Shown: piece by piece, positions 1 through 64,000 of the stretch
How the letters are laid out: every line of letters starts with the position of its first letter
How positions within the stretch are numbered: position 1 is the stretch's first letter
Source of the DNA: a virus
Lineage: Duplodnaviria > Caudoviricetes
Direction: 5' to 3' (one strand)
Virus record (IMG/VR): IMGVR_UViG_3300021426_000063
Location: 1 to 64,000 of that record
DNA: 64,000 bases
Translations under genes and position numbers: made by a program
The notes under the pieces: generated by a model
What the model was told of the DNA's origin: nothing
Databases searched by the model: none
What the model saw: the letters and a program-made list of their open reading frames with translations, nothing else

Positions 1-588
1 GATTACGCCCATCCTAAACTTGATGACAGTGAAGTAATCAAGAACCATTCTAAAACCATCCTCAATGTTCTTGAACTCATCAGTAGTGGCTGTGGCAATA
101 ATTTTCAGATTATCTTCCTCAATAGCACCAATAAGGGTATTTACAAAAGAGAAACCAGTATTACCATAACAGTTAAGGTTAAGGAGGTGACCAATGTTGT
201 TGAGAACAAGAGTAATCTCAAAGTTCTCATTCTCTGTAGCAACAGTAAAGATATCATTGATAATCTGACCAAAATCACCATTACTATGAGTCTTCTGAAG
301 GATATCATTGAAATCAATCTCAATGACCTTGTCAGACTTCACATTCTTGACAAGTTTATTGACATATCCTTCTATGATACTCCTCTTTCCAGATCCGAAA
401 TCACCAACAAGCAAAACTGACCTGAAATCAGACTTACTCATTATATTGTATACCCTGTTGATTTCAGAATCACGGAATTTTATATTGTCTCTTCCCTCAA
501 TCAATGAACCAACCGAAAGAATACTGTCAAACATATTCTTTGTGGTTCCATCCTCATTCTTTTTAATGTCTGTGTAAATTTCTCCCAT
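1..588 (-). CDS. Hsp100/ClpA-ClpB-like AAA+ ATPase, N-terminal part with a degenerate NBD1; runs off the left edge
   Basis: Translated by hand (not in the ORF track): MGEIYTDI...FRDSEINRVYNIMSKSDFRSVLLVGDFGSGKRSIIEG...LVLNNIGHLL...KIIATATTDEF. This matches the ClpB NBD1 pattern GRDxEI...PVLVGEPGVGKT...FIDEIH...IGATTxxE. Confidence 0.7.
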   Translation of the reverse strand, partial: MGEIYTDIKKNEDGTTKNMFDSILSVGSLIEGRDNIKFRDSEINRVYNIMSKSDFRSVLLVGDFGSGKRSIIEGYVNKLVKNVKSDKVIEIDFNDILQKTHSNGDFGQIINDIFTVATENENFEITLVLNNIGHLLNLNCYGNTGFSFVNTLIGAIEEDNLKIIATATTDEFKNIEDGFRMVLDYFTVIKFRMGVI

Positions 589-610
589 ATATATACTTAT
601 TAATCTTTTG

Positions 611-622
611 TAAATATAACAA
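611..622 (-). promoter_or_regulatory. Early-type promoter TTGTTATATTTA
   Basis: Motif recurs upstream of about 16 gene starts in the window; resembles the Bacteroidota -7 element TAnnTTTG. Confidence 0.65.
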
Positions 623-649
623 AGAAAGAGGGTAATTCCCTCTTTCTTT
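621..649 (-). terminator. Intrinsic terminator after the clamp loader gene
   Basis: Inverted repeat AAAGAAAGAGGG-taatt-CCCTCTTTCTTT. Confidence 0.7.
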
Positions 650-664
650 GAAGATTTTTATGAA

Positions 665-1630
665 TTATTTTTGTAATTCAGTTTGTAATTCAAAGATGTT
701 TGCCAATAGAACCACAACCGGGTCAATACAGTTCTTGAAGTTCTGTTGGTATTTTGCATTGAGTACAGAGATGACAGGTATCTTACCCATCAGGTTTGGT
801 TTAGATTTCAAGATGTACTCAATGAAAGGATAACCAAGTGATGCAATTGCTTCATCCACACAGTTGGAGTAGTTTTTCATCACAAACTTATAGTTCTCAA
901 CTGGATTATCCTGCATTATGATCATCTCATATAGTTCTGCATACTCACTTGCTGAATCCTTGATATCAGATGCCTCAATATTTGACTTTCCTTCAAGAGA
1001 GAACCTGTGAAGTTTCTTTACAATACTCCTGAAATCAGGATAATATGTAAGAACCAACTTAGCAACAGCATCTCTGGAAATATTGAGACATTCCTTCTTA
1101 CAAATCTCCATAACCCTCAAAATCTGTCCCTTCTTAACCTCATTAATCTCTTCAGCAGAAAAGTTGAAGTCAATCATCAAGAACCTTGACTGAATTGGGT
1201 CAGGAATCTTTTCAACATAATTACAAGTACCAATGAATCTGGTGTTCACAGAACACTTCTCCATAGTTGCCCTCAATGCAGCATATGCCTGCTGTGACAT
1301 ACCATCCATCTCATCCAGGATAACCACCTTGATTGGATTATCATAATGGAGAATGGACTGGTTCATAGCAAAATCCATAATAGTATCCCTGATGGTATCC
1401 ACACCAGTAGTCTCTGACATATTAAGATAGAGAGTATTGTGCTGGAACTGTTTACAGATAGCCTTTGCAGCACTAGTCTTACCAATGCCGGCAGTACCAT
1501 ACAGTAACATTGACTGTACAACACCCTTCTCAAAAATAGTCCTGATTCTCTGTGGAACAATGAGTTCCTTTAAGTTCTGTGGTCTATACTTCTCTTCCCA
1601 CAGAATAGTTTTCAAATTATCTACTGCCAT
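665..1630 (-). CDS. gp44: Sliding-clamp loader AAA+ subunit (T4 gp44/RFC-like)
   Basis: LWEEKYRP, Walker A GTAGIGKT, Walker B ILDEMD, ALRATME, PIQSR. Confidence 0.93.
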   Translation of the reverse strand: MAVDNLKTILWEEKYRPQNLKELIVPQRIRTIFEKGVVQSMLLYGTAGIGKTSAAKAICKQFQHNTLYLNMSETTGVDTIRDTIMDFAMNQSILHYDNPIKVVILDEMDGMSQQAYAALRATMEKCSVNTRFIGTCNYVEKIPDPIQSRFLMIDFNFSAEEINEVKKGQILRVMEICKKECLNISRDAVAKLVLTYYPDFRSIVKKLHRFSLEGKSNIEASDIKDSASEYAELYEMIIMQDNPVENYKFVMKNYSNCVDEAIASLGYPFIEYILKSKPNLMGKIPVISVLNAKYQQNFKNCIDPVVVLLANIFELQTELQK

Positions 1631-1647
1631 ATATAAATCACTTTACA

Positions 1648-1687
1648 TAAAAATAACAAAAAAGGAAGTGTTTGACTTCCTTTTTTC
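1648..1687 (-). promoter_or_regulatory. Terminator hairpin fused to an early-type promoter (TTGTTATTTTTA)
   Basis: AAAAAGGAAGT-gtttg-ACTTCCTTTTT immediately followed, on the minus strand, by the promoter motif. Confidence 0.65.
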
Positions 1688-1689
1688 AA

Positions 1690-2619
1690 TTATTTTCCGG
1701 TTGATCCAAACCCACCTGTACCTCTTTCTGTTTCAGATAATTCATCCACAACCTGTACATGTACTTGCGGATAAGAAAGTACTACCATTTGACCAACACG
1801 GTCACCTACCTGGAATGGTGCAAACTTCAACGCCCTTTCAACATTTACTTTCCCAGTGATCCATTCCCAGAAGGATTTTCTATACCTATCCCTATTCTTG
1901 TACCTGAGTTGGATCTCACCGCGATAAATCGCGCTGTCTGCAATCCCCACAGAGTTGGTGAGATATGCTTCTGTCTTACAGTTTGAACTCCTTGGAAAAA
2001 GAAAAGTACCATAACCATATTCTGATTCTAATGAAAGACCTGTATGATAGATATACAAATCTTTATCAGCATTATATTCAACACTGATTGCAGTTAAATC
2101 CATACCAACATCACCATTATGAGCATATGATGGAATGACTGCATTTTCATCAAGTTTCTTAAATTTTATAGTTACATTTGTCAAGTATTCAAGACTTGGA
2201 ATAACAGCAATATTCTTTTTCTTAACCTCTGTTTCTTTTTTCATAAAATCTATATTAAAATGAGTTATATCCATATTTCTGACAATACCATCTTCATCAA
2301 TATCACCCAGTCCAACTGGTGTTACTCTAATAGACACATCTTTTGATGAATTCAGTATGTTTTGATATGCTTTTCCAGGAATGTTATCAAGTAATTTAAC
2401 TTTACCAAATACATCACCATTAGATTTAATTTCAACTTTATCAATTGTGCCTACTGATTCAAGTATTGATGGGTTCTCTGTTTCAGGATGGCATAAAAGA
2501 CCAAATGTGTGTTTTTCATTGAAATCTTTTATTGCATTCTCCATAACATCCTTTGGGTAAACTCTCCCATTTTTTGATATACTGTCACAGGAGAATAATT
2601 TAGTTTTGATTTCTTTCAT
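1690..2619 (-). CDS. dut: Trimeric dUTPase with an N-terminal gp21-like prohead-protease domain (probably inactive)
   Basis: C-terminus has dUTPase motifs GDVGMDL, FPRSS, VGIADSAIYRGEI, GDRVGQ, RGTGGFGSTG. N-terminus KNGRVYP...GLLCHP...GKVKLLDNIPG resembles gp21. ATG at 2619 is preferred as start. Confidence 0.88.
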   Translation of the reverse strand: MKEIKTKLFSCDSISKNGRVYPKDVMENAIKDFNEKHTFGLLCHPETENPSILESVGTIDKVEIKSNGDVFGKVKLLDNIPGKAYQNILNSSKDVSIRVTPVGLGDIDEDGIVRNMDITHFNIDFMKKETEVKKKNIAVIPSLEYLTNVTIKFKKLDENAVIPSYAHNGDVGMDLTAISVEYNADKDLYIYHTGLSLESEYGYGTFLFPRSSNCKTEAYLTNSVGIADSAIYRGEIQLRYKNRDRYRKSFWEWITGKVNVERALKFAPFQVGDRVGQMVVLSYPQVHVQVVDELSETERGTGGFGSTGK

Positions 2620-2620
2620 A

Positions 2621-3232
2621 TTAATCCTTTTTAATCTTTTTCTGAACACCTCTTCTGTTCAATCTCCTGACACATTCATCATACTCTTCCTGTTCACAAG
2701 TCCAGGCATCCATTGCCATACAGTACCAATCATCTGGGAGAATCTGATGTACAAGATTATTATACAACTGTATGAGATGATTTGTCCTTTTCTTGTAATA
2801 CTCCAGATTTACCTTAATGGATTCTACTTCATCCAAAGAATTCAGAGCATTCAAATAATTGGCAACCTCACCAAGACTATGACAAATCTTTGTACCATTC
2901 TTTTCAACCAATCTTTCTGTTGCATCAAGACTCTTCAATTCACCCTTTGTGAAATCCCTGTCATCATCCTCTTTTGTAACACAGAAGATACAATGACCTT
3001 TCTTCAATTCATGTGAATCATTGACTACTTCAGCAATTGAGAACACTCCCTGCATCTTTGGGGTGATGACATAGAGATGATAGTCACAAACCAACTTCTC
3101 TTTTTCTTCATTTGCCTGACATTCTGGTGTCCAGTCTTCTACAACTGGATTGAAATAATCACACTGTAAAAGTGGAATCAGTTTCTCCCTCCATTTGGAC
3201 TCTGCACAAGTCCCACCTAAAAATACTTTCAT
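2621..3232 (-). CDS. Nucleoside 2-deoxyribosyltransferase-like protein
   Basis: KVFLGGT...WRE...YFNPVVEDW...YVITPKMQGVFSIAE. Confidence 0.72.
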   Translation of the reverse strand: MKVFLGGTCAESKWREKLIPLLQCDYFNPVVEDWTPECQANEEKEKLVCDYHLYVITPKMQGVFSIAEVVNDSHELKKGHCIFCVTKEDDDRDFTKGELKSLDATERLVEKNGTKICHSLGEVANYLNALNSLDEVESIKVNLEYYKKRTNHLIQLYNNLVHQILPDDWYCMAMDAWTCEQEEYDECVRRLNRRGVQKKIKKD

Positions 3233-3237
3233 AATAT

Positions 3238-3726
3238 CTAATTTAATTTAACATATTTTCCTTCTATTCCACTTTCTCTCAATCTCTTGTCACATTCATC
3301 ACCAAATGCAATCAGACAGGATCCAAACATTGGACTCCTTGACTCTCCATTAGAATTGATGAACTTAACCCTTCTTCTCATAAAAATCATTGATTTGGCA
3401 TTTGGAAAGATGACCTCCTGGAATAAGAGATTGTCTGTTCTGTTTACAACTATTGCAATCCCATTATTATGTTCTGCCAGTTTCTGAACAAATGCCTTAA
3501 TAAGTTTACTACTGTAAGGTGGATTCAACCACACCACCTTATTTTTATCCCATTCCTTTGACAATCCATCCTGTTCAATGTTATATGTTTCCGGTGCAAT
3601 ATAAACAGGCGGATTCATTGCAGAACATGGATCCAAATCAAATGGTCCGAGAGTATCTATTAACCATTTTGGAGTATACCATTCATCAGATGATACAACC
3701 TCATTCTTCTGTTGCCTGTTATCCAT
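3238..3726 (-). CDS. Phage Dam-type DNA N6-adenine methyltransferase
   Basis: SDEWYTP, FDLDPC, WLNPPYS, RRVKF. Confidence 0.88.
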   Translation of the reverse strand: MDNRQQKNEVVSSDEWYTPKWLIDTLGPFDLDPCSAMNPPVYIAPETYNIEQDGLSKEWDKNKVVWLNPPYSSKLIKAFVQKLAEHNNGIAIVVNRTDNLLFQEVIFPNAKSMIFMRRRVKFINSNGESRSPMFGSCLIAFGDECDKRLRESGIEGKYVKLN

Positions 3727-4255
3727 TTAAATCCTCATCAATTTCTTCTGTCTCATCCTCATCATCTTCATCCTCATCATCTCCCCACCAATTAGTCTCA
3801 TAATATTTTGAACCAAAGTTCTCCTCACAATAATCCCTGAAAGGCATATCACCTATCCTGGAATTTCCTGGATATTCTTCACCTTCTTCTGGGATATAGA
3901 CAAAATCAGAATACTTTCTCTTCTCTTCTACATCTTCCCAAACTAATTTCCTCTTTCCAAATAGACCATTCCTCTTAAAACTACCATGCCTGGTAATATA
4001 GGCATATTCATCATCTGTGAGGAGTTCAGGACAGTTTTTCTCAACCCATTCCCTTGGAGCAGATATTGTGTAATTGGTACTCATATCAACTGTACCATAA
4101 TATACACACAGCTTGTTCTCCTTACACCAATTATCATCCTTGAAACTCTGGTTAAAGTCATTACCTAACCATTTCTTGAAATTTTCAGTAGGTGGATAAT
4201 CACGGCCACAAAACCAGTTGTTAACTGAAATATAAACTACATCTTGTTTTTCCAT
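3719..4255 (-). CDS. Hypothetical protein with acidic tail
   Basis: 178-aa ORF tightly packed in the operon. Confidence 0.7.
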   Translation of the reverse strand: MEKQDVVYISVNNWFCGRDYPPTENFKKWLGNDFNQSFKDDNWCKENKLCVYYGTVDMSTNYTISAPREWVEKNCPELLTDDEYAYITRHGSFKRNGLFGKRKLVWEDVEEKRKYSDFVYIPEEGEEYPGNSRIGDMPFRDYCEENFGSKYYETNWWGDDEDEDDEDETEEIDEDLNG

Positions 4256-4259
4256 AATA

Positions 4260-4727
4260 TTAATGTTTAATCATTTCCTTAAAAAATTCACTCATACAAT
4301 CAACAACTATACTGTTTCCAGCCAATTGTGCTAACTGGTTATTACTGAGTCCCCCATCAACCAGTTTCTGAATATCATCATCTTCACATCCCATCATTCT
4401 CATAGACTCAAACCCAGACAATCTCCTTACTATATATTTTCCATTATCAATAAACAGAAACCTGGGACTGAATGACAATGTAAGTGTAGGACAAGTACCA
4501 ATAGGAGAATACACCCTGGTGTCCTGTGGATTATAAAAACCCGTTCTGTCAATATGGAGATTACCCAACTGCACCAGATGAGGGAACTTCTCCGGGACAG
4601 TATCCTCCATTCTCTCACCAAACAGATTGTATTCACCCCACATATCTGTGTCAAACTCCTTTACATTGGTATTGACATAGTTGGACTGCTTACCCTTTAC
4701 TTTCTTTTCTTCCTTAATCCTACTCAT
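4260..4727 (-). CDS. C5-cytosine methyltransferase C-terminal half (beta-1: TRD plus motifs IX-X)
   Basis: TRD-like QDTRVYSPIGTCPTLT, motif IX RRLSGFESMRMMG, motif X QLAGNSIVV; no motifs I-VIII. Confidence 0.85.
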   Translation of the reverse strand: MSRIKEEKKVKGKQSNYVNTNVKEFDTDMWGEYNLFGERMEDTVPEKFPHLVQLGNLHIDRTGFYNPQDTRVYSPIGTCPTLTLSFSPRFLFIDNGKYIVRRLSGFESMRMMGCEDDDIQKLVDGGLSNNQLAQLAGNSIVVDCMSEFFKEMIKH

Positions 4728-5085
4728 TTATAACTGTGATATTAACTTCAATATATTCAATTTCCCAATCTTCCGGATGGTTGCTGATTCTTATATCCAC
4801 ATAATCATCAGTTGTTCTATCAGATTGGATATCAATTCCAGGAATCTCACCATTGTGTATCTTCATACCAATCACATATTCAACAGGTAACTTCTTCTTA
4901 CTCCGACCTCTGTTGGCTATGAAATACAAGGTGTCATAAAAGAATACATGTTCAGGATTTGTCACCTGATTAAATGCATATTTGGTGTCATATACCTTAC
5001 CTTTTGCATCAAAATTGGTGTACTTACCCTTTAATGGTCTGAAATAAAGACCTGTTGGTTTATGTTTTATTCTATATAGTTTCAT
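4720..5085 (-). CDS. Hypothetical phage protein between the MTase halves
   Basis: 121 aa, MKLYRIKHKPTGLYF; overlaps both neighbours. Confidence 0.7.
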   Translation of the reverse strand: MKLYRIKHKPTGLYFRPLKGKYTNFDAKGKVYDTKYAFNQVTNPEHVFFYDTLYFIANRGRSKKKLPVEYVIGMKIHNGEIPGIDIQSDRTTDDYVDIRISNHPEDWEIEYIEVNITVINE

Positions 5086-5801
5086 TTCTGTATTCCTGCA
5101 AATTTTTTAAATTGTTCATTGTCTCTGAGATAAATGTCAGTGTTCTCATCTGGATCCACCAACTTCCCCCACAGTTCCTGACCAATCTCTTCCTTGGTCT
5201 GTATGAAATCAAGAGTATTCTTATTCAACTTCCATCCCCGTGGGAACACAAAGTCACCTTCTGGGTTCAGGATAGACACACAGAACACCCTCTCACGGTC
5301 CTGGGGGATACCAAAATCAGAACCCTTCAATACCTTCCAATAGTTTGTATAACCTCTGGATTCAAGATAGTTCAACCAAAGATTGAAAGTGTCTATGAAC
5401 CTCTCTGAAACAAGATTCTTCACATTCTCCAACATCAAGTATTTGGGTTTCTTGATGTCTATTGCTTTCTTACACTCCCAAAGTAATGATGACTTGGTAC
5501 CAGAACCCTCTTCACCACCAAGCATCTTTCCGGCCAGACTGAAGGATTGACAAGGTGACGAGTAAGTAAAGAAGTCAAAATCAGGTACATTCTCCCAGTC
5601 TATCTTACAGATGTCACCATAGTTCCTGTCCTTGTATTCAGGAAAAATGAGATTGTGTGCTTCTATTGCCCTCTTCTCAATCTCACTCCAACCTATAAGG
5701 TCAAAAGGAATACCTGCTTTTTTAAGAGCAAGACACTGTGAGTCATATCCTGAAAAAGTAGTGAATACTTTTAAGGGATTTTCTATTGTATATTTCTCCA
5801 T
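5082..5801 (-). CDS. C5-cytosine methyltransferase catalytic half (alpha-1: motifs I-VIII)
   Basis: FSGYDSQ (I), SEI (II), GDI (III), YSSPCQSFS (IV), ENV (VI), PQDRERVF (VIII); ends without TRD or motifs IX-X. Confidence 0.9.
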   Translation of the reverse strand: MEKYTIENPLKVFTTFSGYDSQCLALKKAGIPFDLIGWSEIEKRAIEAHNLIFPEYKDRNYGDICKIDWENVPDFDFFTYSSPCQSFSLAGKMLGGEEGSGTKSSLLWECKKAIDIKKPKYLMLENVKNLVSERFIDTFNLWLNYLESRGYTNYWKVLKGSDFGIPQDRERVFCVSILNPEGDFVFPRGWKLNKNTLDFIQTKEEIGQELWGKLVDPDENTDIYLRDNEQFKKFAGIQK

Positions 5802-5820
5802 ATTACACTATTTAACATAG

Positions 5821-5868
5821 TAAATATAACAAAAATGAGATTGAACTTACTTGTCAATCTCATTTTTT
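5821..5868 (-). promoter_or_regulatory. Terminator hairpin plus early-type promoter driving the alpha-1 MTase operon
   Basis: AAAAATGAGATTGA...TCAATCTCATTTTT followed by TTGTTATATTTA on the minus strand. Confidence 0.65.
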
Positions 5869-5972
5869 AATTTATTATCATATATCTCTGGATGAAGTCT
5901 CATTTGTTCCTGTTCATATTCTTTCATGAACTTATCCAATAGTTCTTTATCTTTTTCTTCTTTATTATCCAT
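5847..5972 (-). CDS. Small hypothetical protein (41 aa)
   Basis: Hand-translated MDNKEEKDKELLDKFMKEYEQ...; overlaps the upstream gene end. Confidence 0.5.
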   Translation of the reverse strand: MDNKEEKDKELLDKFMKEYEQEQMRLHPEIYDNKLKNEIDK

Positions 5973-6231
5973 CTATCTTTTCCCCAAACTTTATTATGTA
6001 TGCATCCATATTGTAGTTCACCAATCTTCCCTTCTTTATCCATTCAAACTTGAACCTCATTGGAGGGATGTCCTTCTTGAACCTGTGATAGAACTCCACC
6101 ACATCATAAGTTTTCCCTTCAAGTCTCTTTATCCAATAAGGTTTTATCTCACGGTAGTCATGGGTTAATTCACCATCTTTTATCAAGTTATACCAGTACT
6201 CATTTACTGGAAGTTTCAATACATTTTCCAT
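5965..6231 (-). CDS. ASCH-domain protein
   Basis: LKLPVNEYWYNLIKDGELTHDYREIKPYWIKRL (ASCH GxKxxExR-like); ATG at 6231. Confidence 0.7.
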   Translation of the reverse strand: MENVLKLPVNEYWYNLIKDGELTHDYREIKPYWIKRLEGKTYDVVEFYHRFKKDIPPMRFKFEWIKKGRLVNYNMDAYIIKFGEKIDG

Positions 6232-6236
6232 ATAGA

Positions 6237-6260
6237 TATTTATGTATCTTTCCATAAATA
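6237..6260. promoter_or_regulatory. Back-to-back divergent late-type promoters CATAAATA
   Basis: TATTTATG at 6237-6244 (minus) and CATAAATA at 6253-6260 (plus); similar to the T4 late promoter TATAAATA. Confidence 0.65.
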
Positions 6261-6286
6261 CTTTAAAAGTAAAAACCAAATTAAAT

Positions 6287-9200
6287 ATGGCAGAGAATGA
6301 CAACATAATCTTCCCAGTAGGTGATGACAGAGAGAACCTTGAAATTAGGAAAATCAACAACAATGGTACAATTGGTGAATTGATTGAAACTGTTAATACT
6401 AATTTTGAGAACATTGCCAGGCATGGTGGTGGTCCCGCTGGTAAGGATGGTATAAATGGTCTTGATGGCGTTGATGGTGTAAATGTAGAATACATCTACT
6501 GTCTTAGTGATGAGATGGTAGAAGGAGTTCATTATCCATCATCAGATAGAGATAAGAGTATATTGTTTGAAAAATTACAAGCACAGTATGAATCAAAATA
6601 TACTGGTGAAGGTGGAGTACAAACAACTTGGTATAACTATGCTCAACCAATATCAATAGACCAGAAGAATGAATATGTTATGGCCAGGTATAAAATCACT
6701 GAATACAACTGGGCATATGCTGATCCTGTATTGTGGGCCCACTGGGGTGAAACAGGTAAGGATGGTGATGGTGTAGAATACATCTTCTTACAGAGTACAA
6801 AAGAATTAAATGGTGAAGAACTTGATAATCTCATCCTCAAAAAGGAACATATGACATCACCAGAATATAAAGAATATCAAAAAATCATCTATGGTCTTGA
6901 TGAATTCTATCCTGGTGAGACCTGGTTCAATGCAGAAAACAAACAAAGGGCAAGAATGGCCATTACAAATGCCGGTATCACCATCAATGAAGGTGGTTTT
7001 AATATCTTGTGGCAACAGAGGTTTGGATTCTTTACAAATGGTGAGAGTAATAAATGGACAGATGAACCAAAGGGAACAGGATTTGTACCCAATTCTGATT
7101 CTGATGTTCAAAAGAAATTGATTCAGTTTGAATATGTTTCAATCCGTAGATCATATAGAGATGAGAATGATAAGAAGGTATGGACTGATTTCTCTGTTCC
7201 ATCTATTTGGAGTAATTATAGTCTTCCTACTGCAACTGTAATGATTTATTACAATGCTGATGAGGATGAAACTCCAACTGGTCCAGCAGTTGGTACTGGC
7301 TATTATAATTGGACTACAAAGAGTCTTGATTTTAATGGTAAGTCTGATGCTGCTGATGATGATATTCCTTCAGGCTGGACTGAACATCATGATGAAGCAG
7401 AAGGAAAGATTGTCTGGATGTGTTATGGTCTTTTTGACAATACAGGTGAGAACCAGACTTGGTCTTCTCCAGTAAGACTTACAGGTGAACCTGGTAAAGC
7501 TGGTGAAGATGGTACATTCATTGAATTCATCTATACATCTGTAGAGAAAAATGGTACATATAATTATCCTATAGATGATCAAGTAGCAGCAAATAAACTA
7601 TTTGATGATGTAGAAGCAGCAGCAGACCATCGTGCTGAATATAGAGGTACATTTTGGTGGGATAGAGCTCTACCAATATCATATGATGAACCTATTGTAT
7701 ATGTATGGATTAGACGTAAATCCAATGGTTCTGATTGGGTTGTTGACCCAGCACCAATAGTATGGTCAAGATGGGGTGAAGATGGTATGGATGGTGATGG
7801 TGTAGAATACATCTTTGTTACAACCAATGCTAATTTGCCAGAAGATCTTTCACTTCCAAAATATAGTAATTTGAACCCATATCAGAAGAAACTCTTCCAG
7901 ATTAATGATTTTATTCCTTCTGCAAACTGGTTTGTTGAAAATAATAAACAGAAAGCAATAGATGTACTTAAAGGTTCATTCAGTGAAGAGCAATGGACTA
8001 ACAAATATGGATTTGATAGTTATTCAGCATGGACAGATAATCCTGCTTCCGTAGATCCTGAACACAAATATCAGTGGGTATCTATCCGTAGAAGTGAGAA
8101 TGATGAGAGAGGTAAGGCTGTATGGCAGGACTTTGGTGAACCAAAACTCTGGTCTAAATACAGTACATCTATATTCACAGCATATGCATTCATAGCAACA
8201 AAAGCATATGATGATTTGAGTGGTTATCAACCACATGGTCTTGTTTCAATCAGTGACCCAAGACCTGAAAGTGGTGACACATATCAGGGTGTACAAATTA
8301 CCTGGACAGATGGTCCTGTAACAAGTATTGATAAACCTGTTGTATGGGTTACATCTGCAAAAGTAAATGAAGATAATCTCTCTACCATCCAGTGGTCTCG
8401 TCCTATAAAGATGGCAGATACTGCTGAATTCAATGTTGAGTGGTGTTCTGATGATATTATGGGTGATAATCTTGCAACTCTTATTGATGAACTTGCTAGT
8501 TCTGAATATAATTTTGGTAGATTCCTTGCTGATAATAACAACATTGAATCCGATGCAGAAGATGCTTGGAGAACTTATGTACAGGAACAACTTGGTCTTG
8601 AATTTTCAGACAGTACAGAGAATGCAATCTTGATGGCAACCTGTCAATATACAAGTGGTACCTGGTCAAACTGGGAACTTGTCAGAGTGAAAGGTGAGGA
8701 TGGTGAGGATGGTAGACCTCTTAATGTAGTAGGTAGGATTCAGAAGGAATTGTATCTTCCTGAAAACACAGAATATACTCTTTCTTCTGCAACTGCATAC
8801 TTAAATGCACATCAGCCATCATCAGCAAACAATGGTGATTTGTTGATTGTTTATCCACATACAACTGATGCTGGTAACAATGAAAGTGGTATCTATTATG
8901 GTGATGACACCGGTGATAAGGGTGGTGCTCTTTATATGTGGGTATATCATAACAACTCTTGGGTTGATTATAACACATCATCTAATGGTGAGACAACATA
9001 CAACACATATGCAAGTCCAAATTGTCATCTTATCCTCTGGGATGGTGATTCTTGGCAGGATATGGGTAGATTCAAGGGTGACACTGGTGACAGATATGCT
9101 CTACTTGTCAAGTATGCAAATGATGTCAATGGTGTAAGAACCTATGTATCAAGTGACCCATCTGCAAAATGGATTGGTGTATTGACATATATTGATGGTT

Positions 9201-12200
9201 CTGAAAATCCTAATGATATCCTTGTTGATGACCCAAGATGGAACTGGTCATTGTTCAAAGGTCAGGATGGTTATGGATATGAATATATCTTCAAGAGAAC
9301 AAGCAATAATTCTGCTCCATCAGTTCCTTCAACAACAAGTGAACAAGACAGGACTGATGAATTCCATCCAAATGGTTGGTCAGATGAACCAATGGAACCA
9401 ACATCTGATAACAGATATGTATGGATGTGTTGGAGAAAGTATGACAAGAACAATGGTGTCTGGTCAAAGTTCATGGGTGAACAAAACAAGACATCAGAAC
9501 AGAGTGGTCTTGCCAAGCGTTGGAACATCTTTACAAATGGTATCACTGGTGTTGTAGAATACTTCCATGCTGATACAACTAGTAGTCCTTCTGATGCAGC
9601 ATATAATGGTGATCCAACAGATTATCCTAACTATTGGTTCAGTAGTTCTTCTGCTGCTGGTTGGGGATTGAACAAGAAGTATCTCTTCAATGTAGAGGTT
9701 ATTGAGTATCTTGATGGTTCAGCACAGATTATGGATCCTCACTTTGTAACAATGTATGAGGATGGTATCAAAGATGTTACTGATTACTATTGTCTTGATA
9801 GTGATGGTGAAACAGCACCAGCAATGAGTGGTGGTGTTCCTGTAACAACCGGTACATCACAAATGGAAGGTAAGAGTTGGTGGACAACCAATGCAAAGAA
9901 GACACCTATTGGTAGAGGATATGAATACCTTTGGAATATAACCAAGAAGACTTATGAAGGCGGAAAAGCAGATGAATGGACAACACCTCTTGTAATTGGT
10001 GTTTATACAGAAGGTAGTAGTACTATCTATGCAGACCTTGATAATGAGATGGATTCTGTTCAGGTTGACAGTGACAAGAAAGTGATTACTGCAAGTACAT
10101 TCACAAGTCATCTTACAATGTATTATGGTCAGGAAAAACTTAACATCACAAGATGTGATATATCAGGTGAAGAACCATTAAGTGGTAAGATTTCATTCTC
10201 TACTATCCCAAGTGGAGGTACAGATACTGTTACAATGACATTAAATCTTAATCAGGGTTATCAACTCCCTGAATTGAGTCATAAGATTGTATTTACAGTA
10301 ACTGCAAATCTTCCTGGTAATGGTGGTCAGGTATCAAGAATTGCAACATATACACTTCTTGCAACAACACATGAATATGTATATTCTATCAATATAGCTC
10401 CTAATTCTATTATCAAGCCAACATCAGGAGCAATAAATCCTAGTACTTTAAGTATTAGTGTTGTTGAAAGAAATGGTATAAATACAACAGAACATACAAG
10501 TCCTAATAGTAGATTTGATGTATATGTAAGTAAGAATGGTGGTTCAAAGACAAAATTGACAACATTCAGTTATTCTACAAGTGGTTTGGATATCAATGAT
10601 AGAATCACATTCACAGTTGAAGTACCAGTCAATGGTACAAATATAGTGCTTGATACAGAAACAATATATGTATTGAGAGAAGGTACAGATGGTACAAATG
10701 GTACAAATGGTGCAGCTGGTAATGGTTATCAGTATTGTTATGTAAGATATACTAATGCTGATGAATCAAAATATGGTGGTGCAACTACACCAACTGTAAC
10801 ACAAGCATATACAACATCCAATCCAACATTTAAGATTGGTAATGAACCTGTACCATCATCATCAACACCACAGGGTGCCGATGCTGAACATACTTATGAA
10901 TATAGGTCAGAAAGAAGTGGTTATGATGGTAACTGGAGTAAGTGGTCAACACCTGTGACCATTGCAAAGTATCTTGATGCAGGTGATATTGAATCAACCA
11001 TAACAAGAGAGGTGAATAATGCTGTTAGTTCTGCTGAACAAAGAATAAATAATAATTTAAGTAGTACTATCAGTAGAGTAAGTACAATTTCAAATTATAT
11101 TGATTCCATTGATGGATATATTACAGAAAGTGGTGTATTCTCTGGTACAATATCAACAAGTACTATGGCAGGTATTGTAACTGCTGTTACAAGTAGTTCA
11201 TCATTTGCAAGTAGTGTAACAACACAATTGAATGGTATAGTTGCTGATATAAGTGGTGTTACAACATTTTCAGATTGGGTAAATACTGAAACAAGTGAAA
11301 TTAGAACAGCAAATCAAAGAATCACTTCAATGGCAAGTGGTATGACAACAATAGAAAATAATGTCACTTCTGTTTCACAGGGTGTTGCTACCAATGCTGC
11401 TAATATACTTACTGTTACTTCAAATTATGCAGAAATTGCTAATATAGTAACAACAATGAGTAATACTGTTGCAGGTATAAAGCAAACAGTAGATGCTGGT
11501 GTTGCTGCTGTTGACATCTTTGTAAATAAGGATGACCATAGTGCTGGTATGGTATTCCAGGCAACTGGAAGTGGTTCTGAAATTGCATTGAGAGCTGACA
11601 GAGTTGGTATACAGTCAAACTACTTCAATCTTGATAGTAATGGAATAAGATTTAATTCAAAATCTGGTCAAACAAGTTTGGGTATAGATGGTATACTTCG
11701 TGCTGAAAATGCTGTCATTTCTGGTAATATAAAAGCACAAGAGTTTGAAGCAAATATGCAAACATCAATAAGTGCAACTGCAACAGTAGATGGAACACAA
11801 AAAACAATAACTGGTACAGCAAATAAGATTACACTCATTGATGGACAATCTCTTACAATCACAGCAACAGGTACAGTTAATGTTGGATCAGATACAAAGA
11901 ATATCAATAATTCATTGTATATTAAATTGGTTGATGTTCTTGATAATCCAAATAATTCTGAATTTAATTCTGATAAACTTATCTGTGTACCTGTATTGTG
12001 TATGAATTATAATGGTAAAGAATATATGTTGAGTCCAGCATCCTGGATGACAAATAATGTAATTGCAGACACATCTAATGCAAAATGGATGTCTATGGGT
12101 ACATATTATACATATGGTTTCTCTGCACCATCATCATCTACAAAATACTGTGTTACTGGAACATCATCTCAAGCAGGATGTACATATTATGTTGCACAAT

Positions 12201-13132
12201 CTGGAAATCTTGTATCTAATTTTGGTTCAATAGGATTATATAGAATGACAATTTTGGATTGGGGTACACAAGAAGCAAACTTCAAACAATCTTTTATAGA
12301 TAGAGGATTGTTAGATAGTACTGGAACAATTGGTACAATTACAAAACGAAGTCGCATTGGTGATGCAGCATATATTGGATCAAGTACACAAGCAAAGATT
12401 ACACAAAATCTTATTAATACATATGGTGGTACAGGTTCAGCTTCTGGATATAAATTAACAAGTTCAGAAGATTTTATGGAATATATATCTGTTTCAAATA
12501 TTACTGATGTATCAACATATGGTTTACAAAATATGATAGACTATTTAAATGCTCGAGTTAATCAAGATAAACATGGTAATGATATTATTTGGAGTTCTCA
12601 TTATGAAGGTATGCCTGGTCAGGCAACATTAGATAATATTAGTGTACAAAATATTTTGCCATATACAAACCAAGTATCTTCATCTGATTATAGTGATACA
12701 TGTTCATTAAATTTATCTGTTGGTTATTTGCGTACATTATCAAGTCCATACTTTAATTTTAATTCAACAATTAAAGAAATATATTGTAGATATAGTTTAG
12801 AAGTAACTCGTATAATTGATAATGGTAATCAGGATTATCCTGTTTATATGACAGCATATAATAATCCAAACAATGGTATATATACTTATCCCGGTTGGAT
12901 TAGAGAAAGATTTACATTTGATTTTATTTTAAGTCCAACTAGTACACTTACAGACTATAGTTCTATTTTAACAAAAGTAAAAACATTTTTGGAAAATATT
13001 GATCCATTATCAATATTTGGAGCATATGTCCAAGGTAGAGTAAGTGTTGGTGAATTTAATATATGGATTTCAGAAGGTGAGGGTGAACAAGATATTGCAT
13101 ATATTACAGGTCAAACAGAAGAACCAGCTTAA
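6287..13132 (+). CDS. Giant tail fibre / host-specificity protein (about 2280 aa)
   Basis: Collagen-like GxDG linkers, repeated DGxGVEYIF...WTDxP...WSxP modules, coiled-coil stalk and S/T-rich C-terminal part; preceded by a late promoter; ATG 6287 preferred. Confidence 0.75.
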   Translation: MAENDNIIFPVGDDRENLEIRKINNNGTIGELIETVNTNFENIARHGGGPAGKDGINGLDGVDGVNVEYIYCLSDEMVEGVHYPSSDRDKSILFEKLQAQYESKYTGEGGVQTTWYNYAQPISIDQKNEYVMARYKITEYNWAYADPVLWAHWGETGKDGDGVEYIFLQSTKELNGEELDNLILKKEHMTSPEYKEYQKIIYGLDEFYPGETWFNAENKQRARMAITNAGITINEGGFNILWQQRFGFFTNGESNKWTDEPKGTGFVPNSDSDVQKKLIQFEYVSIRRSYRDENDKKVWTDFSVPSIWSNYSLPTATVMIYYNADEDETPTGPAVGTGYYNWTTKSLDFNGKSDAADDDIPSGWTEHHDEAEGKIVWMCYGLFDNTGENQTWSSPVRLTGEPGKAGEDGTFIEFIYTSVEKNGTYNYPIDDQVAANKLFDDVEAAADHRAEYRGTFWWDRALPISYDEPIVYVWIRRKSNGSDWVVDPAPIVWSRWGEDGMDGDGVEYIFVTTNANLPEDLSLPKYSNLNPYQKKLFQINDFIPSANWFVENNKQKAIDVLKGSFSEEQWTNKYGFDSYSAWTDNPASVDPEHKYQWVSIRRSENDERGKAVWQDFGEPKLWSKYSTSIFTAYAFIATKAYDDLSGYQPHGLVSISDPRPESGDTYQGVQITWTDGPVTSIDKPVVWVTSAKVNEDNLSTIQWSRPIKMADTAEFNVEWCSDDIMGDNLATLIDELASSEYNFGRFLADNNNIESDAEDAWRTYVQEQLGLEFSDSTENAILMATCQYTSGTWSNWELVRVKGEDGEDGRPLNVVGRIQKELYLPENTEYTLSSATAYLNAHQPSSANNGDLLIVYPHTTDAGNNESGIYYGDDTGDKGGALYMWVYHNNSWVDYNTSSNGETTYNTYASPNCHLILWDGDSWQDMGRFKGDTGDRYALLVKYANDVNGVRTYVSSDPSAKWIGVLTYIDGSENPNDILVDDPRWNWSLFKGQDGYGYEYIFKRTSNNSAPSVPSTTSEQDRTDEFHPNGWSDEPMEPTSDNRYVWMCWRKYDKNNGVWSKFMGEQNKTSEQSGLAKRWNIFTNGITGVVEYFHADTTSSPSDAAYNGDPTDYPNYWFSSSSAAGWGLNKKYLFNVEVIEYLDGSAQIMDPHFVTMYEDGIKDVTDYYCLDSDGETAPAMSGGVPVTTGTSQMEGKSWWTTNAKKTPIGRGYEYLWNITKKTYEGGKADEWTTPLVIGVYTEGSSTIYADLDNEMDSVQVDSDKKVITASTFTSHLTMYYGQEKLNITRCDISGEEPLSGKISFSTIPSGGTDTVTMTLNLNQGYQLPELSHKIVFTVTANLPGNGGQVSRIATYTLLATTHEYVYSINIAPNSIIKPTSGAINPSTLSISVVERNGINTTEHTSPNSRFDVYVSKNGGSKTKLTTFSYSTSGLDINDRITFTVEVPVNGTNIVLDTETIYVLREGTDGTNGTNGAAGNGYQYCYVRYTNADESKYGGATTPTVTQAYTTSNPTFKIGNEPVPSSSTPQGADAEHTYEYRSERSGYDGNWSKWSTPVTIAKYLDAGDIESTITREVNNAVSSAEQRINNNLSSTISRVSTISNYIDSIDGYITESGVFSGTISTSTMAGIVTAVTSSSSFASSVTTQLNGIVADISGVTTFSDWVNTETSEIRTANQRITSMASGMTTIENNVTSVSQGVATNAANILTVTSNYAEIANIVTTMSNTVAGIKQTVDAGVAAVDIFVNKDDHSAGMVFQATGSGSEIALRADRVGIQSNYFNLDSNGIRFNSKSGQTSLGIDGILRAENAVISGNIKAQEFEANMQTSISATATVDGTQKTITGTANKITLIDGQSLTITATGTVNVGSDTKNINNSLYIKLVDVLDNPNNSEFNSDKLICVPVLCMNYNGKEYMLSPASWMTNNVIADTSNAKWMSMGTYYTYGFSAPSSSTKYCVTGTSSQAGCTYYVAQSGNLVSNFGSIGLYRMTILDWGTQEANFKQSFIDRGLLDSTGTIGTITKRSRIGDAAYIGSSTQAKITQNLINTYGGTGSASGYKLTSSEDFMEYISVSNITDVSTYGLQNMIDYLNARVNQDKHGNDIIWSSHYEGMPGQATLDNISVQNILPYTNQVSSSDYSDTCSLNLSVGYLRTLSSPYFNFNSTIKEIYCRYSLEVTRIIDNGNQDYPVYMTAYNNPNNGIYTYPGWIRERFTFDFILSPTSTLTDYSSILTKVKTFLENIDPLSIFGAYVQGRVSVGEFNIWISEGEGEQDIAYITGQTEEPA

Positions 13133-13134
13133 AC

Positions 13135-13168
13135 AAAAGAAGGGAACTTTAAAAGTTCCCTTCTTTTT
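13135..13168. terminator. Bidirectional intrinsic terminator between convergent genes
   Basis: AAAAGAAGGGAACTT-taa-AAGTTCCCTTCTTTT. Confidence 0.85.
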
Positions 13169-16100
13169 TATATCTTCTTCAATATGAAACTGAATCCAAA
13201 TTTTTCTTCATATCCAGATTGTAGGTTATAGACTATCTTTCTATCAAAATCATCTCTATTCATCTTTGTCATTGTGATGTTGTTTACTTCAATAAAGTTG
13301 TGTTGTCTGAAGTATTCAACCAGGTTATGTGTCTTGAAGTAGTTTTTGTCATAATCATCTGTACAATTCTTATCATATTCAAGATATGTAGTATAATCAT
13401 TGTCTATCCTACTATTATGCTGACCAATCCTGTTCCTCTTAACAAACATCCTCACCTTTTCAAGTTTATAGAGTTTCAGTACATTCTTTGTCACATATTC
13501 TTCAATATCATCATCTATACCATTCTTACCAAATGATTGGTCATTTGCAATATACTTATTAAATTCTGGTTCAAGAATATCTTTGAAGTATCTCACTATC
13601 CTCTTCTTCATAAAGAGATAAAAATCTACACTGTTACTGTTTATCTCCTTGAACATTATCTCTCCCGGACATCCATCTGGATTGGTTATCCAATTGTCAT
13701 TCCATTCACCTTTCCATTCAGAATCATTACCAAGTGTGAATCCATAAATCTCTATCATTTCAGGTACATTGAGATACTTTGAACCAAACATACAAAGTCC
13801 TTCCTTCATACTACTTATATTCTTACATGCCTTTGATGTGTTGATGTCAACCTGTTTGGTATAGTGAGACATATCCCAGTTACTCTCAAAGATATTGTAA
13901 TCCCTATAATCCAGAGCATACTGTCCAGTCAATGGATAATAAGGTTCAAGACTTGTTATAATCTCTTTGTTCTCTTCATTGGCTTTATGAAACCACATAT
14001 TATTGATGATACCAAACTTTCCATAATTATCTTCATATGTATCATCAAATGATGTATTGGAATAAACACATTCTCCATTATCATCTGGTTTAAAGTTCTT
14101 ATAGAACAAAACATCCTTGAAGATTGGGTTATAATAACCAGAATATCTGTTGATGACCTTTAATCTCAACTCATTGATGTTCTTTTTAAGACTTATATTA
14201 ATAGAACCAATAACATTCTTCTTTGGGTCATTCATCATCACTGGTTCACCAGAAAATATGTCATATACAGTGATTGAATCAGGATCAACAACTCTTATCT
14301 TATAATTAGTTTCTGTATTACAATATGATACATTATCATTATCATTAGAATTAATCTTCTTCTTGATACTATTAATGGACATCTCATTGAACTTCTCAAA
14401 CTCATTTTCAATCTGACTACTTTCATCCATTGGTGGGAGTTCAATGATGTTATTGTGACCTTTATAGATGGTTACTCTTAATCTATACTTGTACTGTGTT
14501 CTATAATTGATTACAACAGCGATATATCTACCTTCTGATGTATATACACCATTTGGTAATGTATCAATATAACCATTATCATTAGTCATATAGATACCTT
14601 TACTGATTTTTTCACCATCATCATCTATAAAGAATATCTCAACACTAATACCAGCAGCGGGTTTATTTGATAAATCACCACAATGACTATCATACATAAC
14701 CTTTATGGAGTTCTGTGGTGTAATACTGATAGTATAAATGTCAGTTGGATCATCAGAACCCTCTGATTGAGGCATAATGTAATTGTTGTATCCTTCTTTT
14801 GATAGTTTTACATCAATATAATGTAAACCACAGAAATATGATACATATCCATTTTCATCACTTTCTTTTTCTGCAAGAAGTTCATTATTAGACATATACT
14901 TTACATTAACCCCCTGGACATATTTACCTGTTTTTGTATCAACAAATCTATAACTATGATAGTACATCAATCCTGAAACAGAATTGATTGTAAATACTGC
15001 ACCTGCTATATTTGTATCTGCTGATGCAGGTAATTGATTACTTGGACCGATATAGTTTGTCCACTCATATCCAGATGTAGGAAGTGATGTACACTTTGCA
15101 TATATTGGATTTGGAGTATTATTAGATTCACCAAGAGGTATTTCTATCTTACCATTTACATTAGTTTCATACACTGTTTGTCGTGTCTGTTTGTATCTTG
15201 ATGGTATATTCTGTCTAATGAGTTCAACAAGATCCCCTACTTTTGAAATAACAGGTTTATGTGTATCTTCATCAATAGCAGTTAAATCATCTACTGTTAT
15301 TGATGTATGGAATTTGTTGTTTACAGAATTTACAATTTCTGTATGATATTGATTATAATTACTGAAAATATCACTTGCCTTGATATTTGATATTTCTCTA
15401 CTACTTACAGTTGATAATATAGTCTGTACTCTTACAAAGAGTTCCTTTGCACCAATAGAAGTGATATCAGAATCAGCAATATTAATTGTTGATGTCCTTC
15501 TTGATGGTGTCCAAGCAGAAGACATAGTGAAATCAGTAAACATCCTCACTAACACACCAGAAACAGGAGTATTATTATTATCCTTTACATAAACAACATA
15601 ATAATAATTCTTTGTTTGTGATTTCACCAAATTAACATACTTTGGTGTGTTGTTAGAAACCTCTATTGATGCTTTACCATTATCAAGAATTATACCTTCT
15701 TGTGTTGTGTAACCATTCTTTGATACATTTATTGAAAAAGTATAGTTATCAGTTGTATCAAAAACACATTTACCATTTGAATCTGTTATCAATGTTGTTT
15801 CAACAGTTGAACTGCCAAAACTATAATTATAAACATCTACTGTTGCCCCAGAAATGAATGATGAAGGATTCTCACTGTCTCTTACACAGATGGTATAATA
15901 AGTATATCCTGATGTTGATCTCAATTCAACATCAAACTCATTGTCATCATTCCAGGTGTCAAGAGAAGTTCTATAGATAGTAATGTTTTCTTTTGACTCA
16001 TAACCTGGTGCAGATACATTAATATGTAAATCTCCATCAACCAACACTTTATTCACACTAATGTATGTTGAACCATTGACACCAGTAGGATTTATATGAT

Positions 16101-16218
16101 TAACATATCCATCCACATCTTCAATTTCTGCACCAGATATAGGCGTACCTTTTGTATCTCTAACATATACTGTTATTAAAACAAAACCAGTACCAGTTTC
16201 ATTATCCATTTCACTCAT
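13168..16218 (-). CDS. Large probable virion protein with tandem Ig/carboxypeptidase-regulatory-like domains and an ACP-like insert
   Basis: Repeated VxDxxxxPISGAxV...TDxNG...VSKxGY modules; in a late-promoter operon. Confidence 0.65.
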   Translation of the reverse strand: MSEMDNETGTGFVLITVYVRDTKGTPISGAEIEDVDGYVNHINPTGVNGSTYISVNKVLVDGDLHINVSAPGYESKENITIYRTSLDTWNDDNEFDVELRSTSGYTYYTICVRDSENPSSFISGATVDVYNYSFGSSTVETTLITDSNGKCVFDTTDNYTFSINVSKNGYTTQEGIILDNGKASIEVSNNTPKYVNLVKSQTKNYYYVVYVKDNNNTPVSGVLVRMFTDFTMSSAWTPSRRTSTINIADSDITSIGAKELFVRVQTILSTVSSREISNIKASDIFSNYNQYHTEIVNSVNNKFHTSITVDDLTAIDEDTHKPVISKVGDLVELIRQNIPSRYKQTRQTVYETNVNGKIEIPLGESNNTPNPIYAKCTSLPTSGYEWTNYIGPSNQLPASADTNIAGAVFTINSVSGLMYYHSYRFVDTKTGKYVQGVNVKYMSNNELLAEKESDENGYVSYFCGLHYIDVKLSKEGYNNYIMPQSEGSDDPTDIYTISITPQNSIKVMYDSHCGDLSNKPAAGISVEIFFIDDDGEKISKGIYMTNDNGYIDTLPNGVYTSEGRYIAVVINYRTQYKYRLRVTIYKGHNNIIELPPMDESSQIENEFEKFNEMSINSIKKKINSNDNDNVSYCNTETNYKIRVVDPDSITVYDIFSGEPVMMNDPKKNVIGSINISLKKNINELRLKVINRYSGYYNPIFKDVLFYKNFKPDDNGECVYSNTSFDDTYEDNYGKFGIINNMWFHKANEENKEIITSLEPYYPLTGQYALDYRDYNIFESNWDMSHYTKQVDINTSKACKNISSMKEGLCMFGSKYLNVPEMIEIYGFTLGNDSEWKGEWNDNWITNPDGCPGEIMFKEINSNSVDFYLFMKKRIVRYFKDILEPEFNKYIANDQSFGKNGIDDDIEEYVTKNVLKLYKLEKVRMFVKRNRIGQHNSRIDNDYTTYLEYDKNCTDDYDKNYFKTHNLVEYFRQHNFIEVNNITMTKMNRDDFDRKIVYNLQSGYEEKFGFSFILKKI

Positions 16219-16237
16219 ATCTTTTTATGATTTTTTA

Positions 16238-19120
16238 TTAATTTGAACCATCACTTTCTGAATCTGAACCACCAGTATCTTCAACAGGCTTACTTTCATC
16301 AGTGTCTATATATCCCATACTTCCGGCATATACATATCCCTTGTTGAACTCTCTGATTTTAGGATTATCCTTCATATCAAAGAACATAAATCCAACAACA
16401 AACTTATAATCATCATTCTTTACAAAATAGACTTTGTACTCATTATGGTCATTGTCATTATCATTAAGTCCCCATACAGGTATGTATATGAATGAGAATT
16501 TATAATCATTATATTTTCCGGTAAATATCTCTTCTTTACTACCATTATATTCAACTATCTCAAACTTAACACCCCTGAAAAGAGTGGATGATCTGTTGAC
16601 AGAATCACCAAGAAGGAATCTTGAATATTTCTTATTAAACCTCTTATTTGAGTACATTGTTCCAGATGTATCTCCAAACAACTCATCAAATGGATTACCA
16701 TATCCATCAGATTTCTTCCTGGAGAAATAATCAGCCCATATTTTTACTATGTCATTTACATTAGACCTCTTTATCTCACTGTTTACCCATAGACTCTTAT
16801 TTGCTTCAATATACTGATACTCATTCCTGAGATCCTTTGAATCACCAGAATATACATTCCTGATATAGTAAGGCATTGAATGGGTATACTCCAATATATC
16901 AGCTCTCTGCATAAATGTGTTTGCAGAGAAGTTACAAGCCTCAAAAATCTTACTTGTATTCAATCTGTATGGATTCTCACAACTATCCTTTGAATCATCA
17001 ATATATCCCCATTTGTTGATGAATGGAGTAGATTTATTCACAGTTGATAATTCTGGTATGATATTCTCAAAATAATACTCATATTCAGTATTGATATTAT
17101 CACCATTATGATAGAAGAACTTACCAAATGGAATAGTCAATTTTACAATATCTGTATTTTCACTATCACTATCAGAATCACTATCAGAATCACTATCAGA
17201 ATCACTATCAGAATCAGCATCAGAATATTGTTCACTTATAGTATCCAACTCTTTCTTCATCATCTGATATTCACCATATGCTGATGATATTGTATCAAAA
17301 TCAAAATCTTTAACTGGGAAAAAGCTGAGTATACCTATCTTAGCATAGAACCTGTCAATGATTTCTACCAAATCAGTGTTTGACCTGTTCACATATGGTC
17401 CATAGTTATCAGTAACAAGAATAGAATACTCATCATCAATAGTATTGTCAGGATGAATATAAGGAACAATGGATATTATTTTTGCATTATCCCTACCAAT
17501 ACCACATTTGAGGTATCTTGAACTATCCCTGTCTGTCTTTGTTTCATCAATAAACATATCCTTGTCAGCAGTATATATCTTAAACTGACAACCATCAACA
17601 TCTGTACCTCCACTGAATGATTTTGTAATCATTTCAAAAATTCCACTCTCCCTTGTTCCTCTGTCAAAACTAATATAAAAGAGATTATTAAGATTTGAAC
17701 CAGGATAAACTGCTTTTATAATAACCTTGTTCTTATAACTGAATGATGTTATCCATTTGAACTCATCCTCCCTGTATGATCTGATTACACCAGCAATGGC
17801 AAATGCAATATCTTCCTTTGTACCATTACAAGAGAAGTAATTATTATAAAACTCCCTGGCAGGTAACTGGTTATTGGCAACAAAAACACCAAGTTGTTGA
17901 TATGTTTCTGTATTGTAGATATAAATCTTGTTTCCTTCACCCACATCACCAACAATCTCAAATACCATAGTTGAGTATCCAGGACCTGATACCCTCTCCA
18001 TATAGGTTGATACAGATGAAGACTCAAATCCCATGAAGTCAAATTTGTTATTCACCTTACCTGGTATATCAAAATAACCAGGATATGCCATTTCTTCTAC
18101 TGTATAAATCTCATTCTTCTTGTTCTTTATATAATAGAAATCATCAGTCTCCAACCTAACATCATCATCTGCATTCCATACAGTTACAATGGATGTTTTA
18201 TCTGTTTCTTTATCATAATAACAATCACCAACATTGATATCATACAAATCAATGTCATTACAATACATACCAAAATATCTTGCGAACTTGTATTCGCTAA
18301 TTCCATTGTCATCAAAAAGGAACTCAAAATTGATGATATATGGGAAGATTAGACCATTCCTCTCAAAACCAGAAGTAATCCAATCATCCATCTTCATAAT
18401 GGTATTGTCATTATTGAGGAGTTGTTCATCAAAGTTCTCAACCTTCTGTGCAAGGACACCAGATTTCTTATCAATACCATAATAATAAATCTCATCAGTT
18501 GAGAAATTCACATAAATGGATTTGTCATACTCAAAGTTCCTCTGTTCAACATATCTCTTTATATAATCACCAATTGGTGTACCTTCCCTTAAATCAAAGG
18601 TCTTTATGATTCTTATTTTATTCTTAACATCACTGTTAAAGTCAAAACCTGAATCAGATATTTTCATATTTGTGTTTGAGGGTGTATCAACCCTGAAGAT
18701 GACAAAGTAGTTTGGTCTCTTCTTCCTGATATAAAGAGGTGCAATACAACCCATCTCCTGTGGATAAGCATCTGAATTGATTGATTCAACACCACACCAG
18801 TACATATTCTCAAACTGATCATCAAAACTATTGAGGATAACTGTATCATCAACATTCTGACCAACTGTATGTGATGCAGTACTTGTACCAAGAAGGAAGT
18901 TCCTTATGTCCCTGTTGAACAAACCTGTCTTCCACACCCTATGATGTTTATACTCATTGGTTGACAACAGTGGTACTGCTGGATAAGCCTCCATATACAG
19001 ATTCTCTCCATCATACATCAACTTGGTATTGGTTGTGAGTTTTGGATTGGTTCTCACTATCTGGAATGATACATCATCATCCAATCTAACATAGTTTGGT
19101 TTTCCCTCAAATAACTTCAT
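16238..19120 (-). CDS. Large probable virion structural protein with an SD-repeat linker
   Basis: About 960 aa; CATAAATA upstream at 19145-19152; ATG 19120 preferred. Confidence 0.65.
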   Translation of the reverse strand: MKLFEGKPNYVRLDDDVSFQIVRTNPKLTTNTKLMYDGENLYMEAYPAVPLLSTNEYKHHRVWKTGLFNRDIRNFLLGTSTASHTVGQNVDDTVILNSFDDQFENMYWCGVESINSDAYPQEMGCIAPLYIRKKRPNYFVIFRVDTPSNTNMKISDSGFDFNSDVKNKIRIIKTFDLREGTPIGDYIKRYVEQRNFEYDKSIYVNFSTDEIYYYGIDKKSGVLAQKVENFDEQLLNNDNTIMKMDDWITSGFERNGLIFPYIINFEFLFDDNGISEYKFARYFGMYCNDIDLYDINVGDCYYDKETDKTSIVTVWNADDDVRLETDDFYYIKNKKNEIYTVEEMAYPGYFDIPGKVNNKFDFMGFESSSVSTYMERVSGPGYSTMVFEIVGDVGEGNKIYIYNTETYQQLGVFVANNQLPAREFYNNYFSCNGTKEDIAFAIAGVIRSYREDEFKWITSFSYKNKVIIKAVYPGSNLNNLFYISFDRGTRESGIFEMITKSFSGGTDVDGCQFKIYTADKDMFIDETKTDRDSSRYLKCGIGRDNAKIISIVPYIHPDNTIDDEYSILVTDNYGPYVNRSNTDLVEIIDRFYAKIGILSFFPVKDFDFDTISSAYGEYQMMKKELDTISEQYSDADSDSDSDSDSDSDSDSDSENTDIVKLTIPFGKFFYHNGDNINTEYEYYFENIIPELSTVNKSTPFINKWGYIDDSKDSCENPYRLNTSKIFEACNFSANTFMQRADILEYTHSMPYYIRNVYSGDSKDLRNEYQYIEANKSLWVNSEIKRSNVNDIVKIWADYFSRKKSDGYGNPFDELFGDTSGTMYSNKRFNKKYSRFLLGDSVNRSSTLFRGVKFEIVEYNGSKEEIFTGKYNDYKFSFIYIPVWGLNDNDNDHNEYKVYFVKNDDYKFVVGFMFFDMKDNPKIREFNKGYVYAGSMGYIDTDESKPVEDTGGSDSESDGSN
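17161..17226. repeat. 12-bp tandem repeat (CACTATCAGAAT) x4 plus degenerate flanks, encoding (DS)n
   Basis: Perfect copies at 17167-17214. Confidence 0.9.
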
Positions 19121-19144
19121 ATTATTACAAAACAACTATATAGG

Positions 19145-19152
19145 TATTTATG
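19145..19152 (-). promoter_or_regulatory. Late-type promoter CATAAATA
   Basis: Upstream of the structural operon 19120-13168. Confidence 0.6.
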
Positions 19153-19168
19153 AGAAAAAGGGGAAAGA

Positions 19169-19540
19169 TTAACCCTTTCCCATTTTCAATTTGTCTTCAA
19201 GTTCCTCATATAACTTGTTCTCTATGTGCTTGAACAGATTTGTTCTGGAGTCTAATATCCTCCTGTCCACAACCTGGTTTTTGTTGTTGTACTTCTCCTT
19301 ACATTTCTCACAAACAAAGTTCTCAACATCATTCTTGGATTTATCAACCAAAATGGGTTCACCACATATGGCACACTTCCATTCCAAAAGACCAACAGTC
19401 TTCTCATATACCCACCTCTCTACAACCCTGTTGAAATTTGGATCATAAATCAGATTCAGGTACTGGGATTCAATATTGTCAAAATCCCTTGAAAACCTCT
19501 GTAATCCAAGTTGTTTGAGTCTTTCCCTGTCTGCTATCAT
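19169..19540 (-). CDS. Zinc-ribbon hypothetical protein
   Basis: CAICG...CEKC. Confidence 0.7.
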   Translation of the reverse strand: MIADRERLKQLGLQRFSRDFDNIESQYLNLIYDPNFNRVVERWVYEKTVGLLEWKCAICGEPILVDKSKNDVENFVCEKCKEKYNNKNQVVDRRILDSRTNLFKHIENKLYEELEDKLKMGKG

Positions 19541-20004
19541 AACAATGTCTGTATATATGGTATGATCCAGGTGATGGTACTGTAAACAAGACCACCAATA
19601 AGTGCAATGAAGAAGAGTGTGACACCAATTACTGATTTGACTGTCACATACTGCTTATCCAATCTCCATGCCGGCGTAAGGGTCACAAGATAACCATGCT
19701 CATACTCCACCTTACCATCACCAATCTCCCTCTCTTCTTCAAGAGGTTTAAGTTCATATGCAAGGATATCAACAATATTGAGGTTCACAAGTACCTGCCA
19801 CATTTCAGCAAGTTCCTTCCTCAAATAAACCTCATCCTCACCAGAACCCAATTCTATATCAGGATCCCTGTTGATGACCCTATACAACTTACCAAACCAG
19901 TCAGATTTAAGTCCAACCTTGTCAAAAAGTGCTTTGTTCTTCTTGTATTCTCTCCTGACTATTCTCCAGGCTTTTAACTCATTAAAGAAGTTTTTCAGAA
20001 ACAT
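19537..20004 (-). CDS. Hypothetical membrane protein
   Basis: C-terminal hydrophobic helix VIGVTLFFIALIGGLVY. Confidence 0.7.
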   Translation of the reverse strand: MFLKNFFNELKAWRIVRREYKKNKALFDKVGLKSDWFGKLYRVINRDPDIELGSGEDEVYLRKELAEMWQVLVNLNIVDILAYELKPLEEEREIGDGKVEYEHGYLVTLTPAWRLDKQYVTVKSVIGVTLFFIALIGGLVYSTITWIIPYIQTLL

Positions 20005-20492
20005 ACTATTCTCCTTTTATATATTACAAATTGATAACCCAATCCAGAATCCGGGTCTTTCTTTATATCAGATGCTGACAAAATATACCATTGCTTTGGA
20101 TCTATCTTTGGGAAGTAAGCATCTGGGTTCTCAATGGATGTGTAGATATGAGTCACATACAATTGGTCTGCTACTTTTATACATTCATTGTATAATTGAG
20201 CACCTCCTATTATAAAACACTCATTATTAACCTTTTCTGCTTCATCAAAAGCGGCATCCAAAGTGTCAACAGTGATGACACCATCTATGTATTTATGGGA
20301 TAAAACAATATTTGTCCTGTTGGGAAGTGGTTTACCAATTGATTCATAAGTATTTCTTCCCATAATGACAGGATGTCCTGATGTTACATTCTTGAAATAT
20401 TCAAGGTCTCTAGGAATGTGCCAGGGAATCTTGTTATCTTTTCCTATGGCATTGTTGTCATCATAGGCAACAATTATGTTTTTCTTTATCAT
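19995..20492 (-). CDS. folA: Dihydrofolate reductase
   Basis: [55 protein letters not shown]. Confidence 0.96.
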
Positions 20493-21283
20493 ACTGCTAC
20501 AGGAGCTTTGATTGCTGGATATGGATCATAATCAACCAGTTGGAAATCCTCATACTTGAAATCAAAGATGGATTTGACATCAGGATTGATAATCATCTTT
20601 GGAAGAGGTCTTGGTTCTCTTGACAACTGTAAATCAACCTGTTCCATATGATTGAGATAAAGATGGGTGTCACCAGTGGTATGAATGAACTCACCCGGTT
20701 GAAGACCACACACCTGGGCCAACATCATTGTCAAAAGAGCATAAGATGCAATGTTGAAAGGTACACCAAGGAAAGTATCAGCAGATCTCTGATAGAGTTG
20801 ACAGGATAGTTTCCCATCTGCCACATAAAACTGGAAAAGACAGTGACAAGGAGGGAGTGCCATCTTGTCAATCTCTGCCGGATTCCAGGCAGTCACCAAA
20901 ATCCTCCTTGAATCAGGATGATTTTTAATCAAATCAACAACCTGTGAAATCTGGTCAATCACCCTTCCATCAGTTGTCTCCCAGGATCTCCACTGTTTTC
21001 CATATACATATCCCAAATCACCATTCTCATCTGCCCATTCATCCCAGATATGGACATTATGGTCTGTGAGGAACTTGATGTTTGTGTCTCCCTTCAGGAA
21101 CCACAGTAATTCATATATAATTCCTTTTAGAAAGACTTTCTTTGTTGTAAGGAGTGGAAACCCATCCTGGAGATTAAAACGCATCTGGTGACCAAATATG
21201 GACTTTGTACCAACACCTGTGCGATCAGTCTTGACCACACCATTCTCTTTAATTTCTCTTAATAAATCTAAATACTGTTTCAT
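20489..21283 (-). CDS. thyA: Thymidylate synthase
   Basis: [40 protein letters not shown]; uninterrupted. Confidence 0.98.
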
Positions 21284-22719
21284 TTATTAAATATCAATTT
21301 ATAGTTAATATACTTTTCAACATCATTGGAAGAGAAGGTGTAATAACCACCACTCTTATACTTCCTCAATGATTTAACATAATCAATGAACTCCTGGGTT
21401 CTCAATATACTCTCAATCTTTTCAACTGGTAAATCAGTCTTGATATACAATCCACTGTAAATACCTTCTCCACTCTTGATAGGAGCGATCTTCAAATCAT
21501 CAGGACACTTGACTAGAGTGTTAATACCAATCCTGTCTGTGTAAGTATCTTTAAGACCTTGACTTCTTCCAATGCAATGCCAGGTATCATCTGTACCCTT
21601 ACTGTCATATGTCCTGTCTTCAAGTTTTTGCCTGTTTGATATAAGATAATCATATACCTCTGGAGAGGTCTCTCGGATTTTGTTCAATGGTATGAGTCTC
21701 ATCCGTGAATCATATGGGAACAAACATCTTTTCCACTGTCCTGTTGAACCCTTTAAGATAGGTATGGTATAATCTTTGAATTCAGGAAGATTATCAATGA
21801 AGATGTCATCAGCAAGTGTAGCATATCCATTTTTCACCTCAACTATCTTGTATGGATTCATCATACACAACTTGATGACCTTTGATTCTTCTGATGATGT
21901 GAAATACATCTTATCATCAATGAACACCTCATCATAAGTAAGTGCAGATACAGGTATCAATCTATTCTCTTCCGGTGAGTACTTGTCATACCTGATATAT
22001 TGATGTTGTTTCTTATCAAGTAAGGCAATCATTACATAGGTGGTTGCATTCTCAAACACCTGTATATGTTCAAAATCAATGACACCAGCAAGACTCTTTT
22101 CAAAGAAGATATTACTTCTCATTGGTTCACCAGCAGCACTGTTTATCCATGCACTTGGTGCAATATAACAAAGAACACCATTATCATTCAACATCCTCAA
22201 TCCAAGCTCATAAAATGCCAGATAAAGGTCACTCATACCTTTTGAAGAGAAATGATAATTCTTGATTATCTGATAGTTATCTTCTGATTTCTTGATGTTC
22301 TTCATCCTGACATAAGGTGGATTACCTATAACAAAATCCATCTTACAATCAAAATCATTGAATGTCAATGCATTACCACATCTGATGTCCCAGTCAATCT
22401 CTTCTTTGATACCATGTTTCTTCAAGACATCATTAAGATTGGCCTTACACACCTTTACTTCTGATTCATCAAGTTCTATACCATGTATATATGTCTTTAA
22501 TTCTTCCACTACATTGTCAAACATAACACAAGACCTGATGTATCTTCTCACAATCTCACAGAGAATCTGGCCATCTCCACAACTGTTGTCAATGACATGC
22601 TTCTTCTTGATGTATCTACCCTGGACATAACCACAATAATCCAACATCAATCTTACAATTGGTGCTGGAGTGTATACCTTACCATTATTCTTAACTTTAT
22701 CAACTGTGTCCAAACTCAT
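21280..22719 (-). CDS. Solitary amino (N6-adenine) DNA methyltransferase, gamma class (TaqI/Eco57I-like)
   Basis: [12 protein letters not shown] (SAM binding), [20 protein letters not shown]. Confidence 0.88.
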
Positions 22720-22735
22720 ATCAACTAATATACTC

Positions 22736-22747
22736 TAAATATAACAA
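22736..22747 (-). promoter_or_regulatory. Early-type promoter TTGTTATATTTA
   Basis: Upstream of the MTase-thyA-folA operon, adjacent to hairpin 22752-22770. Confidence 0.62.
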
Positions 22748-22758
22748 AATAAGGGAGA

Positions 22759-23427
22759 TCATTTCTCCCTCATTTTTTCTCTCTTCCTGATTTCATCAAG
22801 CATTTCTGCTTGAAGTGCAATCAAATCATCCTGATCAACAGTACTCTTCAAAAATCTGGGTTGAAACCTGAACCTGAAGTTCTTGTCATCAGGTTTGTTC
22901 CACCACCCCATCACCTTATTAGTCTTCTTTATGTCACCACCATAATGGTTGAATGTAAGAAGGGATTCCCAATAGTCATCCTGAACAGTCCAGTCATTCT
23001 CATCCACCTTTGGGATATATGCCGTGACAGACAATGCCAGACCAAAAAACACAAGAGTGATGTGTGCAGGATACTCATATCTGAAATCATCCTCTGACCA
23101 CTTGGTCTTGTACATAATGTCAGAATTAAAGAAATAGAAACTCAACCAATAAGGGAGTTCATAAGTGGGTTTTACTAGTTTGGAAAGGATGGGATGATTC
23201 TTCTTTCCTTCATCTGTCCATTCTGAACTCACAAGTCTGGCATAATCATAAGTATCATTCCTCTCTTTATACTTACCAAAATGAATGATGTTTCCCCTTC
23301 TCCAGACAGGAAGATTACCCTCCTTCCTCCAAGATCCGAAATACCACTTCAACTTTGGTCTAATGAAAGCACCATGACACTGCTTCCAAACATATAAAAA
23401 TCTCCACTCTTTCATATTATTCATCAA
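22759..23427 (-). CDS. Hypothetical protein (Trp-rich)
   Basis: 222-aa ORF in operon. Confidence 0.7.
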   Translation of the reverse strand: MMNNMKEWRFLYVWKQCHGAFIRPKLKWYFGSWRKEGNLPVWRRGNIIHFGKYKERNDTYDYARLVSSEWTDEGKKNHPILSKLVKPTYELPYWLSFYFFNSDIMYKTKWSEDDFRYEYPAHITLVFFGLALSVTAYIPKVDENDWTVQDDYWESLLTFNHYGGDIKKTNKVMGWWNKPDDKNFRFRFQPRFLKSTVDQDDLIALQAEMLDEIRKREKMREK

Positions 23428-23989
23428 TTACTTTATATCCTCTCCTTGTGTACCACTCCCTTTCCCAATCAGTAAGTGGGACAATATTTACAACATGTTC
23501 TTCAATACCAAACCTATCAATCAGTTCATCCACATAATCCAGAAGGGCAGTACCATATCTCTTATTCCTATAATCTTCCCTTACAAACAAATCAGAGATG
23601 ATTATCTGGTCAGGATAGAAGGAGACCCTAACATGCCCCTTTCCATGTTCTGCAATAATCCTAAAATCAAAGTAATCATCCCAATCACACCTACACACAC
23701 AGAAATCCAAACTTGGTGTGGTTTTAGTACTCTTGTCAATCCAGTCAGTACACTTGAAGGTGTCTCCGTCATTATTACACCACCTATGATCTGGTTCACC
23801 ACACTCATCAGAAGCATGCCAACAACCAATCCTGGTATCCTTCTTACCCTTAAGACTACAGAGTTTCTGACTATGTTTACAGGTAAGACAACACTCTTCT
23901 GGGCACTTCTTATCAAATTTGTTCTTTGGATTCACATGTAGATAAGAATCACCATCACTACAGTATATCCTTTTATACTTCAGTTCCAT
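23417..23989 (-). CDS. Cys-rich N-terminus plus GNAT acetyltransferase-like domain
   Basis: ISDLFVREDYRNKRYGTALL (GNAT motif A), WYTRRGY. Confidence 0.7.
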   Translation of the reverse strand: MELKYKRIYCSDGDSYLHVNPKNKFDKKCPEECCLTCKHSQKLCSLKGKKDTRIGCWHASDECGEPDHRWCNNDGDTFKCTDWIDKSTKTTPSLDFCVCRCDWDDYFDFRIIAEHGKGHVRVSFYPDQIIISDLFVREDYRNKRYGTALLDYVDELIDRFGIEEHVVNIVPLTDWEREWYTRRGYKVIDE

Positions 23990-24039
23990 ATCAAATGTAT
24001 AAAATCAGTACTTAAAATATAACAAAAATATAGACACTT

Positions 24040-25188
24040 TTATTTTTTAGGAAATAAATCATTTAATATATGATGTCTTACAGCATATTCATATAATCTT
24101 TTATATGTCTTTTTAAATTCTTTTCTTGAACTACATTTTGATGCATTATCTCTCACATCTCTCACATCAATATAATTTATATGATTGTCAAATAAATCAT
24201 CTAACATATTATGCCTATTTGCATACATATATGCACTTCCATTTTTATGAAAAAACTCTGATTTACTCTTATACTTTTTTGCTTCTTCTCTAACAGAGTC
24301 ATTATCCCAATGAACTGATTTTCCAAACAATTCATCTAACATATGATGCTTATATGCATATTCATATGCTCCTGGTGTTCCTTTTCTAAAATCATTTTTT
24401 GATTTATACTTTTTTGCTTCTTCTCTAACAGATTCATCTGTCCAATGAAATGTCTTACCAAATAAATCATCTAACATATTGTGATTATAAGCATAATCAT
24501 ATGCACCAGGATTATATCTTAAAAAATCTGATTTTGATTTATACTTTTTAGCTTCTTCTGATACACTTTGATCTGTCCAATATGTTCTGATATTATCAAA
24601 TAAATCATTCAACATACCCCTTCTTCTGGCATAATCATGTGCTCCACGACAACCATTATAGAACTCTGTTTTTGAATTATACTTCTTTGCTTCTTCTCTT
24701 ACATTTTCATCATTCCATTTTCCTATTCCAAGAGAACCCTTACCAGCACCTGTTGGTCCCAAATTTAACATTTTATAACCCATTTCCTCATACTTACTCT
24801 TCCAATAATCTTCTCTTTCTTGTGCTAAAATATTTCCAATTATATTATCTTCAAGATAAATAGGTTCTGGAACTTCTTTACCAATAGTTGTAAAATATTT
24901 ATAAACTTGAGAATTATCTTTTACTTTATTAAACATTCCAGTTTTATGAGAAATATATCTCTGTTCCTTATTTGATGTTAAACCAACATATGCGCATTTA
25001 TTTTCTTCATCAATATATACATATATACATCTTTTAACATTATCTTCTGTTATAAACCAATCAAAATCTTTCAGGAGTTTATGTCTCCAAGCATATTGAT
25101 AAGCACAATTTGAATATCTTTGAAAATCACATTTTCTTTTATACTTTAATGCTTCTTCTCTTACAGATTTATCATTCCATTTACCCAT
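24040..25188 (-). CDS. Free-standing GIY-YIG endonuclease with ~45-aa repeats (homing-endonuclease-like)
   Basis: CIYVY...AYVGLT...R...H...E...LN; repeats WxDxSVREEAKKYKSKxxF...AYxYA...MLDDLF; AT-rich relative to neighbours. Confidence 0.8.
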   Translation of the reverse strand: MGKWNDKSVREEALKYKRKCDFQRYSNCAYQYAWRHKLLKDFDWFITEDNVKRCIYVYIDEENKCAYVGLTSNKEQRYISHKTGMFNKVKDNSQVYKYFTTIGKEVPEPIYLEDNIIGNILAQEREDYWKSKYEEMGYKMLNLGPTGAGKGSLGIGKWNDENVREEAKKYNSKTEFYNGCRGAHDYARRRGMLNDLFDNIRTYWTDQSVSEEAKKYKSKSDFLRYNPGAYDYAYNHNMLDDLFGKTFHWTDESVREEAKKYKSKNDFRKGTPGAYEYAYKHHMLDELFGKSVHWDNDSVREEAKKYKSKSEFFHKNGSAYMYANRHNMLDDLFDNHINYIDVRDVRDNASKCSSRKEFKKTYKRLYEYAVRHHILNDLFPKK

Positions 25189-25212
25189 ATATAACTACAT
25201 TATTATATACAG

Positions 25213-25220
25213 TATTTATG
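25213..25220 (-). promoter_or_regulatory. Late-type promoter CATAAATA
   Basis: Upstream of the GIY-YIG gene. Confidence 0.55.
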
Positions 25221-25235
25221 AAAATTATAAAATAA

Positions 25236-25260
25236 AAAGTGGAGATTTTGTCTCCACTTT
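25236..25260 (-). terminator. Intrinsic terminator
   Basis: AAAGTGGAGA-ttttg-TCTCCACTTT. Confidence 0.7.
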
Positions 25261-25286
25261 CTTACCATATGTGTATTAAATATCAC

Positions 25287-25679
25287 CTATATGCAGCCAC
25301 CACAGCATCCGAATGGTATCACACCAGAATTAAACACTTGGTCAATCTCCCCAGCCACATCCCAGAACTGTTCAGGGAGTTCATCAACATCTATATTCCA
25401 TTCTCCATGCTCTACATTAAAGTTCCAGTCTTTATCAGAAGTTACACAACCACCTGATGACCAGAAACTGTTGAAATTAGGATGTTCAGGATCCTCATCA
25501 GTATGTCTCCACTCCTTTGTTTTCTCATCATAATGATAATGTTGATAGTGATGACCAAACTTATACTGGACACCATCAATTTCCAGGATAAGAACCCCAG
25601 AACAAAGATTAGGATATTCACCATCATATGAGATGAACTTCACCCTTGATGTATTTGATGATTTATTATTCCTCAACAT
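25287..25679 (-). CDS. Hypothetical phage protein
   Basis: YDGEYPNLCSG...GCCGGCI. Confidence 0.75.
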   Translation of the reverse strand: MLRNNKSSNTSRVKFISYDGEYPNLCSGVLILEIDGVQYKFGHHYQHYHYDEKTKEWRHTDEDPEHPNFNSFWSSGGCVTSDKDWNFNVEHGEWNIDVDELPEQFWDVAGEIDQVFNSGVIPFGCCGGCI

Positions 25680-25926
25680 ATGGTAAATAATCTTCTATGT
25701 GTTCATTCATTTCCTTGACATCTTTTTCAAACTGCTCTTCATCAGCAACATCCATTTTTGTGTCAAGTAATGCTTCTTCAAAAATATCCTTTCGTAGTTT
25801 CTGTTTCATAGTTTTCCTACAAAAAACATCTGCAATTTTCTCCCACCAATTAACATAACCCTTCTTTGGATGACAATCCGTCTTCCCAGGGAATCTCACA
25901 TTCTTATATCCTCCATAAGGTTTCAT
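25666..25926 (-). CDS. Hypothetical protein
   Basis: Packed ORF in operon. Confidence 0.65.
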   Translation of the reverse strand: MKPYGGYKNVRFPGKTDCHPKKGYVNWWEKIADVFCRKTMKQKLRKDIFEEALLDTKMDVADEEQFEKDVKEMNEHIEDYLPYVEE

Positions 25927-26852
25927 TAGATTTCCTCCCGGTGTTGGTAGGTATTGTACATAACTGCATTGTCAACATACCTGATAGATATACCTGTCTT
26001 CCAAGGACAGATGTTACGAGCATCCTTACCTTCCACACCTGCATTCACCAGAATGAGATAAAGTGGAGTTCCAGGACCATAGTCACAATAAAGGTCACAC
26101 CTGAACTCAAAGTACCTCCAATCAAATGGATCTTCCTTGTCATCATCAGGAAGGTTCTCCACCAACCAGTCAATGTCTTTCTTGTCATTGGTTTCATTGT
26201 AGTGAAGCTGGTGCAAGTAATACTCATAGAAGAGTTGATGTGCTTTCATCTTCACCTCTTCTGTGATACCTCCCCTACTTCTATCAGCAAGGATAGTACC
26301 AAGAGCACAAGCAGCGAATCCACCAGGATGGTCTTCATTCAGGGCACCATTGTCCTGAAGATGCCAGTTGAAGATGAGTTCACACCACTTGTCAGCGGCC
26401 TTCTTGGCAGCTTCCTCATTAGTGTTGGCCTTACCATGTGCTTCAACCCAATACTCATCCAGTTCAATGTTTCTGGAAGTATAATTGAAAATATCACGGA
26501 CATCAGAATTGTACTTCCATGCCTTATATTCAGGTGTCTTCTCCAACTCATCCCTTTTCAACTTCCAGTTTATATTACTTGAATTATATGGATACAATTT
26601 CTCCAACTCCTCATAGAAATAATGAGTTGCTTCTGTCAGAGTGTTCTTGGAGAAATAACCCTCAATAATCTCCTTGATTTTATCATCAGAGAGTTCAGGA
26701 GTTTCACATTCTAACTTTTTTCTGAATGTTCCAATAAAAAGGGACACCATATGGTCTGTAATACTTTTCTTGTTTTTCTCCTTCTCTTCGGGAGTGAGTG
26801 GCTGTGGACTTGTAGTTTCCATCTTTGTCTTTTTAAATAAATTCTTAAACAT
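25926..26852 (-). CDS. Hypothetical protein
   Basis: 308-aa packed ORF. Confidence 0.75.
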   Translation of the reverse strand: MFKNLFKKTKMETTSPQPLTPEEKEKNKKSITDHMVSLFIGTFRKKLECETPELSDDKIKEIIEGYFSKNTLTEATHYFYEELEKLYPYNSSNINWKLKRDELEKTPEYKAWKYNSDVRDIFNYTSRNIELDEYWVEAHGKANTNEEAAKKAADKWCELIFNWHLQDNGALNEDHPGGFAACALGTILADRSRGGITEEVKMKAHQLFYEYYLHQLHYNETNDKKDIDWLVENLPDDDKEDPFDWRYFEFRCDLYCDYGPGTPLYLILVNAGVEGKDARNICPWKTGISIRYVDNAVMYNTYQHREEI

Positions 26853-27021
26853 ATTTTGAAGGTAATTTGGATTTCAACCAAACTCTCATATCCTGAATAG
26901 TTATTGGTTCTGAAAAGAAATCTCCATACTTATCAAGATAATCAAGAGCTTTATCAATGACATCGACCATTATCTCATCATCTTCTGTCATTTCAACCTG
27001 TATAACTTTTACTTCTTCCAT
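26845..27021 (-). CDS. Small hypothetical protein (58 aa)
   Basis: Hand-translated MEEVKVIQVEMTEDDEIMV...; TATCTTTG element 2 nt upstream of the ATG. Confidence 0.6.
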   Translation of the reverse strand: MEEVKVIQVEMTEDDEIMVDVIDKALDYLDKYGDFFSEPITIQDMRVWLKSKLPSKYV

Positions 27022-27045
27022 TACAAAGATAACTAATTTTTTTGA

Positions 27046-27396
27046 TTAATCCAAATCCTGGTCAATATATCTGTAACCCATAAACCCCTTCATAGGAACA
27101 GGGTTCTTCAAATAGTGGAACTCTCCGGACCTGGAGATGTAATTTCCTTCATCCCAGTTCCTTCCTGTGGTGGAACACTCAAACCCATCTCTCTTGGAAA
27201 TACCTGTAATCTCCATCCAACCAATGAGTTGACCATTATAACACACATAACACCTATCTCCCACCTCTGTATCCTTTGGTAAAGTGGGAAGTCTGTAATT
27301 CATCTCCTGTTCACCATCTCTGACAGCATCTATCTCCTTTTCATACTGCTCCCATTTGATGGTCTTTGGCACCGTAATCGCAATGTTTCTACCCAT
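27046..27396 (-). CDS. ASCH/PUA-like hypothetical protein
   Basis: GDRCYV...IGWMEI...PVPMKGFMGYRY resembles the ASCH C-terminal motif. Confidence 0.55.
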   Translation of the reverse strand: MGRNIAITVPKTIKWEQYEKEIDAVRDGEQEMNYRLPTLPKDTEVGDRCYVCYNGQLIGWMEITGISKRDGFECSTTGRNWDEGNYISRSGEFHYLKNPVPMKGFMGYRYIDQDLD

Positions 27397-27706
27397 TTTT
27401 AATCTTGTTTATGAAATCAATATTTGTATCATCTCTCTTGTATTTTCTCAACAATATAAATCCAGTATCTCCTGTAATAAAATCAAAATCATTGATGAGA
27501 GAACTCAAATATGCAGAATTCAATTTATCAGCAAATTCATTAGCATAATTATAATCATCATCTTCAAAGTAGAAGATACCATCAATATATTTCTTGTTTT
27601 CAACCAAGATATACCTGATTTCTTTAAACCCTTTACCAAGCATCACTGTTGTTGAAATAGTAAATGCATCTTGTAATGGCTTTGTTAATAATTCTGTTTT
27701 AATCAT
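27389..27706 (-). CDS. Hypothetical protein
   Basis: Packed ORF. Confidence 0.65.
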   Translation of the reverse strand: MIKTELLTKPLQDAFTISTTVMLGKGFKEIRYILVENKKYIDGIFYFEDDDYNYANEFADKLNSAYLSSLINDFDFITGDTGFILLRKYKRDDTNIDFINKIKNG

Positions 27707-27989
27707 CTTTATTCTTTATATAATAAACACTATACTGTCCATCTACAAACTTTATTGTATCAGTATCAGGATAATGGGTGACATACACATCCACCAGCTG
27801 ACCAGTCTGTTTGTTCTTGAACTTCCACCTGTAATCCATAAAGAACCTCACTGTGGAATTGTCACAGATATAATCCAAATCCTCACCTATCCATTCCAGG
27901 ACATCATCATCAATCTTACCTTGTCCAATCTGCTGAAGTTTCTTAAGACTGTATGTCCTGTCAAATATCTCTACTTTTCCACCGTCCAT
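27699..27989 (-). CDS. Hypothetical protein
   Basis: Packed ORF. Confidence 0.65.
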   Translation of the reverse strand: MDGGKVEIFDRTYSLKKLQQIGQGKIDDDVLEWIGEDLDYICDNSTVRFFMDYRWKFKNKQTGQLVDVYVTHYPDTDTIKFVDGQYSVYYIKNKDD

Positions 27990-28164
27990 CTTTATAAATC
28001 ACCTTCATTGAATATTCTGTCCATCTATCATATTCATCATATCCTTCAATTTGCTTTGGTCTGCAAGGGAGGATGTTAATAATCTGGTCTTCATTTAATT
28101 CATTATTGATTTCCCTTATACAGTCCTCTTCAGAATAACCTGTAAATGTCCTTATTTGTATCAT
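27961..28164 (-). CDS. Hypothetical protein
   Basis: Packed ORF with ATGA overlap. Confidence 0.6.
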   Translation of the reverse strand: MIQIRTFTGYSEEDCIREINNELNEDQIINILPCRPKQIEGYDEYDRWTEYSMKVIYKDGRWKSRDI

Positions 28165-28766
28165 AATACTATCTCTCCTTTAAGATACTTGGCAGTGAAA
28201 TCCTCAAATGAATCAACCCTCACTATTTGCCTACAATTTGTCTTGGTAATGAGTTCATCCAGGTTCACATCCTTGTTATAAGGCTGGGTGACAAGAACAC
28301 CAGTAGAACAATGAGATCCCAAGAGATTCCAGTCATTATCGTCAATAATCGCATCTGCATGTATCAATGTCTTATCCCTTACAAAACAGATACCATTAGG
28401 ATCAATATTGTGTTTCTCCAACCATTCCAGGGTATACTTCTTGTTGGTATAATCCTTCTGGTAAGTGACAATAATCACATCAGCAACCTCTTTCAATCTC
28501 TCAATATTACCTGCTACAAATGGATAATCAGGTGCATCCAGGAAGATATCCTTGGCATGTATCTTAAAGAACCAATCACTTGGTTTCACACCAAGTCTCT
28601 CCTGGATGAGAGGAAATGAGACTTCTACCATAAACTCCTTCACATCAGAAGTCTTCATATCTGTCCCAAACTCCTTGTTATACAAATAAACCATAATCCC
28701 AAGGTTTTTCCTCAAGACCTGATCCACATCTACTGCAATAACTGGTCTTCTCTTACTTGTTTCCAT
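28161..28766 (-). CDS. 5'(3')-deoxyribonucleotidase (HAD, NT5C family)
   Basis: IAVDVDQVL, IVT, K..WL, DK..IHADAIIDD, QPYN. Confidence 0.85.
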   Translation of the reverse strand: METSKRRPVIAVDVDQVLRKNLGIMVYLYNKEFGTDMKTSDVKEFMVEVSFPLIQERLGVKPSDWFFKIHAKDIFLDAPDYPFVAGNIERLKEVADVIIVTYQKDYTNKKYTLEWLEKHNIDPNGICFVRDKTLIHADAIIDDNDWNLLGSHCSTGVLVTQPYNKDVNLDELITKTNCRQIVRVDSFEDFTAKYLKGEIVL

Positions 28767-28768
28767 AA

Positions 28769-29023
28769 CTAATCATTAAACAAAGGTACTAACTTGGTTG
28801 TAATCACAACCTGTTTCAATTCATGTTTACTCCATTTCTGGAATCTTGGTTCTCCACAACCGGCAGTATAATTATCCCTTGCTACAATGAACCAATATTC
28901 TGGACAACCATCCTCATCAGGAACAATGTCAGTGATAGTACCATAATAACCTTTCATCCTACTACCAGCATAAACCTTCTCTCCAATATACTTTAATCTT
29001 AATTCTTCTAATTCCTTATTCAT
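28769..29023 (-). CDS. Hypothetical protein
   Basis: Packed ORF. Confidence 0.65.
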   Translation of the reverse strand: MNKELEELRLKYIGEKVYAGSRMKGYYGTITDIVPDEDGCPEYWFIVARDNYTAGCGEPRFQKWSKHELKQVVITTKLVPLFND

Positions 29024-29349
29024 TTTTTAGCCAGATTATGAAAATCATTCTCAATCTTACTTATCCTGATTGGATCAGCATTGATACAGAACCTATCCAA
29101 ATGATTATACACATCCCAGAAAGAGGCAGCATAACTGGGTGTGTCAGTAACATCCATAATATCAATCAAACAATTATCTGCCAGTACCCTTACATAACCA
29201 CCATCTTTTAGAATCTGTAAGATAGCAATCAACCATATCTTCTCCTGGATTGTCAGTTTAGTATTTTCATCAACAATATCTACTGCCTTATTAATCAGTT
29301 GCTCTCTTGTGAATCTGCCTCTGTTTTTATAATCATCACTCATTACCAT
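29020..29349 (-). CDS. Hypothetical protein
   Basis: Packed ORF. Confidence 0.65.
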   Translation of the reverse strand: MVMSDDYKNRGRFTREQLINKAVDIVDENTKLTIQEKIWLIAILQILKDGGYVRVLADNCLIDIMDVTDTPSYAASFWDVYNHLDRFCINADPIRISKIENDFHNLAKK

Positions 29350-29927
29350 TCCTTTTTATTGTCAAACTTACCGGAAGCGATGATGCTATCACCACCAAGA
29401 AGGATATATGTACACATGCCTTGATATGGTTTAAACCAACTGTCAATGTTTTCAAGGAAGAACACATTCCATGCCTGTCTGGCAGTATTTCTCACTTCCA
29501 AATCAGAATCATTCACAATCTGATAATCTTTCAATCTATTAAACAACTCTGGTAATGTATGTGTTGTAATGAAGATAGTATCATTATCAAGTTTTGGAGT
29601 GTAAATCAAGATACTGAAATTATCAAGTTGAATCTCTGGTTCCTTATAAAAAGGTTTCCACATTTTGCTATTCAGTCTATATTGGATGACATTTTCATGT
29701 ATGGTGGCCAGAGCAATATCATACACCTCAGTCTCCATCCCAGGAATAACTTCTCTTTCCTGGTTGAACTCTCCATTAAAATCTTCAAGAGGCCAACACT
29801 TGATGACAGGGAGATAACTCTTTGTAAATGGGTCATAGTGAGGCCTGTAAGCACCAAGTTGATTCTTTATCTGGTACTCATTATTCAGCAGTTCATCTGC
29901 CATTGCATTTGTCAACAATATCTTCAT
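29343..29927 (-). CDS. Hypothetical protein
   Basis: Packed ORF. Confidence 0.7.
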   Translation of the reverse strand: MKILLTNAMADELLNNEYQIKNQLGAYRPHYDPFTKSYLPVIKCWPLEDFNGEFNQEREVIPGMETEVYDIALATIHENVIQYRLNSKMWKPFYKEPEIQLDNFSILIYTPKLDNDTIFITTHTLPELFNRLKDYQIVNDSDLEVRNTARQAWNVFFLENIDSWFKPYQGMCTYILLGGDSIIASGKFDNKKEW

Positions 29928-29939
29928 AGTTCTACATTA

Positions 29940-30032
29940 CTAATAAAATTCTTTGTTCCTCCAACACCAAGCGCTATATTCCCTGTCCTTCTTGGCAATC
30001 CAACTAATCAGTCTTTCAAATAAGTCTCTCAT
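29940..30032 (-). CDS. Small hypothetical protein (30 aa)
   Basis: Hand-translated MRDLFERLISWIAKKDREYSAWCWRNKEFY; ATGA overlap fills the gap. Confidence 0.45.
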   Translation of the reverse strand: MRDLFERLISWIAKKDREYSAWCWRNKEFY

Positions 30033-30430
30033 AACTGATATTCAATATAATACTTATGGTCATCCTTATCCACAATATAGAACCTGGTTTCATCATCACC
30101 AGTTACAATATAATTACTACCATCAATGGTGATTAAATCATATTTCTTGATGATGTTGTCTTCCCTCTTGATATTATGTGCATCTTCAAGTGTGAATGCC
30201 CTGGATGGAACAGATTCATAAAAGACTGTGTTCAATCCTTCTTCCCTGGAGAGCTTGTAATCCCTGTATCCAAGTGGAGTGGCAGGTATCCAGTTACCAT
30301 TCTCATCTTCAGTGGATTCTTCTATCAATCTCTCATCAATATCAGGTTTCCAATTATCAAGGTCTCCAAATGTACCATCAGAGACAAAGGCACTCTCATA
30401 GAGTTTCTTGTTTACTTCATTGATTTCCAT
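30029..30430 (-). CDS. Hypothetical protein
   Basis: Packed ORF. Confidence 0.65.
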   Translation of the reverse strand: MEINEVNKKLYESAFVSDGTFGDLDNWKPDIDERLIEESTEDENGNWIPATPLGYRDYKLSREEGLNTVFYESVPSRAFTLEDAHNIKREDNIIKKYDLITIDGSNYIVTGDDETRFYIVDKDDHKYYIEYQL

Positions 30431-30432
30431 AA

Positions 30433-30615
30433 CTAATATAATTCAATCTTATTATTACATTTAGGACAGGTGATAATCTTTGCTATGTAGGTTTCATCAC
30501 CATAAGTTCCAACACCATAACTCCTTTCTTCAGTCTTGATGTCAGAATCTTCATAAGTCAGATAAGCACCACAATGTGAACACTTAACTATATTTCCTAC
30601 TAATATCTTTATCAT
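30433..30615 (-). CDS. Small zinc-ribbon protein
   Basis: CSHCG...CPKC. Confidence 0.7.
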   Translation of the reverse strand: MIKILVGNIVKCSHCGAYLTYEDSDIKTEERSYGVGTYGDETYIAKIITCPKCNNKIELY

Positions 30616-30616
30616 A

Positions 30617-31042
30617 TTACCAATACATTATTTCATCTAAAATATGCTTAAAATCATTCTCTGTCGCAAAGACACCAAGAACTTTGTCACCCTTATTCAC
30701 AGTGACAAGATGATCATCCAACAAAGTATCTGGCTCAAACTCAACAATGGTCAAGTCCTCACCAGATTCATTGAGATTCTTATAATAATCTTCATTTATC
30801 TGTGAAGGGATTCTCCTTCTTTCTATGATATATTCCTTTGACTTATCATACTGGTCCTGGATAAACTCACCCAGTTTATCCCTATCAAACTCAAACTTGG
30901 TAGGTGAAATCATATTAGGGAAGTCCCCAAAAGCACTTTCCAGGAACTTCTTAATTGGGTATGAATTTACTACCTCTTTGTAGTCCAGGTTCTTATCAAA
31001 CCTAACATACACTACTTCAATAACATCATCTGTATCTTTCAT
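30617..31042 (-). CDS. Hypothetical protein
   Basis: ATG at 31042, 4 nt after the promoter element at 31047-31058. Confidence 0.65.
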   Translation of the reverse strand: MKDTDDVIEVVYVRFDKNLDYKEVVNSYPIKKFLESAFGDFPNMISPTKFEFDRDKLGEFIQDQYDKSKEYIIERRRIPSQINEDYYKNLNESGEDLTIVEFEPDTLLDDHLVTVNKGDKVLGVFATENDFKHILDEIMYW

Positions 31043-31067
31043 ATTGTAAATATAACAAAAATGGTGG

Positions 31068-31625
31068 TTATTCACCACCATTTTCATATTTTTCTATCAA
31101 ACTTTGTAGATTTGTGAAACTCACCATACCAGCACATGGTTGCCAATAAATCACATTGACATCATATTTTGTCTTAAGTGTCTTAATGATTTCATTTATC
31201 TCATCAGCACATATACTAGAATAAAGATAGCCTGTCATATCATTGAATGCCTTTGACAGGTCTCTTAACTTGATGAGAAGGTCATATATCTCCTTTCTTC
31301 TATCTGCTGGTTTGACATACCTCTTCACAGAATTCCACACATCCTCTTTCAAAGAAAGTTCATCTGATCCATCTGACTTCCAGTGATAAGACTGTTGTGA
31401 GTTCCTTCTGATGACTTTTGAGAACATACCACACTTCTTGCATTTTATTTCAGCAGAATAAGGTATCACTATGGAGTCACCACCACCCTGGTTGAAGACA
31501 TATTCCAATTCACCACCGCAGACTGGACATCTGCTGGACTGGATTTCTTTGTCTATTTGCTCTGATTTTTCAACTATCTTTAACTTCTTTTGAAGTTCTT
31601 CCTTGCTGTAATGTATGTCATTCAT
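31068..31625 (-). CDS. Zinc-ribbon hypothetical protein
   Basis: CPVCGG...CKKCG. Confidence 0.7.
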   Translation of the reverse strand: MNDIHYSKEELQKKLKIVEKSEQIDKEIQSSRCPVCGGELEYVFNQGGGDSIVIPYSAEIKCKKCGMFSKVIRRNSQQSYHWKSDGSDELSLKEDVWNSVKRYVKPADRRKEIYDLLIKLRDLSKAFNDMTGYLYSSICADEINEIIKTLKTKYDVNVIYWQPCAGMVSFTNLQSLIEKYENGGE

Positions 31626-31981
31626 CTTTTCTTTGTCTTTTCATTGATGATATTGGAAACCTTTGTGATTTTTTTCATCAAAGATTCTTTATACTCTTCA
31701 TAATGAAGGTCTGGATATTCCATAATCTGTCTCTCAATGTCCTTCATTGTCATCTCCCTGTCAAGTCTGACAATGTTACCATTGAGTTTCTGGATTCTCT
31801 TCTGTAACTTACCAAGCATAAGTCTGTTGTCACAGACCTCTGTCCTGATGTCAATATCTTCATCACCATACTGATGAATATAAGACCTTAAATGTTCCTG
31901 TCTTGCCTGTAAATTATGAAATGCATATTGAAGGTGTCTCAACTGTCTCCTTGCTTCTTTTATATCTGTGTATTGTATCAT
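31622..31981 (-). CDS. Coiled-coil hypothetical protein
   Basis: Packed ORF. Confidence 0.65.
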   Translation of the reverse strand: MIQYTDIKEARRQLRHLQYAFHNLQARQEHLRSYIHQYGDEDIDIRTEVCDNRLMLGKLQKRIQKLNGNIVRLDREMTMKDIERQIMEYPDLHYEEYKESLMKKITKVSNIINEKTKKR

Positions 31982-31984
31982 AAT

Positions 31985-32521
31985 CTAAAACTTTGAACCT
32001 AAATATTGAACTGGTACTTCCTTTACAAGCCAAACACCATTATTTGACAGGAAGAACTGGTAACCATCCTCAACCATCTCCTGGGTGTTGATGGTAAGAA
32101 CAACTGGTTTACCATGCCTTTTACCAACAGTTGTAGCAGTCTGAATATCAGAAGACAGGTGGACATAAAGTCTTGACATAGGTTTCAAACCTTCCTTGAG
32201 GATTAAAGGAATGAACCTATCAGCAGTCCCATGGTAAAGTATCTCCGGTGGAATAGTTGGAGTCAGTCCAACATCAACAGGAATGGAATGTCCCTGTCTT
32301 GCCCTGAGCTTGGTATGGTCTTCATTATATTCATACCTGGCCTTGTTGTTGGTATTCACAATCTCCTCAATGAGTTCCTCTGTGAAACCTTTTTTAACCA
32401 AGTCTGAAATGGACATATAACCAGACTCATCAATGAGTCCAGCATTGAAGTCCTCCATACTGTGCCGGAGGATGAATGAAAGGTATTTTCCTTTACTTGT
32501 TAATTCTTCTTGGTATGTCAT
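31985..32521 (-). CDS. kptA: RNA 2'-phosphotransferase (Tpt1/KptA)
   Basis: LSFILRH, KARY, RARQGHS, LYHGT, GLKPMSRLYVHLS, GKRHG, NGVWL. Confidence 0.93.
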   Translation of the reverse strand: MTYQEELTSKGKYLSFILRHSMEDFNAGLIDESGYMSISDLVKKGFTEELIEEIVNTNNKARYEYNEDHTKLRARQGHSIPVDVGLTPTIPPEILYHGTADRFIPLILKEGLKPMSRLYVHLSSDIQTATTVGKRHGKPVVLTINTQEMVEDGYQFFLSNNGVWLVKEVPVQYLGSKF

Positions 32522-32574
32522 AATACAAATATAACAATAAAAATTTAGAAAAACAAAAAAAAAAAGATGAGGAA

Positions 32575-33204
32575 CTACTTCCCATCTTTTTTATTAAAAA
32601 TAGATAAATTTGCTGTCCTGGACACTGCCCTAAGATGTGTATGTTTATTATGAAATTCAAGAAAATCTCTACATACTTCTTCATCATCAAAATATGTATC
32701 CATATCATTATCCTTATTTGATTTCAGAGTCTTTTTATATAATTCATCAATGTCTTTATCCTTAACCCACTCATCAAAAACCTCTTTAAATGTCCAATCA
32801 TAATGATCAATATGAATATAATGTTTATCCCATATTGTTTCACCTGTTATAGGACATACAAAAGGTAATTGAATTGATTCCCTCATCTTCTCAATCTCTG
32901 GTCTTATTACTGTTCTACATGCTTTTATAACATCTGCTTTCTTCTTTGGTGGAGAAATTGCAGTAACAAAAGATATATCTGTATATGAACCATCTTTCCT
33001 AACTATATAAAAACATTTACCTCCATAATTGTCTGGTCTTACTTCAAAATGGTCTACACCAACACCAACCTTTTCATCCCATTCTGGATGATTTGGAAAT
33101 ACATATTCCAGAAGAAATTCACTTGATTTCTTATCAACAACCTTATAGGTATTATATAATATATACCTACACATCTTTGTTTTTTCTGCTTTACTGAAAT
33201 CCAT
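32575..33204 (-). CDS. DUF3223/DCL-like domain with an HNH-like C-terminus
   Basis: HPEWDEKVGVGVDHFEV...CFYIVRKDGSYTDISF (DCL-like); CPITG...HIDH...F..FH...N. Confidence 0.65.
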   Translation of the reverse strand: MDFSKAEKTKMCRYILYNTYKVVDKKSSEFLLEYVFPNHPEWDEKVGVGVDHFEVRPDNYGGKCFYIVRKDGSYTDISFVTAISPPKKKADVIKACRTVIRPEIEKMRESIQLPFVCPITGETIWDKHYIHIDHYDWTFKEVFDEWVKDKDIDELYKKTLKSNKDNDMDTYFDDEEVCRDFLEFHNKHTHLRAVSRTANLSIFNKKDGK

Positions 33205-33205
33205 A

Positions 33206-33631
33206 TTATTTTATATCTTCACAATTTATTCTTTTATACTTATATCCATATTCTGAAAAATATTCAGACCTTAACATATCATCAATCTCATTTCTTGTTT
33301 TTCTTTTATATGGGGTATCAATTTCTATAATCATATTTTGAAAAGGTAAATAGAAATCAACTATATAAAATCCTCCTGTTGGTTTTCTAATTATTTTTTG
33401 AAACTCATACTTTATATCTTTTGAGTCAAATTTTTTCATCATTTTAAGTTCTTCTGGTGTGACTCTTTCAACAAATTTGTCTTTCAAATCCTTTTGACTA
33501 TATTCACCAAACATATCTGTATAAAAGTCACCCCATTCAGGATTACACTTTTTAGAAATCAATTTGTTTCTTGTTTCAAGTTTTCTTGTATCAACTCCAC
33601 CATTAAATGTAATAAATTCATTCAAATCCAT
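33206..33631 (-). CDS. DUF559/Vsr-like endonuclease
   Basis: TPEE...YEFQK...YIVDFY...IIEID...D..R...GY...RI. Confidence 0.7.
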   Translation of the reverse strand: MDLNEFITFNGGVDTRKLETRNKLISKKCNPEWGDFYTDMFGEYSQKDLKDKFVERVTPEELKMMKKFDSKDIKYEFQKIIRKPTGGFYIVDFYLPFQNMIIEIDTPYKRKTRNEIDDMLRSEYFSEYGYKYKRINCEDIK

Positions 33632-33638
33632 AGTAACT

Positions 33639-33932
33639 TTATTTTTTTGTAAGTCTTATATGTTCAGACACATTAGTTTTAATCACACATTGTTCATAAA
33701 CATATGGAAAATCATAATATATCTTATCAATATCCATTTTCACTCTCTGGTTTTCTGGAACATATTCAACCATGTATTTATCATTGTATATATAATGTCT
33801 ATTTCCAAGACATTTTAAAATTTCAAGTCTTTTGTTTTTCCTCTCTTCTGATAGAAGTTTATACTTATCTTCTATTTCAACTAATTCATTAATTAACTTA
33901 TTCTCTTCTTCATTACACTTGTGTGAAATCAT
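33639..33932 (-). CDS. Hypothetical protein
   Basis: First gene after the promoter at 33955-33966. Confidence 0.65.
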   Translation of the reverse strand: MISHKCNEEENKLINELVEIEDKYKLLSEERKNKRLEILKCLGNRHYIYNDKYMVEYVPENQRVKMDIDKIYYDFPYVYEQCVIKTNVSEHIRLTKK

Positions 33933-34006
33933 AATACATTAGTTATTTTTAACATAAAGATAACAATAAATTTCCAAATTTCCAAGGTGTCAATATTGAC
34001 AGGTAT

Positions 34007-34039
34007 AAAAAAAGATGAGGAACTATGCCTCATCTTTTT
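34007..34039 (-). terminator. Intrinsic terminator
   Basis: AAAAAGATGAGG-aactatg-CCTCATCTTTTT; related hairpins at 32564-32591, 39860-39888 and 40552-40575. Confidence 0.7.
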
Positions 34040-37000
34040 ACTTTTTTATACAACCAATATCTAAATGAATCATCTCCCCCATCTTCTTCATACCTTTCAT
34101 ACCATTTAGGATATGCATTTATCAACTCATCTTCATCATACTTTTCATCTTCTGGAATTTCAGGATTTGGGTCTAACCTCCTTGGGTCCAGGTCATAGAT
34201 ACTCTTTGGAAGGGATTCTGAACTGGATGGAGAGGAGTCTGGTTCAACAATCTCTTCCTCCTTCACCTTTGAGAAATCAATCTCCTTTCCATCATAACCA
34301 AGGATATCATCAGTTGTCTTTGGTTGAATATTTTCTCTTACAAATTTCCTGATGTCTTCAGGAACATTGTATTTATCAAAGAGACCTTCATCAATCTCAT
34401 CTATCTTATCAGAGTTCCAAAAGTCTTCTGAATAGTCTTGTATGGGAACAGAAACCCAATATTGTTTTAAATTATCTCGAGAATATTTTTTGTTAATTAA
34501 AAGTGCTCTTGCAAATTTACTTATACAATATTTTGCATGTTTTTTTGCTTCTTCAAAATCTTTACAATATCCAGATTCAAGATAGTTATCTGTACATATA
34601 TCATTTGGACCAACTATTATAATATCACCATATGTGCCTCCTAAATATTTTTTGTCAAAACCACCCCATGTCTTTGGTAATAAAATTTTCCATACACCTT
34701 TATGACAATCTATATGTGGTTTTGGTAAAGGATAATTTTTATCAACATATTTTATTGTTCTTAATCCATCCAATATACCAAAAATTTTTATATCATCATC
34801 ATTCTCTTTTTTGTCTTTAAATGTATTTGGTAAACCATATTTTTCTGGACTCTTGAAGAAATTTGTTTGTAAATTATAAGGTACTCTATTAGTAATAACT
34901 GTATCCATACCTGTACAATCTCCAACACAATCAACAAGTTTTTTAATTTCTTCTGGTTTTATAATATCATCATTTTTAATTGGTAATTTAATCTCTTTTG
35001 GATTTTTACCATCAGTATACACCAATTGTTTTCCTTCAAGTCCATTATCATATCCTTTTTTCCAATAAATAATATTTGTTTTTTTAGCACCTGTAACACC
35101 TTTAAATCCATCAAAAATATTATTAATTGAAATGATTTGTTTATCATATTTTACATCAGGTGTATTCATCAAACTTAAACCATTACCAGACTTTATATCC
35201 TGCCATCCAACCGGAAATATCATACTCATCTGGTCACAATTCTGTTTAGCCCAAATATAGAATTGTGGATATATTTGTTTTTTACCATTATTATATGGTG
35301 GATTCCCAACTATTACTGACCAGCGCATATTGTTACTTTCTATTATTTTTCCCCATTTTCTCTTAATTGATCTATCAAGACCATCTATCATTGACATATC
35401 TACTTCATCTGAATCTCCTTCATCATATTCATCATAATCTTCTTCATTCTCCTCATTTATCTTATGAATGAATGAATCAAATGTGTCAAGATTGATATAT
35501 CTGTTTTCATCCACTGGTGATGGTCCATCTATCAAATTACCATTCTCATCAACATTATAATCTGTTGTATCCTTCTCTCCATCATCACCAAGGACATTAT
35601 ATACAAGAATATGTTCATCCAACCACTGACGCCTCTCACTTATACTCTTACCCAATTGTTCAAGTAACATAGATAGAGTCTTCTTGTTAAGTGCTGCTAT
35701 CTTATCTGTTCTACACACAAGATAATAGTTATCAATATTAGCACTTGATAGATTATCTTCATTTGTATCACTAAATAGATAGTGAGCAATTTCTCCTATC
35801 TTACTTCCATAGAAGTCAAGAATAGTCATATCTTTATTAAATATAACAAAATCTCCATTACCATCCATAAACAGTTTCTTACAAATACCTCCATCTATTT
35901 TATCACCTGTTTTATATGGTGTAATGACTTCTGTATTACCCAATCTATCATAGAAGTCTTGTAGAGTTATTCTCATTTGCTCATAATCAGAATAATTACT
36001 CTTAAACAATGTCTGTGCTGAAACAATAATCTCCTTCAACTCTCCTTCTCTACCAAGTGGAACAATGATATCATTATACCAGGTCTGTAATTTGCCCTTA
36101 ATTCTTTTTGCTGTATATATATCATATGCCAATTGCTTATCCGGGTCATTCGAATGTCTCCACTTAATTCCAAGGTCATCTGCAAAGATGGCTGCTGTTA
36201 TAGATGCATTTGATGGATGGTCTTTGTGATACAGGTCATCCCAAACTCTGTTAATCTTATACACCTTCTCCTTATCCTTTGTGAACTTCAACAACATAAA
36301 GAGCAAAATGTCTCTGATGATAGTCTCATTCATCTGTGCCAAACTGTTGAGTTCATCTGCATATGTACCTTCATATTCATGTGTAGACATCTCCCTGGTA
36401 ATCTTTTTACCATCCTTACCTTTCATTTCTGGTGCCTCACCTTTGGCATGTGTACCAGGACCCTCCATAGCTGCTGTTGATTTTAATGGTGCAAATCTCT
36501 TTGACTTCTTAATAGTCTTCATCCAATCACCAGGTTTAACTCCTTCAACCCCCCAGTCATATGTTCTCTTCAACAATGTACTTACAGGTGTGTGTTTTCT
36601 ATAATCATCAATAATCTCTATCATTGATGTAGATTTACACCTTTCAAGTTTATTGTCTTTGAATATAAGATATGGCATACAATCCATCTCTTCCTCATAT
36701 TTCCTCTCTATTAAATCATCAGTATCATCCTTCTTTGCATCTTCACCTCTTGAATCATCACCATTCCTGGCCTCTGCCTCATACCTCTGCCTCATCATAT
36801 CCAATATTCTATATGGTGAGAAATCAACAAACAAAGTCTGTGGTTTCATATCAATCTTTGTTGGTGTTCCCAACTTAATATTACCTTCATCATCCAACTC
36901 TACTGTCTCTACCTCCTTGACATAAGGACTCATAATTCTGAATTTTGCCTGGTCATACTCCTGTGGAGACTTACAGTCCTTCATATAGAACATAGTATCC

Positions 37001-39813
37001 CAAGGTTCAACAGTAACACCTGTCAACATCTTGACCACAGTCAATGTAATAGTCTTGTTGCCTGCTTCTGCATACTCTCTAATCTGTTTCTTTGCCCATT
37101 CTGTACTTACAGGTTCAATCTTACTTGCTGCCTTTACAATCATATACTTTTTCAGATTAGGAAAATCTTTTATTGGAGCATCATTAATCATCTTCTCCAA
37201 GGCATCACAGCAGATTCTGTTTGGTAACACAATCACAATATGCTTACACATATTACCTTTCTTGATTTCAGGAAGGTTAATAAGTGACATCACACCGGTT
37301 TCCTTCACACCAGTACCTCCATCGAGAAGCTGGAACAACTTCTTGATGGCTTCTTTATATTTAAATACAGGTGTATCCTTATCTTTTGTCTCAAACAACT
37401 TACCAAATGTGAATTTGGTCTTCTTCTTCATATAAGTATCAAGTCTGAATTCCTCTAACTTATATCCATACTGTAACATCTGAGGAATACCAAAGTATGG
37501 ATTATCCTCCCAGTGTTTCTCCTTACCATTATCATTATATGGATCACCTGGAATGTCAACCTTACTATGTGACAAGATAAATGGTGCATGGTCTTCTGCC
37601 CACTTTTTCTTTGCACCAATCAATTCCTTGAATGAGAACTTTGCAATAATGTCCTTCTCTTTGAATTTACTTCCAAGCATCAGTTTATATGGTGTTCCTG
37701 AAAGATACAGTCTGATTGCATTCTTCAAATTCAACATTCTTTCTGCTGCATCCTCTGTCTCCTGGTCTCCACCATCATCTCCATCTTCTTCATCATCTGG
37801 AACATAATCTTCATCAGGAGTATATGCCTCATTGACTTTCTGCTCACCCGTTGCCTTACCAAGTTTCTGACCTTCAACAGCAAAGTGTGCCTCATCAAAG
37901 ATAATCAAATCAACAGGACACTCAAAGAAACTGATATGCCTATCCTTTACTTCTGCCTTGACCAATTCTCCATCCTTGTGTCTGTCATTAACATCACCAT
38001 TCAAGTCTTGTAATGAGACAAATATCACAATCTTCTTATCCTTATGTAACTGTAAATACTTTTCAAGAGATGGTGTCAATTTAACCTTTGGTTTTCCATC
38101 CTTATCCAATACTGGTTTTCCTTCCAAATCAACTTCTGGTTCTTTATCACACCAGTCTTCCTTCTTCATTTTGACTGTACCATCTGGATTAAGTTCATTA
38201 TTGTTCAACAGCCAACTGATACCCTGTTCTGTATCAGATGCATCATACATATCATAACCTTTGAAGTCACTATATGGATTGATTGTTTTGATCCATTCAT
38301 TCTTTACATCAACCTTTGCAGATGCAACAACTGTAAGTCCAGAAACATGTTCTGTATGATGTTTATAGAAATTCTTCATACACTCAAATGCTGTGTATGT
38401 CTTACCAAATCTCATAACAGCATACATAAGTAACTTCTTTCCACCAAGACCAACTCTCTCCTCAAACTTATCAACAGTCTCCTGCTGAAGTCCCCTCAAA
38501 GTATATTTCCTGGTTTCATTATGTGTAGGAGGAATAATATCATCATTCCTGGTATTTGTATATTCCTTTAATTTAGAAAGAATAGACTGTCTTCCTGCAA
38601 TTGCCTTTTCTTTTAATACTTCTATGGCCAATTCAACATCATCTGGTGTACAATTTTCAAAGAACTCCTTTGAATATTTCTTTGCCTGATAATCACTGTC
38701 TCTGAATTCATCTTCCGGAATAATCCTTCTGATGTCTTTATTATCATTCAATTTCTTAATATCTTCACCAACAAGGATATTATGGATTGTATAATCCCTG
38801 AACATCTTACCTTTCAATCCTTCACCACAGGATTTTGGTAATATTGCACTCCACTCCCAGGATTTCTCATGAATGACCATACCTTCTTCCTTACCAAACA
38901 CATCCTTCCATTCAGTTATTCTCTTTGCCACACCTCTGTTAGTATCTCCAACCTTTAATGGATGAATATCCCTTCCTGTTTTCTCCTTAATACTCTCATC
39001 AGCATAGTTTGAATAGAAAGCATATATTTTAGGTGTTGTAACACCCTTAATTAAATCACCCTCAACAGTGACATCACTCATCATATCTGACTCATCAAGT
39101 TCAACACCTGTGACACCACCACCTTTAACATCATCAATATTATTAAGATGGTCACCACTATTGGTAAATACAATTGACAACTGTCTCTCTGTCTTATCTG
39201 GGAATCTATACACCTTTGATGTTTTATCAGATGGGAATAAATCTGCCTTTGCTATATGAAGATGTCTTGATTTATATAGGATTTTATCAAACTGATTTGA
39301 CACATTACTTTCATCAAATGTGTAATACCTTGACTGACCCTTTGTATAGACAAATTCACCAGAAATATATGGGTAGTTAAATATGTATAAGTTCAAATCT
39401 GCAATAACACCATATGTGTAAGGTGGTTCAATTTTCAATGATATGTTATAGATATAATCAATTACACCTTTTATGTTCCACCCATCAAATATTTCCTGGA
39501 TTTGAGTTTTTGTTGAATCTGAAATCCCATCCTTTTCTTCACTTGGTGTGACTTCTACATACTGATAATTGTCTTTATGAATAGTTTCTGTGTCATCAAA
39601 ATAGATACACCACACTTTCATATCAAAATCTCTTTCCAATCTTTGAGCAAAAGGAACATCATTGATGACCAAACAGTTCAAACCACTATCAGCATCTTTT
39701 GATAGTGCTGTTCTACTTATCAGCTTATTATAAAACTTATCTTGATTTTCAATTTTGATTTTCTTGGTTATACTCTCATTCAAGAAATCTTCAAAACTTT
39801 TTAGATTCAACAT
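34030..39813 (-). CDS. 1927-aa fused restriction-modification-like enzyme: GIY-YIG/T5orf172 nuclease, SF2 (ResIII-like) helicase, Eco57I-like N6-MTase and TRD, with a capsid-targeting-like leader
   Basis: KIYAF...LKVGDT..R..KRI...KEFF; LRGLQ, AVMRFGKT, IFDEAH, LSGTP, MLTGVTV; EVITP, ILDFYGSKIGE, IVGNPPY; N-terminus MLNLKSFEDFLNES. Confidence 0.8.
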   Translation of the reverse strand: MLNLKSFEDFLNESITKKIKIENQDKFYNKLISRTALSKDADSGLNCLVINDVPFAQRLERDFDMKVWCIYFDDTETIHKDNYQYVEVTPSEEKDGISDSTKTQIQEIFDGWNIKGVIDYIYNISLKIEPPYTYGVIADLNLYIFNYPYISGEFVYTKGQSRYYTFDESNVSNQFDKILYKSRHLHIAKADLFPSDKTSKVYRFPDKTERQLSIVFTNSGDHLNNIDDVKGGGVTGVELDESDMMSDVTVEGDLIKGVTTPKIYAFYSNYADESIKEKTGRDIHPLKVGDTNRGVAKRITEWKDVFGKEEGMVIHEKSWEWSAILPKSCGEGLKGKMFRDYTIHNILVGEDIKKLNDNKDIRRIIPEDEFRDSDYQAKKYSKEFFENCTPDDVELAIEVLKEKAIAGRQSILSKLKEYTNTRNDDIIPPTHNETRKYTLRGLQQETVDKFEERVGLGGKKLLMYAVMRFGKTYTAFECMKNFYKHHTEHVSGLTVVASAKVDVKNEWIKTINPYSDFKGYDMYDASDTEQGISWLLNNNELNPDGTVKMKKEDWCDKEPEVDLEGKPVLDKDGKPKVKLTPSLEKYLQLHKDKKIVIFVSLQDLNGDVNDRHKDGELVKAEVKDRHISFFECPVDLIIFDEAHFAVEGQKLGKATGEQKVNEAYTPDEDYVPDDEEDGDDGGDQETEDAAERMLNLKNAIRLYLSGTPYKLMLGSKFKEKDIIAKFSFKELIGAKKKWAEDHAPFILSHSKVDIPGDPYNDNGKEKHWEDNPYFGIPQMLQYGYKLEEFRLDTYMKKKTKFTFGKLFETKDKDTPVFKYKEAIKKLFQLLDGGTGVKETGVMSLINLPEIKKGNMCKHIVIVLPNRICCDALEKMINDAPIKDFPNLKKYMIVKAASKIEPVSTEWAKKQIREYAEAGNKTITLTVVKMLTGVTVEPWDTMFYMKDCKSPQEYDQAKFRIMSPYVKEVETVELDDEGNIKLGTPTKIDMKPQTLFVDFSPYRILDMMRQRYEAEARNGDDSRGEDAKKDDTDDLIERKYEEEMDCMPYLIFKDNKLERCKSTSMIEIIDDYRKHTPVSTLLKRTYDWGVEGVKPGDWMKTIKKSKRFAPLKSTAAMEGPGTHAKGEAPEMKGKDGKKITREMSTHEYEGTYADELNSLAQMNETIIRDILLFMLLKFTKDKEKVYKINRVWDDLYHKDHPSNASITAAIFADDLGIKWRHSNDPDKQLAYDIYTAKRIKGKLQTWYNDIIVPLGREGELKEIIVSAQTLFKSNYSDYEQMRITLQDFYDRLGNTEVITPYKTGDKIDGGICKKLFMDGNGDFVIFNKDMTILDFYGSKIGEIAHYLFSDTNEDNLSSANIDNYYLVCRTDKIAALNKKTLSMLLEQLGKSISERRQWLDEHILVYNVLGDDGEKDTTDYNVDENGNLIDGPSPVDENRYINLDTFDSFIHKINEENEEDYDEYDEGDSDEVDMSMIDGLDRSIKRKWGKIIESNNMRWSVIVGNPPYNNGKKQIYPQFYIWAKQNCDQMSMIFPVGWQDIKSGNGLSLMNTPDVKYDKQIISINNIFDGFKGVTGAKKTNIIYWKKGYDNGLEGKQLVYTDGKNPKEIKLPIKNDDIIKPEEIKKLVDCVGDCTGMDTVITNRVPYNLQTNFFKSPEKYGLPNTFKDKKENDDDIKIFGILDGLRTIKYVDKNYPLPKPHIDCHKGVWKILLPKTWGGFDKKYLGGTYGDIIIVGPNDICTDNYLESGYCKDFEEAKKHAKYCISKFARALLINKKYSRDNLKQYWVSVPIQDYSEDFWNSDKIDEIDEGLFDKYNVPEDIRKFVRENIQPKTTDDILGYDGKEIDFSKVKEEEIVEPDSSPSSSESLPKSIYDLDPRRLDPNPEIPEDEKYDEDELINAYPKWYERYEEDGGDDSFRYWLYKKVKR

Positions 39814-39844
39814 AACCTACCATTTTAAAATTCAATATACAAGT

Positions 39845-39852
39845 TATTTATG
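39845..39852 (-). promoter_or_regulatory. Late-type promoter CATAAATA
   Basis: 31 nt upstream of the ATG of the 1927-aa gene. Confidence 0.6.
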
Positions 39853-39891
39853 GGGTATGAAAAAAGTGAGGAACTTTCCTCACTTTTTCTT

Positions 39892-40518
39892 CTAATCCAT
39901 AGGATGTGACCTTGAGAATTCAGGTATCCAACTCTTCGCATATTTCTCAATACCTTCCTGTCTAATAAAGTTTTCATATCTTTCCCTTCTAAACTGTGTC
40001 CTTTTGACATCATCATTTTTATCAGGATAAACTTTATGAGCAAGTTCAGTATATTTAATCCATTTTTCCATACACCTGTTATAGTTATAAGTTTTCCATT
40101 GATTTCTCTGCAATTCTCTTAAATATGATTTATAGTCATATAACCCCTTCTGTCTTTTTAGAATACTTTTAAATGTTGATAAAAGAAGTCTATCTTTTTC
40201 TGCAACTGTCAAACCCTGCAAACCATCATCTTCACCTTTCTTTACCCATTTTACCAATGACTGCCAAACCTCATTATATTTGTTTCCTTCAATTTGAGCC
40301 TTCTCATATGGATTGAAAGAATTTGTTGATATATTTGTATTAACAAATGATTTATCTTCCTTGTGTTTATATATTGCAGCAGCCAGATATGGGTCTGTTT
40401 TTGGGTCTCCTGTAAATTCTTCTGGCATATTACTTGGAACAACTTCTGGAAAATCGGGTTGTTCAACTTCTTCATAAATGAATCTTTCATTTATAAATTC
40501 TTCAAATTTAAGTACCAT
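39892..40518 (-). CDS. Hypothetical protein, candidate internal head protein
   Basis: N-terminus MVLKFEEFINE; own CATAAATA at 40541-40548. Confidence 0.7.
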   Translation of the reverse strand: MVLKFEEFINERFIYEEVEQPDFPEVVPSNMPEEFTGDPKTDPYLAAAIYKHKEDKSFVNTNISTNSFNPYEKAQIEGNKYNEVWQSLVKWVKKGEDDGLQGLTVAEKDRLLLSTFKSILKRQKGLYDYKSYLRELQRNQWKTYNYNRCMEKWIKYTELAHKVYPDKNDDVKRTQFRRERYENFIRQEGIEKYAKSWIPEFSRSHPMD

Positions 40519-40573
40519 AATACATATATAGTTATATGATTATTTATGAAAAGAGTGAGGACTAATCCTCACT

Positions 40574-40702
40574 CTATCTATACTTTGGAGAAAGATTCCC
40601 CTTATATGTCATTATCCCGGCAGATTTCAGGAACTTCATTGCTTCTTCCTTTGACGAAGTCACTTTCTTCGCAGCTTTCTTCAATAGTTTTTCACTCTTC
40701 AT
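40574..40702 (-). CDS. Small hypothetical protein (42 aa)
   Basis: Hand-translated MKSEKLLKKAAKKVTSSKEEAMKFLKSAGIMTYKGNLSPKYR. Confidence 0.6.
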   Translation of the reverse strand: MKSEKLLKKAAKKVTSSKEEAMKFLKSAGIMTYKGNLSPKYR

Positions 40703-40703
40703 A

Positions 40704-41072
40704 CTAATCTACATTTAGTTTTAATCCATACTTGTTACAAAAAGTATCTATCTTCTCTCTTATATACTTCCCCCATTCTGTCTTGTCCTTTTGAGCATCT
40801 TCCATAGTCCTTAACCTGTTATTATGTCTCTCCCATATCCAACCTCTCAATTCTTCCAATTCATCACAATCCTTGATGAATTCTTCTCTTAATTCAGGTT
40901 TCAATACATCACAGATGAAATGAACAGCACCAGATATGAATGAAATACTATGAAGTTCAACATACCAATTTTCATCAGTATTTTTCTTACTTTCATCCAA
41001 TGTAATGAAATACTCTATATCAAAGAGTGTCTCACCTGGTCTCCTATCACCATAATAAATCTGATATACCAT
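40704..41072 (-). CDS. Hypothetical protein
   Basis: Packed ORF. Confidence 0.65.
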   Translation of the reverse strand: MVYQIYYGDRRPGETLFDIEYFITLDESKKNTDENWYVELHSISFISGAVHFICDVLKPELREEFIKDCDELEELRGWIWERHNNRLRTMEDAQKDKTEWGKYIREKIDTFCNKYGLKLNVD

Positions 41073-41073
41073 A

Positions 41074-41352
41074 CTAATTCTCCTTTTTCTTGTTCATCAA
41101 CATAGAATGAATTTCCTTCTTTACTTCTGCTGCCGCATACTCTGCACCATTGATACCATACTTCTGGAGTTCATCCAGTTGTTCTTTTGTCATCACCAAT
41201 CCAACTTTTCTTGGATTCTTTTCTGCCTTGATGAGTTTCAGGTTGTCACACACAATCCTTGCCAACTCAACCTCAATATCTATACCCCTCTCCTTTAATT
41301 CAGCAACATGCTCTGGGGATGGTAAGAGAATCTCTAATCTATTTTCATCCAT
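41074..41352 (-). CDS. Small protein with two copies of a gp23 capsid motif
   Basis: TKEQLDELQKYGINGAEYAAAEVKKEI aligns with this phage's MCP TREQIQDLKAYGIDAVAQVEAELVNEL; ATG at 41352; promoter at 41377-41388. Confidence 0.65.
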   Translation of the reverse strand: MDENRLEILLPSPEHVAELKERGIDIEVELARIVCDNLKLIKAEKNPRKVGLVMTKEQLDELQKYGINGAEYAAAEVKKEIHSMLMNKKKEN

Positions 41353-41411
41353 AATATTACATACTTTCTTATGATATAAATATAACAAAAAGAGAAACCT
41401 GTTCAGTTTCT

Positions 41412-42131
41412 CTATTTTCCATATTTAACCCTGTTTGATACTATTTCACTCAACTTATGATTACCCTGTCTCATCATCTTATAATCTTCCATAATGCTTT
41501 TTTGTACAGTAACTGTATCCCAATGTTTATTGTACTTTATAACATCATGCTCTTTTATCTTAACAGAACCTCTTGAAAGTCTCATTTTTGATACAACTGA
41601 TGCTTTATCAAGATTGATGAAATAAATAATCATTATTTTATCTTCATTCATAAACTTTTCAAAGTCAGCACCTCGATGATTATAATAAGCATTATAACCA
41701 CCATATAATGGACTATAACTAACCTTAAACTCAACCTGTTCACCAGTTTCTCTATGAATCAAATCTAGTTCCCTGGTTGTTATATCTGTATCATACTTCA
41801 ATTTTTTATTTGTTGCCTTTGGATTTGGCATAAATTGAGGATTATCAATACAGAACAATGCTTCTTGTATATTACCAACAGCACAATCAAGTCTCACTTC
41901 TTCAGGTGTTCTCAATCCACTATCAGCAGCATAAAAGTCTCTTTTACCAATGTATTTTCCATCTTCACCTTTTATAAGTCCACCAGATTGAGTCAATATA
42001 TCATTAAACTCTGTGATCCCAGCACTATTAAGTCTATAATACACATCTGCATATGTGAGACCTTTCTTCTCCAATGCCTCTCCAAACTGAAGAGAATTTC
42101 TTGGAACATCAATATTACTTAATTTATCCAT
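41412..42131 (-). CDS. Hypothetical protein, possible PD-(D/E)XK nuclease fold
   Basis: G..QE...LDLIHRETGEQVEFKVS. Confidence 0.55.
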   Translation of the reverse strand: MDKLSNIDVPRNSLQFGEALEKKGLTYADVYYRLNSAGITEFNDILTQSGGLIKGEDGKYIGKRDFYAADSGLRTPEEVRLDCAVGNIQEALFCIDNPQFMPNPKATNKKLKYDTDITTRELDLIHRETGEQVEFKVSYSPLYGGYNAYYNHRGADFEKFMNEDKIMIIYFINLDKASVVSKMRLSRGSVKIKEHDVIKYNKHWDTVTVQKSIMEDYKMMRQGNHKLSEIVSNRVKYGK

Positions 42132-42133
42132 AA

Positions 42134-42544
42134 TTATTCACTATCTGAATTATCATCTTCTTCATAAACCTCAACCACAGCCTTGTTTAAACCACAGAAG
42201 GTGGTCAAAGTGGTACACACATCCTTACTGGATGATATGACCATATGGGATCCTGGTTTTGGATTTGCCTGGCCATATCCCTGATGGTCAACTATATATC
42301 TTTCAGTTAATTTAATATCACCTTTTTTCACCATATAATCAATTGGGTCATCATATTCTTCAAGGACTGCTGTCATCAAAAATCTGTCTGGTCCATTCCA
42401 TGCTGCAAAATTACTTCGTCCACCTTTTGCATACCAGGCAACAATGGTTCTACAAGTTCCATCCTCACAGGTATTTATTGCTTTCTTTTTCATATCATTT
42501 ATTATACCAACAAACATATGTGAAATCTGGTCTGATAATCCCAT
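42134..42544 (-). CDS. Hypothetical protein
   Basis: Packed ORF; true start may be the MKKK ATG near 42492. Confidence 0.6.
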   Translation of the reverse strand: MGLSDQISHMFVGIINDMKKKAINTCEDGTCRTIVAWYAKGGRSNFAAWNGPDRFLMTAVLEEYDDPIDYMVKKGDIKLTERYIVDHQGYGQANPKPGSHMVISSSKDVCTTLTTFCGLNKAVVEVYEEDDNSDSE

Positions 42545-42896
42545 CTACAAATGCTCTTGGACTGGCCTCTATATTAGACACTTCTTTGTCAGTTGCATAA
42601 TATCCAACACCATCAGAATCCATAATACCACCATATATACAATGGGATTTAAATTCATTAATGGTCATCAGACACTCCTTGTCCAAATCATCCATTGGTT
42701 TCATCTCTGGAGTTTCCTTCATAGACTTTGCTGCATAAAGAGCTTCATTGTCATCCCAATAAGGCTTACACTTCACTCTCCATCTCTCATATGAATTACC
42801 ATCATCAGTATCCCAGATTTCTTTCAATTTCTTGCTATTTTCCTCAATCCTGGATTCTATCTCTTCAAGAGTGAGGTTATTATAATTTCTTACCAT
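42495..42896 (-). CDS. Hypothetical phage protein
   Basis: IMDSDGVGYYAT...YVCWYNK. Confidence 0.7.
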   Translation of the reverse strand: MVRNYNNLTLEEIESRIEENSKKLKEIWDTDDGNSYERWRVKCKPYWDDNEALYAAKSMKETPEMKPMDDLDKECLMTINEFKSHCIYGGIMDSDGVGYYATDKEVSNIEASPRAFVDGIIRPDFTYVCWYNK

Positions 42897-43627
42897 AATT
42901 CTTCTTCTGGTTGTTCAACACTTTCATCTTTTGAATGTTCCACACTCATAGTCTGGATATACCTGTCAGTGACCTCCTGCTTCATATAATACTTTTCAGG
43001 TACATTATCCTCCAACAGGTCTTCAACTGTCTTTTTGAGTGGAATAGGTCTTGGGAACTCATAATAAGGTTCTGGTTCATCATCTGTCTTCAAGATAGAG
43101 ATCATGAAAATCCTCTCCCTGGACTGGGGAACACCATAATCCTTGGCATTGAGAACCTGATGGAAATTGGAATAACCATAAGATTCCAACTCCTTACACC
43201 ACTTCTCAAAGAGATACTTGAACTTATCTGTCACCAGGGCTTTCACATTCTCAAACATCAGATACTTTGGTTTCTTGGCAAGGATAGTCTTCCTACACTC
43301 CCAAAGAAGGGATGACCTGGTACCAGAACCCTCCTCACCACCAGCCTGCTGACCAGCATTCGAGAAATCGGTGCAAGGTGATGAATAAGTAAACAGGTCA
43401 AAATCAGGAACTTGTGACCAGTCAATCTTGGAGATGTCACCATAATTCCTGTCAGCATATTGGGGGAACAGAGCATTATGTGCCTTGATGGCTGCTGGGT
43501 CTATCTCTGACCAGCCTACCAAATCATAATCAATCCCCAGTCTGTTGAGTGCCAGACACTGGGAATCATAACCAGAGAATGCAGTGAACACTCTCAAAGG
43601 ATTTTCTTTTGTATATTTCTTTACCAT
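42890..43627 (-). CDS. C5-cytosine methyltransferase catalytic half (alpha-2: motifs I-VIII)
   Basis: FSGYDSQ, YSSPCTDFS, ENV, PQSRERIF; paralog of 5082-5801; no TRD or motifs IX-X; ATG at 43627. Confidence 0.9.
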   Translation of the reverse strand: MVKKYTKENPLRVFTAFSGYDSQCLALNRLGIDYDLVGWSEIDPAAIKAHNALFPQYADRNYGDISKIDWSQVPDFDLFTYSSPCTDFSNAGQQAGGEEGSGTRSSLLWECRKTILAKKPKYLMFENVKALVTDKFKYLFEKWCKELESYGYSNFHQVLNAKDYGVPQSRERIFMISILKTDDEPEPYYEFPRPIPLKKTVEDLLEDNVPEKYYMKQEVTDRYIQTMSVEHSKDESVEQPEEELW

Positions 43628-43631
43628 AAAC

Positions 43632-43874
43632 CTATTTATTATCAAGTTCTTGCTGCTTCTTTAACTTCTTTTCATCCAACCACTTTTGTATCCTCTCATT
43701 TAATTGTTCTCTTTCTGTCATTATTCTATAATATCCATCCTTTGTACATTTTTCTTTTGGACAATACTTATCATCTTTAAGAGAACAAACATCACATCCT
43801 TTTTCACCAAAACAATCCAATTCCCATTTATATCTAAATCTAAATTTATCTCCAATTATAAAAATATCATCCAT
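43632..43874 (-). CDS. Small Cys-containing hypothetical protein
   Basis: Packed ORF. Confidence 0.6.
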   Translation of the reverse strand: MDDIFIIGDKFRFRYKWELDCFGEKGCDVCSLKDDKYCPKEKCTKDGYYRIMTEREQLNERIQKWLDEKKLKKQQELDNK

Positions 43875-43876
43875 AA

Positions 43877-44593
43877 CTATAACTTAATTTCATCTATTTT
43901 CTCAATCCATTCAGGTCTTATATTATCCATAGTAAAATATGAATCAAACCCTCTTGCATTTGGGTCTTTATAAAGTTTTATATTCTCAACTTTATTGAAA
44001 TCAATCCTGTAAACAGAGTATTCTTTAATCCTCTTTTTATTTAAAAGTGATTTATCAATTTCTTTTTTAAAAACTTGATTCATCATTTTATAGAAAATAG
44101 GTTCATATAATTTTATACATATCCTGTGCAAGAATTCTAAATCACCATTAGACAATAGATAAATTCTATCTGGATATTTGAATCTATAATTTCTACTTCT
44201 TGGTATCAAACCCATTGTCTGAATTTTCTTATCATTGATAGATGGTGTCAGATGATAAAAATATTGTATTTCACCAGATTGTTTTAATTTATCAAATATA
44301 TTTTCTTCATATATCTTCTCATATGTGTAATAATCATCAATATTTTCATCTGCTTGATAATATCCACCAAGTTTCAATACACTTTCAACATCATCAAACA
44401 AATTTTCATCTAATTTCTTACTCACAAGAATATATTCACCATCATCTATATATAATTCAACAGAATCATCATCAAGATTATACTTCTTTTGTATGTATCT
44501 TACAACCTTGTCTGCTGGATATGTCATCAGGAGACCCTCATTCAATGATGTCTCCTGAACAAACTCATCAAAATCCAATACATTCTTTACCAT
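43877..44593 (-). CDS. Putative ADP-ribosyltransferase-fold protein with a capsid-targeting-like leader
   Basis: FYHLT...N...I...GLIP....RIYL...NIRPEWI (Tpt1/DarT-like ART signature); N-terminus VLDFDEFVQETSLNEGL. Confidence 0.55.
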   Translation of the reverse strand: MVKNVLDFDEFVQETSLNEGLLMTYPADKVVRYIQKKYNLDDDSVELYIDDGEYILVSKKLDENLFDDVESVLKLGGYYQADENIDDYYTYEKIYEENIFDKLKQSGEIQYFYHLTPSINDKKIQTMGLIPRSRNYRFKYPDRIYLLSNGDLEFLHRICIKLYEPIFYKMMNQVFKKEIDKSLLNKKRIKEYSVYRIDFNKVENIKLYKDPNARGFDSYFTMDNIRPEWIEKIDEIKL

Positions 44594-44811
44594 AACTGTA
44601 TATCTTTCTTTTTAGGTTCATTCCTGTTGATGAATAACTTGTCAAACATATGTACCATACAATCAACCACAATTGAGTTACCATACATTTTATAAAGTGC
44701 ATTGTCACTCAAATCACAGCTGAGCATAATATCAATATCCTTGTCATCAACTCCCATCAGTCTACCACACTCCCTTGGTGTCATCTTCCTGATTCTGTAG
44801 TACTTCTTCAT
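44587..44811 (-). CDS. C5-MTase C-terminal mini-subunit (beta-0: motifs IX-X only, 74 aa)
   Basis: RIRKMTPRECGRLMGV...LYKMYGNSIVVDCM; ATG at 44811 directly after promoter 44816-44827. Confidence 0.82.
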   Translation of the reverse strand: MKKYYRIRKMTPRECGRLMGVDDKDIDIMLSCDLSDNALYKMYGNSIVVDCMVHMFDKLFINRNEPKKKDIQLW

Positions 44812-44828
44812 ACTATAAATATAACAAA

Positions 44829-45107
44829 TTATTTCCCTGAACATACAAGATAATACCTGTGGAGAAGACCATAAGGTACTTGTTTCCAAAGTACTTTCTC
44901 ATAAATCTTAATACTTGCATCAAGTGCTTCTTTTTCAGTTTCAAAAGAGACAAATCCTTCACCAGTGACAACTTCAATAAAAGTATCAACCTTGTAAGGG
45001 TATAATCTACACATATCACTCAACTTCTCTGGGAAGAAGTCAAGGTCTCGGAGTATCCATCTGTCTCCATACTTATTCACCAGTCTGGCAATAGTTTCTT
45101 TATTCAT
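44829..45107 (-). CDS. Hypothetical protein
   Basis: Packed ORF. Confidence 0.65.
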   Translation of the reverse strand: MNKETIARLVNKYGDRWILRDLDFFPEKLSDMCRLYPYKVDTFIEVVTGEGFVSFETEKEALDASIKIYEKVLWKQVPYGLLHRYYLVCSGK

Positions 45108-45108
45108 A

Positions 45109-45315
45109 TTACTCTACATCAAAATCTAAATTATCAACATCAATATTATTATGATAAAGGACTTGTAAAAACTCATATATACCTGATGAGAAAGAATCCT
45201 TGACATCATCATATCTATATTCCTTATCCTTCCTCAAACTCACTCCAATGCTAAGTCCCCAGGAATAATTTTTCCACTTGTCTTCAATGAATTTGTTTAA
45301 TTTATCATTCTCCAT
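45109..45315 (-). CDS. Hypothetical protein
   Basis: Packed ORF. Confidence 0.6.
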   Translation of the reverse strand: MENDKLNKFIEDKWKNYSWGLSIGVSLRKDKEYRYDDVKDSFSSGIYEFLQVLYHNNIDVDNLDFDVE

Positions 45316-45484
45316 AATTTTCCCAAGTTATTTTTAATTTTGATGGTTTATCCATAACAACAGGTGGATGTTGTTTCAGTACCTTTATGAGTTGATCAAC
45401 AGCATTGGATGCAGTCATCATCCAACAAGTAGTCTCTCTTCTCAACAACAAACATATTGTCTTCCTTTCTTCTTGTGTCAACAT
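45305..45484 (-). CDS. Small hypothetical protein (59 aa)
   Basis: Hand-translated MLTQEERKTICLLLRRETTCWMMTASNAVDQLIKVLKQHPP... Confidence 0.55.
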   Translation of the reverse strand: MLTQEERKTICLLLRRETTCWMMTASNAVDQLIKVLKQHPPVVMDKPSKLKITWENYGE

Positions 45485-45486
45485 AT

Positions 45487-45831
45487 CTAAAACAATTTTA
45501 TTTCTTCTTTTGGTTTCCTTTCTTCATAAAAGAGTTCCCTGAATATCTCTGTCATCACATCAACAACAATGGAGTTTCCAAAGAGGGAATTGACCACACC
45601 TGGTGCAAGGACACCTGTCATCTTGTCAATATCAGAATCATCCACTCCCATCAGTCTCCCAATCTCCTTGGTTGTCATCTTCCTGATTCTTCCATTATCA
45701 AGTATTTTGAGATAACTGTTTGTGTTGTTATGCTGACCCACACAGATACAACGGCAGACCCCATCGGTGTACATCACTGTATCCTGCTGATGTGGACCAA
45801 CCTTGACTATGTGTATATCATTGTTTAGCAT
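45487..45831 (-). CDS. C5-MTase C-terminal half (beta-2: TRD plus motifs IX-X)
   Basis: TRD-like HQQDTVMYTDGVCRCI; RIRKMTTKEIGRLMGV; SLFGNSIVVDVM. Confidence 0.85.
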   Translation of the reverse strand: MLNNDIHIVKVGPHQQDTVMYTDGVCRCICVGQHNNTNSYLKILDNGRIRKMTTKEIGRLMGVDDSDIDKMTGVLAPGVVNSLFGNSIVVDVMTEIFRELFYEERKPKEEIKLF

Positions 45832-46339
45832 CTACCAAACCTTTATCAACAAAACCCTTTACTATATTGTCTATCTTGTTCTGCCTGTGTTCATGAAGGT
45901 CAAGATTGTCACTTACAAACTTATAGGAAATAATATGTTCAAATCCAAGAGCCCTTATATATGCCAACTCCATATCAAACAGACAATCCTTTTCCTCTGT
46001 CTGTGTAACAAAGTCTGTACTTGTAAGACATTTCTTTATTTCAAGAGTTGTATCATTATCAATCCAACCAATAAAAGGGATATCCTGAAGTTTTTCATTA
46101 TATTCAACATTGGGATGATAAAGACCAACCTGACTTACAGCATAGAACTTACCTATTTCCAGGTCTTTACTTCCTGCATAACCAATATTTACAATCTCTG
46201 TATCTCTTGGAATATCCTTAAGGGCATCAATGACATTCATCGCCCCAACACCTGTAATAAGAACTGGTCTGTGTCCATAACCAAGTTTCTTGACCAGTTT
46301 CATTTCTTCTGCTTCTGCAATTACTACTAATTTCTTCAT
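45818..46339 (-). CDS. MTA/SAH nucleosidase-like protein (PNP/UDP superfamily)
   Basis: ITGVGAMN, VNIGYAGS, TSTDFV, FDMELA, KFVSDN. Confidence 0.72.
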   Translation of the reverse strand: MKKLVVIAEAEEMKLVKKLGYGHRPVLITGVGAMNVIDALKDIPRDTEIVNIGYAGSKDLEIGKFYAVSQVGLYHPNVEYNEKLQDIPFIGWIDNDTTLEIKKCLTSTDFVTQTEEKDCLFDMELAYIRALGFEHIISYKFVSDNLDLHEHRQNKIDNIVKGFVDKGLVDAKQ

Positions 46340-46348
46340 ACTTTTAAT

Positions 46349-46564
46349 CTATGTAATGTCAACAATTTCAAACTCATCCAAAAATGATTGTTTCTCCCGG
46401 GCAAAACAGTTGTACTCATTCTCATACAATGGTGCATATAAAATTGCATCAACCCAACCATTTGCTGAATCTTTTATTCTCATATTACATTCAACAATCT
46501 TATATTGTCTGTTGTACTTTACATGAACAACAACAAGTCCATTCTTCAATTCTTCTGATTTCAT
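46349..46564 (-). CDS. DUF1653-like protein
   Basis: H.K....Y......W..AILY......FARE..SF..EF. Confidence 0.6.
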   Translation of the reverse strand: MKSEELKNGLVVVHVKYNRQYKIVECNMRIKDSANGWVDAILYAPLYENEYNCFAREKQSFLDEFEIVDIT

Positions 46565-46878
46565 AAATTATTTGTTTCAATGAATACTATATCTTTACTT
46601 TCAAACAAAATATCATTTATCTTTCCACACACACCATCTTCAACATTCTTCCTCTCTCCTTTAACAATCTTGAATATTGGATTGGCATCTATCCTGGACC
46701 AGGTAACATATTCTACCTCACATTCATTCTCTGTTCCTTTATTGAACACAATGGTCTTATCTTTTGGCCAAGTCTTCTGTATTTTTCTCAAAAAACCATA
46801 CCAAAATTCATCATCTGATTGTTTCCACATATCCATCAGATTGTTGCACTTACACTTAAAATATACTATATTATCCAT
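46561..46878 (-). CDS. Hypothetical protein
   Basis: Packed ORF. Confidence 0.65.
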   Translation of the reverse strand: MDNIVYFKCKCNNLMDMWKQSDDEFWYGFLRKIQKTWPKDKTIVFNKGTENECEVEYVTWSRIDANPIFKIVKGERKNVEDGVCGKINDILFESKDIVFIETNNL

Positions 46879-46880
46879 AA

Positions 46881-47414
46881 TTAAAACAATGGTATTTCTG
46901 GATTCTTTCTTTCACTAAATAAATTTCTGAACATCTCTGTCATCACATTCACCACAATGGAATTGCCGGCAAGTTTCTTTCTGAATTTTGAAGGTACTGC
47001 ATCAATTATCTTCTGTGTATCTTCTGGATCCACATCCATCAGTCTGAATGCCTCCCTGTCAGTTAACTCTCTCACCTTGTAGTTCCTGTCCCAGACATAA
47101 TTGTCCATTGAGAAGGTGGTGAGAGTGTTGGAATATCCATCTCCCGTTGGTTCAGCATAGACCCCCTTTCCAAACTTCTTTCCTGCATCACCAAACCTGT
47201 GTCTCCTCAACTTCTCCTCTTCAGTTCTTTTCTGCTTCAATATCTGTGGTGGTTTCAATCCATCAGCAAAGAGATAAACATCATCACCAACCACCTTACA
47301 CATCATAGGAAGAGTAGTCCTGAGATACTTCCTTTTCTCCCAGTCCTTCTTTTTGAAATAGAGTTCTTCTGGAACATCTTTCTCAATTATCTCTTCCAGT
47401 GTGGTTTGCTTCAT
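46881..47414 (-). CDS. C5-MTase C-terminal half (beta-3: TRD plus motifs IX-X)
   Basis: TRD-like PTGDGYSNTLTTFSMDNYV; KVRELTDREAFRLMDV; KLAGNSIVVNVM. Confidence 0.85.
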   Translation of the reverse strand: MKQTTLEEIIEKDVPEELYFKKKDWEKRKYLRTTLPMMCKVVGDDVYLFADGLKPPQILKQKRTEEEKLRRHRFGDAGKKFGKGVYAEPTGDGYSNTLTTFSMDNYVWDRNYKVRELTDREAFRLMDVDPEDTQKIIDAVPSKFRKKLAGNSIVVNVMTEMFRNLFSERKNPEIPLF

Positions 47415-47673
47415 ATTCTTCTTTATCCATTAACATTCTCACAACATCTCTCCACCATTCATAATATTGCTTATTTTCATAACTCATATCATCCATATAA
47501 GTATTCCAAGCAATATAACACATATCCCTTGCTTCATCCAATTCTGTTTTGTCTTCTGTCAATAATCTGATATATTCTGCATATTCCTCCTTATTCAAAA
47601 ACAATGGAAAAAAGATTCTCTTATACCATTTAAGACCTTTCTTGAATGATATATATTCTAAATAGGTTGCCAT
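47383..47673 (-). CDS. Hypothetical protein
   Basis: Packed ORF. Confidence 0.6.
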   Translation of the reverse strand: MATYLEYISFKKGLKWYKRIFFPLFLNKEEYAEYIRLLTEDKTELDEARDMCYIAWNTYMDDMSYENKQYYEWWRDVVRMLMDKEEYEANHTGRDN

Positions 47674-50018
47674 ATCCTTTTCTTTAATTCATTACCAATT
47701 CGTTCAACAATTCCACACACAAGTGCATTACCCATCAGAAACCCTCTCTTTTTGTCAGTAGTACCCTCTGTATGATTATCTGGGAACATCTGTATCCTTT
47801 CCAGTTCAATGGGCACTAAACGCCTTAATTTGCCTGTTTCTGGGTCTTGTATAATATGTGTAAATCTGTTTGATACAATAGACACCTCACTTGTGATTAA
47901 TGTCCTTGCTGGTTTATCTAATGGGTCAGGAAATGCCATACTTCCCTCTGTGTACATATACTCATGTCCATCCTTACTGGTCCTGGGTATCTGCTTCGGA
48001 CCCTTGGCATACTTCCACTTCTCAACATCATCATTAGATAAATAATAATCTTCTGTAATATACTTCCTGTCATCTCCTTTCACCAGGATATCTCCAAGGG
48101 TTGTATATGGTCCAGAATAATCAGGAATGAGTTTATCTGTATATATAACCCCATCAATGACAACACCACCATTCTCAAATGGATTGGAAACAACATTACC
48201 CTTATTGAAGTTATCAGAGAGATAAACAAGGTCTGTATTCAATCTTCTTCCATCAAGACCCCACAATCCCTGATCTACATTGGGTTTGACAGGAAATGCC
48301 TTTGCCAATACACCATCTATATACAACCAGGAATCAGGAGAGGAAATCTTGAACTCACCTTTCAGAAATGCAAAGATGAATATTCTTCTTCTCTTCTGTG
48401 GCATACCATATTCAGCAGCATTGATAACCCTCCATTCAATGTTATATCCAAGGTTTATCAATGATTGGAGAATAAGTGCAAAATCCCTACCCCTTTGTTT
48501 GGATGGGGAGATAATCATCCTGTCCACATTCTCAAAAAGAAGGAACTTTGGTTTTTCCTTCATTTCAGAAAGAAGTCTGATGACCTGCCACCAGAGAACA
48601 CCTTTCTTTCCCTCAATACCAAGGGATTTGGTTTTATTCCTGGCAACACTATAATCCTGACAATTATGTGTTATACAATGATTTGCAATAAATGAATGAC
48701 TTTCATCTACTTCAATATCATACACAGGTTGTTCAATATATTCTTCAATCTTTGAAATTGGATACCAAATATATCCATCCTCATAGAAATATGTTGAATG
48801 AACAGGTTCAGAAAATCTATATTTTAATTGATAAAAATTATTCTGATTTACAAGTCTACCTTCTATTATCTTTTCTTCTGGAACTTTACATAATGACAAC
48901 ATTGTTGGTTTATGATATACCTTCTCAACACAATGTGCAATGCCATATAAAAGTTCCTTACTAACAGATGTAAACTGGTTATATATTCCTGTTACACATC
49001 CATCACTATCTTGATATCCTTTTAGTAACTGTTCAAGAAGATTTATAGGTAAATCAAATACAAATCCTGGTAATCTCTTTGTTCTTGCAGAATGTTCTTC
49101 TCCTGAATAAAATTGTTCACAGAAATGAGCAAGTTCTATATCACTAAATATAAAATTATATGTTGTTGTATTTTCAGCAATAGTATAATGATATTTATCT
49201 GATATTTTTGATGCAAATTCATCAATTTCATCTTTACCACAACAAATACCAATACCATTATATTTGTATCTGTGTTCACCTTTCTTCTGTTGCTTTCTCA
49301 ACCAACCATCTCCAAGAAATCTGCCAACAATATACCATAAATTTTCATCAGTCATATCCAAGTTACAATGTGTTTCCGAAACAAACTGATTTTTATTTAT
49401 GGTTAATCCTCTCCATTCTGGAATAATACTGTTTTGATTGATTGCAGATCCCATATAGTAATCCTTATAACAATCTTTCAGGTCATCAACAGATTTCCAT
49501 TCTGGTTGTGAGAATGATTTTATATATACAGGTTTTCCTTTTAATCTTGTACTTCTTTGTATCTTTTCCCGTACAAGAAATCTATGGTTTCCTGTTGCCT
49601 CAATAGTATCAAATCCACTTGCCTTAATCTTATAAGTTTGTTTGATACCTTGATTCATAAATTTATTGACTCTATGATACTGGTTATCATGTCCAAGTAC
49701 CATATCACCCTCTTTAACATCTGTGATATACTTATATCCATCAGATGTCAACACAAAGGTATTCCCAGACAAGCAAGGAAATCCACCAACCATAAGATCA
49801 GCTTCCAAATCCTTACCAGAAACCTTGCAAATATCATCATTTATCAATAAGTCATTTGGAAATCTCTTCCTGTATATATTGGCAGCAAACTGGTCTTTGG
49901 TACCAGGTTCCCACTGGTTGGCCAAAACACACTTATAGAATCCATTGCCTGCTCTGTCAAAGCCAACATGGAATCCACCAACACCAGCAAATAATTCTAT
50001 GTATCTACACTCTTTCAT
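47658..50018 (-). CDS. Full-length C5-cytosine methyltransferase of the M.Sau3AI type (likely GATC), intein-containing
   Basis: ELFAGVGGF, ANQWEP, GGFP|CQDYSVAR, GIEGKKGVLWW, ENVDR..SPSKQRGRDF, QKRRRIFI, ARTLITSE, RRLVPIELER, MGNALV. Confidence 0.9.
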   Translation of the reverse strand: MKECRYIELFAGVGGFHVGFDRAGNGFYKCVLANQWEPGTKDQFAANIYRKRFPNDLLINDDICKVSGKDLEADLMVGGFPCLSGNTFVLTSDGYKYITDVKEGDMVLGHDNQYHRVNKFMNQGIKQTYKIKASGFDTIEATGNHRFLVREKIQRSTRLKGKPVYIKSFSQPEWKSVDDLKDCYKDYYMGSAINQNSIIPEWRGLTINKNQFVSETHCNLDMTDENLWYIVGRFLGDGWLRKQQKKGEHRYKYNGIGICCGKDEIDEFASKISDKYHYTIAENTTTYNFIFSDIELAHFCEQFYSGEEHSARTKRLPGFVFDLPINLLEQLLKGYQDSDGCVTGIYNQFTSVSKELLYGIAHCVEKVYHKPTMLSLCKVPEEKIIEGRLVNQNNFYQLKYRFSEPVHSTYFYEDGYIWYPISKIEEYIEQPVYDIEVDESHSFIANHCITHNCQDYSVARNKTKSLGIEGKKGVLWWQVIRLLSEMKEKPKFLLFENVDRMIISPSKQRGRDFALILQSLINLGYNIEWRVINAAEYGMPQKRRRIFIFAFLKGEFKISSPDSWLYIDGVLAKAFPVKPNVDQGLWGLDGRRLNTDLVYLSDNFNKGNVVSNPFENGGVVIDGVIYTDKLIPDYSGPYTTLGDILVKGDDRKYITEDYYLSNDDVEKWKYAKGPKQIPRTSKDGHEYMYTEGSMAFPDPLDKPARTLITSEVSIVSNRFTHIIQDPETGKLRRLVPIELERIQMFPDNHTEGTTDKKRGFLMGNALVCGIVERIGNELKKRIWQPI
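48663..49775 (-). mobile_element. Intein (371 aa) with a LAGLIDADG homing endonuclease, inserted in MTase motif IV
   Basis: Starts CLSGNT, ends VYDIEVDESHSFIANHCITHN before Cys+1; internal YIVGRFLGDGW and LLKGYQDSDG blocks. Confidence 0.93.
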
Positions 50019-50029
50019 AATTAACACCT

Positions 50030-50112
50030 TAAATATAACAAAAATAATTTATGGCCCATTTGTATATTATTAAAAAAATAAAGAACATAAAACAATTTAT
50101 TTGTTATTTTTA
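50030..50112. promoter_or_regulatory. Divergent early-type promoters
   Basis: TTGTTATATTTA (minus, 50030-50041) and TTGTTATTTTTA (plus, 50101-50112). Confidence 0.6.
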
Positions 50113-50138
50113 TTTCATAACCATTTTATTCATGCCAT

Positions 50139-50852
50139 ATGGAAGTTATATTAGATGAATTGACACCATTGGAGTTCTTCAACCATGGTGGAATTGTAAA
50201 ACTTACTGTTAATGATGAACTGGTCAAAGAGTGTAATGTAAAGAAGAAATACACATTCTTTGACTATAAGACTTATGTCAGGTTCTTTAAGAATCTGTAT
50301 ATGACTTATCTACACAACCATCAGGATGAGAGTACATTTGATCTGTACAATCATGTGAATGAAGGACTGGAAATCAATCCGTCTATTGGTGTTTCCCAAT
50401 ATGTGGTTGACTTGAAGTATGACCAGGTAAAGTCTTATGAGACTGCCAGATTCTACTATTCCAATGACAGAAGAGATACAGATGTACAACCAAGAGATCC
50501 TTATGGTATTTCCAATGTCTGCTTCTCTCTTGTTGACAAGGATGACACCAGATGGGATGAGTATGAGAAACAAAGACTCAAAAGAGGGTTTGATGATTCA
50601 GAAACCTGGAATCTTGATGCTACAATTTCAAAGTTCATATATCCAAGACTTAAAGTATTCATTGATGATGTAAAAAGACTTGAATGTCATCCATCAAGTA
50701 TCCCATTTGATACCTGGGTTGATATCCTTGAAAGAATGTCAAAAGGCTTTGAAATTCTTTCACAAGATAATGAAAGAACAGAAGATGAAACAAAAGTCAT
50801 TGAAGAGGCACTTGACTTATTCAGACAATACTTTCATAACCTTTGGACTTAA
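50139..50852 (+). CDS. Hypothetical phage protein
   Basis: RGFDDSETWNLD..I..FI.PRL..F...W..IL..M..GF...LW. Confidence 0.75.
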   Translation: MEVILDELTPLEFFNHGGIVKLTVNDELVKECNVKKKYTFFDYKTYVRFFKNLYMTYLHNHQDESTFDLYNHVNEGLEINPSIGVSQYVVDLKYDQVKSYETARFYYSNDRRDTDVQPRDPYGISNVCFSLVDKDDTRWDEYEKQRLKRGFDDSETWNLDATISKFIYPRLKVFIDDVKRLECHPSSIPFDTWVDILERMSKGFEILSQDNERTEDETKVIEEALDLFRQYFHNLWT

Positions 50853-50879
50853 TGTTAAACAATTAAATATCAAAAAATT

Positions 50880-51239
50880 ATGAACTTATTTCAATTAATT
50901 ATCGCTGTTTCAGTTGTTGTTTATGTACTCTCTTCACTGTATTTTGCCATTACCGGAAGAATACTTACTAAAAAGAAAGAACAGAAGGAAGATAAAAGGT
51001 ATGAACAACAACACACTGTTGAAAATCAGATTGATGTCCTCACACAAAGAATTGGAGCAATCACAGCAGAGAATGACAGACTCAATGCAGTTGTGAGAAG
51101 TTGGATGGCCCAGGCAAATGACTACAAAATCAGACTTGACACTGCTCTGAAGGAAAAAGAAGAATGGGAGAAAGAGGCTAATGATTTACAAGAACAGTTA
51201 AAGAAAAAGAAGAAAAATTCAAAGAAAGGGGATGAGTAA
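50880..51239 (+). CDS. Membrane-anchored coiled-coil protein
   Basis: N-terminal TM helix followed by a coiled coil. Confidence 0.7.
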   Translation: MNLFQLIIAVSVVVYVLSSLYFAITGRILTKKKEQKEDKRYEQQHTVENQIDVLTQRIGAITAENDRLNAVVRSWMAQANDYKIRLDTALKEKEEWEKEANDLQEQLKKKKKNSKKGDE

Positions 51240-51280
51240 TCATCTCCTTTCTTCATAAATATAGTATATGATTTTTGTAT

Positions 51281-52840
51281 ATGAGCACATTAACAACTAA
51301 CATAATAAGGAATGTGTATAATATGGGTACTGGCGCTTGCGATGCTGGTACACAATATTGTACAGATGGTTATTCCCTCTACTTTCCTTGTCTGAAGGAC
51401 ATTACAAAAGGTCAAGGTGTGTGTTTTGACTTCTATGTTGCTGACAACACAACACATGAACCAATTGATTTAAGAAGAGTGGATGCCATCTCATTGAATC
51501 TCAATGGACAGTATAATTGTAATTATGGTACATTCTCTTATCCAGACAACATCTCATCTCTCCAGACAGAAAAGTATCCTGTTGTGTACAGAAATGATTT
51601 TGGTGAAAGGAAACCTTGTCATTTGAGTCTCTTTATGATTGATATTGAAAATAATGATGAATCAGAGACTTATAACACCCAGGAAGGTGATTTCTATTCT
51701 GGAACAGAGGTTGAACTTGGTGCATTTGACACACCAACACATATCTTCTTGGGATGGGCATTAATGAATATGGATGAAGATGATGATTGCCCGGGAGAGA
51801 GTTGGTATGACCAAATCATCAGTACATCCAATATCTACAAATTCACAATCAAGGAAGACACCATCATATTGGCACTTTACAGACCAAGGAGAAAGTATAA
51901 TGTAATATCTGACCCAACTAATAAGTCATCTCATTTTAATGTTGATTATGACCATATTGTCTATCACATTTCCAACAGGGATGAAGAGATTTTCAATGAT
52001 GACTATGATGTACTTGAAGGTGTATTGGAAGGATACAGTATGGTTATCAAGTGTATTCCAAGTACAGATGTGATTGGTGACAGTGTTGATTTCACCTATG
52101 ATTTTGTTGAATGGAAAGACAAGAACACATCCAGATGTAGATTATTGAAGATTGGTTCAGATACACTTCCATTTGAAGATGGAAACATCATAAAACTCAA
52201 AGCAAGATGTGATGGACCTGTACCTTACCATAATATTGAGGATGTTGATATATTCTATAATGATGAGTTTGATGAAGAAGGTATCCATATCCTTACTGAA
52301 CCATCAGAGGTTGATATCTTTGATTTCTATGGTGATGGTGTCCACATCAAAGAGTCAGAAGAGGTTTATCAGAAGTTCATAGATGAAACAGGTTATCTAT
52401 ACTTCCACTTTGGAACACTTGTACTCTCATCAGAAGGAATTGAAGATGGTATCAAGATTATTCTCCATGCAAAGGCAGATGATTACTGTGAATTCAATAT
52501 AACTGTAAATGGTTATACAATGAACCAGGTCATCTCAACAGATGAGTTCAAACAGTATGAGTTCTACTATAACAAATGTGAGAAATCAGACATCACAATA
52601 ACTGTATATGGTGAATGTCTTGTTGATATGATAGAAGTATGTAGAGAAGAGATTATTGATAAAGGAAAAGCACAGTTCTGTCTTGACCCAGAAACAACTA
52701 TCAATCTCCCATCTGGAAAAATATCTGTAGATGGTGCCATTTCAGTTGATGGTAGTTATTATGGTCTTCCATCAACAGAGATTGGTCAGGTGAACAGATT
52801 ACCAAAGATAATTATAAAAACAGATCCAATATATGAATAA
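51281..52840 (+). CDS. Probable structural protein
   Basis: CATAAATA at 51254-51261; acidic, beta-rich sequence. Confidence 0.65.
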   Translation: MSTLTTNIIRNVYNMGTGACDAGTQYCTDGYSLYFPCLKDITKGQGVCFDFYVADNTTHEPIDLRRVDAISLNLNGQYNCNYGTFSYPDNISSLQTEKYPVVYRNDFGERKPCHLSLFMIDIENNDESETYNTQEGDFYSGTEVELGAFDTPTHIFLGWALMNMDEDDDCPGESWYDQIISTSNIYKFTIKEDTIILALYRPRRKYNVISDPTNKSSHFNVDYDHIVYHISNRDEEIFNDDYDVLEGVLEGYSMVIKCIPSTDVIGDSVDFTYDFVEWKDKNTSRCRLLKIGSDTLPFEDGNIIKLKARCDGPVPYHNIEDVDIFYNDEFDEEGIHILTEPSEVDIFDFYGDGVHIKESEEVYQKFIDETGYLYFHFGTLVLSSEGIEDGIKIILHAKADDYCEFNITVNGYTMNQVISTDEFKQYEFYYNKCEKSDITITVYGECLVDMIEVCREEIIDKGKAQFCLDPETTINLPSGKISVDGAISVDGSYYGLPSTEIGQVNRLPKIIIKTDPIYE

Positions 52841-54128
52841 AATATTAAAAAGAGATGATTTCATCAGTGAGGTGTATACACCAATGATGGAAGAGAAAGA
52901 ATATGAGGAACTTGTCTCAATCAATGAAGGTCTTTTAAAGAACTTATTTGGAATGGTGAAGAATATGTTCAGAGGAGACTGGAATACCATAAAGGGTGAA
53001 CCAGAAATCATCAAAGTATATAAAGAGATTGATGATAGTCTTTCTGGATTCACAATTATGAAATTGAGTAAGAAAGATGTATGTAACAAGGTCCGTCAGG
53101 TACTTGTTGACTTTGCTTGTGATTGGTATGACCTCAAGATGAACAAGGCAAAGGAAAGTGGTAATGACCCAACACCAGCAAGGTCTATGAACTTCAAGAA
53201 TGATACATTAAGAGAAAATCTTGCAGCATGTGAAAAGAAAATTAAGGATATTATTGGTGAAGATGAACAGATGAAAAAATGGTCTAATACACTCATGTCT
53301 GAAATGAAGACTGTTATCAACAGGTCAATCCTTGATGATATTAAGAATGAAGAGACAAAGAAAGAGGTTCAAGAAGATATTGATAATTCTGCAAAGAAGA
53401 GAGATGAAGTAAACAAGGAAATGGTAAAGTGGCAGAAGAATCAACTTGAACAGATTCAGAAAGAAAGAGAGACACTAATTACAAGTTTTGATGCGACTCC
53501 TGAAAAAGGTGATACATCTGGTGATAAGGAAGTTGCTAAACTCTATGCTTTATTTAAAAATGATGATAAAAATAAATTTATTGAAGCAGCATCAAATGAT
53601 AATCTATTAGGATTTAATAGTATTTTTAAGAAAAGTAATGGTTCAAAGGGTATAGATATTGGTGATAAATCATATAATATGCTGAATGGTATATATAAAA
53701 AGATGAATGATGACATTAATATGTTTAAAGAAACCCCAGCACAATCTGTACAGGCAATGTGTATTGCAATCAATAATTTTGTAAAATTGTGTAATTCAAA
53801 GAATATGACTGTTAAACCATTACAACTTGAATTGATGGCAAAATGTGCTATATGTTCAGATGGTACAATAAGTTATAATCTTCCTCTTAATGGAAAAGAA
53901 GGAGATGATGTAGGTAACTATTTCACAGATATTGTTAAAAATATTATTAGTGATAAGATTAAATCATCCAAAAATGAGACAATAGAAGTAACACAAAATT
54001 TCAAAGATAATGCAAATAAGTTATCAAAACAGATTATTGATAAAGCAGAAGAATTGAAGAAAGAAGCAGATGAAAAATATAATAAAGCATTGAAATCATT
54101 GAAATCAGAAAAAGAAAAGGAGAGTTAA
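52833..54128 (+). CDS. Helical protein, candidate internal head protein
   Basis: N-terminus ILKRDDFISE...SINEGLL; in a late operon. Confidence 0.65.
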   Translation: MNKILKRDDFISEVYTPMMEEKEYEELVSINEGLLKNLFGMVKNMFRGDWNTIKGEPEIIKVYKEIDDSLSGFTIMKLSKKDVCNKVRQVLVDFACDWYDLKMNKAKESGNDPTPARSMNFKNDTLRENLAACEKKIKDIIGEDEQMKKWSNTLMSEMKTVINRSILDDIKNEETKKEVQEDIDNSAKKRDEVNKEMVKWQKNQLEQIQKERETLITSFDATPEKGDTSGDKEVAKLYALFKNDDKNKFIEAASNDNLLGFNSIFKKSNGSKGIDIGDKSYNMLNGIYKKMNDDINMFKETPAQSVQAMCIAINNFVKLCNSKNMTVKPLQLELMAKCAICSDGTISYNLPLNGKEGDDVGNYFTDIVKNIISDKIKSSKNETIEVTQNFKDNANKLSKQIIDKAEELKKEADEKYNKALKSLKSEKEKES

Positions 54129-54143
54129 TTAACTCTCCTTTTT
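54114..54143. terminator. Bidirectional terminator overlapping the two convergent stop codons
   Basis: AAAAGGAGAGTTAATTAACTCTCCTTTT palindrome. Confidence 0.8.
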
Positions 54144-54461
54144 TGTTGACCTTCTTGTAGTTTGTGGTGCTTCTACTGTTGGTTGAGGTTGTGGTTGAGG
54201 TTGTGGTTGAGGAATCACACTCTCATAGTTTGTGGTTGCAAGATAAAGTAGATATGCATCCTTCAATGTGTAAACTCCCTTCTTTTGTCCAAGAGCAGCA
54301 ACCTTTGACAAGATTCCAAATGCCTCAACATATGCAGTATTGTTTGCCAAAGCATCAAGTGCCTGTTTAGCATAATATGCTTCATCCAGTGTCAATACAC
54401 CATTCCTCTGGGCAATTTCAGCACCTTGTTTAAGGACATTAATCCTTTCCTGTAGTTCCAT
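54129..54461 (-). CDS. Hypothetical protein with a (PQ)n tail
   Basis: Internal duplication GVLTLDEAY/GVYTLKDAY; PQPQPQPQP; promoter at 54485-54496. Confidence 0.7.
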   Translation of the reverse strand: MELQERINVLKQGAEIAQRNGVLTLDEAYYAKQALDALANNTAYVEAFGILSKVAALGQKKGVYTLKDAYLLYLATTNYESVIPQPQPQPQPQPTVEAPQTTRRSTKKES

Positions 54462-54527
54462 AATCTTTCAATTCATTATATATCTAAATATAACAAAATA
54501 TCCATAAATACTATAAATAAGAAAATA

Positions 54528-56009
54528 GTGTCTATGATAAATAAAAACACACAACAGACAACACAAATTTCATCTGGTATAAAGTCTGAATCAACAATCT
54601 ATTTAAAGAAGAGTGAACTTCCAAAAGACATAAGTTCATTCAGAAATGATGTTGGTTATATCTCCACATCTGCACTTGGTGTATGGATGAAGGAACATTC
54701 ATATTTAACAAAGAGTGAAATAAACACTCTCATCAAGAATGCTAACCTTGTGGTTGTTGATTCCATCAACAAATCTATGGATGATGATGCCATCAGTAGA
54801 CTCAATGATGATATAACAAACATCAAGGGTGAAATTGTTGCAATCAAAGACAGACTCACTGATCTTGATATAGAGTTCATACCATCAAGTAAAGAGTCAA
54901 AATTTGCAACAAAATCAGAACTCAATACTCTTTCAGGTAGAGTAAGTGAGATTGCCAGACTCATTCCAGATGATATAGATACATCATATTTTGCTACAAA
55001 GGATGAGATTCCTACAAAGGTATCTGATTTGGAGAATGATGCACACTATCTTACTGAACACCAGTCATTGGCCAAGTATGCCAAGAAGTCTGAAATTCCT
55101 GATGTATCTGGATTCATCACAATAGATGATGTTCCTTCAACAGAAGGTCTTGCATCAGAGGAGTGGGTGAACTCCCAGGGATTCCTCAAAGAACATCAAT
55201 CTCTTGTCAAATATGCAAAAAAGTCTGAAATTCCTGATGTATCTAACTTTGTTACAAAAGATGAGATTCCTTCCATAGATGGAATTGCATCAGAGGAGTG
55301 GGTGAACTCCCAGGGATTCCTTAAAGAACACCAGTCTCTTGCTAAATATGCCAAGAAGTCTGAAATTCCTGATGTATCTAACTTTGTTACAAAAGATGAG
55401 ATTCCTTCCATAGATGGAATTGCATCACAAGATTGGGTGAACTCCCAGGGATTCCTTAAAGAACACCAGTCTCTTGCTAAATATGCCAAGAAGTCTGAAA
55501 TCCCATCATTGGATGGATATGCAACACAGACCTGGGTAGAAGAACAAGGATACTTGAAGGAGATTGGTAATGATTATGCCAAGAAATCAGATCTTGATGG
55601 TTTTGTTTCAAAGACATCTCTTTCTGGTACATTGGGAGATTATGCAAAAAAGAACTCTGTTTATAATAAGACACAAATAGATAATACATTCCTTTCAAAA
55701 GAAGATGCATCTGGTATCTATCCTACAAAGGAATATGTTGATGAAACTTATCTTTCAAATCTTGAAGCGGCAAAGAACTACTTGAAAATCGAAGATTATA
55801 GAGGATTGAAGGATGCGACAGTCATCAATACAGATTTCAGGGAGAAAACCCTTGAAGAATTGAGTGATACTCTTGAATCATCTTATTTGAGAAATGGATT
55901 CTACATTGTTCATTACAATGATATAGTTATCATAAAGGACAATAAGATTGTCCAGATGTTTAAAGATGGAGTTCCACAAACAGTTATTGAGTGGGAAGTT
56001 GAAGAATAA
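54528..56009 (+). CDS. Fibre-like repeat protein (probable tail or head fibre)
   Basis: IPTKVSDLENDAHYLTEHQSL-type repeats; CATAAATA at 54503-54510. Confidence 0.7.
   Translation: MSMINKNTQQTTQISSGIKSESTIYLKKSELPKDISSFRNDVGYISTSALGVWMKEHSYLTKSEINTLIKNANLVVVDSINKSMDDDAISRLNDDITNIKGEIVAIKDRLTDLDIEFIPSSKESKFATKSELNTLSGRVSEIARLIPDDIDTSYFATKDEIPTKVSDLENDAHYLTEHQSLAKYAKKSEIPDVSGFITIDDVPSTEGLASEEWVNSQGFLKEHQSLVKYAKKSEIPDVSNFVTKDEIPSIDGIASEEWVNSQGFLKEHQSLAKYAKKSEIPDVSNFVTKDEIPSIDGIASQDWVNSQGFLKEHQSLAKYAKKSEIPSLDGYATQTWVEEQGYLKEIGNDYAKKSDLDGFVSKTSLSGTLGDYAKKNSVYNKTQIDNTFLSKEDASGIYPTKEYVDETYLSNLEAAKNYLKIEDYRGLKDATVINTDFREKTLEELSDTLESSYLRNGFYIVHYNDIVIIKDNKIVQMFKDGVPQTVIEWEVEE
55056..55510 (+). repeat. 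135-bp (45-aa) tandem repeat, about 3.3 copies
   Basis: EHQSLAKYAKKSEIP units start at 55056, 55191, 55326 and 55461. Confidence 0.9.
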
Positions 56010-56060
56010 TCAAATTTTTTGTTATTTTTATATTTGATTATTTTTAAAGTTTTAGTAGTT

Positions 56061-56549
56061 ATGATTGAGATTGTAGATTTTAGGAAAACATCAGGAGAAA
56101 AAGTCAAAGATCTTGTACAGTATGTACAGAATTATGTACATGAAAACCCTAACATCGATGTTATGATTGGTACTGATTCACAGACCAAGGGGCAGAAGAC
56201 TTATTTCTCCACTGTTGTTGCATTGTATGATCATGGTGATGGTGTTCATGGTCATGGTGCTCACTGTATCTTTAAGAGATGGTCAACACCAAAGTACAAG
56301 AAAGAACAGAGGTTTGATAGACTACTTAAAGAAACAGAAGAAAGTATCAAGGTTGCAAAGGATTTGAGGAATTGTGGTATCAAGATTAAGTTTATTGATA
56401 TTGACATCAATCCAGATCCAAAATATAAATCAAATGAGGCATTTGATGCTTCTTATGGTTGGATAACTGGAGAAGGATTTGAGTGTAGATGGAAAACACT
56501 TGGAGCACTTATCACATCATTTGCTGACTGGTTGGTAAAAAGAAAATAA
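56061..56549 (+). CDS. RNase H-like YkuK/DUF458 protein
   Basis: VMIGTDSQ, STVVAL, GAH, RLLKE...SI, IDIDIN, SN, ADW; promoter at 56019-56030. Confidence 0.78.
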   Translation: MIEIVDFRKTSGEKVKDLVQYVQNYVHENPNIDVMIGTDSQTKGQKTYFSTVVALYDHGDGVHGHGAHCIFKRWSTPKYKKEQRFDRLLKETEESIKVAKDLRNCGIKIKFIDIDINPDPKYKSNEAFDASYGWITGEGFECRWKTLGALITSFADWLVKRK

Positions 56550-56572
56550 CACAAAATAAACAACATAACAAT

Positions 56573-56776
56573 ATGAAGAGTTTTAAAAAAGATTTGGAAA
56601 CCTTTGAATATGATTCAAGGAATCTACCATCAGAACACAAATGGGATCATCTTGCTTCTGAGGAAGAAACAAAGAAATTCTATGAGGCAAAGGAAAGGAT
56701 TAACTTTTCAAGAGTAAAAAGAAATAGAGTTCAGTCTGACCCAGAGACAACAGGTCAACATGGTACAATGATCTAA
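56573..56776 (+). CDS. Hypothetical protein
   Basis: Packed ORF followed by hairpin 56775-56805. Confidence 0.6.
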   Translation: MKSFKKDLETFEYDSRNLPSEHKWDHLASEEETKKFYEAKERINFSRVKRNRVQSDPETTGQHGTMI

Positions 56777-56839
56777 AAGAGAGAGGTATTACCTTTCTCT
56801 TTTTTCATAAATACATTATAAATAATAAAACATAACAGA

Positions 56840-58369
56840 ATGAAAACATTTAATAATTTCGAGCTCACAAACAAGCAGAAAGAATACTTGAAAAAAATAA
56901 ATGCAAAGAAGTTCATCAAGAAATACATTGAAGAAAATGGTGTTGAACCAAGTGCTGAACTTATAGAACAAAATCATACTTACACACAGGAACAGTATGA
57001 TAAATGTAAGAAATATTTGTATGCTTGTGCTGTTGTAGATTATGTTTCAGTTGTTCCTGAAAAACCAGTAGAAACTGAAAATACAATAAGCCAGGATCAG
57101 ACTGCATCTGCAATTTCTGATGCAATTGATGGTGGAGCCAACTCATACACAGTCAATGAAGGTGAAACTATCAATAATATTACTGTTCCTGCATCTGCAC
57201 AAAAAACAATAACTCTTAATGGTCCAGTCCAGGATGGTGCAACCATTATCAATGAAAGTTCAAAGGGTTTAACTATCAACAACACCAATGAGGATCCTAT
57301 TAACATCAGTGTATCCAATGCAAGTGCTTCAACAACAGTCACACTCAAAGGTGGTGAATACAATGACATCTATGCAGAAACCAATAAACTCACTGCCGGC
57401 ACAGTCAATGGTACAATATCACTTGTACCTGTTAATGATAACAGTTCAATGAATGTTGGTGCTGGATGGGAAGATGGTTCAAGTCTTGTGTCTGATGCTG
57501 CTGGTTCAATCACTATTTCCAACAGTAATTCAGCAAATGAACCTTCTGTAAATATCAATACACCTAATGCAACTGTTGTAATGTCAGGTGGTCAGTATAA
57601 TGAATTGACAGTTACCTGTTCAGAGAACACCTTGAAGATTTCTGGTGCATTCCATGCAAAGAAACTCATCATAAAGAATGGTACAGTTGAATTTGCTGCT
57701 GCTGACATTCATGACCTTGTTGATGAATTGGTCACTGAAGGAGAAGTTACACCTGTTACCTATGAAATCTCCAACTCTTCAATCTCTGGTCTCTCAAAGA
57801 ATGGTGTTTCAAATTTGGTAGAAGATGTTGTAAGTACAAGTAGAGTTGCATTTGGTATCTTTGCAAATGGTAGTTACAGATACAATATGAATGGTCACTC
57901 ACTTTCTTTGAAGGGTGGTAATTCAGCAGCAATGTTTTTCAGGGGTACTGACCCTACCATTAACATCTATGGTCCTGGTAAGATTGTTGAATCAAGTGGA
58001 ACATATGGTATTTGGGCAGCTTCTGAAGGTACAACAATTAATATCTATGACTGTGATGTTGAGGCATACACACATGTCTTGTATGCTGAAAAGGGTGTAA
58101 TCAATGTATATGGTGGTTCATTCAAGATGCTTGATGAAAATCCTATCCTTGATGAAAAGGGACACTGCAAATTCTTACTCAACTGTCAGGATGCAAACTA
58201 CAATTCAGGAATAGCGAAAATCAATGTATATGGTGGTAAGTTCTATAACTTCAACCCTGCTGAAACATACGGTGAACCAGGTGGTCCTGTAAGTTATGTA
58301 CCAGAAGGATACCATGTAGTTGAATCAGTTGAAGATGGTGTTTCTGTATTTGAAGTAGTTGCTGACTAA
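56840..58369 (+). CDS. Probable virion surface protein with beta-helix-like repeats
   Basis: INVYGGxF repeats; CATAAATA at 56806-56813. Confidence 0.65.
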   Translation: MKTFNNFELTNKQKEYLKKINAKKFIKKYIEENGVEPSAELIEQNHTYTQEQYDKCKKYLYACAVVDYVSVVPEKPVETENTISQDQTASAISDAIDGGANSYTVNEGETINNITVPASAQKTITLNGPVQDGATIINESSKGLTINNTNEDPINISVSNASASTTVTLKGGEYNDIYAETNKLTAGTVNGTISLVPVNDNSSMNVGAGWEDGSSLVSDAAGSITISNSNSANEPSVNINTPNATVVMSGGQYNELTVTCSENTLKISGAFHAKKLIIKNGTVEFAAADIHDLVDELVTEGEVTPVTYEISNSSISGLSKNGVSNLVEDVVSTSRVAFGIFANGSYRYNMNGHSLSLKGGNSAAMFFRGTDPTINIYGPGKIVESSGTYGIWAASEGTTINIYDCDVEAYTHVLYAEKGVINVYGGSFKMLDENPILDEKGHCKFLLNCQDANYNSGIAKINVYGGKFYNFNPAETYGEPGGPVSYVPEGYHVVESVEDGVSVFEVVAD

Positions 58370-58386
58370 TTAAAGTAAAATAAAAC

Positions 58387-58419
58387 AAAAAGGAGAGTGA
58401 TTATTCACTCTCCTTTTTT
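58387..58419. terminator. Bidirectional terminator
   Basis: AAAAAGGAGAGTGA-tta-TTCACTCTCCTTTTT. Confidence 0.8.
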
Positions 58420-58625
58420 AATATATCTATACATAATGGATAACTCTCATCTACTGGTTGTCTTAAAAACCTGTCCAGTTGTTCCTTGGTGTCAAACCTC
58501 CTGGATCTCCTGTTACAGAAATACATCCTGAAAGGGAGATTATTATAGAACAATGAATCATCATCTACAATGCTCCACCATTCATTTAATCTTAATCTAT
58601 ATGTTTTAACGACTTTTTCTTTCAT
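58401..58625 (-). CDS. Hypothetical protein
   Basis: Packed ORF. Confidence 0.55.
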   Translation of the reverse strand: MKEKVVKTYRLRLNEWWSIVDDDSLFYNNLPFRMYFCNRRSRRFDTKEQLDRFLRQPVDESYPLCIDILKKESE

Positions 58626-59364
58626 AAATCAACTTTGCATAATGCCTGGTATCGACAGGGAAGGTCTCATTCTCCATCATCCATTTGAAGTAAGATGCAT
58701 CTACCTTGTCAATACTGTATCCCTTCCACTTACCAAAATCAACATATACATCCTTGGCACCATTCTCCAGAAGTCTCACCTTGAAGTTTCCAGGTAAATC
58801 CAGTCTATCTGCAAAGTAATTGAGATCTACATCCTCAAACTCCTCCTGGCGACTTCTCATCACCTTATATACCTCTAATGTGGCATCAATATCTGCTGCT
58901 GCATGATGAGCATCATTGAGGTCTTTCCCAGTGTATTTCTTATACACATCTGCCAACTTACCAGAATTGAACTTCCTGTAAAGAGTATAGATGTCATAAT
59001 TCTTCAAGTTCTTGTAATCCCAAGTCAATCCTGCTCTAATGAATGAGTAATACAGGATAGGAATATCAAAGACAGAGCAGTAATAACCACCAACATCACA
59101 ACCCTGGAAGAAATCAAAGGTTGCTTTTGCACATTCCTGGAAGGTAGGACATCCAGCAAGATCTGCTTCTACCATTCCATGCCTTTCTGTTGCATCATGG
59201 TCAATAGGAACACCATCATTACTACACTTGTAATACAACTCATCAATCTTCTCCAAGGTTTCAGGATCCACCTTGATAGCAGAGATTTCAATGATTCTCA
59301 CATTATCTGGATTGGAATGTTTTCCGGTTGTTTCCAGATCAAAAAATACAATTGGTTTACTCAT
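58606..59364 (-). CDS. DEDDh 3'-5' exonuclease (DnaQ/ExoX-like)
   Basis: FFDLETTG, HG, FDIPIL, AHHAAADI, C-terminal FGKWKG...YFKWM. Confidence 0.9.
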   Translation of the reverse strand: MSKPIVFFDLETTGKHSNPDNVRIIEISAIKVDPETLEKIDELYYKCSNDGVPIDHDATERHGMVEADLAGCPTFQECAKATFDFFQGCDVGGYYCSVFDIPILYYSFIRAGLTWDYKNLKNYDIYTLYRKFNSGKLADVYKKYTGKDLNDAHHAAADIDATLEVYKVMRSRQEEFEDVDLNYFADRLDLPGNFKVRLLENGAKDVYVDFGKWKGYSIDKVDASYFKWMMENETFPVDTRHYAKLIYERKSR

Positions 59365-59370
59365 ATATAA

Positions 59371-59943
59371 CTAATCTAAATATTCAATGTTTATATGTAC
59401 TATTCCCCTCTTATACTCAATCTCATCCCTTACCATTTTCTTCTTCATCTTTTCAAAATCATCCATATCAACATATGGTGAACCACAATTAGAAGTATTT
59501 GGGAATAAATCATACTTCTCTTCAAAGGCCTTGACTAAATCATGTGATGCATGCTCATAGTAGAAACCTATGAGTTTCAGGTCATTCTTCAACTCTTTAA
59601 CCACTTCTGGATTCATATCTTTCAGATACACATAATCTTTATATGAAATATCATATATACCCTCAAATTGTCTGTTTGACAGATTATATTTATATAATGA
59701 AGAATCCTTTGAAGGATTAAAGGTAAACAAATGTTTCTTATTAAGTCTATTCACACACTCATGTGTCCTGACATACTCTTCCTTTCCACCAAATTTTTCA
59801 TACACATCCTTATCTGGAATGTCTAACATAAATTTCTGGGCAGATTTCTTGTTTGAAAATCCAAACTCTGTTTTACCCATATACTTTCCATTGTAAAAAG
59901 GAAATATCCTCTCTTCATTGTTCTTTATCTGATCATAATTCAT
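59371..59943 (-). CDS. Hypothetical protein
   Basis: First gene after the promoter at 59969-59980. Confidence 0.7.
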   Translation of the reverse strand: MNYDQIKNNEERIFPFYNGKYMGKTEFGFSNKKSAQKFMLDIPDKDVYEKFGGKEEYVRTHECVNRLNKKHLFTFNPSKDSSLYKYNLSNRQFEGIYDISYKDYVYLKDMNPEVVKELKNDLKLIGFYYEHASHDLVKAFEEKYDLFPNTSNCGSPYVDMDDFEKMKKKMVRDEIEYKRGIVHINIEYLD

Positions 59944-59978
59944 ATCTATACAACATTAGTTATCACTATAAAGATAAC

Positions 59979-60010
59979 AAAAAAAGAGAGAATCCCGAAA
60001 GATTCTCTCT
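59979..60010 (-). terminator. Terminator of the major capsid transcript (UUCG loop), fused to the next early promoter
   Basis: Minus strand AGAGAGAATCT-TTCG-GGATTCTCTCT-TTTTT-GTTATCTTTA. Confidence 0.8.
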
Positions 60011-60034
60011 AATTTTTTGACTATTACTCAACTA

Positions 60035-61777
60035 TTAATAAAGACTTACGCCTTCACCAAGTTTGATGTCGAATGAGTAGTAGTACAACTGTGGGTGATG
60101 ACCAGCACGAACGATTGCATAACGAGACTTCAATGAAGTAACAGGAGCACCTTCCATACCTTCAGCAGGATATGAGAGTTTGTCAGCCATCAAGTAAGGC
60201 ATGAATACAAGACCAGGCTCGTTATCCTTACCCTTTCTACCAACAACAACCTTTGTTGAAGCCCAAGGCATATTAGGATCAACATAGATAGAAACACCTG
60301 AAATTGCACCTACTGGGTAGAGTGAACCAGCGTTCTGGTTGATAGTATTTGAAAGAGGATATGCTACGAAACCAGCGCAATCCTGGAGAGCAGTAGCAAT
60401 AGCAGCTGAGCAAACTGCGAAGGTACCAGCACCTCTACGACCTCTCTGAGCGATGAGGTTAGAAGCAGCAAGAATCTTACTCATGATTCTCCTCTGGATA
60501 GTACCGAGGGTCTCAGCACCACCACCTACATATGACTTGGTGTAACCTTCAACATCAGCAGCAGTAGGATCAACTACAAAGTAAGTATTGAGGTTGATAC
60601 CTTCGAATGCCTCTGCTTCAATGTGGTTCTGGTCACCGAGAGCAAAGATTTCATCAAGAAGTTCACGGTTGATGTGCTGTGTCAACTCATTTACAAGCTC
60701 TGCTTCTACCTGAGCAACTGCATCAATACCATAAGCCTTCAAGTCCTGGATCTGCTCACGAGTGATAGCACCCTTAACCTGGATGGTCTTAGCCTTAACA
60801 CTCAAAGTGAAGGTATTAAGAGACATCATATTTGAAGGAGTTGATTCACCAGTCTCTCTGTCATATGCCTTTGCAGACATAGGATCACCATTCTTGAAAC
60901 CATTACCTGAGAAACCAGGGATGAAGTCTTCGAGAGCCTTTACAGTGTCAATGTCAACTACATAGAACTTTGAACCATCCTTACCAGTGATAATAGGTTC
61001 GTCAACAAGGAGAGTTTCTGCAAGTGAAGCAGCAGCACCCTCACCACCATTAACCTTACCAAGACCAGCATAGTAAGCCTTTTCCTTTACCTGGAAGATA
61101 GGACGACCGTCGATACGACCAAGAGCAACAAAGATGAGCTCATAATCACCAACAGAGATAGGATCCATATGAGGAACAAAAGCCTTCTGGAGGTCTTTGA
61201 ATTTAAGAGCATGGTTGATTGCATCTTCGTTTACCAATGCAGCATCTGACTTAAGAGCATTCTCGATATCGCTATCAGAGTTTGCATCACCTGCTGAAAG
61301 GGTCAACTTAACCATAAGAGGAGCAGTCTTTGATTCATCTGCACCCTCGAAACGAGGACGGAAGTTAGTCTTACCACCTTCATATACATAATCCATGTAC
61401 TGGAGGATACCAAGAGGTCCCTGCATAGGTACTACTGGAACAAGATCAAGAGCGATTGTCTGAGCAGCTACCTGAACAGCAAGTGGAAGAAGTGAGAATG
61501 GGTTATCACCTGAACCACGAACACCATCATAACCATTGTTAGGATTTGCGCCTGGGAAGTAAGCAGCACCCATACCACCAACATTCATATTAGGATTGAG
61601 ATGTGCATAACCAAGAGCACTCTCATTAAGACTCTGCTTCTCATTCATATCATGATAAGCACAGTACTTTGACATCCAAGTCAATTTTGCACGATCAGTA
61701 ACGCCAGTTGACTCAGTGATAAAACCTGACCAAGTTTTCAAAACCTCAGCCTCGTTCAAAATAACATTCTGTAACAT
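60035..61777 (-). CDS. gp23: Major capsid protein (T4 gp23-like)
   Basis: DLVPVVPMQGPLG, EQIQDLKAYGID, NELTQHINRELL, IAQRGRRGAGTFAVCS, VYVDP-like, PGLVFMPY, LKSRYA; highly expressed codon bias. Confidence 0.95.
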   Translation of the reverse strand: MLQNVILNEAEVLKTWSGFITESTGVTDRAKLTWMSKYCAYHDMNEKQSLNESALGYAHLNPNMNVGGMGAAYFPGANPNNGYDGVRGSGDNPFSLLPLAVQVAAQTIALDLVPVVPMQGPLGILQYMDYVYEGGKTNFRPRFEGADESKTAPLMVKLTLSAGDANSDSDIENALKSDAALVNEDAINHALKFKDLQKAFVPHMDPISVGDYELIFVALGRIDGRPIFQVKEKAYYAGLGKVNGGEGAAASLAETLLVDEPIITGKDGSKFYVVDIDTVKALEDFIPGFSGNGFKNGDPMSAKAYDRETGESTPSNMMSLNTFTLSVKAKTIQVKGAITREQIQDLKAYGIDAVAQVEAELVNELTQHINRELLDEIFALGDQNHIEAEAFEGINLNTYFVVDPTAADVEGYTKSYVGGGAETLGTIQRRIMSKILAASNLIAQRGRRGAGTFAVCSAAIATALQDCAGFVAYPLSNTINQNAGSLYPVGAISGVSIYVDPNMPWASTKVVVGRKGKDNEPGLVFMPYLMADKLSYPAEGMEGAPVTSLKSRYAIVRAGHHPQLYYYSFDIKLGEGVSLY

Positions 61778-61870
61778 AGTTTTAATTTTGATTTTTTGTA
61801 TATTTTATTATTGAATCAACCTAAAAATAGATCTTTGCTTCTATTATCTTTTTTAGATTTTTCCATGTTG

Positions 61871-61923
61871 TTTACTATATTTATGTAAATACTTTTTCAA
61901 GTATTTTACTATATTTATGTAAA
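61871..61923 (-). promoter_or_regulatory. Tandem duplicated late promoters of the capsid gene
   Basis: 19-bp direct repeat TTTACTATATTTATGTAAA at 61871 and 61905, each containing CATAAATA on the minus strand. Confidence 0.7.
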
Positions 61924-61984
61924 ATATTTTTTAAGATTTTTTATTTGCTCTATGAAGAGGTTTCACCCTCATCATAGAATATTT

Positions 61985-62464
61985 TTAAATGTAATCCGGG
62001 TCTGGATTCTCAATAGGACTCATTGCATCTTTTGGGAAATCCATCTCACCATATTTTCTCGGAGGACGTCTGTAAGGGCAACCATTGACTTCACATCTGT
62101 ACCAATTAAGTTCGGCAATAACCATATCTTTTTTGTTACATTCTGCTCTACAATCACTGAATCTATCCCAGGCAGCATCTTTTGACTTATAAACCTCATC
62201 TAATCGATCTGACATCTTCTCAACGTCTGATTCAAGTTTTGTTTTCTCCTCCAAGCAATTATGATAGAGTTTTATCCATTCCTCATTGGATGCAGAAAGG
62301 TTTGAAATCTCTGCTGATTTAACCTCAACCTCAGCTGCTTTCACCTCTGCCTCTTTCATTCTCTTTTGAAGTCTGAAATAGAAGATACTTCCAATACCTC
62401 CGGTTGTGAGAAAAGTAATCAAATTAGGGATCACATATGTAAGAAGTACTTCTGACCAGTCCAT
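61985..62464 (-). CDS. Holin-like membrane protein
   Basis: N-terminal TM, coiled coil and C-terminal RCEVNGCPYRRPP, a layout typical of Bacteroidota phage lysis-cassette proteins. Confidence 0.5.
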   Translation of the reverse strand: MDWSEVLLTYVIPNLITFLTTGGIGSIFYFRLQKRMKEAEVKAAEVEVKSAEISNLSASNEEWIKLYHNCLEEKTKLESDVEKMSDRLDEVYKSKDAAWDRFSDCRAECNKKDMVIAELNWYRCEVNGCPYRRPPRKYGEMDFPKDAMSPIENPDPDYI

Positions 62465-62521
62465 TTTATATATGTTTGCTTTTGTTATGTATTTTTGTTT
62501 TGGAAGAATGAGGAAATACTA

Positions 62522-64000
62522 TTAATATTTCCTCATTCTTCTTTGAATCTGTTCCTTCATTGCCTGAAGTCTTTCATCTGAAACTACATTCTCATTAACA
62601 GCGGTTGGCTGTGCAACAGCAGCTTCATCAACCTTCTTGAGTTCAATCTGCTTGTCTCTGAAATCTCTGGTGTTCCAGAAATATTCTGCACTGGCCTGGT
62701 TGTTAATTACAAACATCTTTGCTTCTGCCAGAATTTCTTGTTTTCTCTCATCTGAAAGTTTTGACCATCTTTCATTGAGTCTTTCAGGAAGATAGTTGAT
62801 AAGTGTGAAGTTCTTTGTATCAACTCCCTTCTTTGACTCTTCAAGTGCCTTTGCCTCTGCTGCCTTTGCTTCTGCATAAGCTGCTTTTGCTGTGGCAAGG
62901 ATTGCATCAAGTCTCTCTGAAAGTTCAGTTCTGTATGCCTTTGCATCAAACTTCTCTTCCTTAACAGTAGTTGCAGGTTCTGTTGTACCTTCACCCTCTG
63001 TGTTGGTGTTCTCATTGACTGACTCATTCTCAACTGTTGCAGCAGGTTCTGTTGTTGCTGCTGGTTCAGCAGGAGTATCTTCCTTATTTTCTACAATAAT
63101 GTTTCCACCCATCTTGTTAACTTCCTCAACAATGTAATCCTGATGCTCAATCATCTGGTTCATCTTTTCTGCAAGGTAGTCATTGTGAGCAATACTCTTG
63201 TTCTGTTCCTCTGCGAGCATATTTGAATAATCAATAGACTTATCCAACATTTCTGCTACATAGTTCTGATAAGAGATGGTGTCATTGATGTTCTCTGCAA
63301 GATAATCCTGGTGAGCAATCATCTGGTTCATCTTCTCTGCAAGATAATCATTGTAACCAACCATCTTGTTCATATTCTCTGCAAGATAATTGTTGTGCTC
63401 AATGATCTTGTTTGCCTCATCAGCAATGTAATCCTGGTGAGTGATTGACTTATCAAGTGTCTCTGCAAGATACTTGGTATAAGCTTTGAGATTATTGTAG
63501 GTCTCTTCAACAACAGCAAGTTTTGCTTCAAGTTCAACAACCTTCTGCTCATTAGCTGCACCTTCACCCTTTGCCTTTGCTACTTCCTTTGCTACAAGAT
63601 CAGCGATCAAAGAGTTATCAATAGTTGCTGGGTCAAAAGTCTGGGTAGGAGTTTCTCCACCTTTCTCTTTATAACTAATCAACTCATCCTTGATATTGGA
63701 AATGGCAGACTGAAGTTCACCAACAATCTCTGAGAGATGTTCACTGTACTTCTGAAAATCAGCGTACTGAATGAATTTGTTGTCTTCCATATTTGTATTT
63801 TTTAATGTATCTTCATTTCTCTGTGCCTGTGGTTCTGCATAGTCAACAGTCTTCTCAACCTTTGGATCCAACTCTGTATTGGCATCTTCTGAAATATCAT
63901 AGATGTCAATGTTTTCATCATCACCAAATCCATAAGATTCATTGACCCTCTTCAACTGTGCATTGGCAAAACCAGGATCTGCAACAAGGTCATAAGTGAA
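62522..64000 (-). CDS. gp21: Prohead protease (gp21-like) fused to scaffold/core protein (gp22-like); 5' end lies beyond the window
   Basis: The frame stays open to the edge and reads FTYDLVADPGFANAQLKRVNES (gp21 C-terminal catalytic Asp motif), then an acidic coiled coil with 14-aa YLAE repeats. Confidence 0.82.
   Translation of the reverse strand, partial: FTYDLVADPGFANAQLKRVNESYGFGDDENIDIYDISEDANTELDPKVEKTVDYAEPQAQRNEDTLKNTNMEDNKFIQYADFQKYSEHLSEIVGELQSAISNIKDELISYKEKGGETPTQTFDPATIDNSLIADLVAKEVAKAKGEGAANEQKVVELEAKLAVVEETYNNLKAYTKYLAETLDKSITHQDYIADEANKIIEHNNYLAENMNKMVGYNDYLAEKMNQMIAHQDYLAENINDTISYQNYVAEMLDKSIDYSNMLAEEQNKSIAHNDYLAEKMNQMIEHQDYIVEEVNKMGGNIIVENKEDTPAEPAATTEPAATVENESVNENTNTEGEGTTEPATTVKEEKFDAKAYRTELSERLDAILATAKAAYAEAKAAEAKALEESKKGVDTKNFTLINYLPERLNERWSKLSDERKQEILAEAKMFVINNQASAEYFWNTRDFRDKQIELKKVDEAAVAQPTAVNENVVSDERLQAMKEQIQRRMRKY
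63130..63485 (-). repeat. 42-bp (14-aa) degenerate tandem repeat in the scaffold (HxDYLAExMNxxI)
   Basis: About 8 consecutive units in the translation. Confidence 0.8.

Follow-up and report, generated by a model that had tools for sequence, protein, structure and literature searches.

Erosion of CpG by DNA methylation is a textbook process in vertebrates; among mycoplasmas, one case has been described. Phages avoid short palindromic restriction sites, an avoidance that is relieved by phage-encoded methyltransferases, and the Sau3AI system includes a C5 methyltransferase for GATC. The Bacillus phages SPR, phi3T, and rho11s encode multispecific C5 methyltransferases, in which a single catalytic core carries a number of recognition domains; those of SPR recognize GGCC, CCGG, and CCWGG. 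In Escherichia coli, Dcm methylation and Vsr very-short-patch repair reportedly shape oligonucleotide abundance, an observation ascribed to Bhagwat and McClelland in 1992. In Mycoplasma penetrans, which has the methyltransferase M.MpeI, under-representation of CpG is attributed to CpG methylation and deamination of 5-methylcytosine (Wojciechowski et al. 2013, as cited in PMC10899764 and PMC11282364).

Here we describe a giant rumen phage (a 233-kb record, G000), of which the first 64,000 nucleotides constitute the window. About 90% of CpG is gone from this genome via C-to-T type mutations. The reading that we favor, with roughly even confidence, is a lineage-specific, transition-only erosion that most likely reflects CpG methylation, with the phage's own split methyltransferases as the best candidates and the surplus of CCGG as a remnant on top of a baseline.

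CpG depletion in the phage and its relatives

The window (positions 1 to 64000, no strand) contains 199 CG dinucleotides versus about 1900 expected (observed-to-expected ratio, o/e, of 0.10), and the whole record contains 682 (o/e 0.09), with a range of 0.06 to 0.22 over 10-kb blocks. The deficit is accompanied by a TG/CA surplus (o/e 1.39). The strong depletion reported in the first-pass annotation is therefore confirmed, and its hand count of 27 CGs in the first 6.2 kb, where about 190 to 200 are expected, was exact. Seven of these 27 are indeed CCGG sites (718, 1488, 1697, 3591, 4592, 4773, and 5530, together spanning 718 to 5533, no strand), and 14 further ones lie in CCG or CGG, as had been claimed for most of the remainder. 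The CG o/e is equally low across the three codon phases (0.18 for positions 1-2, 0.06 for 2-3, and 0.10 for 3-1) and intergenic DNA (0.10). Across the whole record, each of the ten NCGN classes other than CCGG has an o/e of 0.02 to 0.15, and palindromic and nonpalindromic classes (for example, ACGA, 0.07; CCGA, 0.08; and ACGC, 0.03) are depleted to the same degree. The major capsid protein gene (T4 gp23 family; 60035 to 61777, minus strand), correctly singled out earlier as richer in CG, has the highest o/e genome-wide (0.42), which is largely due to retained CGN arginine codons (11 CGN versus 6 AGR).

Such depletion is a property of a single clade of rumen T4-like giant phages. Five relatives (G001, G002, G003, G005, and G006) are depleted as well (CG o/e 0.19 to 0.32), whereas sister phages with 75 to 77% capsid identity have values of 0.57 to 1.09. 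A partly depleted phage is represented by two identical records, G009 and G012. Among nine related genomes, lower CG goes with higher TG, from 1.09 and 1.02 at one end to 0.09 and 1.39 at the other.

G000 was compared with strains 94 to 98.6% identical to it, with the undepleted sister clade as a control. Transitions were found at 53 of 354 CG positions versus 489 of 17456 other C/G positions (odds ratio [OR] 6.1, p 4e-22), while the OR for CG transversions was 2.0. The corresponding ORs in the sister clade are 1.6 to 1.75 for transitions and 1.9 to 2.45 for transversions; CG transitions are thus 3 to 4 times as frequent as in the control clade and CG transversions no more frequent, so that only transitions are in excess. 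Synonymous sites show the same kind of difference (26/90 versus 167/2096 and 13/41 versus 123/2156). This transition-only excess indicates mutational erosion rather than a purge of restriction sites. The synonymous hypermutability (4- to 8-fold) is too small for an equilibrium o/e of 0.09, unless constrained sites are over-represented among the CGs that survive.

The first-pass annotation had read the CG pattern as an evolutionary footprint of a methylation system, produced either by a purge of unmethylated CG restriction sites or by deamination from which CCGG is protected by a Vsr-like gene. This interpretation is partly supported. A footprint at the DNA level is supported and the deamination branch fits: CG falls while TG/CA rises across relatives, the loss is independent of codon phase and palindromy, and only transitions are excessive at CG. 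The purge branch is not supported, because the depletion is incomplete and acts at the dinucleotide level and because CG transversions are not raised; nor is the proposed Vsr protector (see below).

Survival and turnover of CCGG sites

The window contains 38 CCGG sites (36 in positions 1 to 60000) versus 59 expected from base composition (o/e 0.65), and the whole record contains 120 (o/e 0.53). After correction for amino acid pairs and codon usage, CCGG remains enriched over other NCGN, in line with the earlier claim that it is spared. With the hyphen marking the codon boundary, NCC-GGN occurs 64 times versus 108.5 expected (0.59), compared with ratios of 0.11 for NCC-GAN, 0.30 for NCC-GCN, and 0.06 for NCC-GTN (binomial p 3e-14); the deficit of NCC-GG is mirrored by a surplus of NCT-GG. 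Likewise, of 60 uses of the proline codon CCG, 46 precede a G (p 2e-10). For the same 5' codon, NCC-GG is retained 5 to 10 times better than NCC-GA or NCC-GT in G000 versus 1.3 to 1.5 in the undepleted relative G008, and CCG-G exceeds CCG-A 4.8-fold versus 1.06-fold. A 4- to 5-fold CCGG-specific excess is left after these codon-pair controls, and the maximal-order Markov o/e of CCGG is only 1.4 to 1.6. Composition accounts for about half of the raw contrast: CCGG is already at twice the CG average in G008, and in relatives without depletion or with partial depletion it stands at 2.0 to 2.7 times that average.

CCGG is spared relative to other CGs in four of the five depleted relatives, in three of them more than in G000; G005 is the exception. 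In a model of flanking bases, a 5' C has a factor of 1.0 to 1.2 in G001, G003, and G006, versus 0.25 to 0.5 for A, G, or T, and the model reproduces their CCGG counts within 0.9 to 1.3 times. Thus, CGs preceded by C escape erosion in these three relatives, where CCGG reaches an o/e of 1.2 to 1.4; this escape is deduced from composition, as close strains, and with them measured rates, exist for G000 only. The degree of escape differs among close relatives with an identical methyltransferase set. In G000, the 5'-C factor is 0.46, and the genome has 120 CCGG sites versus 47 predicted from half-site contexts. Recent synonymous transitions affect 9 of 34 CCGG sites and 30 of 97 other CGs; a 4-fold protection of CCGG is rejected (p 0.005), whereas a residual 2-fold protection is compatible with these counts (p 0.14). 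In the G000 lineage, the present turnover of CCGG thus equals that of other CGs. CCGG does survive better than other CGs, but given this equal turnover and the 5'-C escape in the three relatives, its surplus is most plausibly a fading remnant on top of a compositional baseline.

CCWGG is common, as noted before (o/e 3.2 to 3.6), but GATC, also described as common, is under-represented in the window (o/e 0.45, with 93 sites where 206 are expected). GGCC, with an o/e of 0.46, is not among the privileged sites. CTGG/CCAG is 2.3-fold over-represented, although Vsr-type repair should deplete it.

Methyltransferase genes and the Vsr-like gene

All methyltransferase genes discussed here are on the minus strand. 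A full-length C5 cytosine methyltransferase gene (47658 to 50027) has PF00145 and intein domains, the PF00145 motifs flanking the intein. Its protein is probably of the Sau3AI type (GATC) and hence not a CpG enzyme: a MutH-family endonuclease gene (PF02976) lies directly upstream in 46 of 80 bacterial homologue loci (about 50% identity). Each of the six depleted genomes has an orthologue, whereas G007, G008, and G009 have none. Without the gene, the GATC o/e is 0.00 (G007 and G008) or 0.25 (G009), and the six carriers range from 0.47 to 0.83; GATC avoidance is relaxed where this methyltransferase is carried. It is the one methyltransferase of the phage with a deducible target; the first-pass annotation had predicted that one beta subunit would recognize CCGG or CCNGG.

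The better candidates for CpG methylation are split methyltransferases specific to the clade. The catalytic half, alpha (42890 to 43645; motifs I to VIII, PF00145 positions 6 to 225), has the CpG methyltransferase M.MpeI as its best solved relative (E 4.5e-24), with M.HhaI only marginally behind. The proposed partners are three separate genes with motifs IX and X: a beta half with a recognition domain (46881 to 47414), a second (45487 to 45831), and a third (44587 to 44889). M.MpeI is the best or only solved relative of both kinds of halves. It aligns with the beta halves in the TL motif and motifs IX and X; the loop 2 residues (Gly322-Ala323-Asn-Ser325; SGANS) differ, and a local TTFxxDNYV likeness to loop 1 (Phe302, Glu305) is out of register. 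Alpha and its partners are a candidate CpG-directed enzyme. In the viral collection, the family of the 46881 beta half occurs only in the CG-depleted clade and in the half-depleted G009/G012 phage; a fused homologue with 43% identity to it occurs in a phage contig with a CG o/e of 0.80. The proposed link between methyltransferases and depletion draws on only about two phylogenetically independent contrasts. CCWGG is 3-fold enriched; should one of the beta halves methylate it, then methylation by itself does not erode sites. Another split C5 methyltransferase locus (4260 to 5801) consists of a catalytic half (5082 to 5801), an unrelated open reading frame (4720 to 5085), and a C-terminal half (4260 to 4727); it is unlikely to drive CpG loss because a fused homologue occurs in undepleted G008.

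The gene previously called Vsr-like (33206 to 33631, minus strand) encodes a small PD-(D/E)xK nuclease of the DUF559/PvuRts1I-N type (PF21598 and PF04480 are its only Pfam matches). A genome-wide scan of G000 for PF03852 (Vsr) gave no match at E up to 0.1, and the gene has no match in NCBIfam. The best match of a structure model (pLDDT 70) is I-Bth0305I, a homing endonuclease (E 9e-5, target-normalized TM 0.67), with E. coli Vsr ranking 13th (E 0.03). The gene is not adjacent to any methyltransferase gene and, among the relatives fetched, is unique to G000, being absent from G001, G002, G003, G005, and G006. To judge by this model, it is more likely a free-standing homing endonuclease gene than vsr. 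A role as CCGG protector is not supported: four of the five relatives lacking it spare CCGG, and G000, which carries it, loses CCGG at the general CG rate. In the reading that we favor, the CCGG surplus does not come from active protection by this nuclease.

Explanations and comparison with known systems

In the reading that we favor, CpG would be eroded by a process of the 5-methylcytosine deamination type, from CG to TG/CA, that began within one clade. The most likely driver would be CpG-directed cytosine-5 methylation of phage DNA in each infection cycle, for which the split alpha and several beta proteins may be responsible. In other clade members, a cytosine after C (CCG) would largely escape, so that CCGG, guarded on both strands, stays at or above expectation. 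In the lineage of the window, this escape would have lapsed, half-site contexts being as depleted as any CG and CCGG being lost equally fast; the surplus would then be a decaying remnant on a 2-fold compositional baseline of (Ser/Pro/Thr/Ala)-Gly and Pro-G codon pairs.

Erosion may instead be imposed by hosts that have a CpG methyltransferase or are themselves CpG poor, the phage DNA being methylated by the host or drifting toward its composition without involvement of the phage enzymes, and CCGG escape may reflect host very-short-patch repair with an HpaII-type system that shifts upon host switching. The variable CCGG escape among relatives with the same methyltransferases agrees with this, as do the Vsr genes found beside C5 methyltransferase genes in 7 of 80 bacterial homologue loci, mostly of Bacteroidota. 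Sister-clade CCGG also has the lowest transition turnover among CG contexts (0.08 versus 0.12 to 0.29, OR 0.38), but this value is confounded by codon degeneracy and nonindependent pairs. We know of no bacterium with an o/e as low as 0.09, and sister phages with 75 to 77% identical capsids have CG at about 1.0. Phage dinucleotide content is reported to follow host CpG content (PMC11282364). On balance, a host origin is possible but unlikely. Distinctly unlikely, in our view, is an extension of the favored reading in which a modular C5 methyltransferase (one catalytic half and several recognition halves), acting on nearly all CpG except after C by methylation or enzyme-catalyzed deamination, drove its own genome near CpG-free, a state that the phage may use to distinguish its own DNA from the CpG-rich DNA of the host; the exemption of CCG/CCGG would be a flank specificity that recently changed in the G000 lineage.

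It is very unlikely that selection accounts for the deficit, as in the purge branch of the first-pass annotation, with a host- or phage-encoded nuclease or defense system penalizing unmodified CG sequences and a phage methyltransferase exempting CCGG. Strong site avoidance does exist in this phage group (GATC, 0.00; GCGC, at most 0.1; and CCWGG, 0.04 in some relatives), GATC avoidance is eased in carriers of the GATC-type enzyme, and the CCGG effect in G000 concerns the full site and not the half-site. However, the depletion extends to all ten NCGN classes regardless of palindromy and is partial, the excess is confined to transitions, and CCGG currently decays like other CGs. That there is no CCGG-specific biology, and that the excess arises purely from codon pairing, a CC/GG dinucleotide bias, and a larger number of synonymous paths to CCGG, is highly improbable as well. 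The high CCGG share in undepleted or partly depleted relatives and the low Markov ratio fit such an account; so does the free exchange of CCGG with the synonymous CCT-G and NCA-GG, and a flank-multiplicative model is sufficient to account for CCGG in G003, G006, and G007. It is contradicted by the same-codon contrasts between G000 and G008 and by the excess over half-site prediction in G000.

A clade with CpG o/e values of 0.09 to 0.32 beside a sister clade at about 1.0 shows erosion starting and running in a short evolutionary span. Related genomes are at different stages of erosion, and the CCG/CCGG exemption differs between near relatives. The group thus offers a natural system for gauging how fast DNA methylation reshapes a genome and for testing the mutational price that phages pay for epigenetic protection, and the mutational footprint could reveal the sequence preference of uncharacterized split methyltransferases. 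Two annotations are corrected: the "Vsr" gene more likely encodes a homing endonuclease, and the intein-containing methyltransferase is probably GATC-type rather than CG-type.

As in vertebrate genomes and M. penetrans, a CG deficit is paired with a TG/CA excess equally in coding and noncoding DNA, CG is hypermutable by transitions, and C5 methyltransferase genes are present, with M.MpeI as the closest relative of known structure to the split halves. With an o/e of 0.09, CG is scarcer here than in vertebrates. Unlike those systems, this one is a phage in which the onset lies inside one clade (sister clade at 1.09), CpG methylation is deduced, the candidate enzyme is split into separate genes, and relatives show a strong 5'-C (CCG/CCGG) exemption. 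Like other phages, the group avoids restriction sites (GATC, GCGC, CTAG, and AGCT), but its CpG loss is dinucleotide-level, incomplete, transition-specific, and independent of palindromy, which sets it apart from this mechanism. As with Dcm/Vsr, repair would exempt one methylatable site from C-to-T loss, and the 33206 to 33631 product shares the broad nuclease fold; it differs in lacking a Vsr-family match and in being unique, homing endonuclease-like, and not adjacent to a methyltransferase gene, and CCGG is not currently protected in G000. Finally, one catalytic module appears to serve several recognition modules, as in SPR, phi3T, and rho11s, and CCGG and CCWGG are privileged in G000 to G003, but here each predicted recognition module has a gene of its own, and GGCC does not share the privilege.

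Loss of CpG and its mutational signature

The window contains 199 CG dinucleotides where about 1,900 would be expected (observed/expected ratio [o/e], 0.10), and the whole record contains 682 (CG o/e, 0.09; CA/TG, 1.39). The first-pass annotation had reported 27 CGs in the first 6.2 kb, seven of them within CCGG, and both the count and the positions are exact; its remark that CG is more frequent in the capsid gene also holds, as the T4 gp23-type capsid protein gene (60035-61777) has the genome maximum (o/e, 0.42). The depletion is alike across all 10-kb blocks, in the three codon phases (o/e, 0.18, 0.06, and 0.10), and in intergenic DNA (0.10); the process thus works on DNA and not on codons.

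Eight related records were fetched whole, and four more were used for strain comparisons. Relatives with 84-97% capsid identity have CG o/e values of 0.19-0.32, and those with 75-77% identity have values of 0.57, 0.79, and 1.09; along this series TG climbs from 1.02 to 1.39 while CG drops, indicating that the erosion is recent and confined to one clade. The nearest GenBank relatives are uncultured huge phages, Lak Prevotella phages, and Tenacibaculum phages. Records from different samples were identical across 155 kb (G001 and G004, 0 differences) or across 95 kb (G009 and G012, 3 differences), so the same phages recur in different samples. The 233,103-bp record has a CheckV completeness estimate of 62%, and the existence of a 308-kb ENA metagenomic contig with 99.986% identity to the window phage across 21.7 kb indicates that the true genome is longer. 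The only three differences from that contig (55428-55433) lie inside a repeat (55073-55501; about 294 bp, 135-bp offset, about 91% identity) internal to gene 54528-56009.

Two explanations had been offered for the depletion, a purge of CG-containing restriction sites and deamination of methylated cytosine. To weigh them we used close strains of the phage, namely, a 229,756-bp contig (94-98.6% identity over about 40 kb) and a second strain (97%). Transitions separate the strains at 53 of 354 CG positions versus 489 of 17,456 other C/G positions (odds ratio [OR], 6.1; P = 4e-22), and transversions at 9 of 354 versus 221 of 17,456 (OR, 2.0; P = 0.05). In the undepleted control clade (G008, G010, and G011), the same comparison gives transition ORs of 1.6-1.75 and transversion ORs of 1.9-2.45. 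Because the transversion OR of the depleted lineage is about that of the control clade and its transition OR is higher, the excess is limited to transitions. A deamination-type mutational process predicts this, whereas selection against CG, which would favor every CG-destroying change, does not. The deamination explanation is thereby supported; the purge of restriction sites is disfavored by the transversions and by a depletion that is equal in palindromic and nonpalindromic contexts.

Turnover of CG sites is fast. At synonymous third positions, 29-32% of CG contexts differ versus 6-8% of controls, and about 30% of the CGs found in either strain are unshared at an overall divergence of about 4%. 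Parsimony polarization with G001-G003 as outgroups was rejected: too few outgroup columns align, and with such turnover parallel losses look like gains. Rate ratios at 4-fold sites among G000 (the record itself) and G001-G003 were likewise discarded, since at 77% identity such sites have reached saturation and the ratios only mirror composition. For G001, a search for close strains turned up nothing nearer than about 82% identity.

Sparing of CCGG and other composition biases

CCGG has a mononucleotide-based o/e of 0.65 in the window and 0.53 genome-wide, against 0.02-0.145 for the nine other NCGN classes. Part of this raw contrast is compositional: CCGG already stands at twice the CG average in undepleted G008, and its maximal-order Markov excess is only 1.4-1.6. 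We built the expectation from amino acid pairs and codon usage, with identical 5' codons in all four NCC-G classes (a hyphen marks the codon boundary). The corrected o/e is 0.59 for NCC-GGN, 0.11 for NCC-GAN, 0.30 for NCC-GCN, and 0.06 for NCC-GTN (P = 3e-14), and in the other reading phase, where the site begins with the Pro codon CCG, the next base is G 46 times out of 60 (P = 2e-10). The corresponding contrasts in G008 are just 1.3-1.5-fold and 1.06-fold; thus, some 4-5-fold of the effect is specific to CCGG, and the proposed sparing of CCGG relative to other NCGN survives the correction.

The exemption of CCG and CCGG contexts differs among close relatives. CCGG o/e is 1.43 in G001, 1.21 in G003, 1.32 in G006, 0.85 in G002, and 0.53 in G000, and G005 shows no sparing (0.28). 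In a flank model that penalizes the cytosine on each strand according to its 5' neighbor, G001, G003, and G006 have factors of 1.0-1.2 for 5' C and 0.25-0.5 for A, G, or T, and their CCGG counts are reproduced (observed/predicted, 1.33, 0.91, and 0.95, respectively). In G000, the 5'-C factor is down to 0.46, and 120 CCGG sites are observed versus 47 predicted. Normalized to G008, G001 spares the half-sites ACGG, TCGG, CCGA, and CCGT 2-3-fold, whereas G000 shows no such sparing.

Between the close strains, 26 CCGG sites were kept, 10 had changed by transition, and 2 by transversion; for other CGs, the numbers were 119, 41, and 5. At synonymous positions, 9 of 34 CCGG and 30 of 97 other CG sites have changed by transition (P = 0.67), and a 4-fold-lower loss rate for CCGG is rejected (P = 0.005), while a 2-fold-lower rate is not (P = 0.14). 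Between G000 and G001-G003, 13-26% of CCGG sites are identical versus 41-45% of non-CG tetramers. The CCGG sites of G001 are for the most part CCAG or CTGG (88 sites) or the synonymous transversion neighbors CAGG or CCTG (52 sites) in G000. These data fit a decaying surplus from an ancestor whose CCG contexts escaped erosion. In the undepleted clade, transition turnover is lowest for CCGG among CG contexts (0.08 versus 0.12-0.29), a ranking confounded by codon degeneracy and nonindependent pairs.

CCWGG, noted at first pass as common, is indeed 3.2-3.6-fold overrepresented, with the excess confined to one codon phase (CCW-GGN, 0.99). CTAG has a genome-wide o/e of 0.06. The deficit of NCT-AGG (5 versus 51 expected) and the surplus of NCC-AGG/TGG (166 versus 36 expected) largely tie the 3-fold CCWGG excess to CTAG avoidance. 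Genome-wide, AGCT (0.18), GCTA/TAGC (0.17), and the GC dinucleotide (0.60) are also scarce, and Ser is encoded by AGC 69 times versus 1,455 times by AGT; this avoidance of AGC and GC is common to undepleted relatives and thus independent of CpG loss. GCCGGC occurs at 17 genome sites, all in coding frames (window positions 1487, 19670, 46965, and 57395 and 13 more); the Ala-Gly codon pair GCC-GGC is found 13 times versus 0.7 expected, and 11 of the 17 sites form the 8-bp palindrome TGCCGGCA.

Candidate protectors of CCGG

A "Vsr-like" gene at 33206-33631 had been put forward as the protector of CCGG. Its protein matches PvuRts1I-like_N and DUF559 and has no Vsr match. The single-sequence fold was unusable (pLDDT, 37), and the model from a 15-sequence alignment (pLDDT, 70) has the catalytic domain of the homing endonuclease I-Bth0305I as its top solved match, with Escherichia coli Vsr ranking 13th. 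The gene and its two neighbors are missing from G001, G002, G003, G005, and G006, four of which spare CCGG relative to other CGs, but G005 does not. The proposed role is thus not supported, and a free-standing mobile nuclease is the best reading of the gene.

Weak PF03852 matches in G001, G002, G008, and G009, with none in G000, belong to a multicopy DUF7487 family. Its members (320-390 residues, with a weak Vsr-like nuclease domain) occur in G001 (86.3-87.3 kb), G002, G003 (289.2-290.2 kb), G008, and G009, with copy numbers that reach eight or more in a genome; one copy lies within the methyltransferase cluster of G003. This distribution resembles that of homing endonuclease genes. A phage-encoded Vsr of this family was rejected as the protector, as its presence does not track CCGG escape. 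An SPPY (N4-cytosine-type) beta-class amino-methyltransferase (genome 162222-162983, outside the window) was also rejected, its orthologue being missing from G003, which spares CCGG. This gene stands in tandem with a DPPY beta-class amino-methyltransferase gene (genome 162949-163749, also outside the window), and its identity of 97.6% to the G002 gene and 72% to that of G001 suggests a recent exchange.

Methyltransferases and the possible source of CpG erosion

The phage encodes at least nine methyltransferase modules. These include an N6-adenine methyltransferase of 479 residues (21280-22719; N6_Mtase/Eco57I families) beside thymidylate synthase and DHFR, a Dam-like gene (3238-3726), a D12 gene (genome 83237-84079), and a 1,927-residue helicase-methyltransferase. 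The C5 set of the window comprises one full-length enzyme split by an intein (47658-50027), two catalytic halves, and four C-terminal halves.

Homologues of the full-length enzyme with about 50% identity exist in many Bacteroidota and some Campylobacterota, and in 46 of 80 homologue loci a MutH-family endonuclease (500-550 residues) lies directly upstream; sequence search found no solved relative of this endonuclease. Enzymes of the MutH/Sau3AI family cleave at GATC, and the methyltransferase M.Sau3AI is of the C5 type. GATC, described at first pass as common, is underrepresented in the window (93 versus 206 expected); its o/e is 0.00 in two relatives lacking the full-length enzyme (G007 and G008; 134 and 363 kb) and 0.47-0.83 in six genomes carrying it. 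Viral contigs with homologues are not CG depleted. Site depletion in the first seven homologue contigs had suggested CCGG as the target, which 51 further viral loci do not support (pooled CCGG, 0.94; CG, 0.97). Taken together, the gene neighborhood, the GATC pattern, and the normal CG content of the homologue contigs indicate that the full-length enzyme is GATC type, and G007/G008 versus the carrier clade is a clean case in which a GATC-type cytosine methyltransferase has eased the avoidance of GATC.

The second split pair (5082-5801 and 4260-4727) is present as a fusion in undepleted G008. Elimination leaves the catalytic alpha half (42890-43645) and three beta halves (46881-47414, 45487-45831, and 44587-44889) as candidates for a CpG enzyme. 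Within the viral collection, the family of the 46881-47414 half is restricted to the depleted clade plus one half-depleted phage, G009/G012 (identical records). Names in a large protein collection and in NCBI families were limited to "DNA cytosine methyltransferase," an Atlas look-up gave no specificity, and solved-structure searches did not separate CG-type from GCGC-type catalytic domains. Among solved structures, the CpG enzyme M.MpeI is the closest, or the sole, relative of the halves. Because its recognition loop is not conserved in them, and because a fused homologue of the 46881-47414 half (43% identity) occurs in a contig with a CG o/e of 0.80, we go no further than to infer a link between the split halves and CpG methylation.

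Literature searches found no description of phage CpG depletion of this kind. The depletion is real, and the window phage is an extreme phage example of methylation-type CpG erosion.

What the first reader, a model, noticed from the sequence alone, without database searches (positions are those of the whole stretch)
34030..39852. Giant nuclease-helicase-methyltransferase that looks capsid-targeted
Seen: one 1927-aa ORF joins a GIY-YIG/T5orf172-like nuclease, an SF2 helicase (MRFGKT, DEAH) and an NPPY MTase with a TRD. It has a late-type CATAAATA promoter and begins MLNLKSFEDFLNES. Established: T4 internal proteins carry a capsid-targeting leader (MKTYQEFIAE) cleaved by gp21 after Glu, and this phage's capsid and scaffold contain similar LNES/VNES sites. 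Inference: a complete restriction-modification-like machine may be packaged and injected with the genome. It could methylate incoming DNA, or cut host or competitor DNA before gene expression starts.
Basis: partly seen in the sequence, partly recalled or inferred. Interest (0 to 1): 0.85.

Follow-up and report, generated by a model that had tools for sequence, protein, structure and literature searches.

The report
Capsid-addressed restriction-modification enzyme of a huge phage
A huge rumen or gut phage carries a bacterial-type all-in-one restriction-modification enzyme that it expresses late and has fitted with a T4-style capsid-targeting leader, so it is probably packed into the virion and delivered with the DNA, an independent parallel to phage P1's DarB.

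Summary
Window 34030-39813 (minus strand) is one 1927-aa ORF with its own CATAAATA promoter and flanking terminators.

Its domains, in order:
- 13-residue leader
- T5orf172/GIY-YIG-like domain
- SF2 motor
- NPPY methyltransferase
- target-recognition domain
- acidic tail

From residue ~256 it is collinear with a bacterial ~1350-aa family that PADLOC calls a Type IIG REase-MTase.

The capsid-targeting reading passed every test I could run:
- The phage has a T4 gp21-type protease and a gp23-type capsid protein with an LNE|S site.
- The leader matches the four key positions of the T4 capsid-targeting sequence.
- About 10-15 other proteins, most behind or just downstream of late promoters, carry similar leaders.
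- The leader is 80% identical across phage homologs that share only 30-39% overall.
- 0 of 89 bacterial homologs have it.
- All five homolog loci examined keep the late promoter. One sits directly after the capsid gene.

The target-recognition cassette has been swapped between otherwise identical genes.

Packaging, cleavage, ejection and enzyme activity are all untested. The nearest known analogue is P1 DarB, which shows no sequence similarity. I class this as a new variant of a known kind.

First-stage readers of this scan noted the same leader family in this genome, not on other DNA.

The parts
39845..39852 (-). Late-class promoter core CATAAATA, 31 nt upstream of the ATG
   Evidence: Seen. 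It is the most enriched upstream 8-mer in the genome. It is conserved at -36 to -41 in five homolog loci.
39859..39883 (-). Terminator hairpin (GTGAGGA-AAGT-TCCTCAC plus a T run). It ends the upstream gene and isolates this transcription unit.
   Evidence: Read directly. The same hairpin precedes the homologs in L006 and L021.
39775..39813 (-). Leader, residues 1-13 (MLNLKSFEDFLNE). This is the candidate capsid-targeting propeptide, with predicted cleavage after E13.
   Evidence: The T4 capsid-targeting rules come from PMC9026906 and PMC8442874.
39157..39759 (-). Phage-specific N-terminal extension, residues 19-219. It has a class I SAM-methyltransferase-like Rossmann fold and no glycine-rich loop.
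   Evidence: AF2 model and VIA Z of about 12. It is absent from bacterial forms. No relatives were found outside this family.
38524..39048 (-). T5orf172/GIY-YIG-like putative nuclease domain, residues 256-430
   Evidence: Fold support is weak.
36574..38505 (-). SF2 (ResIII-type) ATP-dependent motor, residues 437-1080
35884..36573 (-). Helical region joining the motor and the MTase, residues 1081-1310
   Evidence: Aligned with the bacterial family. No family name was found.
35134..35883 (-). Gamma-type N6-adenine MTase core, residues 1311-1560. It has a motif I-like ILDFYGSKIGE and GNPPY at 1503-1507.
34324..35133 (-). Target-recognition domain, residues 1561-1830. It is part of a swapped cassette spanning about residues 1490-1850.
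34030..34323 (-). Acidic C-terminal tail, residues 1831-1927, plus the stop codon. It is phage-specific.
34009..34039 (.). Bidirectional terminator-like hairpin overlapping the stop codon
35837..35853 (-). Internal copy of the second promoter-class motif (GATTTTGTTATATTTAA), just before MTase motif I. An in-frame ATG (M1329, 35827-35829) follows 8 nt later.
39892..40518 (-). Upstream 208-aa gene with its own CATAAATA (40548) and a sister leader, MVLKFEEFINE
   Evidence: No Pfam family was found.
60035..61777 (-). Gp23-type major capsid protein with an SLNE52|S propeptide site and two CATAAATA promoters
62522..64000 (-). Gp21-type (Peptidase_S77) prohead protease fused to 14-residue repeats ending in YLAE. 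The gene runs on to genome position 64459.

Best explanation
The gene encodes a phage-adapted copy of a bacterial single-chain restriction-modification enzyme. The bacterial core runs T5orf172-like nuclease, SF2 translocase, N6-adenine methyltransferase, target-recognition domain.

Huge-phage versions add three things: a 13-residue leader, a ~200-residue Rossmann-fold domain and an acidic tail. The gene is its own transcription unit under the phage's late-class promoter.

Inferred mechanism:
1. The leader acts like the T4 capsid-targeting sequence and carries the protein into the scaffolding core of the prohead.
2. The gp21-type protease removes the leader after Leu-Asn-Glu13.
3. The ~220-kDa enzyme stays in the head with the DNA. 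No ATP is expected inside the head, so it should be inactive there.
4. It is ejected into the next host.
5. There it would act before any phage gene is expressed. It would bind unmethylated target sites, translocate with ATP and cut resident or competing DNA.
6. Phage DNA would be spared because the same enzyme marked it late in the previous cycle.

Shown here: the domain content, the late-class promoter, the leader family, the head module and the conservation pattern.

Inferred, not shown: packaging, cleavage, ejection and all enzymatic activities.
For: (1) Enzyme identity.
- PADLOC REase_MTase_IIG matches at E 1.8e-92.
- The bacterial relative P0108 fits that model end to end, 1475 bits.
- The alignment is collinear from residue ~256.
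- Nuclease-domain, motor and MTase residues are invariant in both phage and bacterial forms.

(2) Head module.
- Two Peptidase_S77 genes and a Gp23-type capsid protein are present.
- The capsid protein has SLNE|S where T4 gp23 has FLTE|A.

(3) Leader against the T4 capsid-targeting sequence MKTYQEFIAE.
- In T4, targeting depends on positions 4 and 7, and processing on positions 8 and 10 (PMC9026906, PMC8442874).
- Here F7, F10, L11 and E13 fill those four positions.

(4) A leader family.
- The pattern aromatic-x-x-aromatic-aliphatic-x-Glu falls in the first 25 residues 9 times out of 38 hits, against 7.6% expected (p 0.0017).
- Further variants follow CATAAATA.
- Bearers include unrelated enzymes.

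(5) Conservation.
- The first 10 residues are 80% identical in 23 homologs that share 30-39% overall.
- All 23 have an L/I/V-x-E site ending by residue 31.
- 0 of 89 bacterial forms have the motif.
- Synonymous codon differences in the leader point to selection on the peptide.

(6) Expression and context.
- The late motif lies at -36 to -41 in all five homolog loci.
- In L022 the gene directly follows the capsid gene on the same strand.

(7) Target-recognition cassette.
- P0004 is 100% identical over residues 1-1490 but only 47-87% over 1490-1850.
- Distant homologs are more alike in this domain than anywhere else.
- That fits selection on sequence specificity.

(8) Precedent for size. P1 DarB, 251 kDa, is packaged through a 30-residue N-terminal signal (PMC9024508).
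Against: - There are no virion proteomics, no RNA timing data and no biochemistry.
- 'Late' rests on analogy with T4 TATAAATA and on the motif's place before structural genes. No gp55-like sigma factor was found in the 62%-complete contig.
- The nuclease assignment is weak structurally (VIA Z 3.9 at best).
- No member of the bacterial family was shown here to restrict DNA. The related split system DnmA-YeeB-YeeC was inactive in B. subtilis (PMC9973331).
- In several homologs the first L/I/V-x-E site ends only at residue 27, so the exact cleavage point is not conserved.
- T4 internal proteins are small and basic. This protein is giant and rich in acidic stretches.
- A profile built from the protease's scaffold-like repeats did not pick out the leaders.
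Confidence: 0.55

Rival explanations
1. Packaged and ejected, but the job is protective, as with P1 DarB. The enzyme tracks along the entering phage DNA and methylates or shields it against host restriction. The nuclease-like domain would serve DNA binding or another role rather than attack.
For: - DarB is a packaged 251-kDa MTase-helicase that protects P1 DNA in cis (PMC9024508, PMC5512222).
- The MTase and motor motifs are intact.
- The phage invests heavily in DNA methyltransferases.
- The extra Rossmann-fold domain is methyltransferase-like.
Against: - There is no sequence similarity to DarB (best BLASTP E 0.086 over 26 residues).
- The T5orf172-like domain keeps every residue that is invariant in the bacterial family, in all phage forms.
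- A site-specific recognition domain that is swapped as a cassette is not needed for general protection.
- Methylating incoming DNA in time to beat host nucleases is kinetically hard.
Confidence: 0.22
2. Not packaged. This is a late-expressed cytoplasmic restriction-modification enzyme that marks progeny DNA, degrades host DNA or excludes superinfecting phages. The conserved N-terminus would serve another purpose, such as translation, folding, regulation, or a recombination joint for gene cassettes.
For: - The terminator, promoter and first codons are conserved at the nucleotide level between diverged phages.
- L007 holds a stub copy of the promoter plus ATGTTG. That would fit cassette exchange.
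Against: - The leader differs by synonymous changes while the peptide is kept.
- The same peptide pattern heads unrelated genes that have different upstream DNA.
- It always precedes an L/I/V-x-E site.
- It matches the T4 targeting positions in a phage that has a gp21-type protease.
Confidence: 0.18
3. Packaged but not delivered. The protein would be an internal head or inner-body component that organises the DNA, with vestigial enzyme domains.
For: Giant phages carry large masses of internal head proteins processed by gp21-like proteases (PMC9026906).
Against: - Catalytic motifs of all three enzyme modules are under the same constraint as in the bacterial enzymes.
- The cassette swapping of the recognition domain implies that sequence-specific activity matters.
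Confidence: 0.05

Closest known systems
Phage P1 DarB (defence against restriction), the archetype of the methylase-helicase dyad in 'polyvalent proteins' (PMC9024508, PMC5512222)
   Same: - A giant (~250 kDa) phage protein that joins an adenine methyltransferase with an SF2-type ATPase.
- It is placed in the head through a short N-terminal targeting signal.
- It is thought to enter the cell with the DNA.
   Different: - No detectable sequence similarity.
- The domain order is reversed, and DarB has no nuclease-like domain or swappable recognition domain.
- P1 uses a different head system and a different signal.
- The protein here descends from a bacterial restriction-type enzyme.
T4 internal proteins IPI-III and Alt, with the capsid-targeting sequence MKTYQEFIAE cut by gp21 at L/I-x-E (PMC9026906, PMC8442874)
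   Same: - An N-terminal propeptide of 10-19 residues.
- Aromatic residues at the two targeting positions, and an aliphatic-x-Glu cleavage site.
- A late promoter of the xATAAATA type.
- gp21/gp23-type head genes in the same genome.
   Different: - The cargo is ten to twenty times larger than an internal protein and is a multi-enzyme.
- The leader has three extra residues in front.
- The promoter core starts with C, not T.
- Packaging has not been shown.
Bacterial single-chain family PADLOC PDLC03626 'Type IIG REase-MTase' (for example P0108, labelled Gardnerella, and P0112, labelled Mesomycoplasma)
   Same: Collinear T5orf172-like, SF2, MTase and recognition-domain core with the same invariant residues.
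   Different: - Bacterial forms are 1300-1420 aa and start directly at the nuclease-like domain.
- Phage forms add the leader, the Rossmann-fold domain, insertions and an acidic tail.
- The phage forms make one clade (SH-like support 99).
Type ISP restriction-modification enzymes (LlaGI, LlaBIII); comparison from general knowledge
   Same: One polypeptide with nuclease, SF2 motor, gamma-MTase and recognition domain in that order. It is therefore the best model for how such an enzyme could work: translocation from an asymmetric site, then cleavage on collision.
   Different: - The nuclease here is T5orf172/GIY-YIG-like, not Mrr/PD-(D/E)xK.
- No sequence match to any solved structure.
DnmA-YeeB-YeeC, a split MmeI-like MTase, SF2 helicase and T5orf172 protein (PMC9973331)
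   Same: The same three activities are combined.
   Different: - They are three separate genes, bacterial, and not virion-linked.
- The system was reported inactive in B. subtilis, and active against some phages in Vibrio.

Membership tests
PADLOC PDLC03626 single-chain 'Type IIG REase-MTase' family | Significant match to the family profile | tested here: met
   E 1.8e-92 and 309 bits in 3 stretches. Coverage is broken by phage-specific insertions. The bacterial relative P0108 matches end to end.
PADLOC PDLC03626 single-chain 'Type IIG REase-MTase' family | N-terminal T5orf172-like domain with the family's invariant residues | tested here: met
   P261, Y264, K287, G289, T291, R298, D340, H344 and E383 are invariant across 20-50 sequences. 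Pfam T5orf172 hits the relative P0046 above its cut-off.
PADLOC PDLC03626 single-chain 'Type IIG REase-MTase' family | SF2 motifs I, II, III and VI, and MTase motif IV (NPPY) | tested here: met
   GKT 470-472, DEAH 640-643, SGTP 705-708, Q955/F958/R959 and GNPPY 1503-1507.
PADLOC PDLC03626 single-chain 'Type IIG REase-MTase' family | Site-specific cleavage and methylation | not testable with these tools
   Needs biochemistry or methylome data.
T4-type capsid-targeted internal head proteins | N-terminal propeptide with aromatic residues at the two targeting positions, ending in L/I-x-E | tested here: met
   F7, F10 and L11-N12-E13, against the rules in PMC9026906.
T4-type capsid-targeted internal head proteins | gp21-type prohead protease and gp23-type capsid protein in the same genome | tested here: met
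T4-type capsid-targeted internal head proteins | Late transcription | tested here: inconclusive
   The CATAAATA class precedes the capsid, protease and sheath-like genes. No expression data exist, and no gp55 homolog was found in the partial genome.
T4-type capsid-targeted internal head proteins | Presence in the virion with a processed N-terminus | not testable with these tools
   Needs proteomics of particles.
Type ISP restriction-modification enzymes | Single chain ordered nuclease, SF2 motor, MTase, recognition domain | tested here: met
Type ISP restriction-modification enzymes | Mrr/PD-(D/E)xK nuclease and sequence relationship to LlaGI/LlaBIII | tested here: not met
   The nuclease-like domain is T5orf172-type. 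No PDB chain matched by sequence or by profile.
DarB-type methylase-helicase dyad | Sequence homology to P1 DarB | tested here: not met
   BLASTP best E 0.086 over 26 residues. P1 was not among the tblastn hits.

The most novel reading that the evidence does not exclude
Virion-delivered restriction. A clade of huge gut phages captured a host defence enzyme and turned it into a pre-made weapon that enters the cell with the genome. It would destroy unmethylated host, plasmid or rival-phage DNA from time zero.

Specificity would be re-aimed by swapping recognition-domain cassettes. An internal promoter might supply a methylase-only form that keeps the phage's own DNA marked.
Probability: 0.3. Interest if true: 0.85.

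Novelty: new variant of a known kind. Interest (0 to 1): 0.66.

Why it matters
Phages are known to inject small anti-restriction proteins, an ADP-ribosyltransferase, RNA polymerases and DarB. I found no report of a complete nuclease-motor-methylase-recognition enzyme addressed to the capsid in the papers I searched.

If it is real, it shows three things:
- A bacterial defence enzyme has been turned around and used by a phage at the very first moment of infection.
- The T4 capsid-targeting code extends to uncultivated huge phages of animal guts.
- The leader gives a readable 'address label' for predicting the virion cargo of phages that cannot be grown. About a dozen other enzymes in this genome carry it.

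The conserved 10-13-residue leader could also serve as a packaging tag for protein delivery in related phages.

Tried and rejected
- PHROGs and NCBIfam gave no family for the protein.
- Megablast against phage records found nothing. tblastn found only six distant records, of which Lak-A2 and Lak-C1 cover residues 260-1007.
- The PDB sequence and profile searches gave no meaningful hit.
- Foldseek on the isolated T5orf172-like domain found nothing significant. The wide VIA search put the GIY-YIG nucleases HIGLE and Slx1 at the top, but only at Z 3.9 and 3.1. I treat that as weak.
- The exhaustive search with residues 1-255 found only this family and its fragments. The Atlas feature search returned nothing usable.
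- I tested the idea that the leader copies one unit of the protease's YLAE repeats. A profile built from the nine repeats placed only 4 of the top 40 hits at N-termini (p 0.37). The resemblance is therefore only qualitative.
- A search with T4 gp55 found nothing in this partial genome.
- No RNA holder was listed among the sequencing runs, so no reads were laid.
- A second cleavage site, LDE243|S, in the disordered linker before the nuclease-like domain is present in only about a third of homologs. I do not rely on it.
- The 208-aa upstream neighbour is not a conserved partner. The homolog loci have other neighbours.
- The IQ-TREE run did not finish, so I used FastTree. The root, and hence the direction of transfer, is not established.
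- I ran no complex prediction. The docking partner of the leader is unknown, and short helical peptides are prone to false passes.
Full report
**What is there.**

Window 34030-39813 (minus strand) is one open frame of 1927 codons beginning MLNLKSFEDFLNES. It is a self-contained transcription unit.
- A hairpin with a T run ends the upstream gene at 39883-39859.
- CATAAATA sits at 39852-39845, 31 nt before the ATG.
- A bidirectional hairpin overlaps the stop codon at 34009-34039.

The window is the first 64 kb of a 233-kb viral contig rated 62% complete, with 35% G+C. The capsid protein is closest to an uncultured 462-kb phage (45% identity) and to the Lak megaphages of Prevotella (33%). Runs that hold the stretch are mostly bovine and other gut metagenomes, none of them RNA.

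**Domain content.**

- Pfam finds ResIII at residues 437-708. The Eco57I methylase match is below its cut-off.
- PADLOC finds REase_MTase_IIG at E 1.8e-92 and MTase_II at residues 1495-1829.
- A database search returned two kinds of relatives.
  - Long forms of 1530-1936 aa lie on contigs up to 221 kb that carry phage genes.
  - Forms of 1300-1420 aa carry, where named, bacterial labels such as Gardnerella, Mesomycoplasma and Victivallales.
- One bacterial form fits the PADLOC model end to end, at 1475 bits.
- In alignment, the bacterial proteins begin at residue ~256 of the phage protein.
- This first shared domain hits Pfam T5orf172 above its cut-off in the bacterial relative P0046. Nine residues in it are invariant in 50 sequences.
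- An AlphaFold model of this domain alone (pLDDT 83) gave no significant Foldseek match. In the wide search the GIY-YIG nucleases HIGLE and Slx1 came top, but only at Z 3.9 and 3.1. The nuclease label therefore rests mainly on sequence.
- Motor motifs I, II, III and VI, a family-typical motif I-like segment, and GNPPY are all conserved.
- Residues 19-219 exist only in the phage forms. They fold as a class I SAM-methyltransferase-like Rossmann domain: VIA Z about 12 to FtsJ, Trm14 and METTL16, with about 160 residues aligned.
- This extra domain has no glycine-rich loop and no relatives outside the family. Its activity is unknown.

**The promoter.**

CATAAATA is the most enriched 8-mer upstream of genes in this genome. 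Of 62 copies, 47 lie within 100 nt upstream of a called gene on its strand, a 13.5-fold enrichment. It precedes the capsid gene (twice), the prohead protease and a sheath-like gene, among others.

A second class, TTTTTGTTATATTTA, precedes methyltransferase and other non-structural genes, often only 4 nt before the ATG.

Calling the first class 'late' is an inference. It rests on this association and on the T4 late promoter TATAAATA. A gp55 homolog was not found in the partial genome.

**The head module and the leader.**

The genome encodes two Peptidase_S77 (T4 gp21-type) proteins and a Gp23-type capsid protein. The capsid propeptide contains SLNE52|S. T4 gp23 has FLTE65|A at a comparable distance from the conserved IAFDICGVQPM block.

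Published work on T4 gives the rules:
- gp21 cuts after L/I-x-E;
- the ten-residue capsid-targeting sequence MKTYQEFIAE is sufficient for packaging;
- positions 4 and 7 are needed for targeting, and positions 8 and 10 for processing (PMC9026906, PMC8442874).

Shifted by three residues, the leader here puts F, F, L and E at exactly those four positions.

**Is the leader a signal?** Four tests say yes.

1. It is a family. The T4-derived pattern falls within the first 25 residues in 9 of 38 genome-wide hits, where 7.6% is expected (p 0.0017).
   - One of the nine looks like a spurious ORF.
   - Looser variants head further genes.
   - Bearers include the gene immediately upstream, a MATCAP-like peptidase, a metallopeptidase-VWA protein and an AAA ATPase.
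   - Those without their own late promoter lie directly downstream of late genes.
2. It is conserved far beyond the rest of the protein. The first ten residues are 80% identical in 23 homologs that share 30-39% overall, and each has an L/I/V-x-E site ending by residue 31.
   - The codons differ synonymously (TTG/TTA, CTA/TTA, AAA/AAG, TTC/TTT), so the peptide is what is kept.
3. None of the 89 bacterial forms has the motif.
4. All five homolog loci examined have the late motif at -36 to -41. In one, the gene follows the capsid gene directly on the same strand.

**Evolution.**

In a FastTree phylogeny the 16 leader-bearing forms make one clade with SH-like support 99. The Lak form is a long, unplaced branch, and the root is arbitrary.

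Between close relatives the gene is a mosaic.
- P0004 is 100% identical to this protein up to residue ~1490 and 97% at the very end, but only 47-87% between them.
- Homologs that are 35-40% identical elsewhere reach 60-62% in the recognition domain.

Cassette exchange of the specificity module is typical of enzymes whose target sequence is under selection.

**Mechanism and its rivals.**

I judge it most likely (about 0.55) that the protein is packaged through its leader, trimmed by the protease, carried with the DNA and delivered to the next host. There it would work as an ATP-driven, site-specific enzyme before phage genes are expressed.

Retention of every family-invariant residue of the nuclease-like domain, together with the recognition-domain swapping, favours an attacking role, with phage DNA spared by methylation. 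This role is modelled on Type ISP enzymes from general knowledge.

The main rival is a DarB-like protective role (0.22). DarB shows that a 251-kDa methylase-helicase can be packaged through an N-terminal signal (PMC9024508). The 'polyvalent protein' concept generalises this (PMC5512222). DarB, however, shows no sequence similarity to this protein.

A non-packaged late enzyme (0.18) and a purely structural head component (0.05) remain possible.

**An unexplained detail.**

One copy of the second promoter motif lies inside the gene on the sense strand, at 35853-35837. It covers the codons for D-F-V-I-F-N just before MTase motif I, and an in-frame ATG (M1329) follows 8 nt later.
- The same TTGTTATATTTAA lies at the same codons in three of five diverged homologs.
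- Given the amino acids, the chance of those codons is about 0.06 per lineage, or 2e-4 for three more lineages.
- The homologs lack an adjacent in-frame ATG.

An internal promoter giving a methylase-plus-recognition-domain product is possible but unproven.

**Verdict.**

The capsid-targeting interpretation is supported by all the computational tests available, but it is unproven. The thing is a new variant of a known kind, a virion-addressed multi-enzyme analogous to DarB, and it arose independently from a bacterial restriction-type enzyme.

Noticed in passing
genome-wide; in the window e.g. 31058, 41388, 44827, 50041, 54496 (minus strand): A second promoter-like class, TTTTTGTTATATTTA, with about 28 copies, almost all intergenic. 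It lies before methyltransferase and other non-structural genes. The ATG often follows only 4 nt later, which suggests leaderless transcripts.
   Followed up: partly
window 62522-64000 (the gene runs to genome position 64459): The gp21-type prohead protease is fused to nine 14-residue repeats, each ending in Y-L-A-E or similar. This looks like a built-in scaffold with a cleavage site in every repeat.
   Followed up: partly
window 1690-2649 (-): A second, shorter Peptidase_S77 paralog (27.6 bits), far from the head module.
   Followed up: no
genome 87856-91332 (locus L019): A 1158-aa late protein ends with VLSFEDFLIERY. This is a copy of the leader motif at the C-terminus rather than the N-terminus.
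   Followed up: no
genome 159205-160362, 169203-171458, 78402-80279 (L012, L014, L017): Other leader-bearing proteins are enzymes: a MATCAP-like peptidase, a DUF2201 metallopeptidase with a VWA domain, and an AAA_5 ATPase. In the last, the leader lies inside a longer open frame.
   Followed up: partly
L006 13787-16596: In a related huge-phage contig, the homolog is followed by genes with weak Cas6 and Cas7fv-like Pfam hits. This may be a phage-borne CRISPR-Cas module.
   Followed up: no
L007 7850-7920: A stub copy of the promoter, spacer and ATGTTG of this gene sits just upstream of the real promoter of the homolog. It hints at recombination at this joint.
   Followed up: no
L020 3731-8050 (Prevotella phage Lak-A2): With TAG read as Gln (27 in-frame TAG codons), Lak-A2 encodes a 1439-aa relative. 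It has the T5orf172-like, motor and NPPY modules but no Rossmann domain. Its ~85-residue N-terminal extension contains ISLNE|D.
   Followed up: partly
window 6242-13132 (+): A 2296-aa ORF behind a CATAAATA motif has no PHROG family. It is another giant late protein of unknown role.
   Followed up: no
genome 97719-100130 and 103578-104879: Two late proteins begin M-x-K-[IL]-S-(K-I-D)-E followed by SAWGDMMRRG. This shared tag, just after an x-S/D-E site, is distinct from the leader studied here.
   Followed up: no

Follow-up and report, generated by a model that had tools for sequence, protein, structure and literature searches.

C5-cytosine methyltransferases (C5-MTases) are textbook single-chain enzymes, and to our knowledge natural two-chain forms are limited to two exceptions. 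Multispecific forms from Bacillus phages, namely M.SPRI, M.Phi3TI and M.Rho11sI, were reportedly described by Trautner, Noyer-Weidner and co-workers. The known natural split enzymes are M.AquI, a two-subunit C5-MTase (Karreman and de Waard 1990, as described in PMC3404938), and M.EcoHK31I (PMC3404938, PMC5944983), and N- and C-terminal fragments of M.BspRI, M.BsuRI, M.HhaI and M.SssI, cut after motif VIII, assemble into active enzymes (PMC3404938, PMC5944983). Circularly permuted C5-MTases, in which motifs IX-X come before motif I, are represented by M.BssHII, M.Alw26I, M2.Eco31I, M.Esp3I and M2.BsaI (PMC5944983). In the giant gut phage studied here, a single catalytic core probably works with exchangeable small partners that direct it to different target sequences and thereby evade host restriction.

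The genes in question lie in a window of 64,000 nucleotides (the whole stretch of DNA analysed, positions 1 to 64,000 of IMG/VR record IMGVR_UViG_3300021426_000063), the main locus consisting of the following features.

47658..50027, minus strand: F, a full-length C5-MTase with a LAGLIDADG intein (~48663-49775) between the P and C of motif IV (PF00145, Intein_splicing, LAGLIDADG_3)
46881..47414, minus strand: D, hinge, TRD (NTLTTF..DN..WD) and motifs IX-X, 177 aa, ending ..IPLF (PF00145 profile 188-323, E 7e-5)
45818..46339, minus strand: MTA/SAH-nucleosidase-like gene by predicted structure, 173 aa, inside the methylase operon
45487..45831, minus strand: C, TRD (Q.DT..Y..G.C.C type) and motifs IX-X, 114 aa, ending ..IKLF (PF00145 profile 269-322, E 3e-6)
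44587..44811, minus strand: B, motifs IX-X only, 74 aa, ending ..IQLW (PF00145 profile 270-322, E 6e-8)
43632..44593, minus strand: two-gene insert (238 aa and 80 aa) between B and A1, absent in L001, L003, L010 and a contig of run X19
42890..43627, minus strand: A1, motifs I-VIII and the hinge after VIII, 245 aa, ending ..EELW (PF00145 profile 6-225, E 1e-52)
42495..42896, minus strand: gene of 133 aa inserted between A1 and T, shared by the window and L001 alone and lacking in L002 and L003
42134..42493, minus strand: T, two putative TRD modules (T1 ~42350-42493, T2 ~42134-42331) and an acidic tail, recognised from the sequence

The locus encodes a predicted split C5-MTase. A1, whose ORF spans 42890-43645 with the true start at ATG 43627 set by orthologues, retains PC (motif IV), ENV (motif VI) and QxRxR (motif VIII), the residues P84, C85, E126, N127, V128, Q168, R170 and R172 being invariant in the alignment. 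The matches of B (ORF 44587-44889, true start ATG 44811), C and D to profile positions 269-323 exceed the Pfam cut-off, and the TRD sequences of C, D, T1, T2 and of E, a gene at a second locus, are clearly unlike one another. All ten motifs and a TRD are never found in one ORF for the A1 system of the window or of any close relative, and F is the window's sole single-chain enzyme. A preliminary description of this DNA had read A1 as motifs I-VIII with the catalytic PC intact, placed motifs IX-X in three separate upstream genes and assigned differing TRDs to C and D and none to B; profile matches and sequence motifs agree with it throughout, and its coordinates are correct to within one start codon. 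Its list of genes was incomplete, however, as it overlooked T, just downstream of A1. The neighbouring F, with its intein, also has to be added, as does the finding that the genes separating B from A1, A1 from T and A2 from E are insertions missing from related phages.

T is predicted to be a TRD protein. Each of its modules is found elsewhere as a gene of its own, 56-69 aa in length, and module 1 aligns with four tandem repeats preceding motifs IX-X in the protein P0137; T evolves with a dN/dS of 0.07-0.16. Its structure prediction is poor (pLDDT 58, with module 1 below 50) and gave no PDB match with E below 1, and a PDB sequence search with T returned weak matches only. The start of T overlaps the A1 stop in L002 and L003, and the stop of B overlaps the A1 start (ATGGTAA) in L001, L003, L010, L017 and L022. 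Judged by sequence, the missing TRD of B appears to be explained by T, which carries TRDs in its own gene, and B, A1 and T look like circularly permuted, originally overlapping genes. Gene order and fusions suggest a three-chain form made of A1, B and T.

In related ruminant-gut phages of 250-410 kb every piece is intact and synteny is kept, with the order F-D-C-B-A1-T and intact stand-alone ORFs in L001, L002, L003 and L010, and they are better conserved than the genes between them; a Megablast of the locus against phage records found nothing. Purifying selection is strong across the pieces (dN/dS 0.04-0.32, dS 0.5 to >2): A1 orthologues are 82-88% identical with a dN/dS of 0.09-0.13, those of C (L001-L003, L010, L021) 74-92% identical with 0.06-0.20, and the ratio is 0.08-0.32 for B and 0.04-0.10 for D. 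With ratios far below one and ORFs intact in every relative, it is highly improbable that the pieces are decaying fragments or, alternatively, that splicing, frameshifting, DNA rearrangement or protein splicing unites them in a single chain. Such joining might be suspected from the abundance of group I introns and inteins in related giant gut phages (PMC12880540), from the intein that the locus itself has in F and from the halves at each locus being in the same reading frame. However, intein ends are absent at the piece boundaries, and an Rfam search of the window, group I introns included, found nothing at the gathering score and only chance-level matches at E up to 1. The locus has no homopolymer or simple-repeat tracts, no shufflon-like repeats and no long repeats, direct or inverted; entire genes lie between the pieces and the gene order is permuted, in line with the earlier argument that frameshifting, readthrough or cis-splicing cannot join them. 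An alternative genetic code, considered as the halves share a frame, was rejected because all three stop codons are abundant in the intervening frame.

Contig joints reveal differences in the presence or absence of inserts alone. The cassette at 43632-44593 is bounded by a 13-nt direct repeat, TTATGGTAAAGAA, and its genes gave no match in Pfam and PHROG searches; the gene at 42495-42896 matches phrog_14149, a family without assigned function, and Pfam assigned no function to any of the inserted genes. F is without its intein in L001-L003, L010 and contigs of runs X3 and X4, where, as for all runs compared with the locus, the material consists of contigs and uncovered parts carry no meaning. 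RNA libraries made from the source sample include contigs that touch A1, C, D and F; as these may reflect DNA carry-over, we make no claim of expression.

The stand-alone D family comprises about 50 clusters, all of 175-179 aa and with identity down to 54%, in which the TRD, R..LT..E and GNSI do not vary. Another job could have kept C and D, and T with them, be it as sequence-specific DNA binders or regulators, as dominant-negative modulators of A1 or a host methylase, or as partners of some other enzyme from the host or phage. A distance of 2-4 kb and unrelated genes separate C and D from A1, D follows immediately after F in L002, L021 and L023, and the purifying selection on C, D and T tells of some function and not of which. 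We nevertheless consider this distinctly unlikely. The D family shows no variation in motifs IX and X, which are meaningful only within the MTase fold; F is complete and needs no partner; and D adjoins B-A directly in L017 and L022. Moreover, single-chain proteins with A-type and D-type halves exist: in P0140, the N-terminal half is 56% identical to A1 and the C-terminal half 43% identical to D, over 99% of the length of D. Other fusions join the parts differently: L014 and L008 place IX-X (B) ahead of I-VIII (A), and in L023 a TRD is linked to B in one protein.

The structure model of A1 with D scored 0.89 against 0.01 for the best control, a mark that 58 of 80 solved complexes reached in the benchmark, as did 2 of 110 mismatched pairs, and one that may partly come from the likeness to solved single-chain C5-MTases. 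The runs agree on at least 87% of contacts, with a partner pLDDT of at least 82, and the modelled interface is canonical: the helix of motif X contacts the motif I/II lobe, and the TRD sits at PC/ENV/QxRxR. As a prediction, the model supports D docking on A1 as in a normal C5-MTase. The hinge after motif VIII is present in both A1 and D, and as both chains carry profile positions 188-225, one copy would be redundant in the complex. A PDB sequence search with D returned weak matches only, M.MpeI matching over motifs IX-X at E 0.2.

A second locus of the window encodes a further predicted split enzyme.

5082..5801, minus strand: A2, second catalytic half, motifs I-VIII, 239 aa (PF00145 profile 2-181, E 4e-47)
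4720..5085, minus strand: gene of 121 aa inserted between A2 and E, lacking in L015 and L016 and with no match in Pfam or PHROG
4260..4727, minus strand: E, TRD and motifs IX-X, 155 aa, partner of A2 (weak Pfam match, with IX-X plain in the sequence)

The dN/dS is 0.04 for A2, the G001 copy of which contains an intein, and 0.03-0.06 for E. The start of E lies within the A2 stop (an ATGA overlap) in G001 and G002. The extra IX-X genes might pair one-to-one with other catalytic halves, either A2 or one missing from the window's own record, which is 62% complete. We find this quite improbable. G001 and G002, each 94% complete, hold no further catalytic half, their only catalytic genes being A1, A2 and F against B, C, D and E, that is, two truncated catalytic halves against four IX-X genes. 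Every relative couples the translation of E to that of A2, and a C-terminal LF or LW unites A1 with B, C and D and is absent from A2, E and F. A2 and E thus appear to form a fixed, translationally coupled, M.AquI-like pair, a simple two-chain enzyme separate from the A1 system, just as F is a single-chain enzyme. The preliminary description had proposed a combinatorial kit of two catalytic and four specificity subunits. Its core, one catalytic half served by several C-terminal specificity genes, holds up in synteny, dN/dS, gene counts, the D family, fusions and the A1-D model, but free combination of two by four is unsupported because A2-E is coupled and lacks the tail of A1, B, C and D. The number of stand-alone parts also varies among relatives: more distant phages have a compact D-B-A-T operon in which the parts vary in number, the single A of L021 is accompanied by four IX-X genes and two TRD mini-genes, and P0137 and P0142 combine several TRDs with IX-X and have no catalytic part, P0137 following a catalytic half.

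Overall, we think it reasonably probable that A1 is the common catalytic core of a multi-subunit, multispecific C5-cytosine DNA methyltransferase, completed in trans by small proteins. The anatomy of the pieces, their conservation, the selection on them, the gene counts and the fusions are shown directly; we infer that A1 assembles with its partners and that the assemblies are active and differ in specificity. On its own, A1 would be inactive because it lacks a TRD and motifs IX-X. D or C would complete it in trans, each bringing both, while B would supply IX-X alone and the TRD would then come from either of the two modules of T. The small partner would pack its motif X helix against the SAM-binding lobe of A1 and close its TRD over the catalytic loop. 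Since partners of the B, C and D types would compete for the same A1 surface, an infected cell would contain a mix of holoenzymes with up to four specificities, methylating the phage DNA against host restriction. The product inhibitor could be cleared by the nucleosidase-like protein encoded within the operon, the model of which (pLDDT 78) has MTAN enzymes as its best PDB matches (E 4e-7, TM 0.55-0.61). The gene has no Pfam match and is kept in L001-L003 and L023.

The shared tail may hint at how the parts are brought together. Genes ending in LF or LW number 11 in the genome, against 0.84 expected, and include a family-B DNA polymerase and an N4/N6 MTase; C-termini in relatives read QLSLF, QQLELF and QQLTLDL. 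Proteins that bind the sliding clamp carry a short C-terminal motif resembling QL[SD]LF, which is common among DNA-metabolism proteins. The tail of A1, B, C, D, some TRD mini-proteins, the polymerase and the N6/N4 methylases could thus be a clamp-binding motif, with a clamp, probably the host beta, scaffolding the catalytic half and one specificity subunit behind the fork, an idea that we hold tentatively and regard as rather unlikely. Searches with the gp45 and DnaN Pfam families found no clamp gene in G000, G001 and G002. If true, the system would be a replication-coupled, clamp-assembled combinatorial methyltransferase, its specificity altered by gain and loss of genes of 60-180 aa.

A1 with exchangeable partners could let giant gut phages broaden their anti-restriction cover for the price of a 60-180-aa gene, and nature would supply split-MTase parts, orthogonal and ready to use, for tools that methylate DNA at chosen targets. 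For annotation, the small genes are now nameless or labelled as fragments.

We found no published description of a one-to-many split C5-MTase kit, and each of the known systems resembles the locus in part. As in M.AquI, the split lies in the variable region after motif VIII, with I-VIII on the large chain and TRD plus IX-X on the small one. The A2-E pair appears to be a full match, with an alpha of I-VIII, a beta of TRD and IX-X and overlapping genes; A1, in contrast, would have not one beta but three partners with IX-X, plus a TRD-only protein, the IX-X genes lie upstream and none of the four is adjacent in the way of M.AquI, and the system is here known from genes. The complementing fragments of M.BspRI, M.BsuRI, M.HhaI and M.SssI are laboratory constructs, whereas the phage split is natural, conserved and one-to-many. 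With the SPR-type enzymes the locus shares one catalytic core, several short TRD modules, each presumably with its own target, and a phage-borne, anti-restriction setting, and their tandem TRDs are resembled by the modules of T, P0137 and P0142. In those enzymes, however, all TRDs sit in one chain between motifs VIII and IX, while here they are on separate genes, some together with IX-X: the two modules of T form their own chain, and C and D have one TRD each. Among the permuted C5-MTases, C or D followed by A1 gives the natural 'type H' topology TRD-IX-X-I-VIII, of which L008 encodes a fused protein, and L014 joins IX-X to I-VIII in one protein and leaves the TRDs free. In the window, by contrast with the single polypeptide of M.BssHII, B, C and D are ORFs separate from A1, and B-A1-T (IX-X, I-VIII, TRD) is another permutation. 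The functional analogy is with HsdS of Type I restriction-modification systems, a separate specificity polypeptide for a shared catalytic subunit that is swapped for new targets. HsdS has an unrelated fold, belongs to another enzyme class and is without catalytic-fold motifs, in contrast to B, C and D with their MTase motifs IX-X; if our reading is true, the C5-MTase fold, too, can operate in the manner of a Type I system whose S subunits are exchangeable.

The window spans 64 kb from the start of a virus record of 233 kb, which is estimated to be 62% complete; its G+C content is 35%, and near-identical DNA is present in runs listed as gut metagenomes of goat and cattle. All parts of its C5-methyltransferases (C5-MTases) are encoded on the minus strand and packed tightly. 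Matches to the PF00145 profile bear out the preliminary description, according to which a catalytic half with motifs I–VIII (A1) is accompanied by three separate upstream genes with motifs IX–X (B, C and D); a further gene, T, which consists of a target-recognition part (TRD) only, had been overlooked.

C5-MTase genes and their neighbors in the window
47658-50027, minus strand: F, complete single-chain C5-MTase, with a LAGLIDADG intein interrupting motif IV between P and C
46881-47414, minus strand: D, hinge, TRD and motifs IX–X (PF00145 profile 188-323)
45818-46339, minus strand: MTA/SAH-nucleosidase-like gene, between D and C
45487-45831, minus strand: C, TRD and motifs IX–X (PF00145 profile 269-322)
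44587-44811, minus strand: B, motifs IX–X only (PF00145 profile 269-322)
43632-44593, minus strand: two unrelated genes, between B and A1
42890-43627, minus strand: A1, motifs I–VIII (PF00145 profile 6-225)
42495-42896, minus strand: unrelated gene, between A1 and T
42134-42493, minus strand: T, TRD only
5082-5801, minus strand: A2, catalytic half of the second locus
4260-4727, minus strand: E, motifs IX–X, second locus

The order F-D-C-B-A1-T is kept, each piece being an intact open reading frame, in the four related phages compared (L001, L002, L003/L013 and L010; contigs of 62-411 kb). The reading of the pieces as decaying fragments is excluded because they are under selection, with dN/dS values of 0.03-0.32 that indicate purifying selection and not neutral decay, and the comparison argues that they are functional genes, not debris. 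The D family, clustered at 90% identity, comprises about 50 clusters, every one of 175-179 aa, with identities down to 54%; its TRD, motifs IX–X and final L[FW] vary little or not at all.

Identity to the window and dN/dS (Nei-Gojobori; dS 0.5 to >2)
D: 79-91%; 0.04-0.10
C: 74-92%; 0.06-0.20
B: 67-81%; 0.08-0.32
A1: 82-88%; 0.09-0.13
T: 69-86%; 0.07-0.16
A2: dN/dS 0.04
E: dN/dS 0.03-0.06
Genes between the MTase pieces: 46-82%; presence varies

Could the pieces nevertheless be joined by splicing or recoding? This is unlikely, in line with the earlier dismissal of frameshifting and splicing: a search of the window found no Rfam family, group I introns included, and there are no slippery tracts for recoding, no suitable repeats for recombination and no joined forms among the contigs.

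Fused relatives show how the pieces correspond to ordinary enzymes. P0140 and P0141 are MTases of the ordinary single-chain kind (370-374 aa); P0140 shares 56% identity with A1 in its N-terminal half and, in its C-terminal half, 43% with D across 99% of the latter. Among the related contigs, L004 and L007 have single chains with internal TRDs, L014 has IX–X fused ahead of I–VIII, and L008 has TRD-IX–X fused ahead of I–VIII, an arrangement equal to the 'type H' permutation already known. B and A1 overlap stop to start in five contigs (L001, L003, L010, L017 and L022), as do A1 and T in L002 and L003, all with the identical junction, TTATGGTAA. Because of these fusions, and of overlapping stops and starts that share one junction, B-A1-T reads as a circularly permuted enzyme divided into three translationally coupled genes, which later gene insertions would have separated in the window.

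At the B/A1 junction, the cassette 43632-44593 (two genes of 238 aa and 80 aa, for which no known family was found) is inserted exactly, flanked by a 13-nt direct repeat, TTATGGTAAAGAA, that duplicates the junction (43617-43640 and 44583-44606); it is absent from relatives and from a contig of run X19. Its first gene and A1 both begin MVK. A 121-aa gene (4720-5085), which separates A2 and E in the window, and a 133-aa gene (42495-42896) likewise sit precisely between translationally coupled MTase parts, and relatives are without them. Another kind of insertion recurs at a single site, motif IV between P and C, which hosts inteins across phages (window 48663-49775; L010 6666-8477; L016 1028-2872; L017 10771-12420), the +1 residue being the catalytic Cys. 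The paralogue carrying the intein differs by phage: F in the window, A1 in L010, L017, L021 and L022, and A2 in G001; F is free of it in the contigs from runs X3 and X4.

T itself is, to judge from its matches, composed of TRD modules: when it served as query in an exhaustive search, small proteins (56-113 aa) matched either its first or its second half, and L010, L021 and L023 encode the two halves as individual genes of 58-77 aa. P0137, a protein of 415 aa without a catalytic part, has four tandem repeats that align with T module 1 (32-39% identity) and lead straight into motifs IX–X, and its start overlaps the preceding catalytic half; P0142, likewise a multi-TRD beta chain, has a D-type TRD last. 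In the more distant, G+C-richer phages of L014 (8644-9181) and L008 (8644-9036), successive TRD modules follow the fused IX–X/I–VIII core in alternating, overlapping frames, one module lying, in the other frame, within a two-module ORF.

The question is then which catalytic half the IX–X genes serve. In G001 and G002, relatives each 94% complete, the catalytic genes are limited to F, A1 and A2, and the IX–X set consists of B, C, D and E; since A2 shares an ATGA overlap with E in either genome, B, C and D are left for A1. It is possible that C and D serve a different function, and possible that they pair with A2, but pairing with A1 is favored over both by the fusions, by synteny with A and by a common C-terminal tail. 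The predicted A1+D complex scored 0.88-0.89 (own alignments, three runs) against 0.01 for the best control, passing a mark that 58 of the 80 solved complexes and 2 of the 110 mismatched pairs attained, although the pass may reflect likeness, because single-chain C5-MTases have already been solved. At least 87% of contacts are common to the runs, the partner's pLDDT is at least 82, and the halves touch as in a normal C5-MTase: the motif X helix of D (151-167) lies on A1 residues 19-32 and 43-53, the TRD (91-98) adjoins the PC, ENV and QxRxR residues of A1, and the final ten residues of D are free. Of the pairing proposed in the preliminary description, the model shows that the halves are compatible and supports, but does not demonstrate, their binding. 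In distant phages, the parts are clustered around A and their number varies, from D-B-A-T in L017 and L022 to F, D, C, B, a further TRD+IX–X gene, A, T1 and T2 in L021; L023 has F, D, a free TRD, a TRD fused to B, A, T1 and T2. Genetically, conservation of the architecture is well supported; the biochemistry of a working multi-partner enzyme is unproven.

The gene at 45818-46339, inside the methylase operon, encodes 173 aa with a predicted MTA/SAH-nucleosidase-like fold (pLDDT 78; best PDB match E 4e-7, TM about 0.6) and no Pfam match, and relatives keep it adjoining C or D; its product probably removes the methylation by-product SAH. Methylase genes are dense in the window, with a Dam-type N6-adenine MTase (PF05869, E 7e-16) at 3238-3726, just downstream of A2-E.

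A1 and B end in LW and C and D in LF, and A2, E and F in neither. Across the whole record, 8 C-terminal LF were observed against 0.64 expected and 3 LW against 0.19 (jointly 11 against 0.84, an approximately 13-fold enrichment); carriers lie at 42890-47414 in the window and at 109338-113756, 131359-131826 and 162222-162977 in the genome record G000, and include a family-B DNA polymerase (..AGLW), an N4/N6 DNA MTase (..EKLF) and several unknown proteins. The LW of B and A1 is partly dictated by the gene that follows, whose start overlaps it; in the D family, however, LW and LF replace one another, and C of L021 ends in LW without overlap. In relatives, MTase parts end in ..QLSLF, ..QQLELF, ..QQLTLDL, ..LTLF or ..KRLF and helicase-like genes in ..SPKLF. 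These tails resemble the bacterial beta-clamp-binding motif, which Dalrymple et al. in 2001 reportedly gave as QL[SD]LF or QLxLxL. We hypothesize that they are clamp-binding tails; the target would be the host clamp, because searches of G000, G001 and G002 with the gp45 and DnaN Pfam families found no phage clamp gene.

The preliminary description knew of no one-to-many split C5-MTase, and the literature searched, with incomplete coverage, likewise contained no account of a natural C5-MTase in which one core serves many partners, nor of free TRD proteins. Multispecific single-chain C5-MTases are known from phages. Two natural two-chain C5-MTases have been published (PMC3404938, PMC5944983), as have natural circularly permuted ones (PMC5944983), and fragment complementation of C5-MTases has been achieved in the laboratory (PMC3404938, PMC5944983).
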